Shown here: positions 1-64,000 of the stretch, piece by piece
Layout: every line of letters begins with the position of its first letter
Position numbering within the stretch: position 1 is the first letter of the stretch
From: Escherichia coli
Lineage (GTDB): Bacteria; Pseudomonadota; Gammaproteobacteria; Enterobacterales; Enterobacteriaceae
DNA length: 64,000 nucleotides
Reading direction: 5' to 3' (one strand)
Assembly: GCF_048403405.1 (NCBI RefSeq)
Contig: NZ_CP183129.1
Position numbers and translations under genes: made by a program
Notes under the pieces: model-generated
The model's input: the letters and a program-made list of their open reading frames with translations, nothing else
Told to the model about the DNA's origin: nothing
The model's database searches: none

Positions 1-455
1 CTCAACGTGATACTTTTCAGCATTCCCGTAATTTCACGATGTAAACGCGCTTCAATCGGCAAGATTTTCGGTATTTTTATCGCACCATCAAGGACTTTTA
101 TGCCAACACAATGATAGCTCGATTGTCTGCCGTGTTTACTTTTAAAGGTTGGTTTACCTGCTTTCAGTTTCGGATTGAAAAAGTTAGAAAAAGCCACGTC
201 GAGGTTAATTACCGCCTGCTGCAACGCAATAGAATCATATTCTTTAAGCCATCCATACCGGCGGGATTTCTTCGCCACTGCAAGCAGTGGTTTGAGGTCT
301 TTACGCGGGTTTAAATTTACGCGGTGCCGCTGGTAAGAATGTTTCTTGATATGCAGAGCTTTGTTGTACGCAAAACGCACTGCACCGAACTGGGCGTTGA
401 TAAATTCAGCCTGTTCTGGTGTCGGGTAGATGCGTACTTTTGTTGCTCTTAACAT
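1..455 (-). CDS. tnpB: IS200/IS605-family TnpB (OrfB, RuvC-like RNA-guided nuclease family), N-terminal ~151 codons only; 3' part lies beyond the window start
   Basis: Minus-strand frame open from ATG (revcomp of 453-455) to the window edge with no stop; translation MLRATKVRIYPTPEQAEFINAQFGAVRFAYNKALHIKKHSYQ... resembles the OrfB_IS605 N-terminal domain. Absent from the ORF track because it has no stop inside the window. Confidence 0.7.
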   Translation of the reverse strand, partial: MLRATKVRIYPTPEQAEFINAQFGAVRFAYNKALHIKKHSYQRHRVNLNPRKDLKPLLAVAKKSRRYGWLKEYDSIALQQAVINLDVAFSNFFNPKLKAGKPTFKSKHGRQSSYHCVGIKVLDGAIKIPKILPIEARLHREITGMLKSITL

Positions 456-511
456 AATCAGCGCTCATTGATATAATGCTTTTATTTTAACACTTTAGGT
501 AAATATATCAA

Positions 512-937
512 TTGAGTAATCATGATGATTTACTGGCGGGATTCCTCCGCAAACGACACAGTGTCAGTAAGCTGGTTGTGCACCTTATTTTTACGACAAA
601 GTATCGACGTAAACTATTCGACAGTCAGATGATCGCTCAGTTGCGTGAGGCTTTTGGCTCCGCTGCGGCAAAGCTTGAATGCGAAATTATTGAGATGGAC
701 GGGGAGCCAGACCATGTACACCTGCTGGTTGCCTACCCGCCAAAACTGGCGGTCAGTGTGATGGTCAATAATTTAAAATCGGTATCATCACGTTTGCTAC
801 GCCAGCAGAACGCGCATTTACGTATGCAGAGTAAAACGGGGCTTTTGTGGTCGAGATCGTACTTTGTCTGTAGCACCGGAGAGGCAACGATTGAAACGCT
901 CAGAGCCTACGTTCAGAGTCAGTCAACACCTGATTGA
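512..937 (+). CDS. tnpA: IS200-like Y1 HUH transposase TnpA
   Basis: 141-aa ORF with an HVHLLV (HuH) motif and a C-terminal Tyr region (SRSYFV), size typical of IS200 TnpA; divergent from tnpB. Start at TTG 512 is uncertain. Confidence 0.8.
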   Translation: MSNHDDLLAGFLRKRHSVSKLVVHLIFTTKYRRKLFDSQMIAQLREAFGSAAAKLECEIIEMDGEPDHVHLLVAYPPKLAVSVMVNNLKSVSSRLLRQQNAHLRMQSKTGLLWSRSYFVCSTGEATIETLRAYVQSQSTPD

Positions 938-942
938 TCTTT

Positions 943-959
943 AAAGCCCTGCGGGCTTT
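943..959 (+). repeat. Perfect 7-bp stem / 3-nt loop hairpin (AAAGCCC-TGC-GGGCTTT) just after the tnpA stop; candidate IS subterminal hairpin or tnpA terminator
   Basis: Inverted repeat read directly from the sequence, followed by TTTT. Confidence 0.5.
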
Positions 960-1066
960 TCGCCTTATATCCCCGCCCGCATTGGGCGAGGGTTTACGGC
1001 GTTTTTCGCTAAGCAATGACTACCCTGTTTCGCTTGCATCTCCGGTGAGTTTTGCCACCCTTATAA

Positions 1067-3813
<2,747 letters not shown>

Positions 3814-3836
3814 GGCATGCTCCAGGCCGAAAAAGC

Positions 3837-4493
3837 CTAGCGTAATGGAATGATATCGCCTTGCCAACCCTGTGATGAACGCTGACCGACTAACAATAAT
3901 GAACCACGATCGGCGCGAACGATGAGACGACCATGTTCATCCCATAGTGCACTGTTACCACGGGCATTTGCCATCAGCACGGCAATTGAGTACTGATGTG
4001 AAAAAAATTGTAAGCGGCGGGTAGATGCCAGTAGGTCGGGTTCCCCCAGACATTGCCCTGTCGTAAACAGTGAACAGGTCGGATCCATATCCATACCTTC
4101 CGGTTGTTCATCGACCACCGTGATGGTTCTGGAACGACGGCCCAGACATGCACCATGACTCTGATGGTAGATCCCTGGTGTTTTTCGCCACGGTGCGAAC
4201 ACCGCAATTCCACGAATAAAGCGATCGTTATATTCAACGGGAAGGCCGGCAATGATGGTCATTCGCCAGGTCGTTGCAGCATAACAAAGCGGGTCTAACA
4301 GCGAGAGATCGGGTGGGGCAGGAAGGGCACGTCGCGAATAATCACACCCCAGTAAAGAAAGCGATGGAAAAACTAACAGCTGACATTGTTGCCTGGCGGC
4401 GGCCCTCACAAACTCCAGATGATGAGCTACCTGTTCGGTCAGTGAGGTTTTACGAGGCTCATATTGCGCTGCTGCAACTTTCCAGAACGACAT
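3837..4493 (-). CDS. yobB: C-N hydrolase (nitrilase superfamily) protein
   Basis: 218-aa ORF in the conserved position between holE and exoX. Confidence 0.85.
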   Translation of the reverse strand: MSFWKVAAAQYEPRKTSLTEQVAHHLEFVRAAARQQCQLLVFPSLSLLGCDYSRRALPAPPDLSLLDPLCYAATTWRMTIIAGLPVEYNDRFIRGIAVFAPWRKTPGIYHQSHGACLGRRSRTITVVDEQPEGMDMDPTCSLFTTGQCLGEPDLLASTRRLQFFSHQYSIAVLMANARGNSALWDEHGRLIVRADRGSLLLVGQRSSQGWQGDIIPLR

Positions 4494-4594
4494 AATGACT
4501 TCCTTTTCAAAATGACTGCAAATTATGGGTGCGGTTTAGAAAATACTCATAATTTAGCAGGCGTTATGTAAGAAAGTGTAACTCTGTATAAGTT

Positions 4595-4825
4595 TTATTT
4601 AAGTTTGGGCTCGTAAGGTAAACGTGACAGATTGACCGAAGCCAAACGGTGGGCGATAAGCCGCTCGCGAAACCAGCTGCGCAAATGTTCAGGCTGTTCA
4701 CGTTCAACCGCTTCAGCGATCACCGGCATATTGTAGCGTTCTTTAAATGCCACCCCGGCCGCCGCCAAATCGACATTCACTTTATCCATTTCTGTTTGAT
4801 CCAGTTTAGCCAGATTCTTCAGCAT
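4595..4825 (-). CDS. holE: DNA polymerase III theta subunit
   Basis: ORF 4595-4912; start placed at Met30 ([40 protein letters not shown]...) giving 76 aa. Confidence 0.9.
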
Positions 4826-4963
4826 TCTTAATCTCCTCATCATTCGCGGGCAAAAGTTACTAAGAGTGAGCCTGGATGGCAAGCCGGAATTGATGATCCT
4901 CGACTCAGACATTAGACAAGGTTATGCTCTGTAAAAAAGTTATTACAAAAAGGAATAGATAAT

Positions 4964-5338
4964 ATGGCTTCAACTGCACGCTCCCTTCGCTACGCGCTGG
5001 CAATCCTGACCACTTCGTTGGTGACACCTTCCGTCTGGGCACATGCGCATTTAACGCATCAGTATCCTGCGGCAAATGCGCAAGTGACAGCTGCCCCGCA
5101 GGCAATCACTTTAAACTTCTCGGAAGGCGTTGAAACAGGATTCAGTGGTGCAAAAATCACGGGGCCAAAAAACGAAAATATTAAAACATTACCGGCGAAG
5201 CGGAATGAGCAGGACCAAAAGCAACTGATTGTTCCACTGGCCGATTCGCTGAAACCCGGAACCTACACCGTTGACTGGTATGTTGTTTCGGTGGACGGGC
5301 ATAAAACGAAAGGACACTACACCTTTAGCGTGAAATAA
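4964..5338 (+). CDS. yobA: CopC-family periplasmic copper-binding protein
   Basis: 124-aa ORF with signal peptide; followed after 3 nt by the CopD-like yebZ. Confidence 0.9.
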   Translation: MASTARSLRYALAILTTSLVTPSVWAHAHLTHQYPAANAQVTAAPQAITLNFSEGVETGFSGAKITGPKNENIKTLPAKRNEQDQKQLIVPLADSLKPGTYTVDWYVVSVDGHKTKGHYTFSVK

Positions 5339-5341
5339 ATC

Positions 5342-6214
5342 ATGCTGGCGTTTACCTGGATCGCGCTGCGATTTATCCATTTCACCTCGCTGATGCTGGT
5401 TTTTGGCTTCGCAATGTACGGTGCCTGGCTGGCCCCCTTAACGATTCGTCGCTTGCTGACGAAGCGTTTTCTGCGTTTACAACAGCACGCTGCCGTCTGG
5501 AGTTTGATCAGTGCCACTGCAATGCTCGCCGTTCAGGGCGGGTTGATGGGAACGGGATGGACAGATGTATTTTCGCCAAACATTTGGCAGGCTGTTTTGC
5601 AAACGCAGTTTGGTGGCGTCTGGTTATGGCAAATTGTTCTCGCCCTCGTAACGTTGATCGTCGCCCTTATGCAACCGCGGAATATGCCACGTTTGCTGTT
5701 TATGCTCACTACCGCGCAATTTATTCTGCTGGCGGGAGTCGGGCATGCGACGCTGAATGAAGGGGTAACGGCGAAAATCCATCAGACTAATCACGCGATT
5801 CACCTGATCTGTGCGGCGGCGTGGTTTGGGGGATTACTGCCGGTGCTCTGGTGTATGCAACTCATTAAAGGTCGTTGGCGACACCAGGCTATTCAGGCAC
5901 TGATGCGTTTTTCCTGGTGCGGGCATTTTGCGGTGATCGGCGTACTGGCAAGCGGCGTGCTTAATGCATTGTTGATTACCGGATTTCCCCCCACGCTTAC
6001 GACTTACTGGGGCCAACTCTTATTGCTCAAAGCCATCCTGGTGATGATTATGGTGGCCATCGCGCTGGCTAATCGTTATGTTCTTGTACCGCGCATGAGG
6101 CAGGATAAAGATCGTGCGGCTCCCTGGTTTGTGTGGATGACTAAACTCGAATGGGCGATAGGTGCGGTAGTGCTGGTGATCATCAGCCTGCTTGCGACTC
6201 TCGAACCTTTTTGA
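5342..6214 (+). CDS. yebZ: CopD-family inner membrane protein
   Basis: 290-aa multi-helix hydrophobic ORF paired with yobA. Confidence 0.9.
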   Translation: MLAFTWIALRFIHFTSLMLVFGFAMYGAWLAPLTIRRLLTKRFLRLQQHAAVWSLISATAMLAVQGGLMGTGWTDVFSPNIWQAVLQTQFGGVWLWQIVLALVTLIVALMQPRNMPRLLFMLTTAQFILLAGVGHATLNEGVTAKIHQTNHAIHLICAAAWFGGLLPVLWCMQLIKGRWRHQAIQALMRFSWCGHFAVIGVLASGVLNALLITGFPPTLTTYWGQLLLLKAILVMIMVAIALANRYVLVPRMRQDKDRAAPWFVWMTKLEWAIGAVVLVIISLLATLEPF

Positions 6215-6226
6215 TGGATTACGAAA

Positions 6227-6568
6227 ATGATGAAAAAAAGTATTCTGGCGATTCTGTTACTCACCAGTTCTGCAGCGGCGCTGGCGGCACCGCAGGTGAT
6301 TACCGTCAGCCGTTTTGAAGTGGGTAAAGACAAATGGGCGTTTAATCGCGAAGAGGTGATGCTGACTTGCCGACCGGGTAATGCTTTGTATGTCATCAAC
6401 CCAAGTACCCTCGTGCAGTATCCTTTAAACGATATCGCACAAAAGGAAGTTACCAGTGGGAAGACTAAAGCCCAGCCCATTTCGGTGATTCAGATTGATG
6501 ATCCTAACAATCGCGGCGAAAAAATGAGTCTGGCACCGTTTATAGAACGAGCTGAAAAACTCTGTTAA
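6227..6568 (+). CDS. yebY: Periplasmic protein YebY (DUF2511)
   Basis: 113-aa ORF with signal peptide; third gene of the yobA-yebZ-yebY operon. Confidence 0.85.
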
Positions 6569-6597
6569 TTACCTAAAATAGCCTTTTGATTTCCAAT

Positions 6598-6640
6598 AAA
6601 AAAACCGCCTCAGTTCTTTCACCAGAACGGGCGGTTTTTA
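6598..6640. terminator. Bidirectional rho-independent terminator (yebY on the plus strand, RyeA on the minus strand)
   Basis: Hairpin aaaCCGCC...GGCGGttttt with an A-run on the left and a T-run on the right. Confidence 0.6.
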
Positions 6641-6726
6641 ACATTTAAGCTGATGACCACCGCGCTTTTTATTGACCATTTTGCACGCAAACTGGAAAAC
6701 CTGGCGTCGTCATCTATTCTTAAAGG

Positions 6727-6829
6727 GCAAGGCATCTAAGCCTGCATTAATGCCAACTTTTAGCGCACGGCTCTCTCCCAAGAGCCATTTCCCTGGACCG
6801 AATACAGGAATCGTGTTCGGTCTCTTTTT
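6727..6829 (+). ncRNA. sdsR: Small RNA SdsR (RyeB), sigma-S-dependent Hfq-binding sRNA
   Basis: Sequence GCAAGGC...TAAGCCTGCATTAATGCCAACTTTTAGCGCACGGCTCTCTCCCAAGAGCCATTTCCCTGGACCGAATACAGGAATCGTGTTCGGTCTCTTTTT recognised as SdsR, ending in a terminator hairpin plus U-run; lies between yebY and pphA as in K-12. Confidence 0.8.
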
Positions 6830-6963
6830 ATCTGTTAAAAGCCAGAAGCATTCCCTTCGCTGACTTTATAGTCAACCATAACACACACTCTACTGTCTGA
6901 GTCCAGCGTTTTTTAACATTCTTGTTAAGATTATGTGATCTTTAGCGCGGGAGGAAAATATTG

Positions 6964-7620
6964 ATGAAACAGCCTGCGCCCGTTTATCAGAGAATTGCGG
7001 GTCATCAATGGCGACATATCTGGCTTTCAGGCGATATACACGGTTGTCTTGAGCAGTTGCGCCGCAAATTATGGCATTGTGGTTTTGATCCGTGGCGAGA
7101 TTTACTTATCTCAGTGGGAGACGTTATCGATCGTGGGCCGCAAAGTTTACGTTGCCTGCAGTTACTGGAACAACATTGGGTTCGTGCGGTAAGAGGCAAT
7201 CATGAACAGATGGCGATGGATGCGCTGGCATCCCAGCAGATGTCTTTATGGTTGATGAATGGCGGCGACTGGTTTATTGCGCTGGCAGATAATCAACAGA
7301 AACAAGCGAAAACGGCGCTGGAAAAATGTCAGCATTTGCCCTTTATTCTTGAAGTACACAGTCGCACCGGCAAGCATGTTATTGCTCATGCCGATTATCC
7401 GGATGATGTTTATGAATGGCAAAAGGACGTCGATTTGCATCAGGTCTTGTGGAGCCGCTCGCGATTAAGTGAACGCCAAAAAGGGCAGGGAATTACAGGT
7501 GCTGATCATTTCTGGTTTGGTCATACACCGTTGCGCCATCGCGTGGATATTGGCAACCTGCATTATATTGATACAGGTGCTGTCTTTGGGGGCGAACTGA
7601 CTGTTGTGCAATTGCAATAA
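6964..7620 (+). CDS. pphA: Serine/threonine protein phosphatase 1 (PPP family)
   Basis: 218 aa from ATG 6964; GDIHG and GNHE metallophosphatase motifs. Confidence 0.9.
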   Translation: MKQPAPVYQRIAGHQWRHIWLSGDIHGCLEQLRRKLWHCGFDPWRDLLISVGDVIDRGPQSLRCLQLLEQHWVRAVRGNHEQMAMDALASQQMSLWLMNGGDWFIALADNQQKQAKTALEKCQHLPFILEVHSRTGKHVIAHADYPDDVYEWQKDVDLHQVLWSRSRLSERQKGQGITGADHFWFGHTPLRHRVDIGNLHYIDTGAVFGGELTVVQLQ

Positions 7621-7812
7621 TTAAAAATCACCGTACTCCTGTGCAGGTCGCCAGAAACCATCTATAAAATCCTCAATCGGAAAACAACCGCCATGGCGGA
7701 TCCGTTGATCGCTCATAGAATAAAGACACTGCTGTTCCGTGTTGTAGACATCCACAACAATATCTTCACAACCGCCATCCAGGTAGCAAACAAAAAGTAC
7801 CAGCGCGAACAT
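7621..7812 (-). CDS. yebW: Small uncharacterized protein YebW
   Basis: ORF 7621-7896; start placed at the internal Met giving 63 aa, conserved position. Confidence 0.6.
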   Translation of the reverse strand: MFALVLFVCYLDGGCEDIVVDVYNTEQQCLYSMSDQRIRHGGCFPIEDFIDGFWRPAQEYGDF

Positions 7813-7916
7813 TTCATCCCCGAAGTGTGGTGCCGTACCGTTAAGTTTAGGAGAGATTTTACAACGGGGGAATAACCAGGACAAATAACCCGCCATGCCG
7901 ACGGGTTCTTTTTGGA

Positions 7917-8153
7917 TCAGGCAAGACGCATAATCCAGGCATCAGATTGTTGATCGTAACGGGTACGGTAAAGGACAGAGTGTTCGCCATTTAGCAGGGC
8001 AGGAATACTGGTTTCAGCATCCCAGGCATCCAGTTGCATACATAAATCGGGGTCAGATTTACAAGGAATGGTTAACGTTCGATCACCCGGCGATTCGCCG
8101 TGTAATTCGCCGTCGTCGATTTCAAAAGCGCCTATGCGCACACTGGTTTTCAT
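7917..8153 (-). CDS. yebV: Small uncharacterized protein YebV
   Basis: ORF 7917-8168; start at MKTSVRIGAFEIDDGELHG... giving 78 aa. Confidence 0.7.
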   Translation of the reverse strand: MKTSVRIGAFEIDDGELHGESPGDRTLTIPCKSDPDLCMQLDAWDAETSIPALLNGEHSVLYRTRYDQQSDAWIMRLA

Positions 8154-8270
8154 CTTCGTGCTCTCCATTTAGCTGCCGGTTGTGGTACGACCAGTCCGAT
8201 CGCACCATTTTTCAGCGTAGTCAAGGCAGTGAGATTCGCCAGTCAAAACGTGCGCTTTTTTTGTGCTCTT

Positions 8271-9710
8271 TCAGGCGTTACCGGTAAAAAGTTTCCCGTC
8301 GCGCACCAGTTCACGCGGGTAGCTGTTTTTCAGTCGCGAACCAATTCGTTTGGCTAAACCAATCGGCTGATGCTGGAAAGTAACCAATACATCATCCGCC
8401 ACTGGCGCGGCTTGCGGGTAAACATCGCGCCCGCGATACCACTCTTCCGCTTCCTGCGGTGTCAGTTCAAAAGCGTTCACATTGTCGGGGGAGGCAAGGG
8501 CAATAACCGCTTCATGCTGCCAGCGATAACCTTTGTTATGCGTTTCGGCAAGTTTAATCCCCAACCGAGAAAATCGGACTTTACCGATCATGGCTTCAAT
8601 GCCCACCGGGAACAACCACAGTTCTTTGTCGCGTTGCCAGAGTCGCAGGTTTCCATCCCAGTTTAAGCCAACACTTGCAGCCGCCTGACGAATTTGTCCG
8701 GCTTCGCGATCTTTCACCGGGCTAAACGGAAAATTACTGACTTTGTATTTTGGGGCGGGTAACGCAGGAATCGCCTTGGTTTTACGCAGACGAGCAACGA
8801 AGAAGCCTTCGCAGTCGTAAATTTGTGGGAAAACATGCAAAAAGCCTTCTTCGGTCAGTGCCTTGTCCGCACCAGGGAAGAGATTGCCAAGCGGTAAAAA
8901 CTCTACTGCGTCGGGGTAAGTCTCTTTCAGCCACCGGCAGACGGCTTCATTTTCTTCCTGGTTTAAGGTACAGGTCGAGTAAACCAGCGTACCGCCAGGG
9001 CGTAATGCATGAAAGGCGCTGTCGATCAGTTCCCGTTGGGTAGCTGCGATTTCCTGATTGCTTTCTGGTGACCAGTTTTTTAGCGCATCGGGATCTTTAC
9101 GCACCACGCCTTCGCCGGAGCAGGGAGCGTCCAGCAAAATGGCATCGAACATTTCTGGCAACGCCGCACCAAACACGCGGCCATCAAAATGTGTGAGCGC
9201 AACATTACTGATACCACAGCGGCTGATATTGGCATGTAACACTTTTACCCGACTGGCGGAAAACTCATTGGCAAGGATTGCCCCTTCGTTATTCATCCGC
9301 GCAGCAATTTGTGTCGTTTTGGAACCTGGTGCAGCAGCGACATCCATCACCCGCTGTGGTGCATTACCGTCAGCAAACAAGGCGGCAACAGGCAACATTG
9401 AACTGGCTTCCTGAATATAAAACAGGCCGCTTAAATGCTCGGCGGTACTACCCAACGGCAATGCATCTTCATTGTCGCGTTCAATCCAGAAACCTTCTTC
9501 ACACCACGGAATTGGCGTAAGCGTCCAGCCATAAGGGGCGGTTAATTGCAGGAAATCAGCAACGGAGATTTTCAGCGTATTAACGCGAATACTGCGGCGC
9601 AACGGGCGCTGACAGGCGGCAAGAAAATCATCAAATGAGAGCGTCGAAGGCATTGCTTCGCGCATTTGTGTCAGAAAGGCGTCCGGGAAATAAACGGTGT
9701 GTTGGGCCAC
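8271..9710 (-). CDS. rsmF: 16S rRNA m5C1407 methyltransferase
   Basis: ORF 8271-9716; GTG start at 9710 gives 479 aa ([15 protein letters not shown]...); SAM-dependent methyltransferase motifs. Confidence 0.9.
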
Positions 9711-9789
9711 GAGCATGTACCACTGGCAAAAAAACAGGCGCGCAGTTTAGCATAAACGCTCCGGCGCAGGCACGCCGGAGCAGTGGGCA

Positions 9790-12423
9790 TTATTTGGGCA
9801 GCGCAGTTCCCCATTCACGCCACTCTTTCGGTTCACTTTCCTGCAACAGGAAGTGCTTGCCTTCCTGGGCTTTCGGTGCCAGTGGCGTACCCGGAGGCGT
9901 GGCGAAGGCGATGCCGCCACGGATAAACTGGTTAAAGGTGCCGGTTTTCACTACGCCGCCCGTCAGACCAAAGTCCAGACTATAACCCGATGCCAACCAG
10001 AAGACGGAATTGTTACGCACCAGGTGTTGATAGCGTTTACTGATGCGCATCGCAATCATCACGCGATCTGACAATGTCCCCAGCGTCATACCTGTAACCG
10101 TACCGACTTCCAGACCACGGAACAGCACAGGTGTACCGATGCCTAACGAACCGGCTTCCGGCGCTTCAACAATAATGCTCAAGCCATCCAGGTAACGCGA
10201 ATCAGTAATGGTAGCCTCTTGTAATTCAAAGTCGCGCCGAGGATTGCCCCGGCCTGGTTCGACGTTGATATACGGCTGGAGGATAGTATCAAGATGCTCA
10301 ACGCCAGCTGCCGAAATTTGCGGTGTGACCACTGAGAAGCGCGTACCACCGCGAGCAAAGGTCTGGACATATTCCGGATAGAGCACCGCCTTTGCCTGTA
10401 CTTCATTGCGCGCGGTAATCAGATCCAGCGTCTGGATTTGCCCGATATCAATACCGAGATAGCGAATTGGCATCCCGACCGCCAGTTTTCCGGCATCGAA
10501 AGCGTGAAGCGTAATCTGCCCGCCAACCGCACGGGCTGCTGTTTCGGAAGCATACAGAATACGCTTGTCGCCTTTACGCTGACTGGCGCTGGCACCGCTG
10601 AGGTTATCGAAGCTAATAGCCCCCTTTAATGCTCTGGAGAGCGGGGATGCCTGTACAGTCAGACCACTACCATTCAGCTGAACTTTCGCCCCACCTTCTG
10701 CCCAGAACACGCTGTTGCTGGTCAGAAGGTTGCGATACTCCGGCTTAATATGCAGATCGATATCAAACGCGTTAGCTCGCGGACGCACGGTAATAACTTC
10801 ACCAACTTCAAATTTACGGTACAGCACTACCGATCCTGCCTGCACATCCGGCAGCGTCTCTGCACTCAAACTCACGGTTGTGGTGGGTAAATCGCTAAGG
10901 CTGTTCTCCAGCGCTTTTTCCAGATTGGCATACAGTGGATAGCTGGCTTTCATCTCGCCTTTATCGCCTGGCAGAATACGTATCCCGCCGTTAATCCATT
11001 CTGAGGCGCTGGCACCAAGAAACTCAACGCCATCCAGCCCCACCTTCACGTCGACACGGCTGTTGACGACAAATTTGCTATCGCCTTTTACCAGTTCGCG
11101 ATGCTGAGGCTCGATGGCGACGGTAAAGGTAACGCCTTTGCTGGTGAGTTTACGATCAATAACCTGGCCTACCTGCACGCCGTGAAGAATGAGCGGCTGA
11201 CCAGCATCAATGCCGTAACTTTCTGGTGCTGTCAGGGTCAGTGTCAGAACATCCGGCTCTTGTAGCAGGGCTTTTTCACCTGGCACAACAACGAACTCTT
11301 TGCGTGGCTCGCCATCGCCGGGCACCAACTCAAAGGTTTTTCCGGTCAGCAGGGCGCTGAGATTGGCATCGCTAAGGGATAATTTCGGGTTGCGTAATTC
11401 GATGCGGGTATTTTCACGAAGCAGGGTGACGACGCTGGGATCAACGGTCATTTCCCCAGTGACTTTACCACCAGGATTTAAATCCAGTTTAGTCAGCTGT
11501 CCGACTTCCAGCCCCTGATACATTAACGGCGTCGAGTCGGCGGTTAATCCGGCCCCACTCGGCAGTTCCAGTTTGATTATTACGCCACGCTGGCTATGGG
11601 CCAGGTCTTCATACAGACCAAAGGTATCTTCCGCCTCGGCAGGTTTCGACTCTTCTGGTGAATCGAAGGCAATCGCACCGTTAACCAGTGCCGCCAGACT
11701 TTCCAGTTTCACCTTCGCGCCACTGATACTGACGTTGGCATCAACGCCGGAAACGTTCCAGAAACGGCTACCTTTTTTCACCAGGTCGGTAAAACGCCGC
11801 TCGATCAGGACATCAATCACCACGCCTTGCTTGTTGGGATTGATGGCATAGTCGTAGACTTTTCCCACCGGGATCTTACGGAAATAGACCAATGAACCGC
11901 TGTTCAGTGAACCGAGATCGGGGGCTTGCAGGTGGATCATCAGATCGCCATTGTCCAGCCGATATTTCGGTTGGGTATCGAGTGCGACAAAGTGATCCTG
12001 CTCTTTACCTTTACCTGGCATCATGCCGATATAGTTACCACCGACGAGGGCATCCAGCCCGGAGACACCTGCCAGCGAGGCCTTTGGCGTCACCAGCCAG
12101 AACTGTGTCTCTTCGCGCAGCGCATCTTTCATATCGGACTTGATGCTGACCTTGACTTCAATCTTACGAAGATCGTCGCTCAGGCTGATATCCTGCACAG
12201 TTCCGACTTCAACGCCCTGATAACGAACAGGCGTACGGCCTGGAACAATACCATCCGCCGACATAAAGTCGATGGTGACGGTATTACCCCGGTCCTGATA
12301 ACTATCCCAAATCAGCCAACCGGCAATCATTAGCGCGATGAATGGCAGCAGCCAGAAAGGTGAGATACGGCGTTTATTTTTAATCTGCGCTTCAGTCGTC
12401 GAAGCGGGCGTTTCCTGACTCAT
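9790..12423 (-). CDS. letB: MCE-domain lipophilic envelope-spanning tunnel protein LetB (YebT)
   Basis: ORF 9790-12465; start at [19 protein letters not shown]... gives 877 aa; repeated MCE domains. Confidence 0.9.
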
Positions 12424-13675
12424 GTGCATCCCAAAGTAAGCGGCTGTCCAGCCATTCCACAGCAAGAATAGTCAAAATTACCGCTGCGCCGAAATAAAAC
12501 GCAGCCGGTCCCATAGTAAAAGCGAGGATCTGATCGCGATTAATCAGCGACATGGTTAAAGATATGACAAACAGGTCGAGCATCGACCAGCGACCAATCC
12601 AGGTCACCATCCGCAGTAACAGAATGCGTGTGCGTAAACCTTGCTGGCATTTAAAATGAATACTCAACAGTAAAGTGAACATGACGATCACTTTAGTAAA
12701 CGGTACCAGAATACTGGCGATAAACACGATTCCGGCGACCGCAATGTTGCTACTTGCCAGCGACATAATCCCGGAAAGAATTGTATCTTCCTGCCGGCCA
12801 CCATTCAGATAAATGATAGAAATAGGCAACAGGTTGGCAGGTAACAATAAAACGATTGACGCTAACAGCGCCGCCCAGCATTTTTGCAGACTATGACGGC
12901 GACGCAGGCGTAGCGGGATATGGCAACGCGGGCAGCGACCACGCTGATCAGGATAGCCGGTAAAATGGCACCCAAGACAGACACGGAGTTTCTCGTCTCT
13001 ACAGGTAGCGGGGCGCTGTGGATAAAATCGCTCCCACAGTTCTTCGACATTGAGATGTGACAACGTCACCGTCGTTAAAATCACTAACGCCACAAAAGAG
13101 AACAAGCCGACACCCGCCTGGATATGGGCATAATCCTGTACCTTTATAGAAGCAACGCCAATGCCGACCAGGTAGATATCGAGCATTACCCACTCTTTCA
13201 GTCGCTCAAGCATCAGCAGTACCGGACGTAGATTCATTCCCAGTCGGTTACCAAACCATAAATAAGCTATGGAGGTCACCAGAATGAGGGGGGCACCAAT
13301 AACGCAGAAAAAGACCATTGATCCCGTTATCGCATCGCCCTGTTTGGTCATTTGCCAGATGCCTTGCATAACGTTGGCGTCAATACGAATGCCTAACAGC
13401 CAGATATGCAACAGCGGTTCGCCCCAGGCAAACGGCATAAGCAACAGCATAGTGAAGGCCATTGCCGCCAGGCGCGTTAGCGACCAGTCGCGCCCGTCAC
13501 GAATTTTTGCCTGACAGCGCGGACAATAGGCACTTTGATGAGAATTTATCTCGGGCAGGCTAAACAGCATGTCACATTGCGGGCAACGTTGGTAATCACC
13601 ACGCGGCAGTTCCTCACCGATAGCCCTCACTGTTATCTTTTTTGTCGGCGTAATTTGTGGTGTGTTAAGAGCCAT
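12392..13675 (-). CDS. letA: PqiA-family inner membrane protein LetA (YebS)
   Basis: 427-aa ORF with Cys-pair zinc-ribbon-like motifs and transmembrane segments; overlaps the letB start by 32 nt. Confidence 0.9.
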
Positions 13676-13804
13676 GACGTGCCAAATGTAATAAGAATTA
13701 ACATTAATCTTAACCCATGATGGGAATGATCTTGAGCATTAACGCATTTAATGCTTATTTTAATAGGCTGGCAGTTCCAGGTAAGACAACCAAGTGATTA
13801 TATA

Positions 13805-14302
13805 ATGAACAAAACAGAATTTTACGCGGATTTAAATCGCGACTTTAACGCGCTGATGGCAGGAGAAACCAGTTTTCTGGCAACGCTTGCGAACACCAGT
13901 GCGTTGTTATATGAGCGTCTCACTGACGTAAACTGGGCAGGTTTTTATTTGCTTGAGGACGATACACTGGTGCTCGGACCATTTCAGGGCAAAATTGCCT
14001 GTGTCCGGATACCCGTCGGGCGCGGCGTGTGCGGCACTGCGGTTGCCCGCAATCAAGTGCAGCGTATCGAGGATGTTCATGCGTTTGACGGGCATATTGC
14101 CTGTGATGCGACGAGTAATTCTGAAATTGTTCTGCCGCTGGTGGTGAAAAATCAGATTATTGGTGTTCTCGACATCGATAGTACCGTCTTCGGTCGCTTT
14201 ACAGACGAGGACGAGCAAGGCTTACGTCAGCTTGTGGCACAGCTTGAAAAGGTGCTTGCAACGACGGATTACAAAAAATTCTTTGCGAGCGTCGCAGGAT
14301 AA
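13805..14302 (+). CDS. msrC: Free methionine-(R)-sulfoxide reductase (GAF domain)
   Basis: ORF 13751-14302; start at MNKTEFYADLNRDF... giving 165 aa. Confidence 0.85.
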   Translation: MNKTEFYADLNRDFNALMAGETSFLATLANTSALLYERLTDVNWAGFYLLEDDTLVLGPFQGKIACVRIPVGRGVCGTAVARNQVQRIEDVHAFDGHIACDATSNSEIVLPLVVKNQIIGVLDIDSTVFGRFTDEDEQGLRQLVAQLEKVLATTDYKKFFASVAG

Positions 14303-14398
14303 TCAACGGATAACGTAGCATTTACTGATAGCGTCATTATAATGACGCCTGTTCATGCCTGCGCTTGTTGGCTACGTCCGTTGTAATCAGGAAATTTC

Positions 14399-15097
14399 AT
14401 GGAAAATCAACCTAAGTTGAATAGCAGTAAAGAAGTAATCGCGTTTCTGGCCGAACGTTTTCCCCACTGTTTCAGTGCGGAAGGTGAAGCGCGTCCGCTG
14501 AAAATCGGTATTTTTCAGGATTTGGTCGATCGTGTTGCCGGGGAAATGAACCTGAGCAAAACGCAATTACGATCCGCTTTACGTCTCTACACTTCGAGCT
14601 GGCGTTATCTTTACGGTGTTAAACCCGGCGCAACGCGTGTCGATCTTGACGGCAACCCATGCGGTGAGCTGGACGAGCAACATGTAGAGCATGCTCGCAA
14701 GCAGCTTGAAGAAGCGAAAGCGCGTGTTCAGGCACAGCGTGCTGAACAGCAAGCGAAAAAACGCGAAGCTGCCGCAGCTGCTGGTGAGAAAGAAGACGCA
14801 CCGCGACGCGAACGCAAGCCACGTCCGACCACGCCACGCCGCAAAGAAGGCGCTGAACGTAAACCTCGTGCGCAAAAGCCGGTAGAGAAAGCGCCAAAAA
14901 CAGTAAAAGCACCTCGCGAAGAACAGCACACCCCGGTTTCTGACATTTCAGCTCTGACTGTCGGACAAGCCCTGAAGGTGAAAGCGGGTCAAAACGCGAT
15001 GGATGCCACCGTATTAGAAATCACCAAAGACGGCGTCCGCGTCCAGCTGAATTCGGGTATGTCTTTGATTGTGCGCGCAGAACACCTGGTGTTCTGA
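14399..15097 (+). CDS. proQ: RNA chaperone ProQ (FinO-like)
   Basis: 232-aa ORF with a Lys/Ala/Glu-rich linker; immediately upstream of prc. Confidence 0.95.
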
Positions 15098-15116
15098 AAC
15101 GGAGGCCGGGCCAGGC

Positions 15117-17165
15117 ATGAACATGTTTTTTAGGCTTACCGCGTTAGCTGGCCTGCTTGCAATAGCAGGCCAGACCTTCGCTGTAGAAGATATCACGCGT
15201 GCTGATCAAATTCCGGTATTAAAGGAAGAGACGCAGCATGCGACGGTGAGTGAGCGCGTAACGTCGCGCTTCACCCGTTCTCATTATCGCCAGTTCGACC
15301 TCGATCAGGCATTTTCGGCCAAAATCTTTGACCGCTACCTGAATCTGCTCGATTACAGCCACAACGTGCTGCTGGCAAGTGATGTTGAACAGTTCGCGAA
15401 AAAGAAAACCGAGTTAGGCGATGAACTGCGTTCAGGAAAACTCGACGTTTTCTACGATCTCTACAATCTGGCGCAAAAGCGTCGTTTTGAACGTTACCAG
15501 TACGCTTTGTCGGTACTGGAAAAGCCGATGGATTTCACCGGCAACGACACTTATAACCTTGACCGCAGCAAAGCGCCCTGGCCGAAAAACGAGGCTGAGT
15601 TGAACGCGCTGTGGGACAGTAAAGTCAAATTCGACGAGTTAAGCCTGAAGCTGGCAGGAAAAACGGATAAAGAAATTCGTGAAACCCTGACTCGCCGCTA
15701 CAAATTTGCCATTCGTCGTCTGGCGCAAACCAACAGCGAAGATGTTTTCTCGCTGGCAATGACGGCGTTTGCGCGTGAAATCGACCCGCATACCAACTAT
15801 CTTTCCCCGCGTAATACCGAACAGTTCAACACTGAAATGAGTTTGTCGCTGGAAGGTATTGGCGCAGTGCTGCAAATGGATGATGACTACACCGTTATCA
15901 ATTCGATGGTGGCAGGTGGTCCGGCAGCGAAGAGTAAAGCTATCAGCGTTGGTGACAAAATTGTCGGTGTTGGTCAAACAGGCAAGCCGATGGTTGACGT
16001 GATTGGCTGGCGTCTTGATGATGTGGTTGCCTTAATTAAAGGGCCGAAGGGCAGTAAAGTTCGTCTGGAAATTTTACCTGCTGGTAAAGGGACCAAGACC
16101 CGTACTGTAACGTTGACCCGTGAACGTATTCGCCTCGAAGACCGTGCGGTTAAAATGTCGGTGAAGACCGTCGGTAAAGAGAAAGTCGGCGTGCTGGATA
16201 TTCCAGGTTTCTATGTGGGTTTGACAGACGATGTCAAAGTGCAGTTGCAGAAACTGGAAAAACAGAATGTCAGCAGTGTCATCATCGACCTGCGTAGCAA
16301 TGGCGGTGGGGCGTTGACCGAAGCGGTATCGCTCTCCGGTCTGTTCATTCCATCCGGTCCGATTGTTCAGGTCCGTGATAACAACGGTAAAGTTCGTGAA
16401 GACAGCGATACTGATGGGCAGGTTTTCTATAAAGGCCCGCTGGTGGTGCTGGTTGACCGCTTCAGTGCTTCGGCTTCAGAAATCTTTGCCGCGGCAATGC
16501 AGGATTACGGTCGTGCGCTGGTTGTGGGTGAACCGACGTTTGGTAAAGGCACCGTTCAGCAATACCGTTCATTGAACCGTATTTACGATCAGATGTTACG
16601 TCCTGAATGGCCAGCGCTGGGTTCTGTGCAGTACACGATCCAGAAATTCTATCGCGTTAACGGCGGCAGTACGCAACGTAAAGGCGTAACGCCAGACATC
16701 ATCATGCCGACGGGTAATGAAGAAACGGAAACGGGTGAGAAATTCGAAGATAACGCGCTGCCGTGGGATAGCATCGATGCCGCGACCTATGTGAAATCGG
16801 GAGATTTGACGGCCTTTGGACCGGAGCTGCTGAAGGAACATAATGCGCGTATCGCGAAAGATCCAGAGTTTCAGAACATCATGAAGGATATCGCGCGCTT
16901 CAACGCTATGAAGGACAAGCGCAATATCGTTTCTCTGAATTACGCTGTGCGTGAGAAAGAGAATAATGAAGATGATGCGACGCGTCTGGCGCGTTTGAAC
17001 GAACGCTTTAAGCGCGAAGGTAAACCAGAGTTGAAGAAACTGGATGATCTACCGAAAGATTACCAGGAGCCGGATCCTTATCTGGATGAGACGGTGAATA
17101 TCGCACTCGATCTGGCAAAGCTTGAAAAAGCCAGACCCGCGGAACAACCCGCTCCCGTCAAGTAA
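15117..17165 (+). CDS. prc: Tail-specific (C-terminal processing) protease Prc
   Basis: ORF 15069-17165; start at MNMFFRLTALAGLLAIAGQTFA (signal peptide) gives 682 aa; PDZ and S41 peptidase regions. Confidence 0.95.
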   Translation: MNMFFRLTALAGLLAIAGQTFAVEDITRADQIPVLKEETQHATVSERVTSRFTRSHYRQFDLDQAFSAKIFDRYLNLLDYSHNVLLASDVEQFAKKKTELGDELRSGKLDVFYDLYNLAQKRRFERYQYALSVLEKPMDFTGNDTYNLDRSKAPWPKNEAELNALWDSKVKFDELSLKLAGKTDKEIRETLTRRYKFAIRRLAQTNSEDVFSLAMTAFAREIDPHTNYLSPRNTEQFNTEMSLSLEGIGAVLQMDDDYTVINSMVAGGPAAKSKAISVGDKIVGVGQTGKPMVDVIGWRLDDVVALIKGPKGSKVRLEILPAGKGTKTRTVTLTRERIRLEDRAVKMSVKTVGKEKVGVLDIPGFYVGLTDDVKVQLQKLEKQNVSSVIIDLRSNGGGALTEAVSLSGLFIPSGPIVQVRDNNGKVREDSDTDGQVFYKGPLVVLVDRFSASASEIFAAAMQDYGRALVVGEPTFGKGTVQQYRSLNRIYDQMLRPEWPALGSVQYTIQKFYRVNGGSTQRKGVTPDIIMPTGNEETETGEKFEDNALPWDSIDAATYVKSGDLTAFGPELLKEHNARIAKDPEFQNIMKDIARFNAMKDKRNIVSLNYAVREKENNEDDATRLARLNERFKREGKPELKKLDDLPKDYQEPDPYLDETVNIALDLAKLEKARPAEQPAPVK

Positions 17166-17169
17166 TATC

Positions 17170-17201
17170 AATCAGGCACAAGAAATTGTGCCTGATTTTT
17201 T
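17170..17201 (+). terminator. Rho-independent terminator of proQ-prc
   Basis: Hairpin ATCAGGCACAA-gaaa-TTGTGCCTGAT followed by TTTTT. Confidence 0.7.
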
Positions 17202-17356
17202 AACAGCGGCAAGATGCCGTAAATCAGATGCTACAAAATGTAAAGTTGTGTCTTTCTGGTGACTTACGCACTATCCAGACTTGAAAATAGTCGCGTAACC
17301 CATACGATGTGGGTATCGCATATTGCGTTTTGTTAAACTGAGGTAAAAAGAAAATT

Positions 17357-18238
17357 ATGATGCGAATCGCGCTCTTCCTGCTAACGAACCTGGCCGTAAT
17401 GGTCGTTTTCGGGCTGGTACTGAGCCTGACAGGGATACAGTCGAGCAGCGTTCAGGGGCTGATGATCATGGCCTTGCTGTTCGGTTTTGGTGGTTCCTTC
17501 GTTTCGCTTCTGATGTCCAAATGGATGGCATTACGATCTGTTGGCGGGGAAGTGATCGAGCAACCGCGTAACGAAAGGGAACGTTGGCTGGTCAATATTG
17601 TAGCAACCCAGGCTCGTCAGGCGGGGATCGCTATGCCGCAAGTGGCTATCTACCATGCGCCGGACATCAACGCTTTTGCAACCGGTGCGCGCCGTGATGC
17701 CTCTCTGGTTGCTGTCAGCACCGGTTTGCTGCAGAACATGAGCCCGGATGAAGCCGAGGCGGTAATTGCTCATGAAATCAGCCACATCGCCAATGGTGAT
17801 ATGGTCACCATGACGCTGATTCAGGGCGTGGTGAACACCTTCGTTATCTTTATTTCCCGTATTCTGGCGCAGCTTGCCGCGGGTTTTATGGGCGGAAATC
17901 GTGATGAAGGTGAAGAGAGCAACGGCAACCCGCTGATCTACTTTGCGGTTGCAACGGTTCTGGAACTGGTGTTTGGTATTTTGGCGAGCATTATCACCAT
18001 GTGGTTCTCGCGTCATCGTGAATTCCACGCTGATGCCGGTTCGGCAAAACTGGTTGGTCGCGAGAAAATGATTGCCGCGCTGCAGCGCCTGAAAACCAGC
18101 TATGAACCGCAAGAAGCAACCAGCATGATGGCTTTCTGTATTAACGGTAAGTCGAAATCGCTCAGTGAGTTGTTCATGACTCACCCGCCGCTGGATAAAC
18201 GTATTGAAGCTCTGCGTACGGGTGAATACCTGAAGTAA
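17357..18238 (+). CDS. htpX: Membrane zinc metalloprotease HtpX (M48)
   Basis: 293-aa ORF with HEISH zinc-binding motif and N-terminal transmembrane helices. Confidence 0.95.
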
Positions 18239-18253
18239 TATGAAGTAAATACT

Positions 18254-18286
18254 AAAAAGCGCGTCCTGAACGACGCGCTTTTTTTA
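18254..18286. terminator. Bidirectional terminator between htpX and yebQ
   Basis: AAAAAGCGCGTC-ctgaa-GACGCGCTTTTTTT palindrome with A/T runs on both sides. Confidence 0.7.
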
Positions 18287-19657
18287 TGCCCTGGCTCGTG
18301 GCTGAGTGATACGTAAACCACTGACACAGGCAGCAATTACTGCCAGAATAGCCGCAGCCATCAGCGAGACGTGCGTACCATTATCACCAAACTGATTTAG
18401 CATCAGCGCCACCAGCGCCGCGCCACTACTCTGACCCAATAGACGAGCCGTCCCTAACATGCCACTGGCCCCACCGCTACGTTCGCGCGGAGCGGAGGTT
18501 ATAATGGTGTGGTTATTGGGTGACTGGAATAAGCCAAATCCAGCGCCACATAAGATCATCGGCCAGATAATATTGATATCCGCAGGTGACGCGGGCAGCA
18601 GAACCAGGGAAAAAAGCCCCGCAGCCATGATGAACAACCCTAAAGCCCCCAGCAATCCTGCATGTACGCGTTCAATCAAATAGCCTGCCAGCGGAGCCAT
18701 CACCATCGTTGCTAACGGCCACGGTGTCAGAAGTAAACCTGTTTCGACTTCACTACGCCCGAGCACGGTTTGCAGGTAAAAGGGCAGGGAAACCATTGCC
18801 AGCATTTGTGCGCAGAAAGAGCAAACAGATGTGCAAATAGAAAGTGAAAACAGCGGGATACGCAGTAAATCCACCGGTAGCAGCGATACGGGAAGAGAAA
18901 GCTGGCGGCGAATAAAGAAAATACCAACGACAACCATTACCACCAGTTCCGCACCAATCAATGTCAGCGATTGCCCCTGAGCGAAACCACTCAACGCAGT
19001 GATAAGCAGGCCGAAGGTTAACGCGTTCATCACGGCGCTGGGCAGGTCGAAACGGGGTTTACTGGCGCGAGAACCATTGGGTGGCAGAAAACGCATTGCC
19101 AGAAGCAGGGCGATAATACCCAACGGTACGTTGATTAAAAATAACCATTTCCAGGATGCGATGGAGAGGATTGCTGCAGCAATTGTCGGCCCGGCAGCAG
19201 AAGAAACGGCAACAATAAACGAGTTTATGCCCATCCCTCTACCCAGAAAACGTTGTGGATAGATCAGGCGGATAAGTGCGGTATTAACGCTCATCAACGC
19301 TGCACCGCCGAAACCTTGTATGACACGCGCAAGGGTGAGCATTTGCAGCGAATCAGAAAGGGCGCAGAACAGTGAAGACAACAGAAAAACGACCAGACCG
19401 CATTTATAAATACGTCGATAGCCAAACATATCGCCCAGAAACGAAAATGAGAGCAGGGAGATGACAATGGCGATTTGATAGGCGTTCACTACCCAGATGG
19501 AACTGGCTGGCGTGGCATGAAGGTCCGTGGCGATTGTTGGCAGGGCGACGTTGGCGATTGCGCCGTCAAGGACAGCCATCGAAATACCAATCACAATGGT
19601 TAATATCGCACCGTATCGCTGGGGCAATGGCAGGCCGTCGGCCTGAACTTTTGGCAT
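18284..19657 (-). CDS. yebQ: MFS transporter (drug:H+ antiporter-like)
   Basis: ORF 18284-19768; start at MPKVQADGLPLPQRYG... giving 457 aa; polytopic. Confidence 0.85.
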   Translation of the reverse strand: MPKVQADGLPLPQRYGAILTIVIGISMAVLDGAIANVALPTIATDLHATPASSIWVVNAYQIAIVISLLSFSFLGDMFGYRRIYKCGLVVFLLSSLFCALSDSLQMLTLARVIQGFGGAALMSVNTALIRLIYPQRFLGRGMGINSFIVAVSSAAGPTIAAAILSIASWKWLFLINVPLGIIALLLAMRFLPPNGSRASKPRFDLPSAVMNALTFGLLITALSGFAQGQSLTLIGAELVVMVVVGIFFIRRQLSLPVSLLPVDLLRIPLFSLSICTSVCSFCAQMLAMVSLPFYLQTVLGRSEVETGLLLTPWPLATMVMAPLAGYLIERVHAGLLGALGLFIMAAGLFSLVLLPASPADINIIWPMILCGAGFGLFQSPNNHTIITSAPRERSGGASGMLGTARLLGQSSGAALVALMLNQFGDNGTHVSLMAAAILAVIAACVSGLRITQPRARA

Positions 19658-19833
19658 AGGAATTTTATATCTTTGGTGAATAATCAACAGGGGTATGATT
19701 CTAGCACTGATATTCACGGTGGATGTCGCAGAATTGTAACTAACCGGCAAAAGATGGATTGCGACCACCCTGGTGCGAAATTATAATAAAAAACAGTTCT
19801 GATTTTTATAAAACACTCGCAATGAGGTGATAA

Positions 19834-20625
19834 ATGGCTAACGCAGATCTGGATAAACAGCCTGATTCTGTATCTTCCGTGCTGAAAGTTTTTGGCATTT
19901 TGCAGGCGCTGGGTGAAGAGCGCGAAATAGGGATAACCGAGCTGTCGCAGCGCGTCATGATGTCAAAAAGCACCGTTTATCGCTTTTTACAGACCATGAA
20001 AACCTTAGGTTATGTGGCGCAGGAAGGGGAGTCGGAGAAATATTCCCTGACCCTGAAATTGTTTGAACTGGGCGCTCGCGCGTTACAAAACGTCGATTTA
20101 ATTCGTAGCGCAGATATCCAGATGCGTGAGATTTCCCGCCTGACCAAAGAAACTATCCACCTCGGCGCACTGGACGAAGACAGTATTGTTTACATTCACA
20201 AAATTGACTCTATGTACAATTTGCGCATGTATTCACGGATTGGGCGTCGTAATCCGCTGTACAGCACCGCAATTGGTAAGGTACTGCTGGCATGGCGCGA
20301 TCGCGATGAAGTGAAGCAAATTCTTGAGGGCGTGGAGTATAAACGCAGTACCGAACGGACCATCACCAGTACAGAATCGTTATTACCCGTTCTGGACCAG
20401 GTGCGCGAGCAGGGGTATGGCGAAGATAACGAAGAGCAGGAAGAAGGACTGCGTTGCATTGCGGTTCCGGTATTTGATCGTTTTGGCGTGGTCATTGCCG
20501 GTCTGAGCATCTCCTTCCCGACGTTGCGTTTCTCCGAAGAGCGTTTACAGGAATATGTCGCAATGTTGCATACCGCGGCGCGCAAAATTTCTGCCCAAAT
20601 GGGTTATCACGACTATCCATTCTGA
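19834..20625 (+). CDS. kdgR: IclR-family transcriptional repressor KdgR
   Basis: 263-aa ORF with N-terminal HTH and IclR effector domain. Confidence 0.95.
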   Translation: MANADLDKQPDSVSSVLKVFGILQALGEEREIGITELSQRVMMSKSTVYRFLQTMKTLGYVAQEGESEKYSLTLKLFELGARALQNVDLIRSADIQMREISRLTKETIHLGALDEDSIVYIHKIDSMYNLRMYSRIGRRNPLYSTAIGKVLLAWRDRDEVKQILEGVEYKRSTERTITSTESLLPVLDQVREQGYGEDNEEQEEGLRCIAVPVFDRFGVVIAGLSISFPTLRFSEERLQEYVAMLHTAARKISAQMGYHDYPF

Positions 20626-20632
20626 TGAGAGT

Positions 20633-20672
20633 AAGAACCTGTCTGAATATCAAACAGACAGGTTCTTTATTT
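20633..20672 (+). terminator. Rho-independent terminator of kdgR
   Basis: AGAACCTGTCTG-aatatcaaa-CAGACAGGTTCT followed by TTATTT. Confidence 0.7.
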
Positions 20673-20768
20673 AGCATGAGAAAAATAAAGTTGAAGGTGG
20701 CGTTATATTAAACGCACTTGCGATAAGAATATTTTACTCATGAGTGAGAATCTGGTTATTTATTACCC

Positions 20769-21008
20769 TTAACCATTATCGACCACAATATTGCTTTTAC
20801 GTAACAACGGGCAATCTGTTATCCCCAGAAAACCACTTTTAGTGTGCAGGTATTGTACCGTGCTGGTGCCTCTGGCGGTCAGATAGGTACATTGCAAACC
20901 TAATCCCGCGGCATTCTCTTTGCTTCCAATCAAAACGCCATATCCGCTGAGTAATAATCCTATCCATACCAGTGCTATCAGCATAACTGTGCGAATGATG
21001 AATCGCAT
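20769..21008 (-). CDS. yobH: Small membrane protein YobH
   Basis: 79-aa ORF with an N-terminal hydrophobic segment, conserved position. Confidence 0.7.
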   Translation of the reverse strand: MRFIIRTVMLIALVWIGLLLSGYGVLIGSKENAAGLGLQCTYLTARGTSTVQYLHTKSGFLGITDCPLLRKSNIVVDNG

Positions 21009-21094
21009 TACAACCTCTTCTCTTTTTATGTTCGCTTAATCGTAGCGGCAATATGCGCTGAAGCAAGCGACTCATTCTGAAAAAGCACGAATAT

Positions 21095-21135
21095 CGACAT
21101 AGTTAGGCGCTGTTTAACTAACGCATGCTAGTTTA
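21095..21135 (+). promoter_or_regulatory. mgrB promoter region containing PhoP-box-like TGTTTA / TAGTTTA half-sites
   Basis: GTTTA hexamers at 21112-21116 and 21131-21135 upstream of mgrB; PhoP dependence of mgrB is established knowledge. Exact box assignment is uncertain. Confidence 0.35.
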
Positions 21136-21166
21136 ATGACATAAGGTAGGTGAAACGGAGATTGGA

Positions 21167-21310
21167 GTGAAAAAGTTTCGATGGGTCGTTCTGGTTGTCG
21201 TGGTGTTGGCTTGCTTGCTGCTTTGGGCGCAGGTATTCAACATGATGTGCGATCAGGATGTACAATTTTTCAGCGGAATTTGTGCCATTAACCAGTTTAT
21301 CCCGTGGTGA
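21167..21310 (+). CDS. mgrB: PhoQ feedback inhibitor small membrane protein MgrB
   Basis: GTG-initiated 47-aa [50 protein letters not shown]; below the ORF-track size cutoff. Confidence 0.9.
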
Positions 21311-21384
21311 TATCATTTTTTCAGCACTAGATTTTCTTCCTCTCCAGCAGTGGTAGAATAGCGCCTCTACTCAGAGGTGGTGAA

Positions 21385-21672
21385 ATGAACGAAGTTGTAA
21401 ATTCAGGCGTGATGAACATTGCGTCTTTGGTTGTATCGGTGGTGGTTCTTCTTATCGGGCTCATCTTGTGGTTTTTTATCAATCGTGCCAGTTCACGGAC
21501 TAACGAACAGATTGAACTGCTTGAGGCGTTGCTGGATCAGCAAAAACGTCAAAATGCTCTGTTACGTCGTTTGTGCGAAGCAAACGAACCTGAGAAAGCA
21601 GATAAAAAGACCGTTGAGAGTCAAAAATCGGTTGAAGACGAAGATATTATTCGTCTGGTCGCCGAACGATAA
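21385..21672 (+). CDS. yebO: Small membrane protein YebO
   Basis: 95-aa ORF, N-terminal transmembrane helix. Confidence 0.8.
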   Translation: MNEVVNSGVMNIASLVVSVVVLLIGLILWFFINRASSRTNEQIELLEALLDQQKRQNALLRRLCEANEPEKADKKTVESQKSVEDEDIIRLVAER

Positions 21673-22341
21673 TCCTTCCTCAATCTTGAGTAACCCCGTC
21701 GTTGAAGGGTTACTCAATTCATCCTGATTATACGCACTGCCATGGTGCAACTGCTTCAAATTAAAACTCTGGTCTGACTTCAAATAATTATCATATTATT
21801 TATTTGCGTAACGGGATATCAGAAAAAGATATTTAGCCCATTAATTTATTAGGATGTTTACATCGGATTTGTGATTAAGTGTGGTATTATTTATTAGCGA
21901 AACGTTTCTCTCTTGATTTTTTTGCGCATTCATCAATTTTTCTTATTTTAAATTTACAATACCTTTGGCGATTGACTTCTCTTTGGGGTGATCGATAGCC
22001 GTTAACTGACTGTTTTATGAGAAAAAGTGATATAACTTTTTATTCATTGCATAGCAGAAAATGTGATATTGCACGCACTATGTAATAACTTCTCCCACTG
22101 GCCTGGAACAACTGAACTTATTGAACTATGTTAGAAAATACGTCAGTTTAAGTATCTGCCTGAACTGGCAAGGTTAAGCACAATGATATATCGGCGCGTA
22201 TTCCGTTGCATAAGTGTGCAAAAAAAGTGGAAGACGTATCGAGATTTGTGCGTCTGATCGAGACATGTTTAAAAATGGCTTGCCATAATTAACGTTGTAT
22301 GTGATAACAGATTTCGGGTTAAACGAGGTACAGTTCTGTTT

Positions 22342-22485
22342 ATGTGTGGCATTTTCAGTAAAGAAGTCCTGAGTAAACACGTTGACGTTGAATACCGCTT
22401 CTCTGCCGAGCCTTATATTGGTGCCTCATGCAGTAATGTGTCAGTTTTATCTATGTTATGCCTGCGGGCGAAGAAAACAATCTAA
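22342..22485 (+). CDS. yobF: Small protein YobF, co-transcribed with cspC
   Basis: 47-aa [50 protein letters not shown] ending 12 nt upstream of cspC. Confidence 0.85.
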
Positions 22486-22497
22486 GGAATTTTTCAA

Positions 22498-22707
22498 ATG
22501 GCAAAGATTAAAGGTCAGGTTAAGTGGTTCAACGAGTCTAAAGGTTTTGGCTTCATTACTCCGGCTGATGGCAGCAAAGACGTGTTCGTACACTTCTCTG
22601 CTATCCAGGGTAATGGTTTCAAAACTCTGGCTGAAGGTCAGAACGTTGAGTTCGAAATTCAGGACGGTCAGAAAGGTCCGGCAGCTGTTAACGTAACAGC
22701 TATCTGA
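22498..22707 (+). CDS. cspC: Cold-shock-domain protein CspC
   Basis: 69-aa [72 protein letters not shown]; RNP motifs. Confidence 0.97.
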
Positions 22708-22752
22708 TCGAATCCACTGATCTGAAGTGTGAATACGCTTCAATCTCGCTAT

Positions 22753-22780
22753 AAAGCCTCGTCGAATGCGAGGCTTTTTA
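22753..22780 (+). terminator. Rho-independent terminator of yobF-cspC
   Basis: AAGCCTCG-tcgaat-GCGAGGCTT followed by TTTT. Confidence 0.75.
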
Positions 22781-22872
22781 CTTTGCTTTATCTTCGCTCC
22801 AGTCGTTCGGATATTTGCCCGCCGCGTGATTCGCGTTACACTTGCGGCCTTTAGTATCCTGCCGGAGTTGTC

Positions 22873-23682
22873 ATGTCGTTTTCCTGTCCACTTTGCCATC
22901 AGCCTCTTTCGCGTGAAAAAAACAGCTATATCTGTCCCCAGCGACATCAGTTTGATATGGCGAAAGAAGGGTATGTCAATCTGCTGCCCGTTCAGCATAA
23001 ACGGTCTCGTGATCCGGGCGACAGCGCGGAAATGATGCAAGCACGCCGCGCATTCTTAGATGCCGGACATTATCAGCCGCTGCGTGATGCAATTGTCGCC
23101 CAACTGCGGGAACGGCTTGATGAAAAGGCCACAGCGGTGCTGGATATTGGCTGTGGTGAAGGGTATTACACACACGCATTTGCCGATGCGCTGCCCGAAA
23201 TCACCACGTTTGGCCTGGATGTCTCGAAGGTAGCGATAAAAGCGGCGGCGAAACGCTATCCGCAGGTCACTTTTTGTGTTGCTTCCAGCCACCGTTTGCC
23301 GTTTTCCGATACCAGTATGGACGCCATAATACGTATTTACGCGCCGTGTAAAGCAGAAGAATTAGCGCGAGTAGTGAAGCCTGGCGGTTGGGTCATTACT
23401 GCCACGCCGGGACCGCGACATTTGATGGAGCTGAAGGGGCTGATTTACAATGAAGTACATCTTCATGCACCTCATGCAGAACAACTGGAAGGTTTTACAT
23501 TACAGCAGAGTGCTGAGTTGTGTTATCCGATGCGTCTTCGCAGTGACGAAGCCGTCGCATTATTGCAGATGACGCCGTTTGCCTGGCGTGCGAAGTCAGA
23601 AGTCTGGCAAACACTGGCAGCAAAAGAAGTGTTCGACTGCCAGACGGACTTTAATATTCACCTCTGGCAGCGTTCTTATTAA
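22873..23682 (+). CDS. rlmA: 23S rRNA m1G745 methyltransferase
   Basis: 269-aa ORF with N-terminal Cys4 zinc motif (CPLCHQ...CPQRHQ) and SAM-binding DIGCGEG motif. Confidence 0.9.
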
Positions 23683-24245
23683 CCGTGGAAGTGCGTCCAG
23701 AGGATCTGGACGCCGATGCCGATCAGCACCAGCCCGCCGAGAATTTCCGCTTTTTTCCCAATAATTGAGCCGATAAAGCGACCAACCATCATCCCTAATG
23801 TCGACATAATCAAGGTTGCACAACCAATGGCCAATGCGGTCGCGATAATGTTGACCTGCAGGAAAGCAAGACCAACACCCACAGCCATGGCATCCAGGCT
23901 GGTGGCAATCGCGGTGGTTACCAGTAGCCAGAAACCGTGTCGACGGCGCGGCTCTTCATCTTCATCATCTGCGCCACGAAAACCCTCAATAATCATTCGC
24001 CCGCCGAGGAATATCAGCAGCACAAACGCAATCCAGTGGTTCCATTCAAGGACAAACCGGCTGGCTAACATGCCCATTCCCCAGCCGATCAGCGGCGTCA
24101 GGGTTTCGACAGCACCAAAAATAAGGCCGGTTCGCAACGCTTCAGAAAATTTCGGTTTATGGAGGGTGGCACCTTTACCGATTGATGCAGCAAATGCATC
24201 CATCGACATACCAAACGCAAGAAGAACAGTAGCAGTGATATTCAT
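23679..24245 (-). CDS. mntP: Manganese efflux pump MntP
   Basis: ORF 23679-24299; start at [18 protein letters not shown]... giving 188 aa; polytopic. Confidence 0.9.
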
Positions 24246-24259
24246 GACAACGTCCTGAC

Positions 24260-24475
24260 CGGGGTATCCATAAAACACATCATCGCCCCCAGCAAACATG
24301 CATACATGAACGACAAACCGCGATGGTTTTCGCGTTCATGCAGGCATAGCGATTGATGTGCATATGGTCTCGCCTGACTGAAAGTGTTCAGTCCGTACGT
24401 GCCACGTTTTGCAACGAGTATGTTGACACGTACATTTCCGGAATCTGGAAATCGGCTACTCCCCAAATGAGGGCG
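24260..24475 (-). promoter_or_regulatory. yybP-ykoY manganese riboswitch in the mntP 5' leader
   Basis: Minus-strand leader contains the conserved GGGGAGUAG (revcomp of 24456-24464) and CAGGCGAGACC (revcomp of 24366-24376) aptamer elements; mntP riboswitch is established. Confidence 0.75.
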
Positions 24476-24673
24476 CAACCTTAACATATTTTGAGAATAT
24501 AAAACAACTGTTGGAATATATTATTTCATTGCTTTATTGATAACGATTTTCATTTAGATTTATATATCAATAAAACGTTAAAATAAATAACAAATAAGGG
24601 AAGGGGTAATATAGCCTAAGCTATGTCTGATTATTAAAAATACACTAAACATAGCTTTGGCTAAATTGATAAC

Positions 24674-25132
24674 TTATTGAGTTGAAACGAGAAGCTTATA
24701 AATTTTTTCCAGATCGTCGATATTTCGAACGCGGATTAACAGCCGACGCTGTTCTAATTGCATCACCAACACGCCATCTTCCGACAAGTTCATCGCTTTG
24801 ATTCGGCTATATTCAATCCAGACATTGGCGAAGAAAAAACCTTTTTGTTTAAAGATGATCTTCGGAACGCGGATCCAGAATATATAAAAACCCATCAGAG
24901 CCAGTGCACTTAATAACCATGTTGTTATTAGCGCGCCATGATTCGTGACGTTGTTATAGATAAGAATGACAATCAATCCGACGAAGATAACGCTATCGAT
25001 GCGACCACGCCGGAGCAAAGGAATTGCCAGCAGGGTGGGGCCGTTACGGCGGGGCATGATGAACTGATCGTAGATCGCGAAGGCCAGGAGTGCGGCGATG
25101 AAAAGAATCAGTACCAGGTCCGTGATTGTCAT
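24674..25132 (-). CDS. yobD: Inner membrane protein YobD (UPF0266)
   Basis: 152-aa hydrophobic ORF. Confidence 0.85.
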
Positions 25133-25141
25133 TAATCCTCC

Positions 25142-25170
25142 AGATAAAAAAACGGGGCCAAAAGGCCCCG
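25142..25170 (-). terminator. Rho-independent terminator of manXYZ
   Basis: GGGGCC-aaaa-GGCCCC hairpin with an A-run on the plus strand (U-run on minus). Confidence 0.75.
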
Positions 25171-25186
25171 GTAGTGTACAACAGTC

Positions 25187-26047
25187 TTACAGTCCCAGCA
25201 GGCCGCAAGCGTAACCAGCGATACCGATGACGAAGAAGCCAACGATGATCCACAGCGGGTTAACTTTTTTGCGCAGTAGCCACATACAAGCAAAGGTCAG
25301 CAGCAGTGGTACCAGGCCTGGCATTAACTGGTCCAGAATAGTCTGGACAGTGGTAACGTGTTCTTTGCCCGTCTGGTCAGTAATGCGAGAGACAACCAGC
25401 GGGATGTTGACATGCGTCCACTTGTTAACTAATGCCCCCATGACAAACAGGCCGAGGATAGACGCCCCTTCCGTCAGTTTTTGCAGGAAACCACCACCCA
25501 TATCTTTAACGATATCGATACCTTTGGAGTAACCATACGCTACGCCGTAGTAACGGGTTGCCAGACGCACCAGGTTAAACAAGATGAAGAACAGCAGCGG
25601 ACCTAACAGGCTGCCGCTCATTGCGATACCGGCACCCAGCGCTGCAAATACCGGTCGTACGGTTCCCCAGAAGATCGGGTCGCCTACACCAGCCAGCGGC
25701 CCCATCAAACCGACTTTGATACCGTTGATAGCACCGTCATCGATCTCTGCGCCATTAGCACGCTGTTCTTCCAGCGCCAGGGTTACGCCGAGAATCGGCG
25801 CAGCCACGAACGGCTGGGTGTTAAAGAACTCCAGGTGACGGCGAATAGCTTGTTTACGAGCTTCGTTGTTCTCAGGGTAGAGGCGACGAATTGCCGGTAC
25901 CATAGAGAAGCAGAAACCCAGTGCCTGCATACGTTCGAAGTTCCATGAACCCTGGAAGAGGTTAGAACGCAGGAAGACGCCACGAATATCACTTTGAGTG
26001 AGTTTTTTCTCGGTGGTAGTTTGAGTTGTATCAACCATTTCGCTCAC
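25187..26047 (-). CDS. manZ: PTS mannose-specific EIID component
   Basis: 286-aa ORF recognised as ManZ; start may be a few codons downstream. Confidence 0.9.
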   Translation of the reverse strand: MSEMVDTTQTTTEKKLTQSDIRGVFLRSNLFQGSWNFERMQALGFCFSMVPAIRRLYPENNEARKQAIRRHLEFFNTQPFVAAPILGVTLALEEQRANGAEIDDGAINGIKVGLMGPLAGVGDPIFWGTVRPVFAALGAGIAMSGSLLGPLLFFILFNLVRLATRYYGVAYGYSKGIDIVKDMGGGFLQKLTEGASILGLFVMGALVNKWTHVNIPLVVSRITDQTGKEHVTTVQTILDQLMPGLVPLLLTFACMWLLRKKVNPLWIIVGFFVIGIAGYACGLLGL

Positions 26048-26050
26048 CTG

Positions 26051-26851
26051 TTAGTCCAGTTCGTTATCGAGATCGTTGTTACCAGCTGCCTGAGCAGGCG
26101 CACCGGCTACGCGGTTGTATTTCGGGCTAAGTTGGATGTAGAGCACTGCCATAACAGTACCAATCACACCCAGAGCAACCAGGTTAAAGTTGGTGAATGC
26201 TGCGGTTACGAAGCCGAGGTAGAAGAACGGCATCAGGTAGCCAGCACGCATCATGTTGATAACCATCGCATAACCAACCACCACGATCATGCCACCGGCG
26301 ATATTCAGACCATTGGTCACCACTTCCGGAATCGCGTTCAGCATGTTCTGTACTTCGCTGGTACCAACAGACAGCGCAACGATGACGGCCGGAATAGCCA
26401 CACGCATTGCTTGCAGGAACAGAGAAGAAACGTGGATCCAGGAAATCGCTGTCAGGTTGCCGTTATCAGCAGCCTTATCCGCAGCGTGCTGGAAAGCAAC
26501 GGTAATAGTACGAACGATGATGGTCAGTACCTGGCCCGCAGCGGCCAGAGGGATTGCCAGTGCAATACCTGCACCAATGCTCTGATGACCTGCGATAACC
26601 AGAATGGTAGAAATGATGGAAGCCAGAGCGGCGTCAGGCGCAACTGCAGCACCGATGTTCATCCAGCCCAGCGCGATCATTTCCAGCGTACCACCGATAA
26701 TAATACCGGTTTTCATATCGCCAAGAACGATACCCACCAAGGTACACGCGATTAGCGGACGGTGAAACTGAAATTCATCGAGGATTGATCCCATACCTGC
26801 GATACAGGCTACGATAAATACCAGCACAATTTGAAGAGTGGTAATCTCCAT
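26051..26851 (-). CDS. manY: PTS mannose-specific EIIC component
   Basis: 266-aa polytopic ORF recognised as ManY. Confidence 0.95.
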   Translation of the reverse strand: MEITTLQIVLVFIVACIAGMGSILDEFQFHRPLIACTLVGIVLGDMKTGIIIGGTLEMIALGWMNIGAAVAPDAALASIISTILVIAGHQSIGAGIALAIPLAAAGQVLTIIVRTITVAFQHAADKAADNGNLTAISWIHVSSLFLQAMRVAIPAVIVALSVGTSEVQNMLNAIPEVVTNGLNIAGGMIVVVGYAMVINMMRAGYLMPFFYLGFVTAAFTNFNLVALGVIGTVMAVLYIQLSPKYNRVAGAPAQAAGNNDLDNELD

Positions 26852-26913
26852 TGTACTTCTCCTGTTTACGTAAGACTAAAGTGTGAAAACTGAGTGATAA
26901 TCAACACAATACG

Positions 26914-27885
26914 TTACTTATCGATTTTGCTGATCAGATCCATCATTTTCAGTTTCGGATCGGTGGAAACCTTACGGACTTCCAGCTCAATACCGCGCGC
27001 ATTCAGTTTCTTGAACGCCTCGATATCTTTTTCATCAACCGAAACCGCGTTATTCACCTGGGTTTTACCCTGACGGAATGCCATACCACCGACGTTAACA
27101 GAGGTGATTTTCACGCCGCCTTCAACGAGACGCTCTACATCTGTTGGGTTGGTAAATAACAGCATTACGCGTTCGCCAGCATATTTCGGGTTGTTGTAGA
27201 CGCGAATCATTTTGGCAACATCAACTACGTGTGCTGTTACGCCCGGAGGTGCAACCTGGGTGAGCAGTGTCTTACGAACGGTATCCGCAGCCACTTCATC
27301 ACTAACAACAATAATACGGGAGACATTGGTTTCTTTGGTCCAGCGGGTGGCGACCTGACCGTGAATCAGACGGTCGTCGATACGCGCAAGGCCAATAACC
27401 ATGTAGTCGTTTGGTCCCATTGGTTTTGCCGGAGTTGGAGCCGCTTTTGGTGCTGCGGCAGCGGGTGCTGGCGCGGCTTTTTCAACCGGTTTGGCTTTCA
27501 GAGCTTTCACGCCTTCACGGCCTGTTTCTACTGCCAGCGCAACCAGTTCATCAAAGCTTGGGTCATCATCACGGGCCATTAACGTTTCCACGAGCATTGG
27601 AATGTTAACGCCTGCAATGACTTCATAATGCTCTTTGTCGACGACAATGCGGCTGGCAGCATTGAACGGGCTGCCTCCCCATGTATCAACGAGAAACAGC
27701 ACGCCTTTAGTGGTGTCGAGTTTTGCCAACTGAGCGTTGTACTTTTCAATCAGCGTTTCGGCATTTTCACCTGGAACGAAATCGATCCAGCCGACGTTTT
27801 CCTGCTCGCCTAACAGCATTTCTGCGGTTTTAAGCAACTGCTCTGCAGCCCAACCATGTGTGCCTATAACAATAGCAATGGTCAC
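26914..27885 (-). CDS. manX: PTS mannose-specific EIIAB component
   Basis: 323-aa ORF with an Ala/Pro-rich linker between the IIA and IIB domains. Confidence 0.95.
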   Translation of the reverse strand: MTIAIVIGTHGWAAEQLLKTAEMLLGEQENVGWIDFVPGENAETLIEKYNAQLAKLDTTKGVLFLVDTWGGSPFNAASRIVVDKEHYEVIAGVNIPMLVETLMARDDDPSFDELVALAVETGREGVKALKAKPVEKAAPAPAAAAPKAAPTPAKPMGPNDYMVIGLARIDDRLIHGQVATRWTKETNVSRIIVVSDEVAADTVRKTLLTQVAPPGVTAHVVDVAKMIRVYNNPKYAGERVMLLFTNPTDVERLVEGGVKITSVNVGGMAFRQGKTQVNNAVSVDEKDIEAFKKLNARGIELEVRKVSTDPKLKMMDLISKIDK

Positions 27886-28347
27886 TTGCTACCTCCTTTA
27901 TTATCGTTAACACCTCAACGTGCCAGATGTATTTTTGAATCGTCGTCCACAATCGAATCGATTCAGATAAGGGCTACAACCAAAAACCCCTGCGTTTCGC
28001 GATTTATTTTAGATATCGAAAAAATTATTTTATGTGATGAAGATCCGTAATTTAACTTTCGATTAGCAGAAATTTCGAAAGGTAAAATATCCTTGTCACA
28101 TTCGTTTGCAAAGGAAGGTAAATCTTTGCCAAATCAGAGGCGTCTCTGATATGTTTAACTCCCGTTTAACAACCATGGAGTATAGGGCAGTAGCCCGCAG
28201 TATGGATCGTCACCGACGTCATTTCAGCATCAGGCCTTTTAACGCCTGCCTTTCTGGCACTCTATGCCGCACCTTTCGTTTGCATTTTGTCGTTACGCCT
28301 GCATTATTTCTGGCGTCGAATAGCTATTCCTTAAGCAGGAGCTTGTC

Positions 28348-29904
28348 ATGGAATTCTTAATGGACCCCTCAATTTGGGCGGGGCTACTCACGCTTGTTGT
28401 TCTCGAAATTGTGCTGGGTATCGATAACCTGGTCTTCATCGCCATTCTTGCTGACAAACTGCCGCCAAAACAACGCGATAAAGCGCGTTTGCTGGGATTA
28501 TCACTGGCGCTGATTATGCGTCTGGGGCTGCTGTCGCTGATTTCATGGATGGTCACGCTGACCAAACCGCTATTTACCGTCATGGATTTCTCCTTCTCCG
28601 GACGCGACCTGATTATGTTGTTCGGGGGGATATTCTTGCTGTTCAAAGCAACAACCGAACTGCATGAACGGCTGGAAAACCGCGATCATGATTCCGGCCA
28701 CGGTAAAGGCTACGCCAGTTTCTGGGTGGTCGTCACACAGATTGTCATCCTTGACGCCGTCTTCTCATTGGATGCGGTAATTACGGCAGTAGGGATGGTT
28801 AACCATCTGCCGGTGATGATGGCGGCGGTAGTGATTGCGATGGCGGTTATGCTGCTGGCATCGAAACCGCTGACGCGATTTGTTAACCAGCATCCAACGG
28901 TGGTGGTGCTCTGTCTGAGCTTCCTGTTAATGATAGGTCTGAGTCTGGTGGCAGAAGGTTTCGGTTTCCACATTCCGAAAGGTTACCTGTATGCCGCGAT
29001 TGGCTTCTCGATCATCATCGAAGTGTTTAACCAGATTGCGCGTCGCAACTTTATTCGTCACCAGTCGACTTTGCCGCTGCGAGCGCGTACTGCCGATGCC
29101 ATCCTGCGTTTGATGGGCGGGAAACGTCAGGCCAATGTTCAGCACGATGCCGATAACCCGATGCCGATGCCGATCCCGGAAGGTGCGTTTGCCGAAGAAG
29201 AACGTTACATGATTAACGGCGTACTCACGCTGGCGTCGCGTTCTCTGCGCGGGATCATGACGCCGCGCGGTGAAATAAGCTGGGTTGACGCTAATCTCGG
29301 GGTCGATGAAATCCGCGAGCAGCTGCTCTCCTCACCGCACAGCCTGTTCCCGGTATGTCGCGGTGAACTGGATGAAATCATCGGAATCGTACGTGCTAAA
29401 GAACTGCTGGTGGCGCTGGAAGAGGGCGTTGATGTGGCGGCGATTGCTTCGGCGTCTCCGGCGATTATCGTTCCGGAAACCCTTGATCCGATCAACCTGC
29501 TGGGCGTGCTGCGTCGTGCTCGCGGGAGCTTTGTTATCGTGACCAACGAGTTTGGTGTGGTACAAGGTCTGGTCACGCCGCTGGATGTGCTGGAAGCCAT
29601 TGCGGGTGAATTCCCGGACGCTGACGAAACGCCGGAAATCATTACCGATGGTGACGGCTGGCTGGTAAAAGGCGGTACAGATTTGCATGCCTTGCAGCAG
29701 GCGCTTGATGTTGAGCACCTTGCCGATGACGATGATATCGCGACGGTCGCGGGCCTCGTGATCTCGGCAAATGGTCACATTCCCCGTGTGGGCGATGTGA
29801 TTGATGTAGGGCCACTGCATATCACCATCATTGAAGCCAATGATTATCGTGTTGATCTGGTTCGCATTGTTAAAGAGCAACCGGCGCACGATGAAGATGA
29901 GTAA
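28348..29904 (+). CDS. yoaE: TerC-family membrane protein with C-terminal CBS/CorC domains
   Basis: 518-aa ORF: N-terminal integral-membrane region, C-terminal CBS pair plus transporter-associated domain. Confidence 0.9.
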
Positions 29905-29907
29905 GCG

Positions 29908-31506
29908 TTAACGTAACGGCATAATGGGCGTGATATGTCCATTATGCCGGGCGGGCGGCGGTTGGCTGCCCGCCAGCCATTTGGGAAAATCACGTAGCGG
30001 CATCGGCTGTGCGTACAAATACCCTTGCAAAATATGCACGCCATGACGGCGCAAATACTTCGCCTGTTCTTGCGTTTCCACGCCCTCCGCCACCAGTTCA
30101 ATATTCAGTCTTTGCCCCAGTGCGATGATGATATCGGTCACCGTCGAGTTAACCGCGTCAGAACCTATAGCTGCGGTAAATGACTTATCAATTTTCAGCA
30201 CGTCAGGACGTAATGTTTCAAGCCAGGAAAATGAACTGTTGCCGGTGCCGAAGTCATCAATCGCCAGTTTGACGTTTTTACGATGCAGCTCGCGGGCAAT
30301 CCGATAATCAACATCCAGTAAGGCATCGCGTTCGGTGATTTCGAGGATCAGTTGCTGAATCGGGTGAGCGCTAAACCAGTACTGGTTGAGATCTTTTATC
30401 AGCACACCACGGCGAAAATGGCTGGGTGCGACGTTAATGCCAACATGAAACTGACTACTCATTGGGAAAACATGCCGCTGACGGATGGTTTCTGCCATCA
30501 CATAGCGGGTCAGTGGCACAATTAAATGATGTTCTTCCGCGATAGGAATAAACACATCCGGTGAAATCCAGCCCTGACGTGGATTGTTCCAGCGCAGCAA
30601 AATCTCTACACCAATACATTGCTGGCTGCGCGCATTAAGCAAAGGCTGGCAGAACAATTCGAACTCATGTTGCGCCAGGCCCAGATTGATTTCACGGGAA
30701 AAACTCATTCGGTAAGCGGTCGCCAGCCAGGCGATATAGCCCACAAGTAAACTTAGCAGCACCGCCAGCGGTAATTGTGTTGGAAGATAGTGCCATGCCA
30801 GCGCCGTAGCCCCCGGACCATTAACGTTAATGGTAAAAGGAAAGCGTTGCGAAGAAACCTGATAGTTTTCATTGTCTTCAGGTTGCGGAAGGGAATCTAC
30901 CAGCCCATTACCATAGAGCAAATGCCGATTGTCCACCGTCAGGCTGGCGCTACTGATTTGCGGCAGTTGTGGCTCAAGCAGCATTGCCGCCAGTAAGTCG
31001 ATGTTAATCATCTCCATGACCCCAGCATTGCTACTGCCCGCTGCTGGCGTCCATTGAATCAAAACCGGACTGCCTTTAATCAGGGCATGGTCGGTCGTCA
31101 GGCGTAAAAGTGGTTGCGGTGCAGGAAGTTCAGCCAGAATGTCCACGACGGGCACATTGCGATAACCAAAAATGCTGGAGCAATAAAGTGTGCCGTCTTG
31201 CACCAGGCCAATGGATCGCACAGTTTGGAGTTTTGCCGCCTGTTTACGTAATGGCAAATGGGCGACAGAGCAGGGCAGACCAATTAGCGGAAGTAAGACT
31301 TCGCTACCTGCCTGTAGGGGAAGCAGTACTTTATCTAATTCCTCTACAGCGTGATTGGCGAATTGTACTACCCGTTGTTGATTTAAGTTACGCTGTGAAA
31401 TAAATCGCACGCTCAGGGTCGAAGCGAGCGTAACGAGTGCGCAAATCGTACAAACAATCATTCGATTACGGCGATAGGTTTTAATGATCCGTTGTGCTTT
31501 TTGCAT
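29908..31506 (-). CDS. pdeD: c-di-GMP phosphodiesterase PdeD (CSS-domain EAL protein)
   Basis: ORF 29908-31536; start at Met11 gives 532 aa; EAL-domain motifs (EITER..., DDFGTG). Confidence 0.85.
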   Translation of the reverse strand: MQKAQRIIKTYRRNRMIVCTICALVTLASTLSVRFISQRNLNQQRVVQFANHAVEELDKVLLPLQAGSEVLLPLIGLPCSVAHLPLRKQAAKLQTVRSIGLVQDGTLYCSSIFGYRNVPVVDILAELPAPQPLLRLTTDHALIKGSPVLIQWTPAAGSSNAGVMEMINIDLLAAMLLEPQLPQISSASLTVDNRHLLYGNGLVDSLPQPEDNENYQVSSQRFPFTINVNGPGATALAWHYLPTQLPLAVLLSLLVGYIAWLATAYRMSFSREINLGLAQHEFELFCQPLLNARSQQCIGVEILLRWNNPRQGWISPDVFIPIAEEHHLIVPLTRYVMAETIRQRHVFPMSSQFHVGINVAPSHFRRGVLIKDLNQYWFSAHPIQQLILEITERDALLDVDYRIARELHRKNVKLAIDDFGTGNSSFSWLETLRPDVLKIDKSFTAAIGSDAVNSTVTDIIIALGQRLNIELVAEGVETQEQAKYLRRHGVHILQGYLYAQPMPLRDFPKWLAGSQPPPARHNGHITPIMPLR

Positions 31507-31636
31507 GCGGGCCACCCTGTAAGCGTATGGCGACAAACGCCTGACGCAACAGTGGAAGTGTAGTGGGGAAAATTACAGCAGACGAGAAAGCGGGGATAAA
31601 TTCGCCCATCCGTTGCAGATGGGCGAGTAAGAAGTA

Positions 31637-33001
31637 TTAGTCACACTGGACTTTGATTGCCAGACCACCGCGTGAGGTTTCGCGGTATTTAGCGTTCATG
31701 TCCTTACCGGTTTCATACATCGTTTCGATGACCTTATCCAGCGAGACGCGCGGTGCACTGGTGCGACGCAGGGCCATCCGCGCGGCGTTAATCGCCTTGA
31801 CTGACGCAATGGCATTACGCTCAATGCACGGCACCTGAACTTGCCCTGCAACAGGGTCACAGGTCAAACCGAGGTTGTGCTCCATGCCAATTTCCGCCGC
31901 CACACAAACCTGTTCCGGGCTACCGCCCAACAGCTCGGCAAGGCCCGCAGCAGCCATTGAACAGGCAACACCCACTTCGCCCTGGCAACCGACTTCCGCA
32001 CCGGAAATAGACGCGTTCATTTTATACAGTGCACCAATCGCGCCCGCTGCCATAAAGTAACGGGTATAGATGTCCGGGCTAACCGATTCAATAAAGTGGT
32101 CATAATAAGCCAGCACTGCCGGAACAATGCCACAAGCACCGTTGGTTGGCGCAGTTACCACACGACCACCGGCGGCGTTTTCTTCGTTAACTGCCAGCGC
32201 AAACATGTTTACCCAGTCAATGACATTCATCGGATCGTTAGACAGTTTATCGCTGGAAACTAACATCCGGCGCAGGGCCGACGCACGACGCGGCACGCGC
32301 AGCGGGCCTGGCAGTACGCCTTCGGTGTTCATCCCGCGATCGATACATGCCTGCATGGTTTGCCAGACATGAGCGAAATACTCGTCGATCTCTTTCTTGC
32401 TGTGCAGCGCCAGTTCGTTCTGCATAGCGAGACCAGACAGCGAATAGCCGGTTTCATTGCAGTACGCCAGCAGTTCGGTGGCAGATTTGAACGGATACGG
32501 CACGCTCACTTCGTTGGCGGCATCCTGACCAAAGTGTTCTTCATCGACGATAAAACCGCCGCCGATGGAATAATAAGTTTTGCTGTAGACGACTTCATCG
32601 CCGTTATAGGCGTGGATTTGCATACCGTTTTCATGCAGCGGCAGGTTGCCGTTATGAAAACGCATCCCGTTGTCGCGCGGGAAATCCACTTCATGCCGTC
32701 CCTGTGCCAGCAGCAGACGTTCGCGCTCTTCTACGTCGCGAATAAAACCGGGAATACTGTCGATATCCACGGTGGCAGGTTCGTTACCTGCAAGACCCAT
32801 AATAATGGCGATATCGGTGTGGTGGCCTTTACCCGTCAGCGACAGTGAACCATAAACGTCCACGGCAACGCGAGTAACGCTATCCAGTAAGCCTTTTTCG
32901 ACCAGATCATCGACGAACTGTTTACCCGCCTTCATAGGCCCTACGGTATGGGAAGATGAGGGACCAATCCCCACCTTAAACATGTCGAATAGACTAATCA
33001 C
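31637..33001 (-). CDS. sdaA: L-serine dehydratase 1 (Fe-S dependent)
   Basis: 454-aa ORF recognised as SdaA. Confidence 0.95.
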
Positions 33002-33184
33002 GATAATACTCCTGACAAGGTGACTGGACTTCCAGTAACGAACTAATAACAGCGCATAGTGTAAGAGGGAACGCGGCGACTGGCTTAACTATTCACATGA
33101 ATTAAACTAATCAAAAACCGCGATTTAACTAATATTGCGATGATTGTCTCAAGTAGTGTTTTGTAGATGTAAAGATAAGTATAG

Positions 33185-33763
33185 TCAGGGTTTCACACCA
33201 ATTTGCAGCGCCAGCTCACGAATTATGCCTGCGGTCATTCCCCATACAAAATACTGTTCGTACCAGGACAGCCATACCCGATGTGAATCGCCACGGCGGT
33301 AGATATCTAAAGGGTGATAACGACCCAGATGTAATGCCTGGGCGAGCGGCATTTCAAACACCGCCGAGACTTCATCTTCACTGGCGCGATACGGCAGATC
33401 GGGCGGGATAATGCCGACCACTGGGGTTACCTGGTAGCCAGTTACGCTATCGACGGGCGGCAGCACGCCGATAACTTCAACGGCGGAAGGCGGTATAGCG
33501 ACCTCTTCTTCAGCTTCGCGCAGCGCGGCGGCGATAACTGATGCATCCGTGTCATCGACTGCGCCTCCAGGGAATGCCACTTGTCCAGCGTGTTTACGCA
33601 GATGAATTGAACGCTGAGTCAGCAACAACCCCGGTTGCGGTCGACGGACGATGGGGATTAACACGGCAGCCTGACGATGATTTAGGGTTTCCCGGTTAAT
33701 TTGCGGGCGCAAAAGTTGAAAGCGCGATAAAAAATCATCAAGCGTCAGGCTACGGTATTCCAC
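33185..33763 (-). CDS. nudL: Nudix CoA pyrophosphatase NudL
   Basis: 192-aa ORF with Nudix box ([22 protein letters not shown]). Confidence 0.9.
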
Positions 33764-33766
33764 GTC

Positions 33767-35128
33767 TTACTTCTCCAGTTGGCGTAATATCTTATTAACT
33801 TTATCAAAAGTTTCCTGATATTCCGCTTCTTCCTGGCTATCGGCGACAATTCCACCGCCCGCAGAGCAGTATATTTGTCCGTTAATGGCAGTCAGAGTGC
33901 GGATAGTAATGCTGGTGTCCATGTTGCCGCAAAAGCTCAAATAGCCAATGCTGCCGCACCAGGCATTACGTCGCTGCGGTTCCAGTTCGTCGATAATTTC
34001 CATAGCCCGTACTTTCGGAGCCCCGGTTATTGAGCCACCAGGAAAAGCTGCGCGCAGCAGATCGCTGGCGTGTAACTGTTCTGGTAGTTGCGCCGTTATG
34101 GTGCTGACCAGATGATGCACGGCAGGGAAGGGTTCCACCACGAACAGCTCTGGTACTTTTACCGAACCTGCTACGGCAACACGACCGATATCATTACGCA
34201 TTAAATCGACAATCATCAGATTTTCGGCACGATCTTTCGCTGAGTTCGCCAGTTTTTCTGCTTGTTTGCTATCTTCCTGAGGATCGGGCAGGCGTGGTAG
34301 CGTGCCTTTAATCGGGCGGGTCTGGATTTCACTATTATCACAAAGGATAAACCGCTCTGGCGAAAGGCTTAAAATCGCACCCTGTTCAAGACGTAAAAAA
34401 GCGCTAAACGGCGCGCGGTTGGCCTGATTAAGCTGAAGGAATGCCTGCCATTCATCGCCAGAATAGGTCGCATGAAAACGCTGGGCGAGATTCACCTGAT
34501 AGCAATCACCGCTGTGCAGATATTCCTGTACCTGGCGAAATTTTTCGCCGTACTGCTCGCGGGTCATATTGGATTGCCAGTCGGAAGTGAGCGTGAAATC
34601 TTCCTGCGGGGAGAATTGCTGGCTTTCCAGCCATGCCCGACGGGCATTGACATCATTATGACTCAGCAAAGAAACTGTATGACGCTGGTGGTCAACAACC
34701 AGCGCCCAGTCGTAGATACCCACTGCCATATCCGGCAGAACGATATCTTGCTGCGCAATTTCTGGCAGTGACTCAAAACGGCGGCCCAGATCGTAGCCAA
34801 ACAACCCCAGTGCGCCGCCCTGAAATGGCAAATCTTCGTTATGCGTTGGGCGAATGTCTGCGCGATCCAGCACCTGCTGGAGCACCTGTAGCGGGTCATC
34901 AGTGGTCGTTGTGCGTTTTTCGCTTTCACTAACAACGGTTTCTTTACCGAAAGTGGTTAAAGTGCAAATCGGCTCGGCGACCACAATATCAAAGCGGCTA
35001 TATGGATGATCGGCATAGCCGGAGTGTAAAAGCATCGCCCACGGCAGGTGGCTTAAGCGGGAGAAATAAAATTCAGCGGCGTCCTGACGCCAGGGTAAAG
35101 TAATCACAGCGGGAGATAACGTCTTCAT
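33767..35128 (-). CDS. pabB: Aminodeoxychorismate synthase component I
   Basis: 453-aa ORF, chorismate-binding enzyme family. Confidence 0.95.
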   Translation of the reverse strand: MKTLSPAVITLPWRQDAAEFYFSRLSHLPWAMLLHSGYADHPYSRFDIVVAEPICTLTTFGKETVVSESEKRTTTTDDPLQVLQQVLDRADIRPTHNEDLPFQGGALGLFGYDLGRRFESLPEIAQQDIVLPDMAVGIYDWALVVDHQRHTVSLLSHNDVNARRAWLESQQFSPQEDFTLTSDWQSNMTREQYGEKFRQVQEYLHSGDCYQVNLAQRFHATYSGDEWQAFLQLNQANRAPFSAFLRLEQGAILSLSPERFILCDNSEIQTRPIKGTLPRLPDPQEDSKQAEKLANSAKDRAENLMIVDLMRNDIGRVAVAGSVKVPELFVVEPFPAVHHLVSTITAQLPEQLHASDLLRAAFPGGSITGAPKVRAMEIIDELEPQRRNAWCGSIGYLSFCGNMDTSITIRTLTAINGQIYCSAGGGIVADSQEEAEYQETFDKVNKILRQLEK

Positions 35129-35201
35129 CAGTCCTGACTCTACTGGCTATGTGCCGGGTAGCATGAAATAATTAGCGCCAACAATTTAGCAGGAGTTAAC
35201 A

Positions 35202-35381
35202 ATGTTTGCAGGTTTACCTTCACTCACCCATGAACAGCAGCAAAAAGCCGTCGAGCGGATCCAGGAACTGATGGCACAAGGGATGAGCAGCGGCCAGGCA
35301 ATCGCGCTGGTGGCAGAAGAGCTGCGTGCCAACCATTCCGGCGAGCGAATCGTGGCGCGTTTTGAGGATGAAGACGAGTAA
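35202..35381 (+). CDS. yoaH: UPF0181 small protein YoaH
   Basis: 59-aa [62 protein letters not shown]; below the track cutoff. Confidence 0.85.
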
Positions 35382-35500
35382 CACACTAATCCGTATCGCT
35401 TTCGTTATAGAAGCCGATGATTATTTGATTGTGAGAAAAAGGACGCTTTTCATATGTGATTAAAAGCGTCCTGACCCATTTATGCTGATGTAAATTTTAC

Positions 35501-35800
35501 TCAGACCAGTGCTTTTAGTTCTTCCTGCATATATGTTGAAAAGTATTCAGGATTTTTAATCACAATGCGTTCACCAGACTCCATTTTTTTTGCCCATCCA
35601 ACCATTTTTTCCGTGAACCCCGGGTTCCAGCCTTCCTGGTCAGCTCGCGCCGTAATATCGGCGGCGCTCGCGGGTACTCCCAGTTCTTTTAAATATTTAA
35701 AGATTCCCTTCGCCGTGCTTTCATTCATCGAACTTGGTGTTGGTGCTGATACATCCATGGCACCAATGAAATCCAGGGCTTTATCTATTACAGCAGGCAT
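35501..35800 (-). CDS. yoaC: DUF1889 protein YoaC
   Basis: ORF 35501-35860; start placed at the internal Met (MPAVIDKALDF...) giving 99 aa. Confidence 0.7.
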   Translation of the reverse strand: MPAVIDKALDFIGAMDVSAPTPSSMNESTAKGIFKYLKELGVPASAADITARADQEGWNPGFTEKMVGWAKKMESGERIVIKNPEYFSTYMQEELKALV

Positions 35801-36221
35801 ATTCTTATCCTTAAAATTAACCATGTTATCGATAAGGCTATATATGACCTTAATTTGCATCTAATATCAAAGGGATTATAACGATATGGCACGAGTTAAC
35901 CTGTTGACATTCAGGTGTTTTAAAGGTAGCAGTTCATGGTGTGTTATCCAGTAAGAGGGAGAAAATTGACGGTCAGTTCTCACGCTATAACCAAATTGTT
36001 CAGCTAAGAAAGAAAACCAGAGATGCTAATCGAAGGGCGAACACAACGGCATGGTTATGTTTATTTATATAGTTAGCTTTATAGCTAAAATTGAAATTAT
36101 AAAAATAAATAATGAATTAGCAGGAGCATCAACAGTAATATCTTAATCTCTGGTCGATTTATGTAAAACCGACCAGTATTATCGATAAATTATCGTCTGA
36201 CTTATTTTGCTTCGATAAAGC

Positions 36222-36566
36222 TTACACCGCAGCCACAATCTTAATTTCAACTTTATACTTCGGGTTCATCAAACCCGCTTGTACCGTGCAGCGCACCGGC
36301 GCATGACCCGCGACAACCCAGGCATCCCACGCTTTATTCATCGCCGCGAAGTCGTTTTTATCGGCCAGGAAAATGGTGGCATCCAGAATGCTCGATTTAT
36401 TGCTGCCCTGTTTTTCCAGCACGGCGTCAATCTGCGCCAGCGTGTTGGCGGTTTGCTCAAAGGCATCGGCGTCGAGGTTTTCCGGTACACCAGTGTAGTA
36501 GAGCGTGTTGTTGTGGATTACTACATCAGACCAGCGGGCTTCAGCATCGATACGAACGATAGTCAT
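36222..36566 (-). CDS. yoaB: RidA/YjgF-family protein YoaB
   Basis: ORF 36222-36614; start at MTIVRIDAEARWSDV... giving 114 aa. Confidence 0.8.
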   Translation of the reverse strand: MTIVRIDAEARWSDVVIHNNTLYYTGVPENLDADAFEQTANTLAQIDAVLEKQGSNKSSILDATIFLADKNDFAAMNKAWDAWVVAGHAPVRCTVQAGLMNPKYKVEIKIVAAV

Positions 36567-36697
36567 CATTTTGTCCTCATTATCCTTCCATTTTCGTGCT
36601 GCAAAGACTGCCACAATGTGAGGTCGCCGTCACCACTTCAACTGGCGAAAGCGCCCTCATCCTGACATAATCCCTGTTCAAATCAACAGGGGGTAGT

Positions 36698-38608
36698 GTG
36701 ACGGACGATTTTGCACCAGACGGTCAGTTGGCGAAAGCGATACCGGGCTTTAAGCCGCGAGAACCACAGCGACAGATGGCGGTAGCCGTCACCCAGGCGA
36801 TAGAAAAAGGCCAGCCGCTGGTGGTGGAAGCCGGAACCGGTACGGGCAAAACCTACGCTTACCTGGCCCCTGCGCTGCGGGCGAAAAAGAAAGTCATTAT
36901 CTCGACCGGTTCAAAAGCGTTGCAGGATCAGCTCTACAGCCGCGATTTGCCAACAGTCTCAAAGGCATTGAAATATACGGGCAACGTGGCGCTGCTGAAA
37001 GGGCGCTCAAACTACCTCTGCCTCGAACGTCTCGAACAACAGGCGCTAGCGGGCGGCGATCTGCCGGTACAAATCTTAAGCGATGTGATCCTGCTGCGCT
37101 CCTGGTCTAATCAAACAGTCGATGGTGATATCAGCACCTGCGTCAGCGTGGCGGAAGATTCACAGGCGTGGCCGCTGGTCACCAGCACCAACGACAACTG
37201 TCTTGGCAGCGACTGCCCGATGTATAAAGATTGCTTTGTGGTCAAAGCACGCAAAAAAACGATGGACGCCGATGTGGTGGTGGTAAACCATCATCTCTTT
37301 CTGGCGGATATGGTGGTGAAAGAGAGTGGATTTGGCGAACTGATCCCGGAAGCTGACGTGATGATCTTCGACGAAGCCCACCAACTGCCCGACATTGCCA
37401 GCCAGTATTTTGGTCAGTCACTCTCCAGTCGACAACTGCTCGACCTGGCAAAAGACATCACCATCGCCTATCGCACCGAATTAAAAGATACTCAGCAGTT
37501 ACAAAAGTGCGCCGACCGCCTTGCCCAGAGCGCGCAGGATTTTCGTCTGCAACTCGGTGAGCCTGGTTATCGTGGCAACCTGCGCGAACTGTTAGCTAAT
37601 CCGCAAATTCAGCGAGCATTTTTACTGCTCGATGACACCCTGGAACTTTGTTATGACGTGGCGAAACTGTCGCTGGGGCGCTCCGCCTTGCTGGATGCGG
37701 CATTTGAGCGCGCCACGTTGTATCGTACGCGGCTGAAACGGCTAAAAGAGATCAATCAGCCAGGCTACAGCTACTGGTACGAATGCACTTCGCGCCATTT
37801 TACTCTGGCACTCACGCCGCTCAGCGTGGCGGATAAATTTAAAGAGTTAATGGCGCAAAAGCCAGGTAGCTGGATTTTTACCTCGGCAACGCTGTCGGTG
37901 AACGACGATCTGCATCATTTCACCTCGCGGCTTGGCATCGAACAGGCGGAGTCGTTGCTGTTACCCAGCCCCTTTGATTACAGCCGCCAGGCGTTACTCT
38001 GTGTGCCGCGCAACCTGCCGCAAACTAATCAACCGGGTTCCGCACGGCAACTGGCGGCAATGCTGCGACCGATCATCGAAGCTAACAACGGTCGTTGTTT
38101 TATGCTTTGTACCTCGCACGCCATGATGCGCGATCTGGCTGAGCAGTTCCGCGCTACCATGACGCTTCCCGTTTTGTTGCAGGGGGAAACCAGCAAAGGG
38201 CAACTGTTGCAGCAATTTGTCAGCGCCGGTAACGCGCTTCTTGTGGCAACCAGCAGCTTCTGGGAAGGGGTGGATGTGCGTGGCGATACATTGTCGCTGG
38301 TGATTATCGACAAGTTGCCGTTTACCTCACCGGATGATCCACTATTAAAAGCGCGCATGGAAGATTGTCGTTTGCGCGGAGGCGACCCGTTCGATGAAGT
38401 ACAGCTGCCGGATGCGGTCATTACTCTCAAGCAGGGAGTAGGGCGATTGATTCGCGACGCCGACGATCGAGGGGTTTTGGTGATTTGCGATAATCGGCTG
38501 GTGATGCGCCCTTACGGCGCGACGTTTCTCGCCAGTCTGCCGCCAGCGCCGCGCACCCGTGACATTGCCCGTGCGGTTCGTTTCCTTGCGATACCATCCT
38601 CCAGGTAA
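36698..38608 (+). CDS. yoaA: DinG-family ATP-dependent DNA helicase YoaA
   Basis: 636-aa ORF with Walker A (AGTGTGKT), DEAH box (DEAHQL) and Fe-S Cys cluster. Confidence 0.95.
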   Translation: MTDDFAPDGQLAKAIPGFKPREPQRQMAVAVTQAIEKGQPLVVEAGTGTGKTYAYLAPALRAKKKVIISTGSKALQDQLYSRDLPTVSKALKYTGNVALLKGRSNYLCLERLEQQALAGGDLPVQILSDVILLRSWSNQTVDGDISTCVSVAEDSQAWPLVTSTNDNCLGSDCPMYKDCFVVKARKKTMDADVVVVNHHLFLADMVVKESGFGELIPEADVMIFDEAHQLPDIASQYFGQSLSSRQLLDLAKDITIAYRTELKDTQQLQKCADRLAQSAQDFRLQLGEPGYRGNLRELLANPQIQRAFLLLDDTLELCYDVAKLSLGRSALLDAAFERATLYRTRLKRLKEINQPGYSYWYECTSRHFTLALTPLSVADKFKELMAQKPGSWIFTSATLSVNDDLHHFTSRLGIEQAESLLLPSPFDYSRQALLCVPRNLPQTNQPGSARQLAAMLRPIIEANNGRCFMLCTSHAMMRDLAEQFRATMTLPVLLQGETSKGQLLQQFVSAGNALLVATSSFWEGVDVRGDTLSLVIIDKLPFTSPDDPLLKARMEDCRLRGGDPFDEVQLPDAVITLKQGVGRLIRDADDRGVLVICDNRLVMRPYGATFLASLPPAPRTRDIARAVRFLAIPSSR

Positions 38609-38665
38609 TTTGTGATGGAGTATGGTATGATGCGCGCCTTTTTATTGATCTAAGCACGAAGACCC

Positions 38666-39361
38666 ATGCGAATTCTGGCTATCGATACCGCGACAGAGGC
38701 CTGCTCTGTCGCCCTGTGGAACGACGGTACGGTCAACGCTCATTTTGAGCTTTGCCCTCGTGAACATACTCAACGAATCTTACCGATGGTGCAGGATATC
38801 CTGACCACCAGCGGAACTTCCCTGACTGATATTAACGCTCTGGCTTACGGGCGCGGCCCCGGTAGCTTTACTGGCGTGCGCATTGGTATTGGCATCGCGC
38901 AAGGGCTGGCGCTTGGCGCGGAATTACCGATGATTGGCGTCTCCACGCTAATGACGATGGCGCAAGGGGCGTGGCGCAAAAACGGCGCAACACGCGTGCT
39001 GGCAGCCATTGACGCGCGAATGGGCGAAGTTTACTGGGCCGAATATCAGCGTGATGAAAACGGTATCTGGCACGGTGAAGAAACCGAAGCCGTACTCAAA
39101 CCCGAACTCGTTCATGAACGAATGCAACAGCTTTCCGGCGAATGGGTGACGGTAGGGACGGGCTGGCAAGCCTGGCCGGATCTCGGTAAAGAGAGCGGGC
39201 TGGTTTTGCGCGATGGCGAAGTGTTACTCCCCGCTGCAGGAGATATGCTGCCGATTGTTTGTCAGATGTTTGCCGAGGGTAAAACGGTGGCGGTAGAACA
39301 TGCCGAACCGGTTTATTTACGTAACAACGTCGCATGGAAGAAACTTCCGGGCAAAGAATGA
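38666..39361 (+). CDS. tsaB: tRNA t6A37 threonylcarbamoyladenosine biosynthesis protein TsaB (YeaZ)
   Basis: 231-aa [20 protein letters not shown]..., inactive Kae1/TsaD paralogue. Confidence 0.95.
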
Positions 39362-39400
39362 ATCTTAAGAGTATGCCCTGAGAAAAAAAGGAGTCGCATC

Positions 39401-39982
39401 ATGGCGGTTCAAAAGAACGTTATCAAAGGCATACTGGCAGGTACGTTTGCGCTAATGCTGAGCGGTTGTGTCACTGTGCCGGACGCCATTAAAGGCAGCA
39501 GTCCCACGCCGCAACAAGATTTAGTTCGGGTGATGAGTGCGCCGCAGCTGTACGTTGGTCAGGAGGCACGCTTTGGTGGCAAAGTGGTTGCGGTACAAAA
39601 CCAGCAAGGGAAAACCCGCCTGGAAATTGCTACCGTACCGCTGGACAGCGGAGCCAGACCAACTTTGGGGGAACCTTCACGCGGGCGCATTTATGCCGAT
39701 GTGAACGGTTTTCTGGACCCGGTAGATTTCCGTGGACAACTGGTTACGGTAGTTGGGCCAATCACCGGTGCGGTTGACGGCAAAATCGGCAACACGCCCT
39801 ATAAATTTATGGTGATGCAGGTAACGGGTTACAAACGTTGGCATTTAACCCAGCAGGTGATTATGCCGCCTCAGCCGATTGATCCATGGTTTTATGGCGG
39901 TCGTGGCTGGCCCTATGGCTACGGTGGATGGGGCTGGTATAATCCCGGCCCCGCGAGAGTACAAACTGTTGTAACTGAATAA
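39401..39982 (+). CDS. yeaY: Slp-family outer membrane lipoprotein YeaY
   Basis: 193-aa ORF with lipoprotein signal (LSGC). Confidence 0.85.
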
Positions 39983-40002
39983 TTGCTTGTTTTTAAAGAA
40001 AA

Positions 40003-40029
40003 AGAAACAGCGGCTGGTCCGCTGTTTCT
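40003..40029. promoter_or_regulatory. Perfect 11-bp inverted repeat (AGAAACAGCGG-ctggtc-CCGCTGTTTCT) containing a FadR-operator-like CTGGTCCGCTGTTT; also a candidate yeaY terminator stem
   Basis: Palindrome read directly; similarity to the FadR consensus ANCTGGTCNGAYNTGTT; position upstream of fadD. Confidence 0.45.
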
Positions 40030-40097
40030 GCATTCTTACGGTAAAGATAAAAATAAATAGTGACGCGCTTCGCAACCTTTTCGTTGGGTAATTATCA

Positions 40098-40114
40098 AGC
40101 TGGTATGATGAGTT
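40098..40114 (+). promoter_or_regulatory. FadR operator-like site AGCTGGTATGATGAGTT in the fadD promoter
   Basis: Match to the FadR consensus about 75 bp upstream of the fadD TTG start; fadD repression by FadR is established. Confidence 0.5.
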
Positions 40115-40186
40115 AATATTATGTTAACGGCATGTATATCATTTGGGGTTGCGATGACGACGAACACGCATTTTAGAGGTGAAGAA

Positions 40187-41871
40187 TTGAAGAAGGTTTG
40201 GCTTAACCGTTATCCCGCGGACGTTCCGACGGAGATCAACCCTGACCGTTATCAATCTCTGGTAGATATGTTTGAGCAGTCGGTCGCGCGCTATGCCGAT
40301 CAACCCGCGTTTGTGAATATGGGGGAGGTGATGACCTTCCGCAAACTGGAAGAACGCAGTCGCGCGTTTGCCGCTTATTTGCAACAAGGGTTGGGACTGA
40401 AGAAAGGCGATCGCGTTGCGTTGATGATGCCTAATTTATTGCAATATCCGGTGGCGCTGTTTGGCATTTTGCGTGCCGGGATGATCGTTGTAAACGTTAA
40501 CCCGTTGTATACCCCGCGTGAGCTTGAGCATCAGCTTAACGATAGCGGCGCATCGGCGATTGTTATCGTGTCTAACTTTGCCCACACTCTGGAAAAAGTG
40601 GTTGATAAAACCGCCGTTCAGCACGTAATTCTGACCCGTATGGGCGATCAGCTATCTACGGCAAAAGGCACGGTAGTCAATTTCGTTGTTAAATACATCA
40701 AGCGTCTGGTGCCGAAATACCATCTGCCAGATGCCATTTCATTTCGTAGCGCCCTGCACAACGGCTACCGGATGCAGTACGTCAAACCCGAACTGGTGCC
40801 GGAAGATTTAGCTTTCCTGCAATACACCGGCGGTACCACTGGTGTGGCGAAAGGCGCGATGCTGACTCACCGCAATATGCTGGCGAACCTGGAACAGGTT
40901 AACGCGACCTATGGTCCGCTGTTGCATCCGGGCAAAGAGCTGGTGGTGACGGCGCTGCCGCTGTATCACATTTTTGCCCTGACCATTAACTGCCTGCTGT
41001 TTATCGAACTGGGGGGCAGAACCTGCTTATCACTAATCCGCGCGATATTCCTGGGTTGGTAAAAGAGTTAGCGAAATATCCGTTTACCGCTATCACTGGC
41101 GTTAACACCTTGTTCAATGCGTTGCTGAACAATAAAGAGTTCCAGCAGCTGGATTTCTCCAGTCTGCATCTTTCCGCAGGCGGAGGGATGCCTGTTCAGC
41201 AAGTGGTGGCAGAACGTTGGGTGAAACTGACTGGACAGTATCTGCTGGAAGGTTATGGCCTGACCGAGTGTGCGCCGCTGGTCAGCGTTAACCCGTATGA
41301 TATTGATTATCATAGCGGTAGCATCGGTTTGCCGGTGCCATCGACGGAAGCCAAACTGGTGGATGACGACGACAACGAAGTACCACCGGGTCAACCGGGT
41401 GAGCTTTGTGTCAAAGGGCCGCAGGTGATGCTGGGTTACTGGCAGCGTCCGGATGCTACCGATGAAATCATCAAAAATGGCTGGTTACACACCGGCGACA
41501 TCGCGGTGATGGATGAAGAAGGATTCCTGCGTATTGTCGATCGCAAAAAAGACATGATTCTGGTTTCCGGTTTTAACGTCTATCCCAACGAGATTGAAGA
41601 TGTCGTCATGCAGCATCCTGGCGTACAGGAAGTCGCGGCTGTTGGCGTACCTTCCGGCTCCAGTGGTGAAGCGGTGAAAATCTTCGTAGTGAAAAAAGAT
41701 CCATCGCTTACCGAAGAGTCACTGGTGACTTTTTGCCGCCGTCAGCTCACGGGCTACAAAGTACCGAAGTTGGTGGAGTTTCGTGATGAGTTACCGAAAT
41801 CTAACGTCGGAAAAATTTTGCGACGAGAATTACGTGACGAAGCGCGCGGCAAAGTGGACAATAAAGCCTGA
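40187..41871 (+). pseudogene. fadD: Long-chain acyl-CoA synthetase FadD, interrupted by a -1 frameshift in a G6 run at 41011-41016 (premature stop at 41060-41062)
   Basis: Two ORFs (40121-41062 and 41056-41871) in different frames each encode a contiguous part of FadD (...[13 protein letters not shown] | [22 protein letters not shown]...); restoring one G rejoins them. TTG start at 40187. Confidence 0.85.
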
Positions 41872-41917
41872 GCGTTAAGTCAGTCGTCAGACGCCGGTTA
41901 ATCCGGCGTTTTTTTTG
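41830..41917 (+). ncRNA. sroD: sRNA SroD, derived from the fadD 3' end; boundaries approximate
   Basis: Established sRNA annotated at the fadD 3' end / fadD-rnd intergenic region in K-12, ending at the fadD terminator; placement from recalled annotation. Confidence 0.35.
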
Positions 41918-41918
41918 A
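41889..41918 (+). terminator. Rho-independent terminator of fadD
   Basis: ACGCCGG-ttaat-CCGGCGT followed by T8. Confidence 0.8.
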
Positions 41919-41940
41919 CGCCCACTAAAGAGAATACAAT

Positions 41941-43068
41941 TTGAATTACCAAATGATTACCACGGACGATGCGCTGGCTTCTTTGTGTGAAGCCGTCCGT
42001 GCCTTTCCGGCGATAGCCCTGGATACTGAATTTGTTCGTACGCGCACCTATTACCCGCAACTGGGTCTAATTCAACTTTTCGATGGCGAGCATCTGGCGC
42101 TAATTGATCCTCTCGGGATCACCGACTGGTCACCGCTGAAAGCGATCCTGCGCGATCCGTCCATCACAAAATTTCTCCATGCAGGCAGTGAAGATCTGGA
42201 AGTGTTCCTCAATGTCTTTGGCGAATTACCACAACCCCTGATTGACACGCAAATCCTTGCTGCCTTCTGCGGACGCCCGATATCATGGGGTTTCGCTTCC
42301 ATGGTGGAAGAGTATTCCGGCGTTACGCTGGACAAGAGTGAATCGCGCACCGACTGGCTGGCCAGACCGCTGACCGAACGTCAGTGTGAATACGCAGCGG
42401 CGGATGTCTGGTATCTGTTACCGATCACCGCAAAGCTTATGGTAGAAACGGAGGCCTCCGGCTGGCTACCTGCGGCGCTGGATGAATGCCGCCTGATGCA
42501 AATGCGTCGTCAGGAAGTCGTTGCACCGGAAGATGCCTGGCGTGATATCACCAATGCCTGGCAGTTACGCACACGCCAACTGGCCTGTCTGCAACTGTTA
42601 GCCGACTGGCGACTGCGCAAGGCGCGGGAGCGCGATCTGGCGGTGAACTTTGTCGTGCGCGAAGAGCATTTGTGGTCGGTAGCGCGTTATATGCCGGGAA
42701 GTTTAGGCGAACTGGACAGCCTGGGCTTATCCGGTAGCGAAATCCGCTTTCACGGTAAAACGCTGCTGGCGCTGGTGGAAAAAGCGCAGACATTGCCGGA
42801 AGAGGCCTTACCGCAGCCGATGCTTAACCTGATGGACATGCCGGGTTATCGTAAAGCGTTTAAAGCGATTAAGTCGCTGATTACTGACGTGAGCGAAACG
42901 CACAAGATCAGCGCCGAATTGCTGGCATCGCGTCGGCAAATCAACCAACTGCTGAACTGGCACTGGAAACTGAAACCGCAGAACAATTTGCCGGAGCTGA
43001 TTTCCGGCTGGCGTGGTGAGCTGATGGCGGAAGCATTACACAATTTATTGCAGGAATATCCGCAGTAA
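41941..43068 (+). CDS. rnd: Ribonuclease D
   Basis: 375-aa ORF starting at TTG (rnd is known to use UUG); DEDDy exonuclease plus HRDC domains. Confidence 0.95.
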   Translation: MNYQMITTDDALASLCEAVRAFPAIALDTEFVRTRTYYPQLGLIQLFDGEHLALIDPLGITDWSPLKAILRDPSITKFLHAGSEDLEVFLNVFGELPQPLIDTQILAAFCGRPISWGFASMVEEYSGVTLDKSESRTDWLARPLTERQCEYAAADVWYLLPITAKLMVETEASGWLPAALDECRLMQMRRQEVVAPEDAWRDITNAWQLRTRQLACLQLLADWRLRKARERDLAVNFVVREEHLWSVARYMPGSLGELDSLGLSGSEIRFHGKTLLALVEKAQTLPEEALPQPMLNLMDMPGYRKAFKAIKSLITDVSETHKISAELLASRRQINQLLNWHWKLKPQNNLPELISGWRGELMAEALHNLLQEYPQ

Positions 43069-43074
43069 AATCTT

Positions 43075-43117
43075 CCGAAGCCGGACTGGGCGCACTCAGC
43101 GCCACATCCGGCTTCGG
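43075..43117. terminator. Convergent intergenic stem-loop between rnd and yeaX (candidate bidirectional terminator, weak U-runs)
   Basis: CCGAAGCCGGA...TCCGGCTTCGG stem enclosing an inner GGCGC...GCGCC hairpin. Confidence 0.4.
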
Positions 43118-43121
43118 CAAA

Positions 43122-44087
43122 CTACAAATCCAACACCAGGCGTTTACCCTTCGCGCGCGAACAACAGATCAACATACTTTGCTGGCTGGCACGCTCTTCA
43201 TCGCTAAAATACTGATCCCGATGGTCAGCTTCACCTTCCAGTATTGCCGTTTCGCAGGTTCCGCATACCCCTTCACGACATAAACATTCCACTTTCGCGG
43301 CTTTATTATTTTCAATAACCTGCAAAATAGTCATCTCTTCCGGCACCACAAACTCTTTACCGGAACGGGCAAGCACCAGGGTAAATGCATCGCCGGTTTT
43401 GTCTTCAATCGCAAATTGCTCAAAGTGCAGCGTATCGGCGGCGATGTCCAGATGCGCAGCTTCACTTCTTACAGCTTCAATTAGCGCCTCGGGGCCGCAG
43501 GTATAAACATGTGTGCCAGGTTCGATATCCGCCAATAATCGCGCTAATTCCAGTCGTGTTCCGGTTGATGAATGATGAAAATGAACTTTCTCAGCCTGCG
43601 GATGCTGGACTAGCTCATCACGAAATGCGCAACTTTCTGGATTTCGCGAGCAGTAATGTAACTGCCAGTCGACGTCGCTGTATTGCAACTCTGCCAGGTG
43701 TGACAGGAAAGGGGTGATACCAATACCGCCCGCGATAAACAGATGCTTTCTGGCCGAGGGAATTAGCGCAAACAGGTTATTAGGCGTTGAAATCGTTAAC
43801 CGATCGCCCACTTTTACCTGCTGATGCAAAAAGCGGGAACCGCCGCGCGAGTTTTCCTCCAGTCGAACGGCAATCTGATAACAAGAGGTGTCATGCGGCG
43901 AACTCAGTAGTGAATACGCATTGCTGTACTCGTTATCACCATCGCTCATCTGCACAATGACGTGACTTCCTCCGGTAAACGCAGGTAATGGTTTGCCATC
44001 GGTTGCCACCAGCATGAAGCGTTTCACCTGTTCGGTAAGCGGTTCAACCTGGCTCACCTGTACTTCAAACATTTGATAGTCTGACAT
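43122..44087 (-). CDS. yeaX: Carnitine monooxygenase reductase subunit (ferredoxin-NAD(P) reductase with 2Fe-2S domain)
   Basis: 321-aa ORF with C-terminal CxxxxCxxC...C plant-type ferredoxin motif. Confidence 0.9.
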   Translation of the reverse strand: MSDYQMFEVQVSQVEPLTEQVKRFMLVATDGKPLPAFTGGSHVIVQMSDGDNEYSNAYSLLSSPHDTSCYQIAVRLEENSRGGSRFLHQQVKVGDRLTISTPNNLFALIPSARKHLFIAGGIGITPFLSHLAELQYSDVDWQLHYCSRNPESCAFRDELVQHPQAEKVHFHHSSTGTRLELARLLADIEPGTHVYTCGPEALIEAVRSEAAHLDIAADTLHFEQFAIEDKTGDAFTLVLARSGKEFVVPEEMTILQVIENNKAAKVECLCREGVCGTCETAILEGEADHRDQYFSDEERASQQSMLICCSRAKGKRLVLDL

Positions 44088-44142
44088 TGCTGTACTCCAT
44101 CAAAAATCAGCCCAGCGGCGGAAAATACCGCCGCCGATGTCA

Positions 44143-45267
44143 TTAGTCCTTAAACACCTGCGCCAGCAGATTATGGAAGTGGGCGATACCATGTTCGGAA
44201 ATTCCGCTACCGCTACTGTCGGCCATGATGCGCCCCTGGCCACGATAGCCACGCGATTTCAGCCCTTTCTGTACGCTTTCAACCAGACGTAAATCTTCCG
44301 GACGGAACACATCGCGATACCACTCAATCAGCGATTTTTGCTCGTCGGTTAACTCTTCATTGGTGAAGTAAATATCGTAGTTTTGCAGGGTAGTTTCAGA
44401 ATCCACCGGGAATTCATAAATGACCGTCATCATCCCTTTGATCGGGGTGACGTTCAGCATCGTGCACGGCCACAGCCAGAAACCGTGGAATGCCGCATCC
44501 GTGCCCTCTTCGAATTTGAAAGACTGTTCGGACGGTTTGGCGAAACCGTACTGCAGCGTCCAGTTACCGTGCATGGTGTGCCAGTAACGATCAACCTGTA
44601 CGGAGTCGGAGAAACCTGGATGCGCCGGACCACAGTGATAGCACTCGAGATAGTTATCGACAATGTTCTTCCAGTTGGCAGGCGTGCGGGTGGTAAAGCG
44701 GGCCGCCAGTTTCAGATCGTGGACTTCCGGGCAGGCTTCCAGCACTTTCGCCCCCAGACCGGGTAACTGATCTTCTACGCTGGTGGCGTTGGGGTCCATG
44801 TTGATGAAGACGAATCCGGCATATTCTTCCAGACGCACCGGAACCAGTTGCGCTTTGTCGCTATCGAAATTGGCGACGTTTTCGCAGTTACGCGCATGGG
44901 CCAGATTACCATCGAGTTTGAATGCCCAGGCGTGATACGGGCAGGTAATCACATTTTTCGCTTTCCCTTCGCCGCTCAATAACTGATGACCACGGTGCGG
45001 GCAAACGTTATAGAACGCGCGCAAAACCTTATCACGACCACGTACCAGCACGATGCTTTCGCCAATGATCTCACGCGTCACATAATCATTGGCATTCGCC
45101 AGTTCGCTGCTGTGAGCGACGCAAATCCAGCTTTTGGCGAAGACGTTCTCTTTTTCGTGTTCAAAGGCGTTCTGATCGGTATAAAAACGGGCAGGAATGG
45201 TCCACGCCTCTTGCGGGTTAGCGCAAAAATTTTCGGGTAGTACAAAGTCAGGGCTCAGATTGCTCAT
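44143..45267 (-). CDS. yeaW: Carnitine monooxygenase oxygenase subunit (Rieske non-heme iron oxygenase)
   Basis: ORF 44143-45387; start at MSNLSPDFVLPENF... giving 374 aa; Rieske CPHRGH...CPYHAW motif. Confidence 0.9.
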   Translation of the reverse strand: MSNLSPDFVLPENFCANPQEAWTIPARFYTDQNAFEHEKENVFAKSWICVAHSSELANANDYVTREIIGESIVLVRGRDKVLRAFYNVCPHRGHQLLSGEGKAKNVITCPYHAWAFKLDGNLAHARNCENVANFDSDKAQLVPVRLEEYAGFVFINMDPNATSVEDQLPGLGAKVLEACPEVHDLKLAARFTTRTPANWKNIVDNYLECYHCGPAHPGFSDSVQVDRYWHTMHGNWTLQYGFAKPSEQSFKFEEGTDAAFHGFWLWPCTMLNVTPIKGMMTVIYEFPVDSETTLQNYDIYFTNEELTDEQKSLIEWYRDVFRPEDLRLVESVQKGLKSRGYRGQGRIMADSSGSGISEHGIAHFHNLLAQVFKD

Positions 45268-45298
45268 AGGGTTACCTTTATCGTTAGGATGATGGCGC

Positions 45299-46909
45299 TC
45301 AGTTGTCGCCTTTGAATACGGTTCCCGCAGGGAGCACTGGCGTTTTTTCCGGGGCTTCAACCGGTGTCTGCGGGAGATAATGTTCAACTTGATGAGCCGG
45401 AATGTCGGCGTAATCCTGTTTCAGCCAGCGAATAAAGCCACCGACTTTCACCAGTAAAATAACGAGGAAGGGCAGGGCTGTAAGTACCACAGTGGTTTTC
45501 ATGGTTTCCAGCGACGCGCCAGTAAATAAGATAGACAGTGGAATCAGGGTGATAACCACGCACCAGAACAGGCGAAGAGCACGGTCAGGGTCGTCACCTT
45601 CCTTAAGATTTCGCGTACTGGTCGCCGCCATGGTGTAGGCCACCGCATCCATATGCGAGGCAAGGAAAATAATCATCACGCCCAGGTATGCGGCGAGGAA
45701 CAATTTACCGGCTGGCAACGACATCAGAACTTGCTGCACAGCTGTCTCGCCGCCCAGTGTTTCCAGCACCTGTGGGACGTTGATTACGCCATTGATAAAC
45801 TGGTGAATGGCATAGCTTTCCATTACGCCGAAGAAGAACCAGCAACCGACGGTGCTGCCGAGGATCAGTCCCCAGATAACTTCTTTAATCTTACGACCGC
45901 GTGAAACGCGTGTGACAAACATTGCTACGCCAGGGGTGTATGAAATCCACCACAGCCAGTAGAAAACGGTCCAGTTGCGGGGAAATGAACCATCGCCAAG
46001 CGGATCGGTGAATAAGCTCATTTGCAGGAAGTTTTGCGTGGTCAGGCCGATGGCATTGATGATGCTGTTGGTAATAAATTCGGTTGGACCGACAATCAGC
46101 ACCAGTAATGGCAGCAGGAACGCGCCCCAGCCAACCATTTTGCTCAGACGTTGCAAACCGTTGTTGATACCAATCCACGAGCTTAGGCAAAAAATGCCGC
46201 CGGAAAGCAGGATCACAAATGCCTGCACGGTGAAGTTATCGGGTAAACCGGTCAGCGCGGAAAGCCCACGAGTAAAGGTTGCTGCGGTAACAACAAGGGA
46301 AATGGTCAGCGCACCGACAGTGGCGATCAGGAACATCAAATCGACCAGTTTTCCCCACGGGCCTTGCGGGCGAACGCCGGTAATCGCGGCAATAATGCCG
46401 GAAAGGCTCAGACCTTTGTTTTTCCGCACATGAAAGTGATAAGCCATGATTAATGAGGCCAGCGTATAAGTTGCCCAGGCGCTGATGCCCCAGTGGAAGA
46501 AGGAGTAAGGGACGCTAAATTCGAGTGCCTGTTGTGAACGCGGTGCGATATTTAATCCAGGTGTTTGATAATAATAGGCCCATTCAGCACCCCCCCAATA
46601 AAGCGTAGAAGAACCTAAACCGGCACAAATAAACATAAACAGCCAGGAGAGCGTGCTGTATTCCGGTTTTCCTTCTCCAAGACGAATATTGCCGTATTTA
46701 CTGGTGGCTAAATAAATCACCAGTCCCATTGCCAGCAAAACCAATACCTGTACGGCGGAACCTAACGTACGCGTAACAAAAGTGTATATTGCGTTGGCCG
46801 CGTCGGCCGATTGTTGTGGGAAAAGGCTTAATGCAGCTGCGATGAAAAGAATGGCCACCAGGCTGATGCTTATCAGCGGCACATCTTTTTTCTTAACATT
46901 GCTCATCAT
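45299..46909 (-). CDS. yeaV: BCCT-family transporter YeaV (start codon uncertain)
   Basis: Long polytopic ORF with BCCT-family features, upstream of yeaW-yeaX. Confidence 0.85.
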
Positions 46910-47116
46910 GAGTCATCTCCTGGGCATAAAAGCCCGTCTCTGGCTTTTGCCAGTTGTAATTATTTGCAGGGTAATGAGTTGCATGTTGTGTTTAACAAAT
47001 TGATTATTTACATGTTACATAAATTAAACAATTAAGAATACGGAAAGCCATAAAACACGAAACGGAAACAATAAAAGGTGAAATGACGCAGGTTATTAAC
47101 TGCAAAGAACGAATAA

Positions 47117-47150
47117 AAAAACCGCGTCAGTGACGCGGTTCAAATAAACT
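47117..47150 (-). terminator. Rho-independent terminator of dmlA (yeaU)
   Basis: ACCGCGTCA-ctga-CGCGGT hairpin with a plus-strand A7 run (U-run on minus) just beyond the dmlA stop. Confidence 0.7.
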
Positions 47151-47159
47151 GGTTTGACC

Positions 47160-48245
47160 TTAACGCAAAATAATTTTGCAAATCGCGTCGGCAACCTGTG
47201 GCGTGGTGGCATTGCCTTTCATATCAGGTGTTTTCGGCCCGTGAGCAATCACTTCTTCAATCGCGGCCAGAATACCGTTATGCGCTTGCTGGAAACGCTC
47301 ATCGCCATTGCCGAGAAAATCGAGCATCATTGCACCGGCCCAAATTGTGGCGATAGGGTTAGCAATGTTTTTCCCGTAGATATCCGGCGCGGAACCGTGG
47401 ACTGGCTCGAAGAGCGACGGGAAAGTGCGTTCCGGATTCAGGTTGGCGGATGGGGCAATGCCAATGGTGCCGGTGCAGGCCGGGCCAAGATCGGAAAGGA
47501 TATCGCCAAACAAATTGGACGCCACTACCACATCGAAGCGTTCCGGCTGCATCACAAAACGCGCGCAGAGAATATCAATATGCTGCTTGTCCCAGCAGAT
47601 CTCCGGGTAATTCTCGGCCATTGCTTCCACTCGCTCATCCCAGTACGGCATGCTGATGGCTAAACCGTTCGATTTAGTGGCAGAAGTTAGCGTCTTACGT
47701 GGGCGGCTTTGCGCAAGTTCGAAGGCATAACGCAAAATGCGATCGACACCACGACGCGTAAATACCGATTCCTGAATGACGACTTCATGCTCTGTACCTT
47801 CATTCACTCTGCCGCCGAGCGAGGAATATTCGCCTTCGGTGTTTTCCCTGACCACGTAAAAATCGATGTCGCCAGGCTGTTTTCCCGCCAGCGGGCAGGG
47901 AACGCCAGGAAAGAGACGAACCGGGCGCAGGTTGACGTACTGGTCGAATTCACGACGAAATTTCAGCAGCGAACCCCACAACGAAATATGGTCCGGAACG
48001 GTGTCCGGCCAGCCGACGGCACCAAAATAGATGGCGTCGAAACGGCTAAGTTGCTCATGCCAGTCGTCCGGCATCATTTTACCGTGATGGCTGTAATACT
48101 CGCAGCTCGCCCACTCCATTTGCTCAAAACTCAAGGCGAAGCCCCAGCGCTCAGCGGCAGCCTGTAACACGCGAATCCCTTCAGGAAGGACTTCTTTGCC
48201 AATCCCGTCTCCCGGGATCGCAGCAATACGCATCGTTTTCATCAT
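47160..48245 (-). CDS. dmlA: D-malate dehydrogenase (decarboxylating) / tartrate dehydrogenase family
   Basis: 361-aa ORF, isocitrate/isopropylmalate dehydrogenase fold. Confidence 0.9.
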   Translation of the reverse strand: MMKTMRIAAIPGDGIGKEVLPEGIRVLQAAAERWGFALSFEQMEWASCEYYSHHGKMMPDDWHEQLSRFDAIYFGAVGWPDTVPDHISLWGSLLKFRREFDQYVNLRPVRLFPGVPCPLAGKQPGDIDFYVVRENTEGEYSSLGGRVNEGTEHEVVIQESVFTRRGVDRILRYAFELAQSRPRKTLTSATKSNGLAISMPYWDERVEAMAENYPEICWDKQHIDILCARFVMQPERFDVVVASNLFGDILSDLGPACTGTIGIAPSANLNPERTFPSLFEPVHGSAPDIYGKNIANPIATIWAGAMMLDFLGNGDERFQQAHNGILAAIEEVIAHGPKTPDMKGNATTPQVADAICKIILR

Positions 48246-48347
48246 TGGGTTCTCACTTCCTGACCATCAAAATTGACAACATCACCATCCTATAATTGAC
48301 TGAAAAGGAATTAATCCCTGTAACTGGTGAAACATAAAACACGAATC

Positions 48348-49271
48348 ATGAATAATTTACCGCTGCTGAACGATTTGCGCGTCTTTATGCTGGTGGCTCG
48401 CCGGGCTGGTTTTGCCGCCGTGGCGGAAGAACTGGGCGTTTCTCCAGCGTTCGTCAGCAAGCGCATCGCCTTGCTGGAGCAAACGCTAAACGTGGTGTTG
48501 TTACACCGCACCACCCGCCGTGTCACCATTACCGAAGAAGGAGAGCGGATTTATGAATGGGCGCAGCGGATTTTGCAGGATGTCGGTCAAATGATGGACG
48601 AACTTTCTGACGTGCGTCAGGTGCCGCAGGGGATGCTGCGTATTATCAGCAGCTTTGGTTTTGGACGACAGGTGGTGGCCCCGGCGTTATCAGCGCTGGC
48701 GAAGGCGTATCCGCAACTGGAATTACGTTTTGATGTGGAAGACCGGTTGGTCGATTTGGTCAATGAAGGTGTCGATCTCGATATTCGCATTGGCGATGAT
48801 ATCGCCCCTAATTTAATCGCCCGCAAACTGGCGACCAATTATCGCATTCTCTGCGCGTCACCGGAATTTATTGCGCAACATGGCGCGCCGAAACATTTAA
48901 CCGATCTTTCTGCATTGCCGTGCCTGGTCATTAAAGAGCGCGATCATCCTTTTGGTGTCTGGCAATTACGCAATAAAGAAGGCCACCATGCGATTAAAGT
49001 TACCGGCCCACTGTCGTCTAATCATGGAGAAATTGTCCATCAGTGGTGTCTTGATGGGCAGGGGATTGCTCTGCGCTCCTGGTGGGATGTTAGCGAAAAT
49101 ATTGCCAGTGGTCATTTAGTGCAGTTGCTACCGGAATATTACCAGCCAGCGAATGTCTGGGCCGTTTATGTTTCAAGGCTGGCGACGTCAGCGAAAGTGC
49201 GGATAACGGTAGAATTTTTACGCCAGTATTTTGCCGAGCACTACCCGAATTTTTCACTGGAGCATGCCTGA
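48348..49271 (+). CDS. dmlR: LysR-family regulator DmlR (YeaT), divergent from dmlA
   Basis: ORF 48327-49271; start at MNNLPLLNDLRVF... giving 307 aa; N-terminal HTH. Confidence 0.9.
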   Translation: MNNLPLLNDLRVFMLVARRAGFAAVAEELGVSPAFVSKRIALLEQTLNVVLLHRTTRRVTITEEGERIYEWAQRILQDVGQMMDELSDVRQVPQGMLRIISSFGFGRQVVAPALSALAKAYPQLELRFDVEDRLVDLVNEGVDLDIRIGDDIAPNLIARKLATNYRILCASPEFIAQHGAPKHLTDLSALPCLVIKERDHPFGVWQLRNKEGHHAIKVTGPLSSNHGEIVHQWCLDGQGIALRSWWDVSENIASGHLVQLLPEYYQPANVWAVYVSRLATSAKVRITVEFLRQYFAEHYPNFSLEHA

Positions 49272-49328
49272 TTAATGATTCAATTATCGGGTTGATATCG
49301 GGTTAAAACCTGATTTTCTCCTTTCTAA

Positions 49329-50036
<708 letters not shown>

Positions 50037-50208
50037 TGCTTTCAGCCCGCGTTGTCGCGGGCTTCCCATCTGTAATCCTCCCTGATTCTTCTCTGATATG
50101 GTGCTAAAAAGTAACCAATAAATGGTATTTAAAATGCAAATTATCAGGCGTACCCTGAAACGGCTGGAATAAACCATTTTCAGCGCATTCACCGAAGGAG
50201 GGAAAAGG

Positions 50209-50568
50209 ATGCTGCAAATCCCACAGAATTATATTCATACGCGCTCAACGCCTTTCTGGAATAAACAAACTGCGCCTGCCGGAATATTCGAGCGTCATCT
50301 TGATAAAGGAACGCGCCCGGGAGTTTACCCACGCCTTTCCGTTATGCATGGGGCGGTCAAATATCTCGGCTACCCTGATGAACACAGTGCAGAGCCTGAT
50401 CAGGTGATCCTTATCGAAGCGGGGCAGTTTGCGGTGTTCCCTCCAGAAAAGTGGCACAACATTGAAGCCATGACTGACGATACTTATTTCAACATTGACT
50501 TCTTCGTTGCCCCTGAAGTCCTGATGGAAGGTGCGCAACAACGGAAAGTCATTCATAACGGGAAATGA
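50209..50568 (+). CDS. yeaR: DUF1971 protein YeaR
   Basis: 119-aa ORF followed after 3 nt by yoaG. Confidence 0.85.
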   Translation: MLQIPQNYIHTRSTPFWNKQTAPAGIFERHLDKGTRPGVYPRLSVMHGAVKYLGYPDEHSAEPDQVILIEAGQFAVFPPEKWHNIEAMTDDTYFNIDFFVAPEVLMEGAQQRKVIHNGK

Positions 50569-50571
50569 ATC

Positions 50572-50754
50572 ATGGGCAAAGCAACGTATACCGTGACCGT
50601 CACCAATAACAGCAATGGCGTTTCTGTCGATTATGAAACAGAGACGCCGATGACTTTGCTGGTGCCAGAAGTGGCGGCTGAAGTGATAAAAGATCTGGTG
50701 AATACCGTGCGTTCTTATGACACGGAAAACGAACATGATGTTTGTGGTTGGTAA
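50572..50754 (+). CDS. yoaG: DUF1869 protein YoaG
   Basis: 60-aa ORF MGKATYTVTVTNNSNGVSVDYETETPMTLLVPEVAAEVIKDLVNTVRSYDTENEHDVCGW. Confidence 0.85.
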   Translation: MGKATYTVTVTNNSNGVSVDYETETPMTLLVPEVAAEVIKDLVNTVRSYDTENEHDVCGW

Positions 50755-50901
50755 TTATCACTGATCGTTGATGGCGCAATTTCTGCGCCATCGCAAAAAA
50801 ATCCTCCGTGATGCTCGTCACAAATCTTGCCCTCCCGATGTTGTGCTATGCTTTTTATCAGCGACTAACCCGCTAATGCAAAACAGATAAGTGAGGAAAC
50901 A

Positions 50902-51150
50902 ATGGGCATTCTGTCATGGATTATTTTTGGGCTTATTGCCGGTATTCTGGCGAAGTGGATCATGCCAGGTAAAGATGGTGGTGGATTCTTTATGACTATC
51001 CTGCTGGGGATAGTCGGTGCCGTAGTCGGCGGATGGATCAGCACGCTGTTTGGCTTTGGTAAAGTCGATGGCTTCAATTTTGGCAGCTTCGTGGTTGCCG
51101 TTATTGGCGCGATTGTCGTGCTGTTTATCTACAGAAAGATTAAAAGTTAA
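50902..51150 (+). CDS. yeaQ: GlsB/YeaQ/YmgE-family small membrane protein
   Basis: 82-aa Gly-rich ORF with two transmembrane helices. Confidence 0.9.
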   Translation: MGILSWIIFGLIAGILAKWIMPGKDGGGFFMTILLGIVGAVVGGWISTLFGFGKVDGFNFGSFVVAVIGAIVVLFIYRKIKS

Positions 51151-51208
51151 CGCGTAAATTGCACAAAGGCTGCACACAGGCAGCCTTTGCTATTTTCTAG
51201 ATGTGACG

Positions 51209-51283
51209 TTACCACCATCCCAGCTCAGTGCCGAGTACGACAATAATCGCCACACCCATCATAATAATCGTTGTTTTTTTCAT
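51209..51283 (-). CDS. yoaJ: Small membrane protein YoaJ (24 aa)
   Basis: Minus-strand ORF MKKTTIIMMGVAIIVVLGTELGWW. Confidence 0.6.
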   Translation of the reverse strand: MKKTTIIMMGVAIIVVLGTELGWW

Positions 51284-51285
51284 CT

Positions 51286-51384
51286 TTATGCTCCCGGGGC
51301 AGCATAGCCGCCAATAAAAAACCATGCTAAAAATACGACCGCTGTAATAAAGATTACAACCGGAAAAATAATACCGATTCGCAT
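51286..51384 (-). CDS. yoaK: Small membrane protein YoaK (32 aa)
   Basis: Minus-strand ORF MRIGIIFPVVIFITAVVFLAWFFIGGYAAPGA, adjacent to yoaJ. Confidence 0.6.
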   Translation of the reverse strand: MRIGIIFPVVIFITAVVFLAWFFIGGYAAPGA

Positions 51385-51416
51385 GTTATCACCAATCAAA
51401 AGGATGTGAATACGCC

Positions 51417-52442
51417 TCAGGAATGTAGCGCTGGATGCGCGACAAAAGGTGTTTTCTGTTTGCGTTTTTTCTCCTGATACATCGCGATATCGGCAGCATG
51501 CAGGGCACTGTCTGCATCGGTCGTTTCAGGATCGACTTCTACTATGCCAAGACTGGCACCGGGATAATACAAATCAACATCACCTAAGTGATATTCTCCG
51601 CATATTTGCTGCTGAATACGTTCTCGCAGAGACGAAATATCCGCATTCTCGTTGTTCAGTGAAACAACCAAAAACTCATCACCGCCGAGACGACCAATAA
51701 CTTCGCCATTTTGCTGGAGCGTATTAAGGCGCTCGCCAACCTGAATGAGGAACAAATCACCACTATTATGACCAAAACGATCGTTGATTAATTTGAAGTT
51801 ATCCAGATCGATAAACGCGATCATTATCTTATGGTTAAGATGTCGGGCGAGAGAAAACAGCGTCGTCAGGTTTTCAAAAATCGCCCGCCGATTCGGTAGC
51901 CCGGTTAACGAGTCGGTATACGATTGCGCAATCAGCGCAGCATTGGCTTCGCGCAGCTGTTCAACCAGTGCCTCTTTTTGAATATATTGTGCAATCAGTC
52001 CGGCGAATAACTGTAAAACCTGTTCCGCGCGTTCACTCCACTGGCGCTTCTCACTACTGGCGGCGCAAAGCGTGCCATAGAATGATCCATCCGGTAAGTG
52101 AATTGGCGTGCTCAGAAATGTGGTGATGCCAAGATTGCGTGCCGCAATACAGTCGCCCCAACGGTCAGGGACTTCATCGCTGAAAAAGCAGTTTTCATCA
52201 ATGGCGCGTTTGCATAACGAGTAATCCCACGAGACGGTAAAATTCTCCGGGATGTGCATTTTCTGGCTGTTACGGGCAAACATAATATGCTGCAGGCGCG
52301 CTTCGACATCCACTTTGGTCAGGTAGGTTGATTCCATATCAGTGACCATTTCCAGCATCTCCAGAAGCTGTCGGACCAGACTTTCCAGTGACTGTTCTTT
52401 GGCAAGGGATTGCGAGACGCGGGCGATAATCTGATCTGACAC
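51417..52442 (-). CDS. dgcP: Diguanylate cyclase DgcP (GAF-GGDEF)
   Basis: ORF 51417-52571; GTG start at 52442 gives 341 aa; GGDEF motif (RLGGDEF). Confidence 0.85.
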   Translation of the reverse strand: MSDQIIARVSQSLAKEQSLESLVRQLLEMLEMVTDMESTYLTKVDVEARLQHIMFARNSQKMHIPENFTVSWDYSLCKRAIDENCFFSDEVPDRWGDCIAARNLGITTFLSTPIHLPDGSFYGTLCAASSEKRQWSERAEQVLQLFAGLIAQYIQKEALVEQLREANAALIAQSYTDSLTGLPNRRAIFENLTTLFSLARHLNHKIMIAFIDLDNFKLINDRFGHNSGDLFLIQVGERLNTLQQNGEVIGRLGGDEFLVVSLNNENADISSLRERIQQQICGEYHLGDVDLYYPGASLGIVEVDPETTDADSALHAADIAMYQEKKRKQKTPFVAHPALHS

Positions 52443-52624
52443 GAAACAACTCCAGGATACGGCGGGTAAATGCTGATTATTTAATCTTTGCAGGCATGAT
52501 AAAACATCATCAACGAAGATGAAACAAGGCGTAATATGATTTGAGTGAATGTAATAAAAATAGTGCTGCAAAACAAAACGATACCGCGATACTCTAAGTC
52601 TGGATAAATATGTGAGATCAATAA

Positions 52625-52879
52625 ATGAAAATTATCAGTTTTGTTCTGCCTTGCTTGCTGGTCCTGGCTGGTTGTTCAACCCCTTCTCAGCCAGAAGCAC
52701 CCAAACCGCCGCAGATTGGTATGGCAAATCCGGCGTCGGTCTATTGCCAGCAGAAGGGCGGGACGCTCATTCCAGTGCAGACAGCGCAAGGGGTCAGCAA
52801 CAATTGCAAATTACCGGGCGGTGAAACGATTGATGAATGGGCATTGTGGCGACGGGACCATCCGGCTGGTGAAAAATAA
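52625..52879 (+). CDS. yoaF: Lipoprotein YoaF (DUF333)
   Basis: 84-aa ORF with lipobox LAGC. Confidence 0.85.
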   Translation: MKIISFVLPCLLVLAGCSTPSQPEAPKPPQIGMANPASVYCQQKGGTLIPVQTAQGVSNNCKLPGGETIDEWALWRRDHPAGEK

Positions 52880-52900
52880 CCGCCGGATGCTGTACTAAAA

Positions 52901-53248
52901 TCACAAGCTACGTAGCCAGTCGGCCAGCACCAGCGCATGGTTCTGCGTGGTGTTTTTTGCTGAGTAGAGCAGGGTCAGCGGCTGTTTTTTGGCGATGTCC
53001 GCCAGCCGCTTTCCTTCTTGCTCATGTTGCGCCAGTTCTGCAAGATATTGCTCGCGAAAGGTTGCAAAATCGACGACTTCGCCGTGAAAGGCTTTGCGCA
53101 GTTCCGTTGACGGCGTGATTTCTTTATCCCACTCATCAAGGGCTAAATCGGTTTTTTTGATACCACGCGGCCAGAGGCGGTCGACCAGTACGCGATAACC
53201 ATCGCTCTGTTCTGCCGGATCATAAACGCGTTTGCACTGAATATTCAT
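52901..53248 (-). CDS. yeaO: DUF488 protein YeaO
   Basis: ORF 52901-53269; start at MNIQCKRVYDP... giving 115 aa. Confidence 0.8.
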   Translation of the reverse strand: MNIQCKRVYDPAEQSDGYRVLVDRLWPRGIKKTDLALDEWDKEITPSTELRKAFHGEVVDFATFREQYLAELAQHEQEGKRLADIAKKQPLTLLYSAKNTTQNHALVLADWLRSL

Positions 53249-53302
53249 CGTGTTTGTTCTCCCTTCCACGCATGATTGGTCACGTCACTATAGCACCGGA
53301 TA

Positions 53303-54484
53303 TTAGCGAATTTCTTTGTCTCTCCCGGCGCAAAGTCCGAAAATCGCCATCAGTAGTGAAAGTATGGCAACACCCATCAATGGTATGGACCAGTCACCGT
53401 TAGTATCGTGTATTTTACCCATCAGCGGCGGCCCACAGGCTGCCAGCAAATACCCGACGGATTGTGCCATCCCCGAGAGTGCCGCCGCCTGATGCGCAGA
53501 ACTTGCCCGAAGACCAATGAACGTCAACCCCAGTATCATTGTTGCGCCGGAACCAAAACCGAAAAGCAGAGTCCAGGTGATCGCGTGCGCTGGCATAAAG
53601 CAGAGCCCAACCGCGCCCACTGCGCACATCAAGGCAACGAACGCTGCAACACCACGCTGATCTTTCACATGATGTAAGAAAAGTGGGATCAGCAAACCGG
53701 GAGCTGCTGTGGCTAGTTGCAGCAAACCATGCAGTGAACCCGCCTGTGCTTCGCTATAGCCGTGGCTGATGAGGATCGCCGGAAGCCAGCCAATAATCAC
53801 GTAATAGACCAGTGAGTTGATCCCAAGAAACAATGTTACCTGCCAGGCAAGCGGCGAACGCCAGATACCCCGAGTATGTAAGGCGCGTGAGGTACTCAAA
53901 TTTGCATGTTGTTGACTTCGCCACTGTGGCAGCCATAAAAAAAGAGCCAGCAGAGGAAAAGACATCAGCATGAGCAACGCGCCTTGCCAGCCAAAACCGT
54001 TCAAAGCCAGCGGCACGACCATAGCCGATCCCAGTGCCGCTGCAGCTCCCATTGTCAGGGAATATGCGCCGGTAAGTCTGGCGACGGAATGAGGGAAATC
54101 GCGTTTAATTAATCCTGGCAGTAAGACATTGCCTAATGCAATCCCACCGCCAATGACCGCTGTACCGCCAAATAAGAAGTAAGGCGAAGGGAGAGAGCGA
54201 ATTGCGATGCCAGCACAGATCAAAAGTAACGCGGCAAACAGGCTACGTTCCATACCAAAACGTCGCGCCACCGGGGCAGCCAGAGGTGAGATTAGCGCAA
54301 AGGCTAATAATGGCAGGGTGGTCAATAAGCCGGTTTGCGCCGTCGTCAGCGAGTAAGCGGAACGAATCGTATCCAGTAACGGTGCTGCGCCGGTAAAGGT
54401 GACGCGTAATGTTGTGGCAATCATTAAAATGCCAGCGATAAGGACAATCCTGTTTTTGCCGCTTAATGAAGTTGAACAGGTCAT
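53303..54484 (-). CDS. nimT: MFS transporter NimT (YeaN)
   Basis: 393-aa polytopic ORF divergent from the AraC-type regulator gene. Confidence 0.85.
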   Translation of the reverse strand: MTCSTSLSGKNRIVLIAGILMIATTLRVTFTGAAPLLDTIRSAYSLTTAQTGLLTTLPLLAFALISPLAAPVARRFGMERSLFAALLLICAGIAIRSLPSPYFLFGGTAVIGGGIALGNVLLPGLIKRDFPHSVARLTGAYSLTMGAAAALGSAMVVPLALNGFGWQGALLMLMSFPLLALFLWLPQWRSQQHANLSTSRALHTRGIWRSPLAWQVTLFLGINSLVYYVIIGWLPAILISHGYSEAQAGSLHGLLQLATAAPGLLIPLFLHHVKDQRGVAAFVALMCAVGAVGLCFMPAHAITWTLLFGFGSGATMILGLTFIGLRASSAHQAAALSGMAQSVGYLLAACGPPLMGKIHDTNGDWSIPLMGVAILSLLMAIFGLCAGRDKEIR

Positions 54485-54580
54485 ATGCTTCTCATTGTTA
54501 CAAACGAGGCTGTACCTTACCGTTTTTATTGTTATGTTGAATCAAGCTAAAATGACAAATTATCGCTAAATTCGGACAAA

Positions 54581-55402
54581 ATGATGCACAGGTTGAATCT
54601 CAATGGCTATGAACCCGACCGACACCATGAAGCCGCGGTCGCATTTTGTATTCACGCCGGAACGGATGAGTTAACCAGTCCTGTACATCAGCACCGCAAA
54701 GGACAGCTGATACTGGCGCTACATGGTGCAATTACCTGTACGGTGGAAAATGCTTTGTGGATGGTGCCACCGCAATATGCGGTTTGGATACCGGGCGGAG
54801 TGGAACATAGCAATCAAGTGACAGCTAACGCTGAACTCTGTTTTCTGTTTATCGAACCCAGCGCAGTGACAATGCCGACAACCTGTTGCACATTGAAAAT
54901 ATCGCCCTTATGCCGGGAATTAATTTTAACCCTGGCAAACAGGACGTCGACTCAGCGTGCTGAGCCGATGACCCGCAGATTAATTCAGGTCCTGTTTGAT
55001 GAACTCCCTCAGCAGCCACAACAACAGCTGCACCTACCCGTTTCTTCTCATCCTAAAATTCGCGCGATGGTGGAGATGATGGCGAAAGAGCCCGTCGAGT
55101 GGGGGTCATTGGGGCAATGGGCTCGCTTTTTTGCGATGAGTGAACGCAATCTTGCCCGACTGATAGTGAAAGAGACGGGGTTGAGTTTTCGCCAGTGGCG
55201 TCAGCAGTTACAGCTGATTATGGCGCTTCAGGGATTAGTGAAAGGCGATACTGTACAGAAAGTTGCTCATACGCTGGGGTATGATTCAACAACGGCCTTT
55301 ATTACTATGTTTAAGAAAGGCCTGGGGCAAACGCCAGGCCGATATATTGCGGGATTAACTACTGTTTCCCCACAATCAGCGAAACCAGACCCGCGGCAAT
55401 AA
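54581..55402 (+). CDS. nimR: AraC-family transcriptional regulator NimR (YeaM)
   Basis: 273-aa ORF with cupin-like N-terminus and C-terminal AraC HTH. Confidence 0.85.
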
Positions 55403-55805
55403 GCGGGCCAACCGGTACGCCGCGAAACAGCGCCACGCCCAAAACAGTGCCCACCAGCAGCCCGGCGACCAGTTGCGGCTGGCTGCCCATTAACGTCACG
55501 CCGCGCCCACCTAGCCAGGAGACAATAACGCCTACTGCAATTGCCACCAGCGATTTCCAGTTCAGAAACGAGTGAATCAGGGTTGAGGGCGGTAGCGTCC
55601 CGCTGGCGATGGGGGCCATAACGCCAATCGTCAGAATGATTATCCCGATACTTAGCCCCTGTTTTTCAATCCACGGGAAAAAGGTGCTTAACGGTGTGAC
55701 GCGGACAATGATTAACACCAGAATTGAAACGGCGACAGTGGTGTTATGACTGATAAAGCCCAGCGCAGCTAACCCGAGCAGGATCAGCAAAGTGACATCA
55801 AACAT
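55359..55805 (-). CDS. yeaL: UPF0756 inner membrane protein YeaL
   Basis: 148-aa hydrophobic ORF. Confidence 0.85.
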
Positions 55806-55974
55806 CGTGGTTTCCTTGCCAAAAAATAATAAGCCTGCTTACTTTACGCTTGCTGCAGGAAGGAAGTAGAAAATCTTTACGTTTTTTGCATAAAAAATCA
55901 GGCGAACTGTCATCAAACTGCAATTTGTGCACGCTAACAATAACGTGAAAACAGCTATCTCCCGGGGGCATACT

Positions 55975-56079
55975 ATGAACGATCAAATGTTCGTCGAGAC
56001 ACTGATTATCACGTCATCGTTTTTTGCCATTGCTGTTGTGCTGGTTTTGTCCGTTCTTCTTATCGAACGGACAGGCTAG
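55975..56079 (+). CDS. yoaI: Small membrane protein YoaI (34 aa)
   Basis: [37 protein letters not shown]. Confidence 0.6.
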
Positions 56080-56583
56080 TTACGCAGTGCGGCGGAAATT
56101 GACCAGTTCTGGTTGCGCAATGCGCAAATAATCCGCGGTTTTCAAAATAACGGATTTATCCAGCATGCCTGCATTGAAGGCGATTTCATCAAATCGTTCG
56201 AAGAGTAGGGGATCGGCAACCAGTTTGAGTTTTGGATGGAAGCTGAAAGGGGGGATCGCGCCGAAGACACAGCCTGTGAGTTCATCGACTTCCGCCGGGC
56301 TGGCCAACGAAGCGCGTAATCCGCCTATATGGCTGGCGAGTTGGCTCAGATCGGCCTGTTGATCGGCAGCGAGGATCGCCAGAACATGTTGATTTACACC
56401 ATTGCCTTTGACTTTACATACCAGTGCCTTAGCCCCCTGGCCTAAAGCGGTGCCACGAATTTCTGACACCGCTTCACATTTACCTACCGCTTCATGGGTA
56501 ACGACGCGGAAGTCAGCACCTTCTTGTGATAATAAAGCGATTAACCGCTGATGCGTCATGCTTCCTTTAGCCATTTCAGTCAT
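56080..56583 (-). CDS. yeaK: YbaK/ProX-type aminoacyl-tRNA deacylase YeaK
   Basis: 167-aa ORF in the conserved position. Confidence 0.85.
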   Translation of the reverse strand: MTEMAKGSMTHQRLIALLSQEGADFRVVTHEAVGKCEAVSEIRGTALGQGAKALVCKVKGNGVNQHVLAILAADQQADLSQLASHIGGLRASLASPAEVDELTGCVFGAIPPFSFHPKLKLVADPLLFERFDEIAFNAGMLDKSVILKTADYLRIAQPELVNFRRTA

Positions 56584-56625
56584 TTCATGCTCCTGAGATT
56601 ACAAGCAAACAACCACAGAAGGTTA

Positions 56626-57976
56626 TCATGAACGGCTGTTTTTGTTCTGCTTATTGACATATAAACGCTCATCGGAAGCTTTATACGCATCATGTAACGT
56701 ATCGTTTTCTTTCATCGCGTAAATACCGGAAGAGAAGCCGATCTCTTTCTGCGGCGCGATATGTTGCAGACGTTTTTCGATACGTTCAGGCAGTTGTGCT
56801 GCAATTTGCGGCGTCGAATCGACTAGAATGATGCAGAATTCATCGCCACCGAGTCGGATGGCATAATCACTTTTACGAATCGACTGTTTAATCGCCTGAG
56901 CTAATAACGTAATCGCTAAATCCCCCTCCTGATGACCGAGGGTGTCATTTATTTGCTTTAACTTGTCCATGTCAATTGCAATAAACATCACCGAAGAACC
57001 GGATTGCACCAGTTTTTGCAACCGCTGCTCCAGTTCAGGGGTTAAAATTTTGCGATTATACAGTCCTGTCATCGCATCACTAATATTTTCTCGCGACACA
57101 TTTTGGTATAAACGGAAGTGCATCCGCACCATATTCAGCAAAATTAACGCCGTCAAAATCCAGAACAGAACGCTTTTCCACGAAGACGTGATAAAGTAAA
57201 GAATATCAATGGATAACGAGACACGAATGCCGCCCGGTAAGTCATGGACGTAACTGACATACTGGAACAGATTATCTTCGCTCTGGTTGATGATAATGTC
57301 GCGCCCCGAATCGGTATCGGTTAGCGTGACATTGAGAAAACGCCAGAGGAGAGGGCGGTCATGAGTGTAAAAGATATTCCGCAGATTGTTTTTGTTAATA
57401 TCCAGCAGCACAATCCCTTTTAGCTGCCCTGCGACATATACCGGCGTCAGCAAACTCATCACGTTCTGTTTAGTACGCTGATCCTGGTAAATGCTCGATA
57501 AAACGGTACGCCCGGTAAATACCTTTTCAATATCTTTGCGATCGATGCCAATACTTCCTGACTGCAGGAAAGACCAGTTATTCATCGCAAAGTACTCAAC
57601 ATTAACCGGCTCATAAAAATAGACATAGCGGTCATTGAGATCGAGATAATAGTGAAATTTCTCGTCGGCCATCCCAAGACCTGAACCGTAATCATCCTGG
57701 TGGCGGTTGCCTTCCACTGCCTGATCAAAAGCGGGTAATAGTGCTGCAGCTTCCACAATTGTGTCGCAGTCAGTGGATGCGGTTTGTAGTGTGCCGCGTA
57801 AGCCAGGGTATTTATGGGCAGTCAGGTTTAAGCCATGGGTATTATTTGCAGACTCAAAAGCCTCGCAGATGGTGCGCCGCTGTTCTGGCGACAAGTTCAA
57901 AAATAAGGAAGGAAGATGTCAGCACAATGACACTTGCGGCGATAAAATGCCGGAGCATTCTATGGTGCAATTTCAT
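56626..57976 (-). pseudogene. dgcJ: Diguanylate cyclase DgcJ (YeaJ), disrupted: the N-terminal 30 codons are out of frame with the body, consistent with a ~140-bp internal deletion
   Basis: ATG at 57976 has a strong AAGGAG ribosome-binding site and encodes MKLHHRMLRHFIAASVIVLTSSFLIFELVA, then 11 out-of-frame codons and a stop at 57854. The GGDEF body (SPEQRR...RLGGDEF...) is in another frame with only an internal TTG at 57900. Confidence 0.65.
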
Positions 57977-58156
57977 GATAAATGGCACTCCTTCGGTTAG
58001 TGAAACGAGAAAACCAGATAAAGTTCGATTGCGGCCTGGCACAGGGGCGCTAATTATACTCATCTCTGCGCCGCTGGGGAGGGGAAATTTAGGGGTAATA
58101 GTAATAAATTGTATGCAAAAGCCACGCAAAAAGCATGGCTCTGAATATTTTTGCAC

Positions 58157-59632
58157 TTAAATATGATGAATAATCACTTTGTTGCCCCCCTCGCTTTTCG
58201 CTTCGCGTAAGGCTTTATCTGCTTCCGTCATGACAAGCGAGATATTACGTGTGTCACCCGTTGAAAAAACCGTGCCAATACTGATGGTCATTTGCTCAGG
58301 AACATCATATCTGTTACTAAAGCCGGTCAGGAGTTCGACATTTTTACGCATACGTTCCGCAATGATTTTTGCCTGGGCACTATTGAGTTCGGTAAATAGC
58401 AAGCCAAACACCTCACCCTCCAGTCGCGCTAAAATATCATCGGGGCGGATGCTTTGCTGGATAATATCGACAATTGAAACCAGCACTTTATCACCCACAC
58501 GATGTCCCCATTGGGCATTGATGCGTTTGAACTGATTAATATCAACCAGCATGACACAGAAGTCCTTAACAACAGGTCGCGACAATAATGACTCTACGCT
58601 GTTGAAAAAGTAGCGCCGATTATAAATATTGGTCAGCACATCATGAACTGCCAGTTTGCTGGAGAGTTGCAGTTCCTGAAAAATGTTATAAATCAGAAAA
58701 GACACAACAAACAGTTTACTGGAGACTTCAATCCCGCGACTGATATACCAGATGGTGTAATTATACTCATCCAGAGTTAGTAGAAGTAAGTTGCAGCATA
58801 GCGATGCCAGACATAATAATGCTATTAACGGCCATAGTTCGCTGGCTAATCGTGTACGCATGATAATAAAGAACAGTAAAAATGCCCACAGACAAACCAA
58901 TGTTTTTGTATAGTTGATTCCCCAGGTCGCAGTATGGTTGTCCGGACAGTAATCGACGACATACAAAGAATAGTCAGCGTTATAACTGCTCAGATTGTGT
59001 GCCAGAAGGGGAAAAACTAAAAAAGGAATCAGCGCCAGTAACAGAATGCCAGTTTTTTTCTTATTGTTGTCAAGGATGTTGTCTTTCCCATAACAAAAGA
59101 GCGCCAGCGAGGTTAAACAAATGAAACTGAGTTGGCGGAAAATATAGAAAATAGAAACATCATTCGACTTTGTCTGGATCAGTGTACTGCCGTTGATTGG
59201 TTTATGGATAATTACAATGGTTTCAACTAAATAGATAAGGCCACTTAAAAATGCAAGGCTTAAAATGAGTGTTGGTAAAATTTGTTTGTTAGTGAAATAC
59301 TTCATTAACATGAAAAGAAAAATGACGGCGTTAAGGAAAAACAAAGCCACAACAACCATCAGGTAATTCATCTGTGGGATGAGTTTTACATTCGTGTTTT
59401 CGTTATATAAGGTAGTAATGCAAAATAAAATTAACGTCAGCAATAAGCTGAAAATAAAAAAGCCTTGAGCTTTTAATTTTTGTGTACCCATAGAAGCCAT
59501 AAAAAGGAGAGCAATGTGAGTGCTGGATTTTATTGATGGCAGAGATATATAGTTTTGACCAGGATCAATTTTCGTTAACGATAAAAAATATTTAAAGAAT
59601 AACCCCAGGGAAACACGTGTTGACCGAATCAT
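58157..59632 (-). CDS. cdgI: GGDEF-domain membrane protein CdgI/DgcI (YeaI)
   Basis: 491-aa ORF with N-terminal multi-helix membrane domain and C-terminal GGDEF-like domain. Confidence 0.85.
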   Translation of the reverse strand: MIRSTRVSLGLFFKYFLSLTKIDPGQNYISLPSIKSSTHIALLFMASMGTQKLKAQGFFIFSLLLTLILFCITTLYNENTNVKLIPQMNYLMVVVALFFLNAVIFLFMLMKYFTNKQILPTLILSLAFLSGLIYLVETIVIIHKPINGSTLIQTKSNDVSIFYIFRQLSFICLTSLALFCYGKDNILDNNKKKTGILLLALIPFLVFPLLAHNLSSYNADYSLYVVDYCPDNHTATWGINYTKTLVCLWAFLLFFIIMRTRLASELWPLIALLCLASLCCNLLLLTLDEYNYTIWYISRGIEVSSKLFVVSFLIYNIFQELQLSSKLAVHDVLTNIYNRRYFFNSVESLLSRPVVKDFCVMLVDINQFKRINAQWGHRVGDKVLVSIVDIIQQSIRPDDILARLEGEVFGLLFTELNSAQAKIIAERMRKNVELLTGFSNRYDVPEQMTISIGTVFSTGDTRNISLVMTEADKALREAKSEGGNKVIIHHI

Positions 59633-59778
59633 TTTTCCGAATGATTGTTTTCTGGAACTAAATTGTGTAAAGGTTATGCTGTCATATTTAAAGCGATTGT
59701 AAGCTAATGTATGTAATAAATGAGATAATTTACAGTGAGCTAAAAATCAGCCAGGCGATAATGACCCGGCTGATAGTT

Positions 59779-61074
<1,296 letters not shown>

Positions 61075-61142
61075 CTACATTTGCCAACTGTATGCTACGC
61101 CTGTGTTGCCGCTTCTCTGGCCCACGGTTCGCTGTCGTTGTA

Positions 61143-61167
61143 GGCCCGGTAGCATGTGTACCGGGCC
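61143..61167 (-). repeat. Intercistronic stem-loop (GGCCCGGTA-gcatgtg-TACCGGGCC) between yeaG and yeaH
   Basis: 9-bp perfect inverted repeat 8 nt downstream of the yeaG stop; candidate mRNA processing or stability element. Confidence 0.4.
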
Positions 61168-61174
61168 AGGGTTG

Positions 61175-63109
61175 TTAAGACGATTTACGTACGCGCAAAT
61201 ACCATTCGCACAGTAAACGCACCTGTTTACGGGTGTAGCCTTTTTCCATCATACGGTCGACAAAATCGTCGTGTTTCTTTTGCTCGTCGGTTGACGTTTT
61301 GGCGTTAAACGAAATAACCGGCAACAGCTCCTCGGTATTGGAGAACATTTTCTTCTCAATAACCGTGCGCAGTTTTTCATAGCTGGTCCAGTTCGGATTG
61401 CGTCCGCTGTTATTCGCTCTGGCGCGCAGTACGAAGTTAACAATCTCGTTGCGGAAATCTTTTGGATTACTGATCCCCGCCGGTTTCTCGATTTTCTCCA
61501 GCTCGGCGTTAAGAGACTCGCGATCAAACAGCTGCCCGGTATCCGGATCGCGATACTCCTGATCCTGAATCCAGAAATCCGCGTAGGTAACATAACGGTC
61601 GAAAATGTTTTGCCCATATTCGGAATAGGATTCAAGGTAGGCCGTCTGGATCTCTTTGCCGATAAACTCGGCATATTTCGGGATCAGATAACCTTTCAGG
61701 AACTCCAGATAGCGTTCTGCCTGCTCTTGCGGGAACTGCTCGCGCTCGATCTGCTGTTCCAGGACGTAGAACAGATGGACCGGGTTTGCCGCCACTTCTA
61801 CATGATCGAAGTTGAACACGCGGGAGAGGATCTTAAACGCAAAACGCGTCGACAGACCGTTCATCCCTTCATCGACACCGGCGTAGTCACGATATTCCTG
61901 ATACGACTTGGCTTTGGGATCTGTGTCTTTCAGACTTTCGCCATCATAAACCCGCATCTTTGAATAAATGCTGGAGTTTTCTGGCTCTTTAAGGCGCGAA
62001 AGAATGGAAAAACGTGACAGCGTTTCCAGCGTGCCAGGGGCGCAGGGGGCGTGAGTCAATTCACTGTGATTAAGCAATTTCTCGTAGATTTTGATCTCTT
62101 CGGAAATGCGCAAGCAATACGGCACCTTCACGATGTAAACACGATCAAGGAAGGCTTCGTTGTTTTTGTTATTACGGAAAGTGACCCATTCGGATTCGTT
62201 CGAGTGGGCGAGAATAATCCCGTTGAACGGCAGGGCGGAGATACCTTCCGTCCCGTTGTAGTTACCTTCCTGAGTGGCGGTTAGCAAGGGATGCAGCACT
62301 TTAATCGGTGCTTTAAACATCTCAACGAATTCCATGATCCCCTGGTTGGCGCGGCACAGTGCACCGGAATAGCCGTAGGCGTCCGGGTCATTCTGCGCGT
62401 AGTGTTCGAGTTTACGAATATCGACTTTCCCAACCAGCGCGGAGATGTCCTGGTTGTTCTCATCACCGGGTTCCGTTTTGGCGATAGCAATTTGTTGCAG
62501 AATTGACGGCCAGACCTTCACTACCCGGAACTTAGTGATATCGCCACCAAATTCATGCAGGCGTTTTGCCGCCCACGGCGACATGATGGTGCCGAGATAA
62601 CGGCGAGGAATGCCATACTCTTTTTCCAGAATCTGCGCATCTTCCTGCGGATTGAAAAGACAGAACGGATGATCGTTGACCGGGCTACGCTCACCGTTGG
62701 CGCTCAATACATAAATCGGTACGAGCTGCATTAATGATTTCAGTCGCTCAGCAAGCGATGATTTACCCCCACCCACAGGCCCCAGCAGATACAGGATTTG
62801 TTTCTTCTCTTCCAGCCCCTGAGCCGCGTGTTTCAGATAAGAGACAATCTGTTCAATCGCGTCTTCCATGCCGTAAAACTCTTCAAACGCCGGATAACGT
62901 GCAATGACCCGGTTAGAAAAGAGTCGAGAAAGTCTGGGTTCCTGGGCTGTATCGACCATGACAGGCTCACCGATAGCCATCAATAGCCGCTCAGCCGCGT
63001 TGGCATAAGCACTGCGATCTTGCCGACAAGTGGTAAGAAACTCCTGCAGTGTGAACTCTTCGTCCTTGGCAGCTTCATATCGCTGGCGATAGTGATCGAA
63101 TATATTCAT
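61175..63109 (-). CDS. yeaG: PrkA-family serine protein kinase YeaG
   Basis: 644-aa ORF with Walker A (GPVGGGKSS) and PrkA-type kinase region. Confidence 0.95.
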   Translation of the reverse strand: MNIFDHYRQRYEAAKDEEFTLQEFLTTCRQDRSAYANAAERLLMAIGEPVMVDTAQEPRLSRLFSNRVIARYPAFEEFYGMEDAIEQIVSYLKHAAQGLEEKKQILYLLGPVGGGKSSLAERLKSLMQLVPIYVLSANGERSPVNDHPFCLFNPQEDAQILEKEYGIPRRYLGTIMSPWAAKRLHEFGGDITKFRVVKVWPSILQQIAIAKTEPGDENNQDISALVGKVDIRKLEHYAQNDPDAYGYSGALCRANQGIMEFVEMFKAPIKVLHPLLTATQEGNYNGTEGISALPFNGIILAHSNESEWVTFRNNKNNEAFLDRVYIVKVPYCLRISEEIKIYEKLLNHSELTHAPCAPGTLETLSRFSILSRLKEPENSSIYSKMRVYDGESLKDTDPKAKSYQEYRDYAGVDEGMNGLSTRFAFKILSRVFNFDHVEVAANPVHLFYVLEQQIEREQFPQEQAERYLEFLKGYLIPKYAEFIGKEIQTAYLESYSEYGQNIFDRYVTYADFWIQDQEYRDPDTGQLFDRESLNAELEKIEKPAGISNPKDFRNEIVNFVLRARANNSGRNPNWTSYEKLRTVIEKKMFSNTEELLPVISFNAKTSTDEQKKHDDFVDRMMEKGYTRKQVRLLCEWYLRVRKSS

Positions 63110-63544
63110 GGTATGCCGTCCTTTCGTTTTTTAGCACAGGTTAAGAGCCGTTCATATGAATAGTAGAGGCTCCCGGAAGAGGTAAACTGAACGACGTCTC
63201 TTGCTAAAACACAGCAACTCTCATGCCATTTTATCGACGATGAGAACAACGTGCCCGGTGATACACCTTCAAAATTAAGCGTAGATGGCAAATGGAAAAC
63301 TTGCCTGCACGGCTTTCTTAATTTCAATGGCATATCAACAACTCATCCATAAATTTTGCATAATTAATGTAAAGACCAGGGTCGCCAGTAACGCTAAATT
63401 CATTTGGCTGTAAGCGCGGTGTCATCCGCGTCAGGAAAATTAAACAGTTACTTTAAAAAATGAAAACGTAAAAAGGTTGGGTTTCGATGTATTGACGGGT
63501 AAACTTTGTCGCCCGCTAAACATTTGTTTAAGGAATGATTAATT

Positions 63545-64000
63545 GTGACCAAACTCAAACTTCTGGCACTTGGAGTGCTTATCGCAACGTCTGCAGGCGT
63601 AGCGCACGCTGAAGGTAAATTTTCCCTGGGCGCAGGCGTAGGTGTCGTTGAACACCCATATAAAGATTACGATACCGATGTTTACCCAGTACCGGTAATC
63701 AACTATGAAGGCGATAACTTCTGGTTCCGTGGCTTAGGTGGTGGTTACTACCTGTGGAATGACGCAACGGACAAACTTTCAATTACCGCTTACTGGTCGC
63801 CGCTTTACTTCAAAGCGAAAGACAGTGGCGATCACCAAATGCGTCACCTGGATGACCGTAAGAGCACCATGATGGCTGGTCTGTCTTATGCTCACTTTAC
63901 CCAGTACGGTTACCTGCGTACCACCCTGGCTGGCGATACCCTGGATAACAGCAACGGCATTGTCTGGGATATGGCCTGGTTGTATCGTTACACCAACGGC
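63545..64000 (+). CDS. mipA: MltA-interacting outer membrane protein MipA (5' part; continues beyond the window end)
   Basis: Open frame from GTG 63545 to the window edge: VTKLKLLALGVLIATSAGVAHAEGKFSLGAGVGVVEHPYKDYD...; no stop in the window, so absent from the ORF track. Confidence 0.85.
   Translation, partial: MTKLKLLALGVLIATSAGVAHAEGKFSLGAGVGVVEHPYKDYDTDVYPVPVINYEGDNFWFRGLGGGYYLWNDATDKLSITAYWSPLYFKAKDSGDHQMRHLDDRKSTMMAGLSYAHFTQYGYLRTTLAGDTLDNSNGIVWDMAWLYRYTNG

Follow-up and report, generated by a model that had tools for sequence, protein, structure and literature searches.

Gene content and extent of the element upstream of ptrB

The stretch of DNA analyzed here (the window; 64,000 nt from Escherichia coli, contig NZ_CP183129.1) opens within an IS200/IS605-family element of 1763 bp, of which positions 1–1008 are the tnpA-side 1008 bp. 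This part contains two divergent genes, the 5′ part of tnpB (minus strand, 455..3) and a complete tnpA (plus strand, 512–937), and lies upstream of ptrB. The other 755 bp, with tnpB codons 152–389, the predicted ωRNA region and the right end, are situated upstream of window base 1. The initial annotation had already proposed, from the letters alone, an IS200/IS605-family element with a TnpB gene at this place and the divergent arrangement of tnpB and tnpA, and both are borne out by the profile matches described below and by the RefSeq annotation. A megablast search of 5426 complete E. coli genomes showed that window 1–1093 is 99.9% identical to loci annotated as ISEc46 transposase plus TnpB, with the product names "IS200/IS605-like element ISEc46 family transposase" and "RNA-guided endonuclease InsQ/TnpB family protein". 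We designate the element ISEc46 on the basis of the RefSeq/PGAP product name at these 99.9%-identical loci.

For the part of the element beyond the window we used as a proxy the genome of TUM14771 (locus L001, in NZ_CP128875.1), in which 2 of the 6093 bases compared are different from those of the window. This genome is much closer than strain N3 (locus L004), which is 100% identical over window 759–1258 yet differs at 31 of 4258 bases. The gene order in TUM14771 is yebE, tnpB (minus strand, 389 aa), tnpA (plus strand) and ptrB, and the full ISEc46 copy (L001 4246–6008) is exactly 1763 bp. The same length, from the start of the right end (RE) to the end of the left end (LE), was found in N3, in locus L003 and in a Photorhabdus contig (L026) comprising the element and CTAA, making four loci with that of TUM14771.

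In E. coli K-12 MG1655, yebE and ptrB are adjacent, with no element between them, as the initial annotation had expected. The empty K-12 site reads ...cattacctgtcatcat/ctaagcaatgac... (slashes mark junctions), and the occupied site reads ...catcat/GTGACTGCTCCCC ... GGCGTTTTTCG/ctaagcaatgac; comparison of the two shows neither a target duplication nor terminal inverted repeats. This alignment places the window-side boundary of the element at 1008/1009, 85 bp upstream of the ptrB ATG (1094). The extent of 1–1000 originally given for the element was thus right as to its presence and short as to its end, which is at 1008. Independent support for this boundary comes from the empty-site genomes, which match a query spanning the junction (window 759–1258) only from its base 251, that is, window 1009. 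At the other side, the expected right end of an intact copy is ...CCTCGCCCGACAGGGCGGGGAGCAGTCAC, followed by the yebE-side flank ATGATGACAGG, so that the predicted donor joint after excision would be GCTTAG/ATGATGACAGG.

The insertion leaves 85 bp of native sequence (1009–1093) before the start of ptrB, and tnpA and ptrB point the same way. Transcription of ptrB may be altered, either because its promoter is displaced or by read-through from tnpA.

tnpA and the region between the divergent genes

Gene tnpA (512–937, plus strand) is intact and, from a TTG start, codes for a 141-aa product, a Y1 HUH single-strand DNA transposase as judged from its open reading frame, profile matches and PDB relatives. 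The protein scores 141.8 bits against the NCBIfam profile NF033573, "IS200/IS605 family transposase" (cut-off 55; E 1.2e-41), and its structural relatives are 2ec2, 2f4f, 2a6m (IS608) and 2vhg, with E values from 1e-22 to 5e-19. The HUH motif is H68-V-H70, and Tyr133 lies within RAYVQSQ. Profile, structures and motifs thus agree on the type of transposase that characterizes the IS200/IS605 family. The deduced product is identical to WP_000064873.1.

The two divergent genes are separated by a spacer of 56 bp. Two promoter-like sites are found in and around it, by pattern only: TTAACA-17-TATAAT (449..477, plus strand), facing tnpA, with 11 of 12 consensus matches, and TTGATA-16-TAAAAT (484..511, minus strand), facing tnpB, with 10 of 12. 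The scan with the promoter consensus yielded 2 sites, with 1.3 expected. Just 3′ of the tnpA stop codon there is a perfect 7-bp hairpin, AAAGCCC-TGC-GGGCTTT (943..959), which appears in the predicted DNA folds of either strand and is kept in most full-length relatives; it may serve as a tnpA terminator, as additional secondary structure of the left end, or as both. A terminator scan of positions 300–1150 identified no canonical intrinsic terminator, the T-run of the 943–959 hairpin being too short.

tnpB and its deduced product

The tnpB frame starts MLRATKVRIYPTPEQAEF (ATG at 455–453, minus strand) and runs without stops through 151 whole codons (455..3) until it leaves the window at the left edge. 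The fragment matches NCBIfam profile IS200_TnpB (NF038281) with an E value of 7.7e-34 over profile positions 2–149 of 360, and guided_TnpB (NF040570) with an E value of 1.3e-25; the view that only the N-terminus of TnpB is present in the window is therefore confirmed by both its length and the part of the profile that it covers. These residues are identical to residues 1–151 of the 389-aa WP_000942662.1, the TnpB of TUM14771.

The full-length TnpB from TUM14771 scores 342 bits against NF040570, "RNA-guided endonuclease TnpB family" (cut-off 100), and contains the Pfam domains HTH_OrfB_IS605 (residues 1–44), OrfB_IS605 (PF01385) and Cas12f1-like TNB (PF07282). It aligns with the TnpB from ISDra2 (8bf8, 8exa, 8h1j) over 371 residues with 39% identity (E 3.6e-74). 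In this alignment D191, E278 and D361 from ISDra2 correspond to D185, E269 and D351 of the RuvC domain, and its four zinc-finger cysteines to C322, C325, C341 and C344. Since a frameshift or the loss of RuvC residues would make the element a decayed one, as the initial annotation had pointed out, it is relevant that the tnpB of this nearest genome is unshifted and has lost neither the D-E-D triad of RuvC nor any zinc-finger cysteine, with no decay there. Triad and zinc finger are read in the TUM14771 copy, as residues 1–151, those encoded in the window, precede all of them; the window tnpB is thus presumed intact beyond codon 151 from its close identity to the TUM14771 gene. The TnpB proteins of strains N3 and YZ22PE244 each carry one residue change, neither of them catalytic.

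Subterminal hairpins, putative guide tetranucleotides and target

The left end contains an imperfect palindrome (IPL) on the minus strand, CCTCGCCC-AATGC-GGGCGGGG (971..991), with one T·G pair or bulged T. The right end of the TUM14771 copy contains nearly the same hairpin, CCTCGCCC-GACA-GGGCGGGG (L001 4255–4274), on the same strand. The element thus has similar subterminal palindromes at both ends on one strand and lacks terminal inverted repeats, as is characteristic of the IS200/IS605 family. On the tnpB strand, the left end reads 5′-TTAG/CGAAAAACGCCGTAAAC-CCTCGCCC AATGC GGGCGGGG..., and the far end ...GAAG-CCTCGCCC GACA GGGCGGGG-AGCAGTCAC/flank. Because the ends have the layout of those from IS608, the minus strand of the window corresponds to the "top" strand and the end contained in the window to the left end, with tnpB pointing to the right end, as it does in further elements that carry it.

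In IS608 the distance from hairpin to cleavage site is 19 nt at the left end and 10 nt at the right end (PMC3201880), and the cleavage/guide pairs are TTAC/AAAG (CL/GL) and TCAA/GAAT (PMC5934647). The corresponding distances in ISEc46 are 17 and 9 nt. Following the IS608 rule, the putative left guide tetranucleotide (GL) is AAAC (992..995, minus strand), directly 5′ of the foot of the IPL, and by sequence comparison the pairs of ISEc46 are TTAG/AAAC (CL/GL) and TCAC/GAAG (CR/GR). With respect to IS608, the fourth position of the tetranucleotides changes in a compensating manner at both ends, and the putative guide and cleavage tetranucleotides of ISEc46 follow the IS608 rule.

The tetranucleotide immediately outside the element is CTAA on the plus strand (1009..1012), that is, 5′-TTAG on the tnpB strand (CL, and the predicted TAM). 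CTAA occurs once in the K-12 empty site; it was, therefore, already there as the target before insertion, and the element does not include it. We scanned for the terminal 21-mer in one genome per species from 100,044 species, which yielded 23 loci in Pluralibacter, Phaseolibacter, Xenorhabdus, Proteus, Photorhabdus and Klebsiella. Including those from E. coli, CTAA was found outside the left end at 26 of 27 loci, and CTAG at the remaining one; after removal of duplicates, it was present at 23 of 24 independent sites from about ten Enterobacterales species, with unrelated sequences beyond it. The target on the tnpB strand is therefore 5′-TTAG, next to which the element inserts, on its 3′ side, with no target-site duplication, as do the members of the IS200/IS605 family. 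We infer that TTAG would also be the TAM, from this target of TnpA and the rule described for the family (PMC10055086).

The scan also revealed short derivatives of the element. Two 47-bp mini-elements from Phaseolibacter flectens (L006 7457–7503 and L007 3370–3416) have the right terminus of ISEc46 (9 nt) and its left terminus (17 nt) with one hairpin between them, and each is followed by CTAAG. Left-end derivatives that are short or degenerate are also present in Xenorhabdus, Proteus mirabilis and Photorhabdus (L008/L009, L019–L022 and L024).

The predicted ωRNA and its guide

We aligned the 3′ end of tnpB plus the right end with those of relatives from plasmids of Enterobacter, Serratia and E. 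coli, with 78–99% overall identity. Identity was 93–98% in all five relatives over the last 60 nt (positions 1151–1210 of that comparison), 92–98% in four of the five over the preceding interval (positions 1101–1160), and 67–88% in the body of the gene. Similarity among the relatives stops abruptly at ...GCAGTCAC/. The conservation of the 3′ end fits a dual constraint, as the right end acted upon by TnpA and as a putative ωRNA scaffold.

RNAalifold produced a stable consensus fold for seven close relatives, in which none of the 44 pairs was compensatory, the relatives being too similar in this region. A search of the full element at a permissive E value matched no Rfam family, and no curated ωRNA model applies. 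An ωRNA located at the 3′ end of tnpB and the right end, beyond the window, would fit the anatomy of the element, judging from what is known of the family and from the conservation of the 3′ end. If the family rule holds (PMC10055086), the guide of this predicted ωRNA would be the yebE-side flank, ATGATGACAGGTAATGGCGC, with TTAG as the TAM. The K-12-type empty site corresponds exactly to TTAG and then ATGATGACAGGTAATGGCGC and, because it combines the predicted TAM with the predicted guide sequence, it would be the homing target.

Distribution in E. coli and on plasmids

Taking as carriers those genomes with at least 80% coverage of the junction query, 400 of the 5426 complete E. coli genomes (about 7%) contain ISEc46 at exactly the same IS–ptrB junction, and in nearly all the remaining genomes the match is limited to the ptrB half of the query. 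The insertion is, therefore, a polymorphism of E. coli lineages and not a novelty of this strain: of the two points raised beforehand, the reference strain K-12 does lack the element, but the insertion is not strain-specific. With window 1–1093 as the query, a near-complete match was found in 447 genomes, with 45 places on plasmids, so that some copies must be elsewhere; the number of places per matching genome had a median of 1 and a maximum of 5. Copies at other sites include one inside a pseudogene for an IclR-family regulator adjoining yfaU (L003), and others on plasmids. Copies at other chromosomal and plasmid sites are more than 99% identical, indicating that the family has moved recently.

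Across window 1–4258, the copy from N3 shows 31 differences, 27 of them outside the element and four inside. The same insertion on the distinct ptrB haplotype of N3 suggests either that it is old or that it was transferred by recombination of the flanking sequences.

Relatives of ISEc46 with 81–99% identity that retain the right end and tnpB, with no tnpA, are common on P1-like phage-plasmids. Three examples are E. coli plasmids with P1-like genes (L033, L034 and L035; lytic replication protein, Icd-like, Dam and antirepressor), two of which, L034 and L035, were typed as IncY. Some match to the element is present in 905 plasmid records overall, of which only six contain most of it.

The rest of the window

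The remainder of the window (1009–63999) is collinear with K-12 coordinates 1928924–1866018, with about 98% identity, except for two indels of 224 and 140 bp. Relative to K-12, the ISEc46 fragment thus remains the only clearly accessory DNA of the stretch, as originally noted.

The first indel is a 224-bp sequence (46782–47005) that is absent from K-12 and gives the 5′ end of yeaV; the yeaV ORF (45299–46909, minus strand) has 536 aa, compared to the 481 aa annotated in K-12, and the difference looks like a deletion in K-12 rather than an insertion in the window. The second is in dgcJ/yeaJ (minus strand), where 140 bp from K-12 (1872124–1872263) are missing at 57885–57893, between 9-bp direct repeats (CTGGCGACA). 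This loss shifts the frame and leaves two ORFs of 424 and 100 aa (56626–57900 and 57854–58156), and thus the diguanylate cyclase gene dgcJ is probably a pseudogene in this strain. Rfam matches above the gathering threshold corresponded to expected core RNAs, with nothing unusual among them: SraC/RyeA with SdsR/RyeB on the opposite strand, a cspA-type thermoregulator in the cspC region, and sroD (6689–6833, 22322–22782 and 41830–41915).

Proposed mode of mobility and alternative explanations

At its left edge the window contains one end of an insertion sequence that is already known and catalogued, and which has every feature of the IS200/IS605 family that can be examined in a sequence and does not depart from the family. 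Window 1–1008 is very probably the left-end half of a structurally intact ISEc46 copy, situated in the yebE–ptrB intergenic region, that would move as do IS608, ISDra2 and ISGst. Its transposition, ωRNA, TAM and homing function are proposed here from knowledge of this family.

By analogy with IS608, ISDra2 and ISGst, ISEc46 would move by single-strand "peel and paste". A TnpA dimer, with the HUH motif and Tyr133 as its catalytic residues, would bind both subterminal hairpins on the tnpB-sense strand, and its cleavage sites would be located by DNA–DNA pairing of GL AAAC with the flanking TTAG, and of GR GAAG with the TCAC of the right terminus. A single-stranded circle would then be excised, the donor resealed without a scar, and the circle reinserted 3′ of another TTAG. 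In turn, TnpB (389 aa, with D185/E269/D351) would bind an ωRNA to which the 3′ end of tnpB and the right end give rise, with a guide supplied by the yebE-side flank (predicted, ATGATGACAGGTAATGGCGC). Once this complex had cut the empty site left after resealing (TTAG and the guide sequence), recombination with the sister copy would restore the element, according to the homing model for TnpB of Meers et al. (PMC10055086).

The current activity of ISEc46 may be very low, as most carriers have a single copy. An explanation that we consider doubtful, although it survives better than the others, is that the copy has become a fixed relic that, despite intact-looking genes, no longer transposes or homes and is vertically inherited in a lineage of E. 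coli. It would agree with the 400 genomes that share the same junction, with a median of one place per genome, and with the presence of the element at the same site in N3, where ptrB is about 1.3% divergent and the element 0.4%. However, both ORFs, all the catalytic residues, the hairpins and the guide and cleavage tetranucleotides are intact, and the near-identical copies at other chromosomal and plasmid sites speak for recent movement of the family, both of which argue against a relic.

It is far less probable that TnpB is a domesticated derivative, nuclease-dead or regulatory, such as a TldR-like RNA-guided repressor. Exaptations of TnpB of this kind are documented in enterobacteria (PMC10705468), and the relatives with tnpB and no tnpA on IncY/P1-like plasmids would also agree with this explanation. 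Here, however, tnpB accompanies an intact tnpA between IS ends that are likewise intact, and TnpB, as read in the TUM14771 copy, has its full length (389 aa, against 408 aa in ISDra2), retains the D-E-D triad of RuvC as well as the zinc finger, and scores 342 bits on NF040570, well over the cut-off of 100; we thus reject a domesticated or dead TnpB on account of the intact tnpA partner, ends, triad and zinc finger. Finally, that there is no real element, the matches coming from chance ORFs or from an assembly error at the edge, is ruled out by the E values of 1e-41 for TnpA and 8e-34 for the TnpB fragment, and by the occurrence of the same arrangement in hundreds of independent complete assemblies.

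The reading that we favor is, therefore, that of a structurally intact member of the family. Within it, we give equal weight for and against a more specific proposal, namely that TnpB-ωRNA is an active homing nuclease with a TTAG TAM that keeps the element at yebE–ptrB and, in its tnpB-only form, on P1-like phage-plasmids, and that the ends of the element spawned the 47-bp mini-elements in other Enterobacterales. Even if this were true, the known picture of the family would not change. The ISEc46 insertion marks a polymorphism of E. coli lineages, with little importance beyond its correct annotation. The present analysis adds the base-exact boundary, the TTAG target (and predicted TAM), the guide and cleavage tetranucleotides and the guide of the predicted ωRNA; the boundary, the target and the guide predictions provide a basis for testing the TnpB of ISEc46 as a native RNA-guided nuclease from E. 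coli.

Comparison with known systems

ISEc46 is reported routinely by mobile-element typing, mostly in surveys of E. coli genomes, and we found no biochemistry on it in the literature searched; a preprint on IS gene drives in plasmids (10.1101/2025.02.20.638934) makes no mention of ISEc46, IS609 or TTAG. Between the window element and the loci that RefSeq annotates as ISEc46 there is no detectable difference.

The resemblance to IS608/IS605, from Helicobacter pylori, includes the Y1 HUH TnpA (E 5e-19 to 2a6m), the subterminal hairpins on one strand, the insertion 3′ of a tetranucleotide with no duplication, and a matching guide/cleavage logic. In IS605, tnpA and tnpB are divergent, as they are in ISEc46. 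The relationship to IS608 is distant, as reflected by that same E value, and the two differ in the target, TTAC in IS608 and TTAG in ISEc46, and in the hairpin-to-cleavage distances (19/10 vs. 17/9 nt).

The TnpB from ISDra2, of Deinococcus radiodurans, shares with that of ISEc46 the domain order, the RuvC D-E-D triad and the CxxC...CxxC zinc finger. The TAM of ISDra2 is TTGAT, and ISEc46 differs in its predicted TAM, TTAG, in that its ωRNA is a predicted one, and in the divergent orientation of tnpA with respect to tnpB. For the TnpB and IscB proteins from ISGst of Geobacillus, scarless excision leaves a donor joint, formed by the TAM and the right-end flank, that is matched by the ωRNA guide (PMC10055086), and by analogy we propose the same life cycle for ISEc46.

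Follow-up and report, generated by a model that had tools for sequence, protein, structure and literature searches.

The 395-bp spacer between yebY and pphA (positions 6569–6963) in the Escherichia coli window analysed here, a 64-kb stretch of chromosomal DNA, is almost certainly the chromosomal sdsR/ryeA locus, in which two small RNA (sRNA) genes occupy opposite strands; we put the probability of this reading at about 0.97. The pair is an already known feature, and the window adds nothing new to it. Its discovery dates from 2001, and detailed dissection followed between 2012 and 2019.

In the K-12 reference (NC_000913.3), ryeA (b4432, 272 nt) and sdsR (b4433, 104 nt) lie on opposite strands between pphA and yebY. 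Open reading frames (ORFs) and mapping of the K-12 annotation placed yobA, copD/yebZ and yebY upstream of the spacer of the window and pphA downstream of it. The DNA is E. coli chromosome: the 441-bp stretch from 6540 to 6980 occurs with 100% identity in several complete genomes, and it has a match in 5,425 of 5,426 complete E. coli assemblies. Comparison with K-12 over 6560–6970 revealed four differences in 411 positions (6647, 6662, 6735 and 6853), all of which fall outside the promoter hexamers and both terminators. The whole window was scanned against Rfam at gathering thresholds, which yielded four matches, two of them in the spacer. Alignment to curated SdsR and RyeA sequences, proposed as a check in an earlier sequence-only reading of the window, gave full-length Rfam matches for both families, and the K-12 genes map to the same place. 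No sequence feature contradicting the sdsR/ryeA assignment was found in the window. The features of the locus are listed in Table 1.

Table 1. [quoted passage not shown]
Feature	Position	Strand	Evidence or remark
yebY CDS, last of the yobA-copD/yebZ-yebY cluster	6227..6568	+	113-aa ORF; K-12 annotation mapped by alignment
RyeA (SraC) antisense RNA, ~270 nt primary	6596..6867	-	K-12 mapping, RACE, in vitro transcription, Term-seq
Bidirectional-type intrinsic terminator	6598..6639	both	Folds on both strands; RyeA 3' ends in the minus-strand U-tract
Segment covered by RF00101	6689..6833	-	Full-length match; 5' end equals processed RyeA 5' ends
sdsR promoter, sigma-S-type extended -10 box TCTATTCTTAA	6713..6723	+	Unique in window; K-12 promoter mutant
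SdsR (RyeB) sRNA, ~103 nt	6727..6829	+	RF00111 match, K-12 mapping, primer extension, Term-seq
SdsR intrinsic terminator, 11-bp stem 6795-6823 plus CUUUUU tail	6795..6829	+	Terminator scan, fold
Phage attachment core (attB), last 26 nt of SdsR, unoccupied	6804..6829	.	Direct repeat at E423 prophage
ryeA sigma-70 promoter	6875..6914	-	Unique in window; K-12 promoter mutant; identical to K-12
pphA CDS, phosphatase gene	6964..7620	+	ORF; K-12 annotation mapped by alignment

The sdsR and ryeA genes

On the plus strand, the sequence-only reading had recognised SdsR at 6727–6829 with a terminator of its own, and Rfam, the K-12 annotation and a Term-seq 3' end at 6829 all bear this out. The SdsR_RyeB model (RF00111) matches 6730–6829 over model positions 1–100 of 100, scoring 113.1 bits against a gathering threshold of 38 (E 3.6e-21), and the K-12 sdsR annotation aligns to 6726–6829. 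In K-12, primer extension placed the SdsR start 1 nt downstream of the older annotation, which corresponds to 6727 in the window, and the 3' ends were found at +100 to +102 (Choi et al. 2019). The primary SdsR 3' end in Term-seq data, K-12 1923104(-), corresponds to 6829 (Adams et al. 2021, supplementary table). The RNA has a three-hairpin architecture ending in an intrinsic terminator, which folds at -15.8 kcal/mol and supplies the U-tailed 3' end at which Hfq would bind. Compared with SdsR (RyeB) of RF00111, the gene in the window covers the full model, lies adjacent to yebY and has a sigma-S-type -10 box with C at -13; it differs at nt 9. This T for A exchange (6735) is the single substitution relative to K-12 in 103 nt; within the 5' stem-loop it occupies the apical loop, at a position that is variable in the Rfam consensus.

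A sigma-S-type promoter was expected upstream of 6727, and TCTATTCTTAA was found there. It consists of the hexamer TATTCT (6715–6720), a C at -13 (taking 6727 as the start) and a TAA extension, and it occurs once in the 64-kb window, against 0.02 matches expected by chance. On the opposite strand, the ryeA promoter comprises an A6 tract (6914–6909), a -35-like TGGACT (6905–6900) and an extended -10 element, TGtTATGGT (6883–6875). The combination TGGACT-N16-TGtTATGGT (6905–6875) is likewise unique in the window, with 0.00 matches expected by chance. In the K-12 promoter mutants, TATTCT of sdsR and TATGGT of ryeA were each replaced by CTCGAG, as specified by the oligonucleotides of Choi et al. 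2019. Both -10 boxes read here are the hexamers mutated in that work, so that our reading matches the experimentally tested boxes.

The K-12 ryeA annotation maps by alignment to 6867–6596 on the minus strand, with which the predicted span of the RNA pair, 6594–6870, agrees to within 3 nt. Three RyeA start sites are known in K-12, the most downstream of which begins AAAGTCAGCG, corresponding to 6867, and the 3' ends obtained by RACE, at +261 to +270, correspond to 6607–6598 (Choi et al. 2019). The primary RyeA 3' end in Term-seq data, K-12 1923337(+), corresponds to 6596, and two internal RyeA 3' ends correspond to 6812 and 6763 (Adams et al. 2021). The sequence-only reading had RyeA end on the minus strand at a hairpin at 6598–6640; the K-12 ends from RACE and Term-seq fall there, and the hairpin is identical to that of K-12. 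Since in vitro transcription yields products of about 100 nt (SdsR) and about 270 nt (RyeA) (Choi et al. 2019), both RNAs end independently of Rho.

RyeA extends across all of sdsR and across the sdsR promoter; the complete SdsR complement occupies RyeA nt +39 to +141. Read on the minus strand, the SdsR terminator folds weakly (z -1.3) and is followed by no U-tract, which explains how RyeA passes through this hairpin. Compared with K-12 b4432 (SraC, Tpke79, IS091; RF00101), RyeA of the window has the same promoter, start, extent of about 270 nt and terminator. It differs by substitutions at 6647 and 6662, between the terminator hairpin and the sdsR promoter, at 6853 (RyeA +15) and at 6735.

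The symmetric hairpin beside yebY

The terminator at the yebY end of the spacer was predicted at 6598–6640 as bidirectional, and its shape is indeed of this type, with a stable GC-rich stem and a U-tract on both strands. It is laid out as an A7 tract (6598–6604), a stem-loop CCGCC...GGCGG (6605–6634) and a T5 tract (6635–6639), and lies 30 nt after the yebY stop codon. The plus strand folds at -19.8 kcal/mol (z -6.0) and is followed by UUUUU; the minus strand folds at -20.6 kcal/mol (z -3.8) and is followed by UUUUUUUAU. On either strand, none of 200 shuffled sequences was as stable. A simple terminator scan reported the SdsR terminator only and missed this hairpin, the apparent loop of which exceeds the limit of the scanner; the hairpin was recovered by direct folding and an inverted-repeat search. 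A weak inverted repeat (I3; 9 nt, 89% complementary) is present at 6652–6660 and 6706–6714.

We scanned species-representative genomes with a pattern for the SdsR core, which gave 120 loci, ranging from Escherichia to Yersinia, Serratia, Dickeya and Hafnia. In nearly all of them the gene immediately upstream, on the same strand, is yebY; the position of SdsR downstream of yebY was stated by Frohlich et al. 2012. The immediate downstream neighbour is pphA only in E. coli and some Citrobacter. The sigma-S box of sdsR is conserved at a fixed offset across Enterobacteriaceae. By comparison, the E. coli-type ryeA promoter block is patchy, being present at 24 of 115 loci, or at 25 of 109 with a slightly relaxed pattern. 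It occurs with fixed spacing in E. coli and in some Citrobacter, Enterobacter, Leclercia, Lelliottia, Silvania, Atlantibacter and Pseudescherichia, and is absent from the loci scored in E. albertii, Salmonella, Klebsiella, Raoultella, Kosakonia, Serratia and Yersinia. A promoter unique to E. coli had appeared from a strict -10 pattern; that pattern was too narrow, and alignment together with the relaxed search gave the 24–25 loci.

A terminator hairpin stands at the equivalent position in 72 of the 109 Enterobacteriaceae loci scored, and in 69 loci it is found with both the A-tract and the T-tract. These tracts, each of at least 4 nt, flank the hairpin at all 25 loci with the ryeA promoter block and at 44 of 47 without it; some of the species without the block have other antisense promoters, as described by Frohlich et al. 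2012. The outer stem is near-invariant, and the next two pairs are changed on both sides, with pairing kept, in 10 and 17 sequences, respectively. The inner stems differ wholly between genera, and each folds by itself. The covariation and the independently folding inner stems argue that the hairpin is under structural selection. A patchy ryeA promoter beside a conserved hairpin agrees with the account of sraC by Frohlich et al. 2012, in which sraC is poorly conserved, its promoter elements shift between species and its 3' end is conserved.

Given its canonical shape, its position and its conservation with compensatory changes, the hairpin may plausibly also terminate the yebY mRNA. It resembles the bidirectional intrinsic terminators that lie between convergent units, being a GC-rich hairpin flanked by A- and T-tracts between the convergent yebY and ryeA; however, direct experimental support, from K-12, exists here for the RyeA direction only. 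Thus the hairpin might be one-directional in vivo, a RyeA terminator without a material role in ending yebY transcripts. Among the K-12 Term-seq entries searched (Adams et al. 2021), only a RyeA-strand 3' end lies at the hairpin and no yebY-sense end, and the plus-strand U-tract is short, with five U before AACAUUU. A search of the literature for yebY together with a bidirectional terminator found no paper linking the two. Yet the missing yebY peak may only reflect low expression of yebY or the extent of the table searched. A GC-rich stem with a T5 tract follows 30 nt past the yebY stop codon and folds on the plus strand with the z-score given above. Moreover, at 47 loci without the E. coli-type ryeA promoter the hairpin is preserved, with compensatory changes and a T-tract of at least 4, which fits a function for yebY. 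On this balance we regard the one-directional alternative as unlikely and favour a hairpin that would serve both strands.

The Rfam match to RyeA and the coding potential of the spacer

The SraC_RyeA model (RF00101) matches 6833–6689 on the minus strand over its full length, with 172.8 bits against a gathering threshold of 37 (E 1.2e-39). This match has to be read with care. Minor processed 5' ends of RyeA were mapped at +33/+36 in K-12 (Choi et al. 2019, Table 1) and coincide with the 5' end of the RF00101 match at 6833, while the primary start is at 6867. A short SraC species of about 150 nt depends on RNase III (Frohlich et al. 2012). The coincidence of the 5' ends indicates that Rfam models a processed core of about 145–150 nt rather than the primary transcript. 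Furthermore, RF00101 scores 140–177 bits in Salmonella, Yersinia and Serratia, where the E. coli-type ryeA promoter is absent, because the model amounts to SdsR in reverse complement, extended by about 40 nt of the sdsR promoter. The RF00101 match is therefore not independent of the SdsR match, and the independent evidence for RyeA in the window is its promoter and its terminator. In general, a match to the Rfam RyeA model alone is not acceptable as evidence of an antisense RNA, since the model mirrors SdsR.

Taken to its end, this argument would leave SdsR as the sole real gene and the RyeA match as a mirror-image artefact of the model. The high scores in the three genera without the promoter block, and the span of the match, which equals the SdsR complement and the adjoining promoter stretch, are what such an artefact would produce. 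Against it, the window carries the exact K-12 RyeA promoter (TGGACT-N16-TGtTATGGT) and the exact terminator, and in K-12 primer extension, RACE, in vitro transcription, promoter mutation and Term-seq have demonstrated that RyeA is initiated at this promoter and terminated at this hairpin. We consider the artefact highly improbable and retain RyeA as a real second gene.

Less probable still, to the point of being negligible, is that the spacer codes for a small protein instead of or besides the RNAs. Two ORFs in the mechanical list overlap the RNAs, one of 63 aa on the plus strand (6672–6863) and one of 38 aa on the minus strand (6735–6619), and the latter has an ATG here, created by the T at 6735. 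But this start is ATG only in the window; other E. coli (K-12 has A at 6735) and E. albertii have TTG at this place, and TCG or TTA is found elsewhere. Only 16 aa of the 38-aa frame are left in Salmonella and Klebsiella, and in-frame stops interrupt the 63-aa frame in all genera other than Escherichia. Where amino acids seem conserved, the stretch coincides with that of the conserved SdsR sequence and the sdsR promoter. The statement of the sequence-only reading that no ORF explains this spacer (put at about 390 bp) therefore stands, the start codon and frame of both ORFs being unconserved outside Escherichia.

Proposed working of the pair and variation downstream of SdsR

The cis elements of the pair are present in this sequence, at the expected positions and nearly identical to those of K-12. 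What has been learnt in K-12 and Salmonella of expression, dependence on sigma factors, degradation, interference and targets would carry over, and enables us to describe a putative working of the locus. In stationary phase, sigma-S RNA polymerase would make SdsR, which would associate with Hfq and repress trans-encoded mRNAs through base pairing. The leaky SdsR terminator would, in addition, let the sdsR promoter drive pphA. During exponential growth, sigma-70 polymerase would make RyeA, which is predicted to stop at the hairpin beside yebY. Given perfect complementarity over about 103 nt, RyeA is expected to pair with SdsR along this length, and RNase III would degrade the duplex. Convergent transcription from the ryeA promoter may also interfere in cis with transcription of sdsR and pphA. 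Together, duplex decay and interference would restrict SdsR, a toxic RNA when over-expressed, to stationary phase, with RyeA acting as the antitoxin.

This scheme follows published work on the pair. In vitro, sdsR depends on sigma-S and ryeA on sigma-70, and in K-12 transcriptional interference was observed along with mutual degradation of SdsR and RyeA; the SdsR terminator is leaky, and dicistronic sdsR-pphA read-through supplies most of the pphA mRNA (Choi et al. 2019). Sigma-S dependence of SdsR, its association with Hfq and its repression of ompD, a target reported in Salmonella, were described (Frohlich et al. 2012). Reported SdsR targets in E. coli include tolC and yhcB. Some other trans-acting sRNAs are neutralised by a fully complementary cis-encoded antisense RNA, with RNase III acting on the duplex. 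The likeness of SdsR/RyeA to other RNase III-processed sRNA/antisense pairs is one of mechanism only; the sequences and organisms are unrelated, and no membership of a common family is implied.

The 3' end of SdsR doubles as a phage attachment site. About 237 of the 5,426 complete E. coli genomes are without an intact spacer, and three cases were inspected. In strain E423, a prophage of about 40 kb separates SdsR from the ryeA promoter and has on either side an imperfect direct repeat of 26 bp that corresponds to 6804–6829 of the window. The prophage genes for integrase and excisionase start 131 nt past SdsR and are encoded on the antisense strand. A second strain has an IS4-family element inside sdsR, and a third has IS200C between yebY and pphA, with the start of the transposase gene about 135 bp past the yebY stop codon. 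Phage PhiW104 uses the final 23 bp of ryeB as its att site in Salmonella, and its lysogeny swaps the 5' part of ryeA and alters ryeA expression, as the work is reported in PMC7380047 (Balbontin et al. 2008). The E423 prophage repeats this situation in E. coli. As at this ryeA/ryeB insertion hot spot, a common core of about 23–26 bp at the SdsR 3' end flanks the prophage in E. coli lysogens; in the window the site is empty, and RyeA consequently keeps its native promoter. Downstream of SdsR, E. albertii, Salmonella and K. oxytoca carry a different sequence, which is like the phage side of the E423 junction and holds a second att-like copy; it is probably, to judge from this resemblance, the remnant of such an integrated element.

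The hairpin is kept with or without the ryeA promoter, and the DNA downstream of SdsR has been replaced repeatedly by integrating elements. These two observations led us to a speculative reading of the locus as a swappable antisense cassette, in which the element at the att site would supply the antisense RNA that restrains SdsR and the conserved hairpin would be the fixed stop that protects yebY. In lysogens, the phage integrase gene, which is directed towards sdsR and ends 131 nt away, could provide the antisense RNA by read-through. We hold this reading to be rather unlikely, if worth stating. It was partly anticipated by the change of ryeA expression on lysogeny, as far as PMC7380047 relates it (Balbontin et al. 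2008). If true, it would tie the control of the SdsR 'toxin' to the state of a prophage.

In summary, a known sRNA pair and its boundaries proved recognisable from raw sequence to within 1–3 nt. NCBI automated annotation of non-K-12 E. coli genomes leaves the yebY-pphA spacer unannotated, and the 'empty' intergenic regions of genomes annotated in this way may contain well-characterised RNA genes.

Annotation and RNA-family models

In non-K-12 E. coli genomes of RefSeq, NCBI automated annotation lists no feature in the yebY–pphA spacer, and the two well-characterised RNA genes that it holds are annotated only in the curated K-12 record. Among the RNA-family models with a match in the window, the Rfam RyeA model amounts in essence to SdsR and the sdsR promoter read in mirror image. 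This model also scores 140–177 bits in species without the E. coli-type ryeA promoter, namely E. albertii (locus L005), Salmonella diarizonae (L116), K. oxytoca (L064) and those of loci L008, L019 and L009. Thus, its match is not independent evidence for an antisense RNA. Given that the Rfam model named after the cspA thermoregulator takes in the cspA coding region, its match in the window probably reflects paralogous coding-sequence homology rather than a demonstrated thermosensor.

RNA-family matches and the phage attachment site in the window
Feature	Coordinates	Strand	Remarks
RF00101 (SraC_RyeA)	6689-6833	-	
Phage attachment site	6804-6829		final 26 nt of SdsR; unoccupied
cspA thermoregulator (Rfam)	22322-22782	+	139.7 bits; covers yobF (22342-22485) and cspC (22498-22707)
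SroD, known sRNA	41830-41915	+	full-length match, 115 bits

Variation of the locus

Across 5,425 complete E. coli genomes, the yebY–pphA spacer is interrupted in about 237, by prophages as well as insertion sequences. Examination of loci L123 and L125 revealed an IS4-like ISVsa5 within sdsR, near window position 6735/6736, in one E. coli strain, and an IS200C in the spacer, shortly 3' of yebY, in another. The entire spacer is missing from one E. coli genome, and one of the spacer matches is plasmid-borne. At position 6735 itself, the window carries T as against A in K-12, which alters nucleotide 9 of SdsR, within the 5' hairpin loop. This T also creates an ATG on the opposite strand, the start of a 38-residue open reading frame that is not conserved.

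In three Yersinia loci (L044, L067 and L099) and one of Izhakiella (L100), the yebY homologue departs from its usual same-strand upstream position and is found on the opposite strand or more distantly, suggesting a local rearrangement. The exact SdsR core pattern is also present in two records labelled Chryseobacterium (L085) and Flavobacterium (L086). In L085 the core adjoins an enterobacterial-type yebY (72% identity), and the upstream sequence of L086 is too short for this check; both are probably contaminated or mislabelled assemblies.

Phage integration at the 3' end of sdsR

The 3' end of SdsR serves as a phage attachment site, one already known in Salmonella (Balbontin et al. 2008, as cited in PMC7380047). 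In E. coli E423 (L124 and L126), a prophage of about 40 kb encoding an integrase and an excisionase is inserted at this end, flanked on both sides by an imperfect 26-bp direct repeat. As a result, the ryeA promoter is cut off from SdsR. Furthermore, E. albertii, S. diarizonae and K. oxytoca (L005, L116 and L064) share an alternative sequence about 40–120 nt 3' of SdsR, which contains a second copy resembling the SdsR terminator (..CTGTATTCGGTCTTTTTTGG..) and is similar to the E423 junction on its phage side. The alternative downstream sequence is probably the remnant of an integrated element.

Follow-up and report, generated by a model that had tools for sequence, protein, structure and literature searches.

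The window analysed here, a 64,000-nt stretch of Escherichia coli DNA whose positions are used throughout, carries two overlapping genes encoding components of an envelope lipid-transport complex. The features of this locus are the following:

13675..12392, minus strand: coding sequence of letA (yebS), 427 aa, an inner-membrane protein of the PqiA/YebS family
12423..9790, minus strand: coding sequence of letB (yebT), 877 aa, with seven MCE domains and an N-terminal transmembrane (TM) helix
12394..12392, minus strand: TGA stop codon of letA, read from the open reading frame and its translation
12423..12421, minus strand: ATG start codon of letB, an ATG in 75/75 species and the site of an INRI-seq peak
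12392..12423, minus strand: dual-coding overlap of 32 nt, encoding part of H418 through D427 and the stop codon of LetA, and M1-T10 plus 2 nt of E11 of LetB

The frame of letB is +1 relative to that of letA and reaches its stop at 9790. The identity of both products is well supported: LetA matches TIGR00155 with E=4e-211 and 701 bits (cut-off 260), which places it in the PqiA/YebS family, and contains two stretches of Pfam PqiA, while the Pfam MlaD (MCE) domain was found in seven stretches over the 877 aa of LetB, after its N-terminal TM helix. Orthology with yebS-yebT is accompanied by the same synteny, with msrC, proQ and prc on one side and rsmF and yebV on the other, and the locus was found in 5424 of the 5426 complete E. 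coli genomes, with a DNA identity of 96-100%. The RefSeq annotation of yebS and yebT in K-12 DH10B and in strain 118UI gives the same 32-nt overlap, as do the MG1655 starts listed in the INRI-seq table (1916258 for yebS and 1917510 for yebT), and an overlap of 32 bp is stated in the 2026 Nature paper on LetAB (PMC13017536). The locus is the known letAB operon and its overlap is equally known, being already annotated and published; the original prediction, made from the sequence of this DNA, that the two genes overlap by 32 nt is borne out by the coordinates, by the RefSeq annotation and by the published statement.

An overlap of this size is not in itself surprising, since simple arithmetic, (61/64)^10, indicates that, given a start located inside letA in another frame, the letA frame would stay open for 10 further codons in ~60% of random sequence. 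What exceeds chance is the conservation of the geometry. The locus was recovered for 80 Enterobacteriaceae species in GTDB, 75 of which could be aligned gap-free, and the overlap geometry is identical in 71 of these 75. In the remaining four species the TGA of letA is changed to GGA, so that letA ends 12 nt further downstream and the overlap grows to 44 nt.

All these considerations depend on the position of the letB start, which the original prediction had chosen at ATG 12423. This ATG is invariant in all the 75 Enterobacteriaceae species, and 12423 is also the exact point at which substitutions cease to follow the frame of letA and begin to follow that of letB. The sites that vary often from 12465 to 12424, namely 12461, 12458, 12446 and 12428, all fall on the wobble base of letA codons; in the frame of letB each would be the second base of a codon, where changes would be non-synonymous. 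Inside the overlap the situation is reversed: the variable sites, 12409, 12400 and 12394, fall on the wobble base of letB codons, and their changes are silent for LetB but not for LetA. Codons of letB from the 12th onward display ordinary third-position periodicity, and codons 12-31 are under protein-level selection in the letB frame. Experimental support is provided by INRI-seq, in which the -30..+153 region of each E. coli gene was translated as an isolated fragment in PURExpress with retapamulin, in five replicates. A peak was obtained at the annotated yebT start in 5/5 replicates (29.8 to 69.1 CPM), within the 12-18 nt window of this start, and these data list no other start for yebT. Using short fragments in a purified system, INRI-seq is blind to long-range mRNA structure and to upstream ribosomes. 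As regards other datasets, the in vivo Ribo-RET values of Meydan 2019, re-tabulated in the INRI-seq study, are zero for both yebS and yebT, the LetB N-terminus is not among the TRAINSPOTTER N-terminomics supplements searched, and letA and letB are absent from the supplements of Burkhardt 2017. Together, the invariance, the frame switch and the INRI-seq peak confirm the chosen start.

Because the start codon is conserved and the frames switch at 12423, the alternative starts located upstream and downstream are excluded. Three of them belong to the open reading frame of letB:

12427..12429, minus strand: ATG (MHMSQ...), which would give a 38-nt overlap
12463..12465, minus strand: TTG opening the longest ORF in the letB frame, which would give a 74-nt overlap
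12328..12330, minus strand: ATG of LetB codon 32, the first canonical start downstream, which would leave no overlap

Gene callers can misplace starts, and ATG 12429 precedes the chosen start by just two codons. This upstream ATG is lost in 18 of the 75 species (ACG in 16 and ATA in 2), and it has no Shine-Dalgarno (SD) sequence of its own because it overlaps the GGGA described below. The TTG is replaced by TTT in three species, and substitutions between 12465 and 12424 track the letA frame only. As for Met32, the codon is ATG in 45 species, CTG in 14, TTG in 9, CTC in 4, CTT in 2 and TTA in 1, so that it encodes leucine in 30/75 and is a leucine codon unable to serve as a start in 21/75; moreover, it lies within the TM helix (residues 14-45), and the residues which precede it (12-31) are conserved as protein. 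The INRI-seq peak matches the window of the annotated start, and the N-termini of the distant orthologues and of PqiB have a matching length. We consider a mis-assigned start extremely improbable. In particular, a downstream Met abolishing the overlap, the one finding that was to overturn the original prediction, is excluded by a codon 32 which is not conserved and lies in the TM helix, and by the protein-level selection on codons 12-31.

With the start established, both frames of the overlap are translated and substitutions are restricted to match, as expected of a dual-coding stretch. LetA residues 418-425 and LetB residues 1-8 are invariant or nearly so in the 75 species, and the few variable sites are either letB wobble positions or belong to a hot spot at codon 9/426. 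Cryo-EM shows no density for LetA 419-427 nor for LetB 1-13: the dual-coded stretch comprises disordered tails only, the C-terminal one of LetA and the N-terminal one of LetB. For this reason the overlap costs the two proteins little.

The original prediction called for a comparison of orthologues. An initial protein homology search returned only close relatives; distant relatives of LetA (32-50% identity) were obtained by searching representatives of 50%-identity clusters, and the contigs which encode them were compared. The junctions were as follows:

L084: LetA identity 50%, partner of 878 aa, TGG + 7 nt + ATG, 56-nt overlap
L086: LetA identity 44%, partner of 881 aa, TGG + 7 nt + ATG, 38-nt overlap
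L089: LetA identity 37%, partner of 876 aa, TGG + 7 nt + ATG, 11-nt overlap
L091: LetA identity 38%, partner of 838 aa, TGG + 7 nt + ATG, 38-nt overlap
L087: LetA identity 39%, partner of 877 aa, ATG 47 nt after the Trp codon, 8-nt overlap
L088: LetA identity 39%, partner cut by the contig end, 25-nt gap
L093: LetA identity 34%, PqiB-like partner of 538 aa, 7-nt gap

The register of the letB start is the same in L084, L086, L089 and L091, which agrees with the start chosen in E. coli. Since the register relative to the Trp codon is usually kept while the length of the overlap varies, the conserved feature is the position of the start and not the length of the overlap.

The junction also stands out at the nucleotide level, where three features were delimited:

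12379..12478, minus strand: island of nucleotide-level conservation, defined by the lowest wobble-entropy windows in 75 species
12429..12432, minus strand: weak Shine-Dalgarno-like GGGA, within LetA codons W415-D416 and separated by a 5-nt spacer from ATG 12423
12441..12454, minus strand: small hairpin UGGCU-GGAC-AGCCG, 18-31 nt upstream of the letB AUG

All the 25 lowest wobble-entropy windows of 10 codons, out of 1057, fall within 12478..12379, with a minimum of 0.125 bit versus a median of 1.30. Over the first 3.2 kb of letA-letB the mean column entropy in the 75 species is ~0.58 bit, and it drops to 0.06-0.12 bit over 12475..12416. The junction is thus the strongest outlier of synonymous-site conservation in these 3.2 kb and the most conserved DNA of the operon. 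Among 5424 E. coli genomes, 5175 carry the central 85 nt of the island with 100% identity, and only 202 reach 99% or more over the surrounding 701 nt. Low entropy within the overlap follows from dual coding. The island stretches further, ~45-55 nt upstream of the letB ATG into sequence coding for LetA only, where the third positions of CTG, AGC, CGC, TTA, CTT and GCA codons are nearly invariant. The simplest reading is that the island corresponds to the ribosome-binding region of letB embedded in letA. The GGGA, invariant in 75/75 species, is the putative SD of letB, with an energy of -4.0 kcal/mol for the duplex with the anti-SD, versus -8.9 for that of pqiB. The hairpin at 12441..12454 keeps its 5/5 pairs in 75/75 species, two of them via G-U, and the sole frequent change is located in its loop (12446); variation is too low for covariation to be assessed. 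A U-rich tract lies in the putative ribosome-binding region as well.

A different explanation of the island is that its ~100 nt serve chiefly as a regulatory element in their own right, for instance an attenuator, an RNase site or a sequence bound by an sRNA or RNA chaperone, to which the overlap would be incidental. Synonymous-site conservation reaching ~45-55 nt upstream of the AUG indeed exceeds the footprint of a minimal SD and start codon, and terminator-like hairpins near the island are enriched on the coding strand (4 versus 0.4 expected). The terminator-like hairpin at 12505..12483 was rejected as a maintained element, being intact in just 40/75 species. An Rfam scan of 9000..15000 returned no match and a promoter scan of 12200..12700 no promoter-like site, while the fold of the 111-nt junction (-27.8 kcal/mol, for the local fold only) is not unusually stable when compared with shuffled sequences (z = -0.64). 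In this fold the mean unpaired probability from -20 to +15 of the letB start is 0.47, versus 0.43 overall. The search for a noteworthy third-frame or antisense ORF over the junction was likewise negative, with just an unsupported 26-aa ORF on the plus strand (12338..12418). As an embedded ribosome-binding region and dual coding account for most of the island, we judge a separate element to be very unlikely.

The overlap had been taken by the original prediction as suggestive of translational coupling between letA and letB. According to a 2025 review of reporter studies, coupling is best when the start lies at -4 to +3 nt from the stop and declines faster with longer overlaps than with longer gaps; one systematic series found none at -25 nt. 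With a spacing of -32 nt, letA/letB lies outside the range of about -4 to +3 nt of termination-reinitiation pairs, which extends, at lower efficiency, to starts a few tens of nt downstream of the stop. A long overlap alone does not exclude coupling, however, because the coat-lysis pairs of RNA phages, cited as exceptions in the same review, couple at -38 and -50 nt. Genuine coupling would mean that LetB synthesis depends substantially on ribosomes translating letA, and two routes are possible. In the first, proposed for the coat-lysis pair of phage fr, ribosomes terminating at UGA 12394..12392 would move back by ~30 nt to AUG 12423. In the second, ribosomes translating letA would melt an mRNA structure which hides the letB start region. 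Several features are in keeping with such a dependence: the letB start lies upstream of the letA stop in a single operon whose products belong to a single complex, its SD is weak, the 32-nt geometry is conserved across Enterobacteriaceae and a small conserved hairpin precedes the AUG.

Four lines of evidence, in addition to the spacing, argue against it. Firstly, the products are far from equimolar in the complex: the published structure contains six LetB and one LetA, and consequently a 1:1 hand-over of ribosomes cannot supply most of the LetB. Secondly, the isolated letB start region (-30..+153) initiates in vitro without any translation of letA, and far better than the start of letA itself, for which the INRI-seq peak is only 6-8 CPM despite a ~9-fold higher abundance of its fragment in the pool (541 versus 59 CPM) and which has almost no SD (-1.5 kcal/mol). 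Thirdly, as regards melting, the local fold predicted for the junction does not exceed shuffled sequence in stability, and, as regards the geometry, overlap length is not conserved in the distant orthologues. Finally, the functional selection of the LetAB study took as its wild-type reference a refactored plasmid in which the two genes do not overlap (PMC13017536). In addition, judging from typical ribosome footprints, a ribosome terminating on letA and another initiating on letB would have their P-sites 26 nt apart; they would stand shoulder to shoulder, and therefore frequent translation of letA would more likely hinder than help initiation on letB. Coupling thus finds no support in these data, and we regard it as rather unlikely.

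The explanation which we favour, and which we consider probable, is that letB initiates autonomously at a site embedded in letA, the overlap being a by-product of the placement of the start. It builds on established findings, namely the gene overlap, the letB start codon, the pattern of conservation, the initiation in vitro on an isolated fragment and the 6:1 stoichiometry. Translation of letB would begin at AUG 12423, inside the 3' end of letA and 7 nt after the conserved Trp415 codon, and the Trp-Asp codons (UGGGAU) probably double as the weak SD element. The ~45-55 nt located upstream would form, together with the first letB codons, a ribosome-binding region which constrains the synonymous sites of letA. 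The overlap would arise simply as the letA frame, shifted by one base, runs through the first letB codons to its first stop, a run-on that measures 32 nt in most Enterobacteriaceae, E. coli included, and has other lengths elsewhere. In vivo, most of the LetB would come from ribosomes initiating afresh at the embedded site, which would permit more LetB than LetA (6:1 in the complex) to be made from one mRNA, and the rare ribosomes translating letA would at most modulate the letB start through transient occlusion or unfolding. A more elaborate scheme, in which the start is hard-wired 7 nt after the Trp415 codon in several gammaproteobacterial lineages and the ~100-nt island is a translational set-point element (weak SD, hairpin and U-rich tract) fixing a ~6:1 LetB:LetA synthesis from a single mRNA, possibly with a trans-acting RNA or protein, is speculative and in our opinion unlikely.

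These results leave our understanding of lipid transport and of translation unchanged, and their main value is practical. The start and the putative ribosome-binding region of letB lie within the last ~80 nt of letA, and a chromosomal letA deletion, a C-terminal tag or mutagenesis in this region would also alter the N-terminus or the expression of LetB. It is because the letB start region is inside letA that the authors of the LetAB study refactored the genes before deep mutational scanning (PMC13017536). To the published description we add modest refinements, namely the anchoring of the start to Trp415, the recognition of the junction as the most conserved DNA, the drift of the overlap length and the dual coding of disordered tails. 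The letAB pair appears as a small and clean example of an overlap produced incidentally by the position of a start and limited to the disordered tails of two proteins.

Several known systems can be compared with this one. The letAB of E. coli K-12 is the same locus, with proteins of 427 and 877 aa, a 32-nt overlap and 98-100% DNA identity, and nothing of substance distinguishes the two, the window being from another E. coli strain. The classic translationally coupled pairs trpE-trpD, galT-galK and rplK-rplA (-4/-1/+3 nt) are likewise made of adjacent co-directional genes of one operon whose products belong to one complex, but letA and letB are spaced by -32 nt and their products are present at 1:6 and not in equimolar amounts. 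The coat-lysis pairs of RNA phages fr and MS2 (-38 and -50 nt) are similar in geometry, with a start located tens of nucleotides before the upstream stop and in another frame. In these phages, however, the lysis start becomes active only through translation of the coat gene or its termination, whereas the letB start region initiates alone in vitro, and its local fold predicts no stable occluding structure. In the paralogous operon pqiA-pqiB-pqiC of E. coli, a PqiA-family membrane protein is again followed by a multi-MCE protein. A conserved D-[S/P]-R-L-x-W-D motif is found at the end of the A protein in both systems, and PqiB presents, as LetB does, a similar short N-terminal tail ahead of its TM helix. 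The junctions differ: pqiA and pqiB are separated by a 4-nt gap and do not overlap, pqiB has a strong SD (GAGGAG, -8.9 kcal/mol), and pqiB and pqiC share a classic 4-nt overlap. When isolated in INRI-seq, the pqiB start is weak (0-14 CPM), whereas that of letB is clear (30-69 CPM).

The junction at which letB begins within the last 32 nt of letA (12392..12423) was absent from two of the 5426 complete E. coli genomes, and in one genome of the same set it occurred a second time, on a plasmid record. Among the Enterobacteriaceae relatives fetched for comparison, four loci from Citrobacter spp. and Superficieibacter electus (L014, L029, L032 and L062) present GGA in place of the letA stop TGA, at the position equivalent to 12394 in the window. 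Their LetA is four residues longer, since letA there continues for another 12 nt to a TAA stop and overlaps letB by 44 nt.

Three other records deserve comment. The letB frame is broken in Citrobacter amalonaticus AUH_CA_2023_1 (L008), which presents a 742-codon open frame and whose alignment is lost near the 3' end, and in Kluyvera ascorbata ATCC 33433 (L061), where the register shifts about 150-350 nt past the start; either pseudogene formation by frameshift or errors of assembly may account for these interruptions. The record CACSKA010000003.1 (L065), titled Chryseobacterium sp. 18061, bears an Enterobacteriaceae-type letAB with a LetA identity of 79% and an unchanged junction; contamination or mislabelling of the assembly is the probable explanation.

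letA also contains a terminator-like element, which precedes the letB start by about 60 nt:

12483..12505, minus strand: terminator-like hairpin with an 8-bp stem (GCTGCGTT/GGCGCAGC), followed by GGTAATTTTG

Between 12200 and 12700, four terminator-like sites were observed versus 0.4 expected from shuffles, all of them on the coding strand. All eight pairs of the hairpin are intact in only 40 of the 75 species aligned, and two-sided changes at 12503/12485 occur in some cases.

At its other end, letA was considered through its annotated ATG, the anti-Shine-Dalgarno (anti-SD) duplex and INRI-seq, the cell-free mapping of start sites on isolated gene fragments:

13673..13695, minus strand: letA start region

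The annotated ATG is essentially without a Shine-Dalgarno (SD) sequence, the best anti-SD duplex reaching -1.5 kcal/mol, and the INRI-seq signal at this start is only 6-8 CPM despite an abundant letA fragment (541 CPM). Conservation within letA is lowest over its first 60 nt or so, and published work describes an N-terminal extension of LetA of about 25 residues as dispensable.

By transfer of annotation from strain 118UI, from which the window differs by only 3 mismatches across the first 1100 nt, the start of the window is predicted to fall within ISEc46, an IS200/IS605-family element (about 1..940) adjoining ptrB, with these features:

1..455, minus strand: tnpB/InsQ of ISEc46, cut
about 512..937, plus strand: tnpA of ISEc46

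Finally, the paralogous pqi operon of E. coli K-12 was compared, using its sequence and INRI-seq Table S2:

2260..3900 of the K-12 record L083: pqiB, paralogue of letB

In that table, pqiA gives 56-79 CPM and pqiC 203-301 CPM, but peaks at the isolated pqiB start region are weak or absent (0-13.7 CPM), even though pqiB has a strong SD and is separated from pqiA by a 4-nt gap. pqiB might be the true coupling-dependent member of the family.

Follow-up and report, generated by a model that had tools for sequence, protein, structure and literature searches.

The 669-bp spacer between yebO and yobF in Escherichia coli very probably serves the yobF-cspC operon as a composite control region, to which the 3' end of the mgrB-yebO unit is attached. 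According to published experiments, transcripts of yebO mostly end at a hairpin shortly after the gene, with the RNA 3' end at 21721, and some continue across the spacer into yobF-cspC. Most yobF-cspC mRNA begins within the last 50 bp, from two overlapping promoters of the sigma70/sigmaS type, and OxyS and CyaR target the resulting leaders, which measure 26 nt in E. coli and 48 nt in Salmonella. In vitro, RNA polymerase binds at more than one site of the spacer, and H-NS binds it as well. The first ~200 bp are Escherichia-specific filler, and the remaining ~450 bp are an ancestral upstream region composed of fixed-position blocks with unconserved sequence between them. All positions given here refer to the window, i.e. 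the whole stretch of 64,000 nucleotides of contig NZ_CP183129.1 that was analysed.

The spacer occupies exactly 21673-22341, between the end of yebO at 21672 and the start of yobF at 22342, in the order kdgR, yobH, mgrB, yebO, spacer, yobF, cspC, rlmA. Its K-12 equivalent (NC_000913.3) is 1907592-1908260; K-12 positions were converted as window = 22342 - (K-12 v3 position - 1907591), v2 coordinates of K-12 being 1976 lower. The region is 100% identical to that of strain 7/2, and the spacer shares 98.2% identity with the K-12-derived strains ER1821R and EPI300. No feature is annotated within the 669-bp gap in NC_000913.3 or in the window-identical strain, and the K-12 RefSeq record of 2026 lists no ncRNA there.

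The GC content of the spacer is 0.357, versus 0.495 for the window, and just 0.8% of the 669-bp segments across the 64 kb are as AT-rich. Ten tracts of at least 8 bp consist of A and T only (2.2 expected per 669 bp), and seven homopolymer runs of A or T reach at least 5. The initial annotation, which described about 670 bp of AT-rich non-coding DNA from yebO to yobF, was therefore correct in extent and composition. Other AT-rich stretches of the window are found at 24400-24700 (GC 0.25-0.31 near 24500, upstream of mntP) and at 58900-59950; the lowest GC content of any 669-bp segment, 0.326, belongs to the one starting at 59139. Hairpins after kdgR (20620-20738) gave a sub-threshold Rfam match to a eukaryotic snoRNA (19.9 bits, E = 0.36), which is almost certainly due to chance.

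On both strands of the spacer 20 open reading frames of at least 10 codons are present, and these were followed across relatives. None is intact beyond Escherichia, apart from two that are kept in merely 2-3 of 11 Salmonella/Citrobacter sequences, in agreement with the earlier statement that no ORF of note lies here. A hidden small protein gene is nevertheless worth weighing in a neighbourhood rich in small proteins (MgrB, YobF, YobH), where several of the frames have 20-39 codons and one of 22 codons on the minus strand (22143-22211), the sole one intact in all three other Escherichia species, is thus found in all four. This frame lacks a Shine-Dalgarno sequence ahead of it (before 22211), another frame that runs antisense over the conserved yobF-proximal core is frame-shifted in Buttiauxella, conservation of all of them stops at the border of Escherichia, and the RefSeq record of 2026 shows no annotation here. 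Such a gene is extremely unlikely.

The composite control region was followed through the family with a YebO-seeded scan of Enterobacteriaceae, which delivered 80 loci with one genome per species; the block comparison covers 76-78 of them. The order mgrB-yebO-spacer-yobF-cspC is universal among the scanned loci, and the spacers fall into two length classes. Short spacers of ~590-745 bp occur in Escherichia, Salmonella, Citrobacter, Klebsiella, Raoultella, part of Enterobacter and others, with Intestinirhabdus (441 bp) as the outlier of this class. Long spacers of ~1455-1581 bp are found in Lelliottia, Leclercia, Kosakonia, Buttiauxella, Phytobacter, Cedecea and many Enterobacter. The additional DNA of the long class is an ORF for a Lactamase_B_2 protein (metallo-beta-lactamase fold) of 331-335 aa, located 16-20 bp after yebO, for example at 3308-4303 in locus L009 and 3310-4317 in locus L029, and present in ~30 other loci. 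The gene is missing from Escherichia, Salmonella, Citrobacter and Klebsiella, and a weak C-terminal remnant is kept in the short spacers of Enterobacter hormaechei and E. quasihormaechei. A corresponding remnant in the E. coli spacer was sought and rejected (best tblastn E = 7.9). Because of this distribution the Lactamase_B_2 gene is probably ancestral and was probably lost several times, and the length and AT-richness of the spacer would then be due in part to a neighbour gene that was lost or replaced, and not to function.

The first ~200 bp of the spacer can be aligned just within Escherichia. Within them the AT-rich filler at 21722-21880, the most AT-rich portion of the spacer, is covered by blastn in 3 of 76 loci, those of Escherichia. 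This filler may mainly serve as a loading platform for H-NS. A genomic-SELEX site for H-NS, bound in vitro, is marked within the yebO-yobF spacer (PMC3946193), which supports the suggestion of nucleoid-protein binding in the initial annotation, and both the AT content and the A/T tracts are those of AT-rich regions bound by H-NS. In a clinical urine isolate (CP141749, locus L086, ~360-1130) an IS1A element is inserted in the filler, ~60-85 bp after the yebO stop codon, and FDAARGOS_1279 (CP069957, locus L087, 1284-2075) carries an IS1 between yobF and cspC. These natural insertions recall the IS insertions in yobF-cspC that were selected in ageing laboratory colonies (PMC13162491).

Conservation differs strongly from one part of the spacer to another. 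The last 98 bp (22244-22341) share 84-98% identity with E. coli in all 76 loci (median 0.908), whereas the median is 0.609 for the segment from -300 to -99 relative to the yobF ATG and 0.729 for the coding DNA of yebO. The coding DNA of yobF (22342-22485) is as conserved as that of cspC (median identity to E. coli 0.938 versus 0.932), in many genera (loci L003-L082) matches to the YobF protein extend no further than residue 38, 26 or 17, and the Rfam model of the cspA leader also covers the yobF ORF. Since the DNA is conserved, the protein matches are truncated and the cspA model overlies the ORF, this suggests a constraint on the yobF region at the RNA or DNA level, beyond its protein.

The conserved core at 22244-22341, on the plus strand, comprises two overlapping promoters and the 5' UTR of yobF with the Shine-Dalgarno sequence GAGG at 22326-29, as defined by conservation, consensus scans and mapped starts. 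The upstream promoter, GAGACA-18-CATAAT (-35 at 22260-65, -10 at 22284-89), leads to a start at 22294. The downstream one, TTGCCA-17-GATAAC (-35 at 22280-85, -10 at 22303-08), leads to starts at 22315-22318, is invariant in 74-76 of 77 loci, and was already given as a spacer promoter (window 22280-22308) by Shimada et al. 2014 (PMC3946193). In both promoters the hexamers are separated by 16-18 bp and preceded by TG, as is usual for the sigma70 type, and the published starts at 22315-22318 and at the equivalent of 22294 agree with what is expected of such promoters, a start 6-8 nt after the -10 hexamer.

Several data sets place the main E. coli start here: a sigmaS ChIP-seq study gives the yobF start as 1905641 (v2), i.e. 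window 22316, tagRNA-seq gives 1907615-1907618, and SMRT-Cappable-seq gives 1907617 with a transcription unit of 1907153-1907617. As the mapped starts are at 1907615-1907618, the main yobF leader of E. coli measures 24-27 nt. In Salmonella, the primer of a 5'-UTR reporter begins with GTTGTATG, equivalent to window 22294 and 48 nt before the yobF ATG (PMC10965054), which agrees with the consensus promoter GAGACA-18-CATAAT. The promoters yobFp1 and yobFp2 together with an internal cspCp8 are listed in EcoCyc, as cited by a 2026 paper, and the short yobF leader is a target of the small RNAs OxyS and CyaR. RpoD holoenzyme forms more than one peak in the "670 bp spacer" in vitro (PMC3946193). The earlier reading as a promoter region is supported by these multiple published polymerase peaks and by the mapped starts, which precede the ATG by 26 nt in E. 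coli and by 48 nt in Salmonella. In a low-magnesium study a transcriptional reporter of yobF was silent; the size of its upstream fragment is not stated for yobF.

Further observations concern the surroundings of the core. RpoN holoenzyme binds near it in genomic SELEX (PMC8743547). A sigma54 promoter as the cause of this peak was rejected: the best plus-strand match of the spacer to TGGCAC-N5-TTGCW has 3 mismatches, and matches across the window are at chance level (311 versus 333 expected). At 22247-22262 the sequence TGTGCgtctgaTCGAG resembles a CRP half-site, with its centre 61.5 bp from the start at 22316 on the upstream side, and is noted as a lead only; the CRP genomic-SELEX paper mentions yobF once. 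A family-invariant GATC (22256-22259) lies directly upstream of the -35 hexamer GAGACA (22260-22265) of the upstream core promoter.

The initial annotation had also considered a long leader, and as the main leaders are short this holds for a minority of transcripts only. A long structured leader of the thermosensor or riboswitch type could be expected from the published report that YobF is induced by heat post-transcriptionally, from the match of the Rfam cspA thermoregulator model (RF01766) at 22322-22782 (139.7 bits, gathering threshold 78), and from read-through transcripts that include the whole spacer. The two main leaders, however, have just 26 and 48 nt, and the Rfam match begins at 22322, with only 20 nt within the spacer and most of its score from the coding part of cspC. 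Single-sequence folds across the spacer are no better than shuffles (z-scores -0.66 to +1.28), and RNAalifold on 76 sequences yields nothing beyond one weak helix of -7.4 kcal/mol within the core, with no conserved structure upstream of it. Conserved RNA structure in the spacer was rejected on these folds; a structured leader is very unlikely overall, and upstream of 22294 it is already largely refuted. A leader of ~268 nt in Salmonella, deduced from the transposon and start coordinates in Table 1 of PMC10965054, was likewise rejected, because the authors' own 5'-UTR primer starts 48 nt before the ATG. In that table (Salmonella 4/74) an "insertion in cspC" at 1893137 is inconsistent with a start at 1893683 and a 48-nt leader; the coordinate is probably a typing error. 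With the 48-nt leader the two "5'-UTR" insertions of the same study therefore fall at the 3' end of yobF.

At the other end of the composite control region lies the terminator of yebO on the plus strand (21687-21721), recognized from the sequence and from Term-seq. Its 10-bp stem is formed by TGAGTAACCC (21687-21696) and GGGTTACTCA (21707-21716), and the RNA 3' end is at 21721. The tail after the hairpin, AUUCAUCC (AUUCA), is not U-rich as in intrinsic terminators with a hairpin and U-tract, and the hairpin was not called in a consensus terminator scan; the hairpin at this position differs from genus to genus. The end is listed as the "primary" 3' end of yebO at K-12 1908212 (window 21721), apparently in all three Term-seq sheets (PMC7815308). 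SMRT-Cappable-seq reports a "novel" unit b1825|b1824|b1823 (yebO-yobF-cspC) from the yebO start at 1908567, and because this unit runs through all three genes, some transcripts cross the whole spacer.

Adams et al. 2021 (PMC7815308) list a second 3' end, labelled "orphan", on the plus strand at K-12 1907716 (window 22217). It precedes yobF by 125 nt and the main yobF start by 99 nt. In one Term-seq sheet it has 264,852 reads, with 46,490 for the yebO end and 3,055,420 for the cspC terminator (PMC7815308), i.e. ~5.7 times the reads of the yebO terminator within that one sheet. It was called in one of three growth conditions, that of the second sheet (PMC7815308), which by its row counts is probably LB at OD 2.0. 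For an end to be kept in this catalogue, the nearest feature upstream had to be a dRNA-seq start, or such a start had to occur within 200 bp, in either case at a distance of more than 20 bp (PMC7815308). Because the orphan end passed this rule, a start exists on the plus strand somewhere in 21673-22196. The tables of SMRT-Cappable-seq contain no start near 22139, and the Cappable-seq supplement has no entries at spacer coordinates.

The suggestion that other unannotated transcripts are possible is supported by the yebO-yobF-cspC read-through unit and by the orphan end at 22217. The spacer as a whole does not reduce to a single promoter in front of yobF, since read-through, the orphan 3' end and an H-NS site are all reported for it.

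The orphan end falls inside one of a series of conserved blocks between filler and core. Block D (22208-22220) is the palindrome GCATAAGTGTGCA, and blocks B and D are two copies of one 13-bp palindrome, GCATAAnTRTGCA. In 64 of 77 loci the downstream copy sits at -134; good upstream copies (block B) are found at -290 to -305 in 57 of 77. With 121 matches versus 3.1 in shuffles, the palindrome occurs at these two positions only and nowhere else in 520 bp. Most genera possess both copies, which are intact in Klebsiella and Enterobacter for example, whereas E. coli keeps only the one at -134; its block B (22044-22056) is a degenerate copy with 7 of 13 matching positions. A promoter at block B was rejected, its score being equal to background.

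Between the two palindromes lies block C (22104-22139, plus strand), TGGAAC-17-TATGTT with hexamers at 22104-22132, an upstream TG and a conserved C at -13, and a predicted start at ~22139 (~-204). Its family consensus reads cTGGAcg..GAA..TGagCTATGGT (TGGACG-17-TATGGT). With the position weight matrix, block C has a median score of 7.45 and the mapped proximal promoter one of 7.3; the 90th percentile of the background is exceeded by block C in 91% of loci, and 68 of 77 have the 17-bp spacing. A C at -13 favours sigmaS polymerase (PMC3141248), and this polymerase prefers the spacer in vitro, though on the strand antisense to yobF; block C may be a distal, sigmaS-leaning promoter that starts near 22139. 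The palindrome, at -134 and with its copy at ~-300 in most genera, could bind a putative dimeric protein on either side of block C, and this protein would determine whether a transcript from block C ends at 22217 or proceeds into yobF. Further upstream, block A2 (21922-21949, plus strand) is promoter-like in E. coli (TTGCGC-16-TATTTT, score 6.8, start predicted at ~21956); the family version is TTGAGG-17-CATTAT, with CATTAT in 53 of 77 loci, and only 36% of loci exceed the 90th percentile of the background. As readings of the boxes, the consensus sequences of IHF, Fur, CytR, marbox, DnaA and OxyR were compared by eye; none fitted the invariant positions of the boxes, and no claim is therefore made for any of them.

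The same elements could instead mark an independent small RNA gene, transcribed from block C to a 3' end at 22217 (~79 nt) and either trans-acting or a by-product of regulated termination. The 264,852 reads of the orphan end, which was kept on account of a start more than 20 nt upstream, fit such a gene, as does block C, which equals the mapped promoter in promoter-likeness and conservation; that the end was called in one condition only suggests regulation. On the other hand, the RNA from 22140 to 22217 does not fold significantly (z = 0.25) and lacks both a conserved structure and a terminator of the hairpin-plus-U kind, the sequence between blocks C and D is unconserved, and K-12 RefSeq annotates no ncRNA there. 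The 3' end could also come from processing of yebO read-through RNA. We regard a small RNA gene as possible, though doubtful.

Returning to the composite control region, its most upstream conserved element is box A (21896-21911), AGCGAAACGTTTCTCT, a half-palindrome resembling operators of the LacI family, identified by conservation and by comparison with known operators. Of 78 loci, 71 share the 10-mer CGAAACGTTT of this box without change, between -380 and -582 relative to the yobF ATG. Long-class spacers have it ~60 bp past the Lactamase_B_2 gene, and Klebsiella and Raoultella are devoid of the box. Compared with K-12 operators, box A matches that of rbsD in 15 of 16 positions, the PurR box of purH in 9 of 16 and the Cra boxes of fruB in 10 of 16. 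The match of 15 of 16 holds in Escherichia, Salmonella and Citrobacter. In the family-majority version, ATCGAAACGTTTTTAT, only the left half and the centre resemble rbsD (13 of 20), and the purH box is equally close. From these comparisons we infer that box A could be the operator of a LacI-family regulator, with RbsR as the best candidate in Escherichia, Salmonella and Citrobacter. Genomic SELEX of RbsR reported 5 sites, and the literature examined contains no link of RbsR to yobF or cspC and no published protein binding on box A or the palindromes. The rbsR and cspC mutants of Salmonella share a succinate-growth phenotype (PMC10965054), which is treated as a lead only, because no paper examined links RbsR to the yobF-cspC promoter.

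The blocks also bear on a rival view, that only the last ~100 bp are functional and the rest is neutral filler left after gene loss, which binds H-NS and polymerase by virtue of its AT-richness. Much of the 5' part of the spacer would suit this view: its first ~200 bp align only within Escherichia, the corresponding position holds the Lactamase_B_2 gene in other genera and a weak remnant in Enterobacter hormaechei, and a clinical isolate tolerates IS1A there. Moreover, every directly mapped start falls in the core, and a consensus promoter scan of the AT-rich spacer gave 3 matches versus 3.0 expected by chance. Neutral DNA would hardly be expected, however, to preserve blocks A to D in 57-71 of ~77 species amid ~61% identity, to hold blocks C and D within about 2-3 bp of a constant distance from the ATG (box A shifts by ~200 bp), to contain the palindrome 121 times instead of 3.1 at only two positions, or to carry an abundant RNA 3' end inside block D. 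On balance neutral filler upstream of the core is unlikely.

Taken together with the composite control region, the distal elements could form a previously unrecognised, family-wide module of ~450 bp, with an RbsR-type operator, a sigmaS-leaning distal promoter and a palindrome pair whose putative binding protein would decide between a stop at -125, yielding a ~79-nt RNA, and entry into yobF-cspC. As a complete scheme this is improbable at present. Among the points against the proposed distal elements are that at family level box A resembles the rbsD operator in its left half and centre only, and that the sigmaS signal in vitro is antisense to yobF: sigmaS polymerase favours the forward-strand spacer probe 2.44-fold over sigma70 polymerase, and likewise favours the antisense-of-cspC probe. 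The strongest promoter-like match in the spacer is also on the minus strand (22171-22145, TTGCCA-15-TAAACT, score 8.8). If true, the module would make the amount of the RNA chaperone CspC depend on ribose/nucleoside status and on growth phase, and could explain the same succinate-growth phenotype of rbsR and cspC loss in Salmonella (PMC10965054). CspC is a global RNA chaperone that feeds into the control of RpoS and PhoP. Selection has repeatedly favoured its loss, in E. coli colonies that age as well as in Salmonella that grows on succinate. The control of cspC transcription is poorly described beyond the two proximal promoters, and the conserved elements could reveal missing inputs.

Among known systems, the cspA family (RF01766) is close in kind: the operon encodes a CspA paralogue, and its leader is highly conserved and regulated after transcription. 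It differs from cspA-family leaders in that a small ORF, yobF, occupies the leader, and a comparison with the upstream region of the paralogue cspE revealed no shared elements. Box A AGCGAAACGTTTCTCT resembles the RbsR operator of rbsDACBK, the 16-bp palindrome AGCGAAACGTTTCGCT of rbsD, in 15 of 16 positions and in the same CG centre, but is separated by ~390 bp from the nearest mapped start, downstream of it, and does not overlie a promoter, and its right half drifts family-wide to GTTTTTAT.

The gal operators OE and OI form a two-operator repression loop that brackets a promoter. The palindrome copies are similarly placed, ~89 bp upstream and ~75 bp downstream of the predicted start of block C; they differ from gal in a separation of ~160 bp and in the loss of the upstream copy in E. 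coli, and a loop between them would be pure inference.

The orphan end at 22217 belongs to a list of 3' ends upstream of ORFs (PMC7815308). As it lacks terminator-like sequence, processing or a protein roadblock are the likely causes. The closest precedent for the spacer as a whole is the work of Shimada et al. 2014 (PMC3946193), who describe the same spacer with its H-NS mark and several RpoD peaks, among H-NS-marked spacers that have several constitutive sigma70 promoters; the 847-bp mngB-cydA spacer is the other example. That survey was made in vitro at low resolution and mentions neither conserved blocks nor RNA ends nor the part specific to the lineage. The yebO-yobF spacer is a real, largely known and ordinary regulatory region that is unusually long and modular; to the earlier description the present comparison adds unannotated elements of familiar kinds. 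They comprise a family-wide block map, a box like that of RbsR, a distal block that resembles a promoter, a palindrome in two copies that coincides with a mapped RNA 3' end, and a probable origin of the 5' third in gene loss.

Follow-up and report, generated by a model that had tools for sequence, protein, structure and literature searches.

The stretch of DNA analysed here, 64,000 nucleotides long and referred to throughout as the window, carries mntP on its minus strand, and the RNA preceding this gene raises the question of what it does, where it gives way to coding sequence and how it acts on expression. The interval 24246-24475 had been read in a preliminary description as a yybP-ykoY manganese riboswitch in the mntP leader. 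Our analysis indicates that the 225-nt leader is almost certainly such a riboswitch and that it turns expression on, an assessment that includes the mechanism proposed below. The mntP riboswitch is already known and is one of two manganese riboswitches in E. coli.

The neighbourhood of mntP corresponds to the Escherichia coli chromosome; a 1.1-kb query matched several complete genomes at 100% identity and was found in 5419 of 5426 genomes. Along the minus strand, yobD (25132..24674) is followed by a 428-nt intergenic region and then by mntP, with rlmA convergent on the plus strand, and these flanking genes are the same as in K-12. The encoded protein matched Pfam PF02659 with 189.4 bits (cutoff, 24.4) over profile positions 2-152 of 152, a domain boundary that carries no information on the choice of the mntP start. 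The leader extends over 24470..24246 of the minus strand, with the AUG at +226. Its first nucleotide was placed at 24470 since the numbering of A11 in L1 and A48 in L3 used in PMC12153347 fits solely with that start. The interval proposed earlier does cover the mntP leader, although its 5' end overshoots this inferred transcription start by 5 nt. A candidate promoter was recognised by eye (Table 1), and a promoter consensus scan called none for the start at 24470.

Table 1. Features of the mntP locus, given by position in the window and by nucleotide of the leader
Feature	Window position	Strand	Leader position	Basis
mntP coding sequence, 188 aa, manganese efflux pump, ATG 24245	23679..24245	minus		RefSeq and K-12 annotation
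Shine-Dalgarno AGGA, 7 nt 5' of the AUG	24253..24256	minus	+215..+218	Read from the sequence
In-frame 18-codon "extension", holding helix b, the anti-P1.1 strand and the Shine-Dalgarno	24246..24299	minus		ORF list
CCCCGGU, 3' strand of helix b	24258..24264	minus	+207..+213	
Anti-P1.1 strand UGAUGUGUUUUAUGG, 3' strand of helix a	24268..24282	minus	+189..+203	
GCUGGGG, 5' strand of helix b	24287..24293	minus	+178..+184	
Platform hairpin, lineage-specific insertion, indel-prone	24301..24350	minus	+121..+170	
P1.1 3' half and following bases, 5' strand of helix a	24354..24367	minus	+104..+117	Unconstrained MFE of full leader; enteric covariation
Mn2+ aptamer, four-way junction	24361..24470	minus	+1..+110	Fold, covariation and covariance models
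3' strand CAGGCGAGACC ((A)GGCGAGACC), closing P4, P1.2, L1 and inner P1.1	24376..24366	minus		Unique in window
L3 strand GUCAACAUAC, metal-binding core between P3.1 and P3.2, A48 at 24423	24427..24418	minus		
L1 5' strand GGGGAGTAG / GGGGAGUAG, with conserved adenosine A11 at 24460	24464..24456	minus		Unique in window
P1.1, followed by L1			C2-U4/A108-G110 and U6-G8/C104-A106	
P1.2			G15-C17/G97-C99	
P2			A19-C24/G32-U37	
P3.1, followed by L3			G38-G44/C70-C76	
P3.2			C55-U58/A63-G66	
P4			G78-A84/U89-C95	
Candidate mntP promoter, -35 TTGTTT (24507..24502) and extended -10 TGnTAAGGT (24486..24478)	24478..24507	minus		By eye
Inverted-repeat arms 24608-24626 and 24649-24667	24608..24667	minus		19 nt, 89% complementary

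A manganese aptamer of the yybP-ykoY family

Both sequence elements quoted in the preliminary description are present in the mntP leader, each of them once in the 64-kb window, where chance alone would give 0.16 occurrences of GGGGAGTAG and 0.01 of CAGGCGAGACC. A third hallmark of the family, GUCAACAUAC, had gone unnamed; L3 strands of this type recur at at least 120 loci in several phyla. The roles of A11, A48 and L3 are described in PMC12153347. The fold of the leader came out as had been suggested, with the four-way junction being both the minimum free energy (MFE) structure and the centroid of +1..+113 (-37.5 kcal/mol, z = -3.45) and 0 of 200 shuffles folding as well. The junction is found here at the level of secondary structure. 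For the K-12 aptamer, an apo crystal structure (PDB 4Y1M) is cited through PMC12153347, and in the account given there the helices form two coaxial legs (P1.1-L1-P1.2-P2 and P4-P3.1-L3-P3.2) that dock.

Scanning a genome collection with the pattern GGGGAGTAG-N15-45-GTCAACATAC-N30-60-GAGACC returned at least 120 loci, which among the matches listed came from Proteobacteria, Cyanobacteria and Clostridia. The E. coli structure was projected onto a plain MAFFT alignment of 121 sequences, in which GGGGAGUAG is invariant by construction of the search pattern. Across this alignment 85.4% of the cells in aptamer helices were paired, compared with 33-44% when the 3' partners were slid, and 28 of the 33 pairs had changed on both sides. 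The covariation score reached 0.586, against at most 0.188 in the controls. The count of doubly changed pairs was reached by 83 of 500 shuffles, the other observed values by none. RNAalifold, run unaided, recovered P1, P1.2, part of P2, P3.1 and P3.2. Covariation across the 121 sequences supports every helix of the aptamer.

The genes 3' of these loci encode MntP, GDT1/UPF0016, Na_Ca_ex and CDF proteins, all metal or cation exporters; the gene-family counts are approximate, the longest ORFs having been re-called. Taking the first ORF downstream of each locus had produced spurious arginine-rich frames in high-GC genomes, and that procedure was replaced by the longest ORFs. The aptamer is present in three copies in Sphingomonas sp. 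BAUL-RG-20F-R05-02 (L067, L068, L069), located before MntP and two CDF genes, and in two copies on plasmid pREB1 of Acaryochloris marina (L065, L066). One E. coli genome has the mntP leader also in a plasmid-borne copy. Many alphaproteobacterial copies (L005, L014, L017 and other sphingomonads) show an AUG directly after GAGACC (GAGACCAAUGG) that opens a long ORF; in L011 the likely start of the exporter lies further downstream than this AUG. The post-GAGACC AUG is probably an artefact of the long ORFs found in high-GC genomes.

A scan of the whole window with Rfam at the gathering threshold gave four matches, none of them at the mntP leader. A permissive scan of 24100-24700 placed RF00080 at 24472..24376 on the minus strand with 41.9 bits, below the gathering score of 45, and with E = 6e-10. 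The covariance-model check that had been suggested therefore stands as far as significance is concerned, and with a model of our own (89.1 bits), but the stock model falls short of its curated cutoff. The K-12 leader, which has been characterised experimentally, also stays below the cutoff with 41.6 bits. The E. albertii copy scored 35.5 bits, while the copies of 11 other species ranged from 27.2 to 104.6 bits, 10 of the 11 lying above the threshold. In the Rfam release used, RF00080 has 177 positions; pairs of P1.1 and P1.2 are missing from it, and the GAGACC strand is assigned to "loop" columns of weak conservation, which extend about 70 nt into expression platforms. Aligned to this model, the E. 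coli RNA has P4 matched to the terminal stem and the "loop" columns deleted, and CAGGCGAGACC is never scored. Because the validated K-12 leader fails too, and because of this layout, the shortfall lies in the model and not in the leader. The RefSeq E. coli records inspected (H1 and H9-H20) and the K-12 reference record carry no riboswitch feature at 24358-24472, which is consistent with the Rfam score below the gathering threshold.

Our own covariance model was built from 84 non-enteric sequences only, and its structure is the majority of the individual MFE folds, which gave the same four-way junction. Searched against both strands of the window, it produced a single match, full length, at 24358..24472 of the minus strand (89.1 bits, E = 4.9e-20); since exact matches to the L1, L3 and GAGACC motifs had served to pick the training sequences, the motif share of this score is circular and the helices are its independent part. 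These results bear on the alternative that the two motifs co-occur by chance in a leader devoid of aptamer function, a reading in line with the stock Rfam scan, which at the gathering threshold returns nothing at the leader. Each motif, however, has a single occurrence in the window, the full set of six helices is present and shows covariation, the model match has an E-value near 5e-20, and 4599 of 5422 E. coli genomes have an aptamer at least 99% identical to that of the window, a level that the far less conserved platform attains in only 470. Experimental literature also exists on the K-12 aptamer, one loop base different. Chance co-occurrence is refuted by the fold, the covariation and our covariance model, and its probability is negligible.

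The rest of the window gave further Rfam matches. A cspA thermoregulator match (139.7 bits) at 22322-22782 of the plus strand spans the yobF-cspC leader and gene, the K-12 cspC being named cspE in RefSeq record H1. Full-length matches were obtained to the antisense sRNA pair SraC/RyeA and SdsR/RyeB at 6689-6833, on both strands, and to sroD at 41830-41915 of the plus strand. SraC/RyeA, SdsR/RyeB and sroD are expected E. coli sRNAs.

The identification of the leader as a yybP-ykoY manganese riboswitch is thus borne out by the junction fold, the covariation, our covariance model and an aptamer that is one base away from that of K-12. The K-12 mntP (yebN) riboswitch (Dambach et al. 2015; Price et al. 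2015; Stephen et al. 2025, PMC12153347) sits at this very locus, between the same neighbouring genes. The two strains share the sequence of the aptamer helices, L1 and L3, as well as the UTR length of 225 nt, the Shine-Dalgarno and the start codon. They differ by five SNPs in +1..+225: the P4 loop at +85 (C/U), the sole difference in the aptamer, three positions in the platform hairpin (+150, +154, +159), and one position between the Shine-Dalgarno and the AUG (+220). As a result of the hairpin SNPs, the strain analysed here has G-C in place of one G-U pair, together with a small inner stem, CGCG/CGCG. A K-12 leader fusion driven from a constitutive promoter was induced 7.5-fold by Mn, and isothermal titration calorimetry (ITC) shows binding (PMC9603457). 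Direct, selective Mn2+ binding and the expression response were reported for the K-12 sequence, from which the window aptamer differs by a single base in the P4 loop.

Start codon of mntP and upstream reading frames

A program-made ORF list starts mntP at ATG 24299, which gives a protein of 206 aa and places the start 18 codons 5' of the annotated one; RefSeq and K-12 both annotate ATG 24245 and 188 aa. The preliminary description had assigned 24246-24299 to leader RNA rather than to coding sequence, and start-codon conservation, stops in relatives and annotation all agree with that assignment. In 39 of 39 parsable riboswitch-linked mntP genes, the conserved MSxDAF motif is preceded by an ATG at a distance of exactly 12 codons, which corresponds to 24245 in the window. 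Among the loci examined, an in-frame ATG at the position of 24299 occurs solely in Escherichia and Citrobacter, and the frame of several relatives is interrupted by a stop between the positions of 24299 and 24245. AGGA precedes ATG 24245 by 7 nt, and inspection of the sequence upstream of ATG 24299 revealed no SD-like element.

Two readings would nevertheless give the leader a coding role. One holds that the 18 codons are translated and that MntP is made, at least in part, as a 206-aa isoform from ATG 24299. E. coli, E. albertii and Citrobacter do have the in-frame ATG with no stop before 24245, and 13 residues of the translated 24246-24299 stretch look conserved among enterics. This apparent amino-acid conservation, however, coincides with helix b, the anti-P1.1 strand and the Shine-Dalgarno, which covary as RNA. 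The lack of an SD-like sequence, the confinement of the upstream ATG to two genera with stops in several relatives, the ATG shared with distant relatives exactly 12 codons before MSxDAF and the annotated length of 188 aa point the same way. The isoform appears refuted for practical purposes by the start-codon comparison, and we regard it as extremely unlikely.

The other reading assigns a contribution to mntP control to a 27-codon upstream ORF (uORF) at 24363..24280 of the minus strand. The frame opens with an AUG within the 3' strand of P1.1 and closes in the anti-P1.1 strand, so that its translation would block both alternative pairings, and a GAG is found 5-7 nt 5' of the AUG. Against this, conservation of the AUG is limited to Escherichia and one Citrobacter, other enterics having AUAGG, AUUGA and similar sequences, and the peptide is not conserved either, since an indel in E. 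albertii shifts the AUG into the frame of mntP. The AUG would also be base-paired in P1.1 in the Mn-bound state, and we found no literature on an mntP uORF. A regulatory part for this frame is very improbable. The peptide it encodes has four Cys and two His. In E. albertii (L007:939-1071), the hairpin is 13 nt shorter, which brings the P1.1-embedded AUG into frame with mntP; there, unlike in E. coli, an open in-frame extension of 47 codons results (MHINRYACANTFVV...).

Expression platform and proposed switching mechanism

We compared 25 enteric leaders in an alignment that begins at the GAGACC strand and ends at the start codon. The hairpin at +121..+170, which is the single platform helix of the published probing study, proved to be an insertion found in Escherichia and Citrobacter alone; one E. 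coli strain and E. albertii have a version that is shorter by 12-13 nt. A different, shorter insert was observed in Pluralibacter and one related isolate, with 20-27 nt in Pluralibacter where E. coli has the hairpin, and the hairpin was absent from the remaining 15 species aligned. The mntP leaders of Enterobacter, Kosakonia, Cedecea, Phytobacter and others share the aptamer and the platform core (helix a, helix b and the Shine-Dalgarno context); they have no hairpin of about 50 nt, which brings the gene about 50 nt closer to the aptamer. The Shine-Dalgarno context GGUCAGGAC is kept in most enterics among the 25 leaders. A terminator-like motif, CGCGAAAACCAUCGCG followed by GUUUGUCGUU, was seen at 24319-24334 of the minus strand, inside the inserted hairpin. 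Its stem depends on SNPs of the strain lineage, K-12 having CACGG, and the motif may be due to chance (one site against 0.3 expected).

Outside the insertion, the platform contains two helices. Helix a joins the 3' half of P1.1 and the bases that follow to the anti-P1.1 strand, and 6 of its 13 pairs show compensatory changes across the 25 enteric species. The position of the anti-P1.1 strand fits the "riboswitching point" at about 205 nt of PMC12153347. In helix b, 96.6% of the cells are paired and 3 of the 7 pairs have changed on both sides. Taken together, the two helices are paired in 92.6% of the cells (slid controls, 32-50%), with compensatory changes in 9 of 20 pairs. As the structure came from the E. 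coli fold, the difference from the slid controls is inflated, and the compensatory changes are the stronger evidence. Helices a and b are mutually exclusive because they cross. In the unconstrained fold, the CCCCGGU strand has an alternative partner in U5-G10 of L1/P1.1, and the L1 G-run pairs with CCCC at +207..+210. P1.1 thus has a competing partner in the platform, in agreement with PMC12153347.

From these elements the following course of events is proposed. At high Mn2+, the ion would sit between L1 and L3, keep the two helical legs docked and lock the P1.1 switch helix. The downstream strand would then remain unpaired, and the segment adjoining the ribosome-binding site (RBS) would form the local hairpin +178..+184/+207..+213. 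At low Mn2+, once about 205 nt have been transcribed, +189..+203 would invade P1.1 and pair with its 3' half at +104..+117, and the freed G-run of L1 could pair with CCCC at +207..+210. The Mn-bound leader would allow more translation initiation at AUG 24245, and the translating ribosomes would protect the mRNA against Rho-dependent termination, both in the leader and in the early part of the coding sequence. Further activation, at the level of transcription, would come from MntR and Fur acting upstream. Co-transcriptional probing places the switching point at about 205 nt and finds L1 and P1.1 disrupted without Mn (PMC12153347). Rho-dependent termination in the mntP leader and early ORF, partly relieved by Mn, has been reported as well (PMC11647493; review PMC12360218).

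The P1.1-closed and the invaded states were forced in the 25 enteric leaders. By nearest-neighbour energies, the invaded state was more stable by 5-17 kcal/mol in all 25 species, so ligand-dependent tertiary stabilisation would be needed to hold P1.1. An energy gap of this size, as modelled, fits Mn-dependent tertiary stabilisation combined with kinetic control. Accessibility of the Shine-Dalgarno showed no consistent difference between the forced states across the 25 species (0.44 vs 0.45, p = 0.54), and the AUG was slightly more open in the supposed OFF state. The published probing describes the RBS as "dynamic", with no clear Mn-dependent change. The earlier expectation of an alternative structure that sequesters the mntP ribosome-binding site was not supported; folding captures the P1.1 switch helix instead. 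Sequestration of the Shine-Dalgarno was not adopted as the OFF mechanism, its accessibility showing no consistent difference in the forced states of the window leader and of the 25 species. The 5' strand of P4, considered by eye as an anti-SD (CUGA/UCAG in E. coli, CUCA/UGAG in Cedecea), was also discarded, as it fails in Pluralibacter, Dickeya and Mixta.

How the toggle affects access of the ribosome is something that we infer. One tentative reading, possible rather than probable in our judgement, is that the platform of Enterobacterales is a compact toggle of two helices in which the hairpin of about 50 nt is a dispensable insertion, and that this toggle alters ribosome or Rho access without pairing of the Shine-Dalgarno. 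The route may involve, for example, a standby site, folding kinetics or tertiary contacts. Published models let the hairpin dominate the E. coli platform, whereas here it would be an insertion specific to Escherichia and Citrobacter. The main rival to direct gating of the RBS is a more direct role of Rho, in which regulation runs mainly through this factor, the toggle modulates a leader pause or the exposure of a loading site for Rho, and changes in translation follow. Bicyclomycin raises reporter output 23-28 fold, compared with 9-16 fold for Mn alone, and in a purified ribosome-free system Mn restored run-off transcripts despite Rho (PMC11647493); Mn-dependent opening of the RBS was absent from our modelling and from the published probing. 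Translational fusions under a constitutive promoter nevertheless respond to Mn (PMC9603457), the authors of the Rho study and a later review (PMC12360218) ascribe the effect to restored transcription-translation coupling, and a reported Rut site maps to the early part of the mntP coding sequence, not to the toggle (PMC12360218). Regulation mainly through Rho seems to us rather unlikely.

The region upstream of the leader contains putative elements of transcriptional control. Each arm of the inverted repeat at 24608-24626 and 24649-24667 contains a palindrome of the type CATAGC-N4-GCTATG, which we take to resemble the MntR box. Judged by their sequence, the arms, at about -147 and -188 from the inferred mntP start, are probably candidate MntR operator sites. 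MntR and Fur activate at the mntP promoter (PMC8632737). The same arms gave spurious microRNA-precursor matches on both strands in a permissive Rfam scan. The stretch from the candidate MntR sites to the promoter contains a second inverted repeat, AT-rich, with 22-nt arms that are 82% complementary (24521-24542 and 24565-24586); action of Fur and H-NS is reported for the region of this repeat.

Related riboswitches and implications

The yybP-ykoY element of Lactococcus lactis controls an intrinsic terminator and acts on transcription, whereas the mntP element of E. coli has a long translational, Rho-linked platform with a lineage-specific hairpin. In the aptamer the two are alike: the same four-way junction, docked L1/L3 and P1.1 switch helix are found in L. 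lactis yoaB and in the Xanthomonas oryzae yybP-ykoY element, as far as these are described in PMC12153347, which cites crystal structures for both. The alx (ygjT) riboswitch of E. coli likewise belongs to the yybP-ykoY family and is a translational ON switch of a Mn exporter that involves disruption of P1.1 and L1 (PMC12153347). It differs in lacking P2, and so has a three-way junction where mntP has a four-way one, in a different L3 sequence, in its intrinsic terminators and in its response to alkaline pH (PMC12153347). The alx RBS was modelled as paired directly with the disrupted P1.1/L1 (PMC12153347); no such pairing was found in the mntP folds.

For the biology of E. coli, the confirmation of the mntP riboswitch brings nothing new. 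For annotation, a scan at the Rfam gathering threshold misses this validated riboswitch in Escherichia, and mechanical ORF lists over-extend mntP by 18 codons into functional RNA. The enteric comparison separates the conserved part of the platform from the recent insertion, and could help work on how the ribosome-binding site is gated.

What the first reader, a model, noticed from the sequence alone, without database searches (positions are those of the whole stretch)
29908..59632. Four c-di-GMP turnover genes within 30 kb, one of them apparently inactivated
pdeD (EAL), dgcP (GAF-GGDEF), dgcJ (GGDEF) and cdgI (GGDEF-like) all lie in this window. With dgcJ disrupted, the local c-di-GMP signalling repertoire differs from the reference; such lineage-specific losses are known to alter biofilm and motility phenotypes.
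Basis: partly seen in the sequence, partly recalled or inferred. Interest (0 to 1): 0.25.

Follow-up and report, generated by a model that had tools for sequence, protein, structure and literature searches.

The report
Private 140-bp deletion kills dgcJ
This E. coli chromosome stretch carries the species' usual four c-di-GMP signalling genes, and one of them (dgcJ) has been knocked out by a small strain-private deletion, which most likely removes a phage-receptor sugar pathway's on-switch; this is an ordinary kind of gene loss.

Summary
The window is E. coli chromosome (ptrB to mipA). It carries pdeD (CSS-EAL), dgcP (GAF-GGDEF), dgcJ (GAPES1/dCache-GGDEF) and cdgI (MASE4 plus degenerate GGDEF) in the same order and spacing as K-12.

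pdeD, dgcP and cdgI are full length with intact motifs; cdgI is degenerate (EGEVF), as it is in K-12.

dgcJ is broken by a 140-bp out-of-frame deletion between two 9-bp direct repeats (TGTCGCCAG). This leaves a 40-aa peptide containing only the first membrane helix. The repeats point to replication slippage rather than an assembly artefact.

The junction is absent from:
- 5,426 complete E. coli genomes (a positive control worked);
- JGI metagenome contigs.

The predicted remnant products are also absent from a 15-billion-protein collection. The nearest relatives have intact dgcJ, so the loss is strain-private, not lineage-wide.

The documented specific role of DgcJ is local activation of NfrB, which makes the phage N4 receptor glycan. 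The expected phenotype is therefore reduced N4-type phage sensitivity, not a curli or cellulose change.

Within this clone, amino-acid-changing or disruptive mutations are modestly enriched in the four genes (9 of 18, p≈0.0015, post hoc). Overall this is an ordinary pseudogenisation of a known gene, of low interest.

The parts
29908..31506 (-). pdeD (yoaD): CSS-domain EAL phosphodiesterase, 532 aa, intact
   Evidence: Pfam CSS-motif + EAL. Catalytic motifs are present and the domain aligns fully to the PA3825 EAL structure. It differs from K-12 by 4 aa, all in the periplasmic domain.
51417..52442 (-). dgcP (yeaP): GAF-GGDEF diguanylate cyclase, 341 aa, intact; carries private substitution H327R
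   Evidence: Pfam GAF + GGDEF. GGDEF motif at residues 253-257. H327R is derived and private to the window, and the exact protein is not on record.
56626..57900 (-). dgcJ C-terminal remnant ORF (424 codons, corresponding to DgcJ residues 75-496). It holds GAPES1 model positions 45-274, TM2 and an intact GGDEF domain with I-site. It has no in-frame link to the native start.
   Evidence: The internal start codons lack a convincing Shine-Dalgarno sequence.
57853..57976 (-). dgcJ native start and truncated product: a 40-aa peptide (TM1 followed by 10 out-of-frame residues) and the stop codon
   Evidence: Translation. TM1 lies at about residues 8-31 by hydropathy.
57885..57893 (-). Deletion junction: the single retained copy of the 9-bp direct repeat TGTCGCCAG. 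The intact allele has two copies 140 bp apart (gene nt 84 and 224).
   Evidence: Alignment to strain 4621, diff against MS 69-1, repeat positions in K-12 and MS 69-1.
58157..59632 (-). cdgI (yeaI): MASE4 plus degenerate GGDEF (EGEVF, intact RPDD I-site), 491 aa, intact

Best explanation
The region is the normal E. coli core arrangement of four c-di-GMP genes. In this strain dgcJ has become a null allele.

How the deletion arose: slipped-strand or microhomology-mediated deletion between two 9-bp direct repeats removed 140 bp near the 5' end. Translation shifts frame after codon 31 and stops at codon 41. Only the first membrane helix is made.

What happens downstream:
- The periplasmic dCache/GAPES1 sensor, TM2 and the GGDEF domain are not translated from the native start.
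- DgcJ normally sits next to the glycosyltransferase NfrB and feeds it c-di-GMP locally, so its loss should leave NfrB largely inactive.
- The NfrB/NfrA-dependent surface glycan that N4-type phages use as first receptor would then be reduced.
- The cell would become less susceptible to those phages, with DgcQ providing residual backup.

Shown here: the deletion, its repeat-flanked structure, the frameshift, its absence elsewhere, and the integrity of the other three genes.

Inferred from the literature: the phenotype.

Inferred, not shown: that the strain has a working nfrBA operon, and that the deletion was selected rather than neutral.
For: Deletion structure:
- Deletion and repeat structure.
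- Frameshift and 40-aa product.
- GAPES1 model positions 1-44 are lost from the remnant.

Absence elsewhere:
- Junction absent from 5,426 complete genomes, while the equivalent intact-allele 45-mer finds 645 genomes.
- Junction absent from metagenome contigs.
- Remnant proteins absent from the protein collection.
- dgcJ is at least 80% covered in 5,372 of 5,426 genomes, so it is normally kept.

Literature on DgcJ:
- DgcJ is the one cyclase of 12 that is specifically required for N4 infection. It binds NfrB, and its catalytic activity is needed (PMC8669469).
- K-12 CGSC 7740 is N4-resistant because of dgcJ::IS1.
- Point mutants in the dCache ligand pocket phenocopy the null (PMC8669472).

nfrBA is at least 80% covered in 5,043 of 5,426 genomes.
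Against: - The nfrBA locus lies outside the window, so its presence in this strain is only a 93% prior.
- N4-type phage pressure on this strain is unknown.
- The 424-codon remnant keeps an intact GGDEF domain, and Shigella DGC pseudogenes with upstream stops still make c-di-GMP from internal starts (PMC11327459).
- The window also has a homopolymer frameshift in fadD (G7 to G6) and a SNP abutting a C-run. Sequence quality therefore cannot be vouched for without reads.
Confidence: 0.8

Rival explanations
1. The remnant ORF is still translated from an internal start (for example ATG at 57672 with a weak AGG 8 nt upstream, or TTG at 57900). It would yield an N-terminally truncated, sensor-less cyclase that still makes c-di-GMP, so the deletion rewires DgcJ rather than removing it.
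For: The GGDEF domain, I-site and TM2 are intact in the 424-codon ORF. Shigella flexneri dgcE, dgcQ and dgcN, which have nonsense mutations upstream of the GGDEF domain, still raise c-di-GMP and are expressed as several proteins from internal starts (PMC11327459).
Against: - No convincing Shine-Dalgarno sequence precedes any internal start.
- The product would lack TM1, so the sensor half-domain would be on the wrong side of the membrane.
- Single substitutions in the DgcJ dCache ligand pocket already phenocopy a deletion for N4 infection (PMC8669472).
Confidence: 0.08
2. The deletion is not in the living strain. It would be a sequencing, assembly or clone-stock artefact, and dgcJ is intact.
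For: - No other genome or metagenome shows the junction.
- The window carries another private frameshift in a G7 homopolymer in fadD, and an A-to-C change abutting a C6 run. Both are typical of homopolymer miscalls.
- The private DgcP H327R protein is not on record anywhere.
Against: - The deletion is bounded exactly by a 9-bp direct repeat with one copy retained. A random 140-bp gap would show this by chance with probability of about 4e-6. This is the signature of replication slippage in cells.
- Assemblers do not collapse 9-bp repeats.
- There is only one indel elsewhere in 64 kb.
Confidence: 0.1
3. The loss is one symptom of clone-wide selection, diversifying or relaxed, on these sensor c-di-GMP genes. 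It would not be a neutral one-off.
For: The comparison used ten genomes of the clone (CFSAN061763 only for the ~20 kb covering MS 69-1 coordinates 39900-60379) and set aside one recombination tract.
- 9 of 27 mutational events fall in the four genes, which make up 15.5% of the 36 kb (p=0.017).
- 9 of 18 amino-acid-changing or disruptive events fall in them (p=0.0015).
- All nine events are non-synonymous or disruptive, against 9:5 non-synonymous to synonymous elsewhere.

A sub-lineage (CFSAN061763, E1, MLI106K3) carries a frameshifted dgcP.

According to a paper citing Povolotsky and Hengge 2016 (PMC5635171), YeaJ, YeaP and YoaD are not among the GGDEF/EAL proteins conserved in all 61 genomes surveyed.
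Against: - The test is post hoc, on few events, without a proper phylogeny.
- The Fisher test of non-synonymous to synonymous counts is only p=0.06.
- yeaV, which is unrelated to c-di-GMP, also has three non-synonymous events.
- Relaxed constraint and positive selection cannot be told apart here.
Confidence: 0.3

Closest known systems
E. coli K-12 dgcJ (yeaJ, b1786) and the cdgI-dgcJ...dgcP...pdeD core arrangement
   Same: Same gene order and the same ~29.6-kb span. The relatives' DgcJ differs from K-12 by 2 aa. Same domain architectures.
   Different: Here 140 bp (gene nt 84-223) are missing and the gene is frameshifted. There is one extra private substitution, E151D.
dgcJ::IS1 in E. coli K-12 MG1655 variant CGSC 7740 (Sellner et al. 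2021, PMC8669472)
   Same: A spontaneous null allele of dgcJ in an otherwise normal strain. It was shown to cause N4 phage resistance, which restoring dgcJ reverses.
   Different: That allele is an IS1 insertion in a laboratory stock. This one is a repeat-mediated 140-bp deletion in a non-K-12 background whose closest complete genomes are mostly human isolates. Its phenotype is untested.
Degenerate or truncated DGC genes of Shigella flexneri (PMC11327459) and IS1-rearranged dgcJ/cdgI in E. coli Iso00041
   Same: Natural loss of dgcJ. In S. flexneri, dgcJ has truncating deletions. In the chronic-wound isolate Iso00041, dgcJ and cdgI fragments are flanked by IS1.
   Different: The Shigella deletions remove the GGDEF domain. 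Here the GGDEF-coding part is preserved but cut off from its start codon.
RecA-independent deletion between short direct repeats (replication slippage; established knowledge, not tested here)
   Same: Exact loss of one repeat copy plus the intervening sequence between 9-bp repeats 140 bp apart.
   Different: Nothing unusual. The same repeat pair exists in K-12, yet no other sampled genome has undergone the deletion.

Membership tests
Active GGDEF diguanylate cyclase (DgcJ) | Intact GG(D/E)EF A-site and the DxD...KxxND substrate and metal motifs | tested here: met
   GGDEF, IDMDKLKQIND and the RKSD I-site are present in the remnant ORF. Pfam GGDEF E=2.6e-40.
Active GGDEF diguanylate cyclase (DgcJ) | Uninterrupted reading frame from the native start through sensor, TM2 and GGDEF | tested here: not met
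   The 140-bp deletion shifts the frame after codon 31 and a stop follows at codon 41.
Active GGDEF diguanylate cyclase (DgcP) | Full-length GAF + GGDEF with an intact A-site | tested here: met
   341 aa, GGDEF at 253-257, IDLDNFKLIND present. It differs from K-12 by 3 aa, none in these motifs.
Active EAL phosphodiesterase (PdeD) | E(A/I/V)L, N, E(I/L)TE, DDFGTG, KxD, EGVE and QG catalytic and metal-binding motifs | tested here: met
   EIL at 301, EITE, DDFGTG at 417, KID, EGVE at 474 and QGY are all present. Full-length alignment to the PA3825 EAL structure, E=7e-56.
CSS-domain PDE subfamily (PdeD) | Periplasmic CSS-motif domain between two TM helices | tested here: met
   Pfam PF12792 E=5.6e-43, residues 43-240. 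The sequence contains the 'YCSS' motif.
Degenerate GGDEF c-di-GMP binding protein (CdgI) | A-site not GG(D/E)EF, with the RxxD I-site retained | tested here: met
   EGEVF with RPDD five residues upstream. DIN and INA replace DxD and IND. Actual c-di-GMP binding is not testable here.
DgcJ-NfrB local signalling module (N4 glycan receptor pathway) | Presence of nfrB/nfrA in the same genome and physical DgcJ-NfrB interaction | not testable with these tools
   nfrBA lies outside the window. It is at least 80% covered in 5,043 of 5,426 complete genomes. The interaction is shown only in K-12 (PMC8669469).

The most novel reading that the evidence does not exclude
The 424-codon dgcJ remnant is still translated from an internal start, as shown for Shigella dgcE, dgcQ and dgcN pseudogenes. 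It would give a cyclase stripped of TM1 and part of its sensor. The deletion would then convert a ligand-gated, NfrB-coupled local c-di-GMP source into an unregulated or mislocalised one, rather than abolishing it.
Probability: 0.08. Interest if true: 0.45.

Novelty: new member of a known kind. Interest (0 to 1): 0.17.

Why it matters
The finding matters only modestly. It adds one more natural null allele of a gene whose loss is already known to protect E. coli from N4-type phages. It also shows the allele is private to one strain and does not mark a lineage.

For phage-therapy host-range prediction, the state of dgcJ, and of dgcP in the sibling sub-lineage, is a cheap genomic marker worth checking.

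The post hoc hint is that amino-acid-changing and disruptive mutations pile up in these four sensor genes within a single clone. If that holds on hundreds of genomes, it would support the view that c-di-GMP input modules are among the fastest-tuned parts of the E. coli core genome.

Tried and rejected
Identifying the source strain:
- No complete RefSeq genome matches the junction.
- None shares any of the four private differences in window 40900-57850.
- The exact remnant proteins and the private DgcP H327R protein are not on record.
- UMN026 (NC_011751.1) is absent from the collection while IAI39 is present. This is circumstantial only, so I make no claim about the source.

Other dead ends:
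- Junction 33-mer in JGI metagenome contigs: no hit.
- Povolotsky and Hengge 2016 could not be read. Its content is cited only second-hand, via PMC5635171.
- Terminator and promoter scan between dgcJ and yeaK found nothing above chance, so polarity on yeaK is undetermined.
- Recent tandem duplication as the cause of the cdgI-dgcJ adjacency is rejected, because the GGDEF domains are only ~29% identical and the sensor domains differ.
- A shared fadD frameshift in CFSAN061763 is rejected. The equal alignment length was instead due to a dgcP 1-bp deletion in that strain.
- OW967178 and NRZ14408 were dropped from the event count because they are recombinant across most of the region, with about 365 differences.
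Full report
**Where the window comes from**

The window is E. coli chromosome, running from an ISEc46 copy and ptrB to mipA. Megablast of 29908-50000 hits 5,425 of 5,426 complete RefSeq E. coli genomes. The closest are MS 69-1, TUM1226, OX030728, 4621, GN02461 and TUM14771.

Against MS 69-1 the whole 64 kb differs by only seven changes:
- five SNPs;
- one 1-bp deletion;
- one 140-bp deletion.

**The observation**

The four named genes are all on the minus strand at the stated places:
- pdeD, 29908-31506: CSS-motif + EAL;
- dgcP, 51417-52442: GAF + GGDEF;
- dgcJ remnant, 56626-57976: GAPES1 + GGDEF;
- cdgI, 58157-59632: MASE4 + GGDEF.

K-12 MG1655 has the same genes in the same order over the same 29.6 kb. 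The cluster is therefore a species-level core feature.

Placing 29 GGDEF/EAL genes (the K-12 number, from my own knowledge) at random on 4.64 Mb puts four within such a span in about 2% of simulations. The clustering is mildly non-random. It is not explained by recent duplication, because the three GGDEF domains are 29-31% identical and the sensor domains differ.

**Active sites**

| Protein | Motifs found | Reading |
|---|---|---|
| PdeD | EIL, EITE, DDFGTG, KID, EGVE, QGY; aligns over its whole EAL domain with the solved PA3825 EAL domain (E=7e-56) | intact |
| DgcP | GGDEF, IDLDNFKLIND; no RxxD I-site | intact |
| DgcJ | RKSD + GGDEF | motifs intact |
| CdgI | EGEVF with RPDD retained; DIN/INA instead of DxD/IND | degenerate, as in K-12 |

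PdeD, DgcP and CdgI are full length. They differ from K-12 by 4, 3 and 6 residues respectively, none in these motifs.

**The dgcJ lesion**

Alignment with strain 4621 and the diff against MS 69-1 show exactly 140 bp missing.

In the intact allele of both K-12 and MS 69-1, TGTCGCCAG occurs at gene nucleotides 84 and 224. The window keeps a single copy, at 57885-57893.

The native ATG at 57976 now reads MKLHHRMLRHFIAASVIVLTSSFLIFELVA followed by ten out-of-frame residues and a stop. That product is the first membrane helix only (hydropathy).

The remaining 424-codon ORF (56626-57900) corresponds to DgcJ residues 75-496. It matches GAPES1 model positions 45-274 and a complete GGDEF domain. None of its possible internal starts has a convincing Shine-Dalgarno sequence.

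A random deletion would be bounded by a 9-bp repeat with probability of about 4e-6. The structure is therefore the standard footprint of slippage between short direct repeats (established knowledge), not of mis-assembly.

**How widespread the deletion is**

A 45-mer across the junction finds nothing in 5,426 complete genomes. The equivalent 45-mer across the intact left repeat finds 645 genomes at 99% identity or better, so the search design works.

Other searches were also negative:
- A 33-mer junction pattern finds nothing in JGI metagenome contigs.
- The 40-aa peptide and five plausible remnant products are absent from a 15-billion-protein collection.

Intact dgcJ is at least 80% covered in 5,372 of 5,426 genomes, so the gene is normally retained.

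Other natural disruptions do exist:
- an IS1-mediated rearrangement of dgcJ and cdgI in the chronic-wound isolate Iso00041;
- dgcJ::IS1 in K-12 CGSC 7740 (PMC8669472);
- truncating deletions in Shigella flexneri (PMC11327459).

All ten close relatives examined have intact dgcJ. All seven differences from MS 69-1 are derived in the window, judged against MS 69-1, 4621, CFSAN061763 and K-12 where those loci cover the site. The four in window 40900-57850 are also unmatched in the complete genomes.

The allele is therefore strain-private.

**What the loss most likely does**

Two 2021 mBio papers bear on this.

PMC8669469:
- Of the 12 K-12 cyclases, DgcJ is the one specifically required for phage N4 infection.
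- It co-purifies with the c-di-GMP-activated glycosyltransferase NfrB.
- Its catalytic activity is needed.

PMC8669472:
- It acts as a local source of c-di-GMP, independent of the global pool.
- dCache pocket substitutions Y210F, D212N and D239N phenocopy the deletion.
- DgcQ is a partial backup.

Motility is affected only in a pdeH background. The expected consequence here is therefore loss of NfrB activation and reduced sensitivity to N4-type phages.

This step is inferred. nfrBA lies outside the window, although it is at least 80% covered in 5,043 of 5,426 genomes.

**Rivals**

1. Internal initiation giving a truncated but active cyclase has a real precedent in Shigella dgcE, dgcQ and dgcN (PMC11327459). 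Here it is disfavoured by the missing TM1, the weak start contexts, and the sensitivity of DgcJ function to its sensor. I give it about 8%.
2. A sequencing artefact cannot be excluded without reads. The window also has a G7-to-G6 frameshift in fadD and a SNP abutting a C-run. The repeat-bounded structure argues against it. I give it about 10%.

**Context within the clone**

I compared the 36-kb region in ten genomes of the clone, with CFSAN061763 covering only about 20 kb of it. One yoaE-pdeD recombination tract (33 clustered sites) was set aside. That leaves 27 mutational events.

| Measure | In the four c-di-GMP genes (15.5% of the 36 kb) | Test |
|---|---|---|
| All events | 9 of 27 | binomial p=0.017 |
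| Amino-acid-changing or disruptive events | 9 of 18 | p=0.0015 |
| Non-synonymous : synonymous | 9:0, against 9:5 elsewhere | Fisher p=0.06 |

The nine events in the four genes include:
- a 1-bp dgcP frameshift shared by CFSAN061763, E1 and MLI106K3;
- PdeD G299V next to the EIL motif in YZLc1-3;
- DgcJ G295D in 4621.

The test is post hoc and small. It agrees with published statements that many E. coli c-di-GMP turnover genes vary between strains (PMC5635171, citing Povolotsky and Hengge 2016, which I could not read).

**Verdict**

This is an ordinary, strain-private pseudogenisation of a well-studied gene by a textbook mechanism, inside a conserved gene arrangement.

Its most useful reading is as a candidate phage-resistance allele. 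Interest is low.

Noticed in passing
window 41005-41011 (fadD, 40187-41871, + strand): A G7 run is G6 here, which frameshifts fadD (long-chain acyl-CoA ligase) after about codon 275. The ORFs split at 40121-41062 and 41056-41871. The change is private to the window. It could be real homopolymer slippage or a sequencing miscall.
   Followed up: partly
MS 69-1 coordinate 51636 (window ~51635, dgcP) in L005, L011, L012: Sibling genomes CFSAN061763, MLI106K3 and E1 share a 1-bp deletion that frameshifts dgcP, annotated as a pseudogene. A sub-lineage of the same clone has therefore lost a different cyclase of this cluster.
   Followed up: partly
window 28581-31590 (yoaE-pdeD): Thirty-three clustered differences separate the window, MS 69-1, 4621, TUM14771 and GN02461 from Br_167, E1, MLI106K3 and YZLc1-3. 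This looks like a recombination tract covering yoaE and pdeD. It accounts for the four PdeD periplasmic-domain differences from K-12.
   Followed up: partly
window 28001-64000 versus nine relatives (L001, L003, L005, L009-L013, L015): Within-clone mutational events are enriched in pdeD, dgcP, dgcJ and cdgI (9 of 27 events; 9 of 18 amino-acid-changing or disruptive events; none synonymous). yeaV also has three independent non-synonymous changes.
   Followed up: partly
window 544, 18886, 46590, 51463, 57664: There are five private derived SNPs, four of them non-synonymous: YebQ P258S, YeaV V107G, DgcP H327R and DgcJ E151D. The yeaV change turns AACCCCCC into ACCCCCCC, a pattern that can also arise from homopolymer miscalling.
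   Followed up: partly
window 1-937: The window starts inside an IS200/IS605-family element (ISEc46: tnpB fragment and tnpA), as annotated in MS 69-1.
   Followed up: no
L008 (E. coli Iso00041, NZ_CP095155.1 934545-942952): In this chronic-wound isolate, fragments of dgcJ and cdgI sit between two IS1 copies at a different chromosomal location, next to the ETT2/yqe genes. This indicates an IS1-mediated rearrangement of the locus.
   Followed up: no
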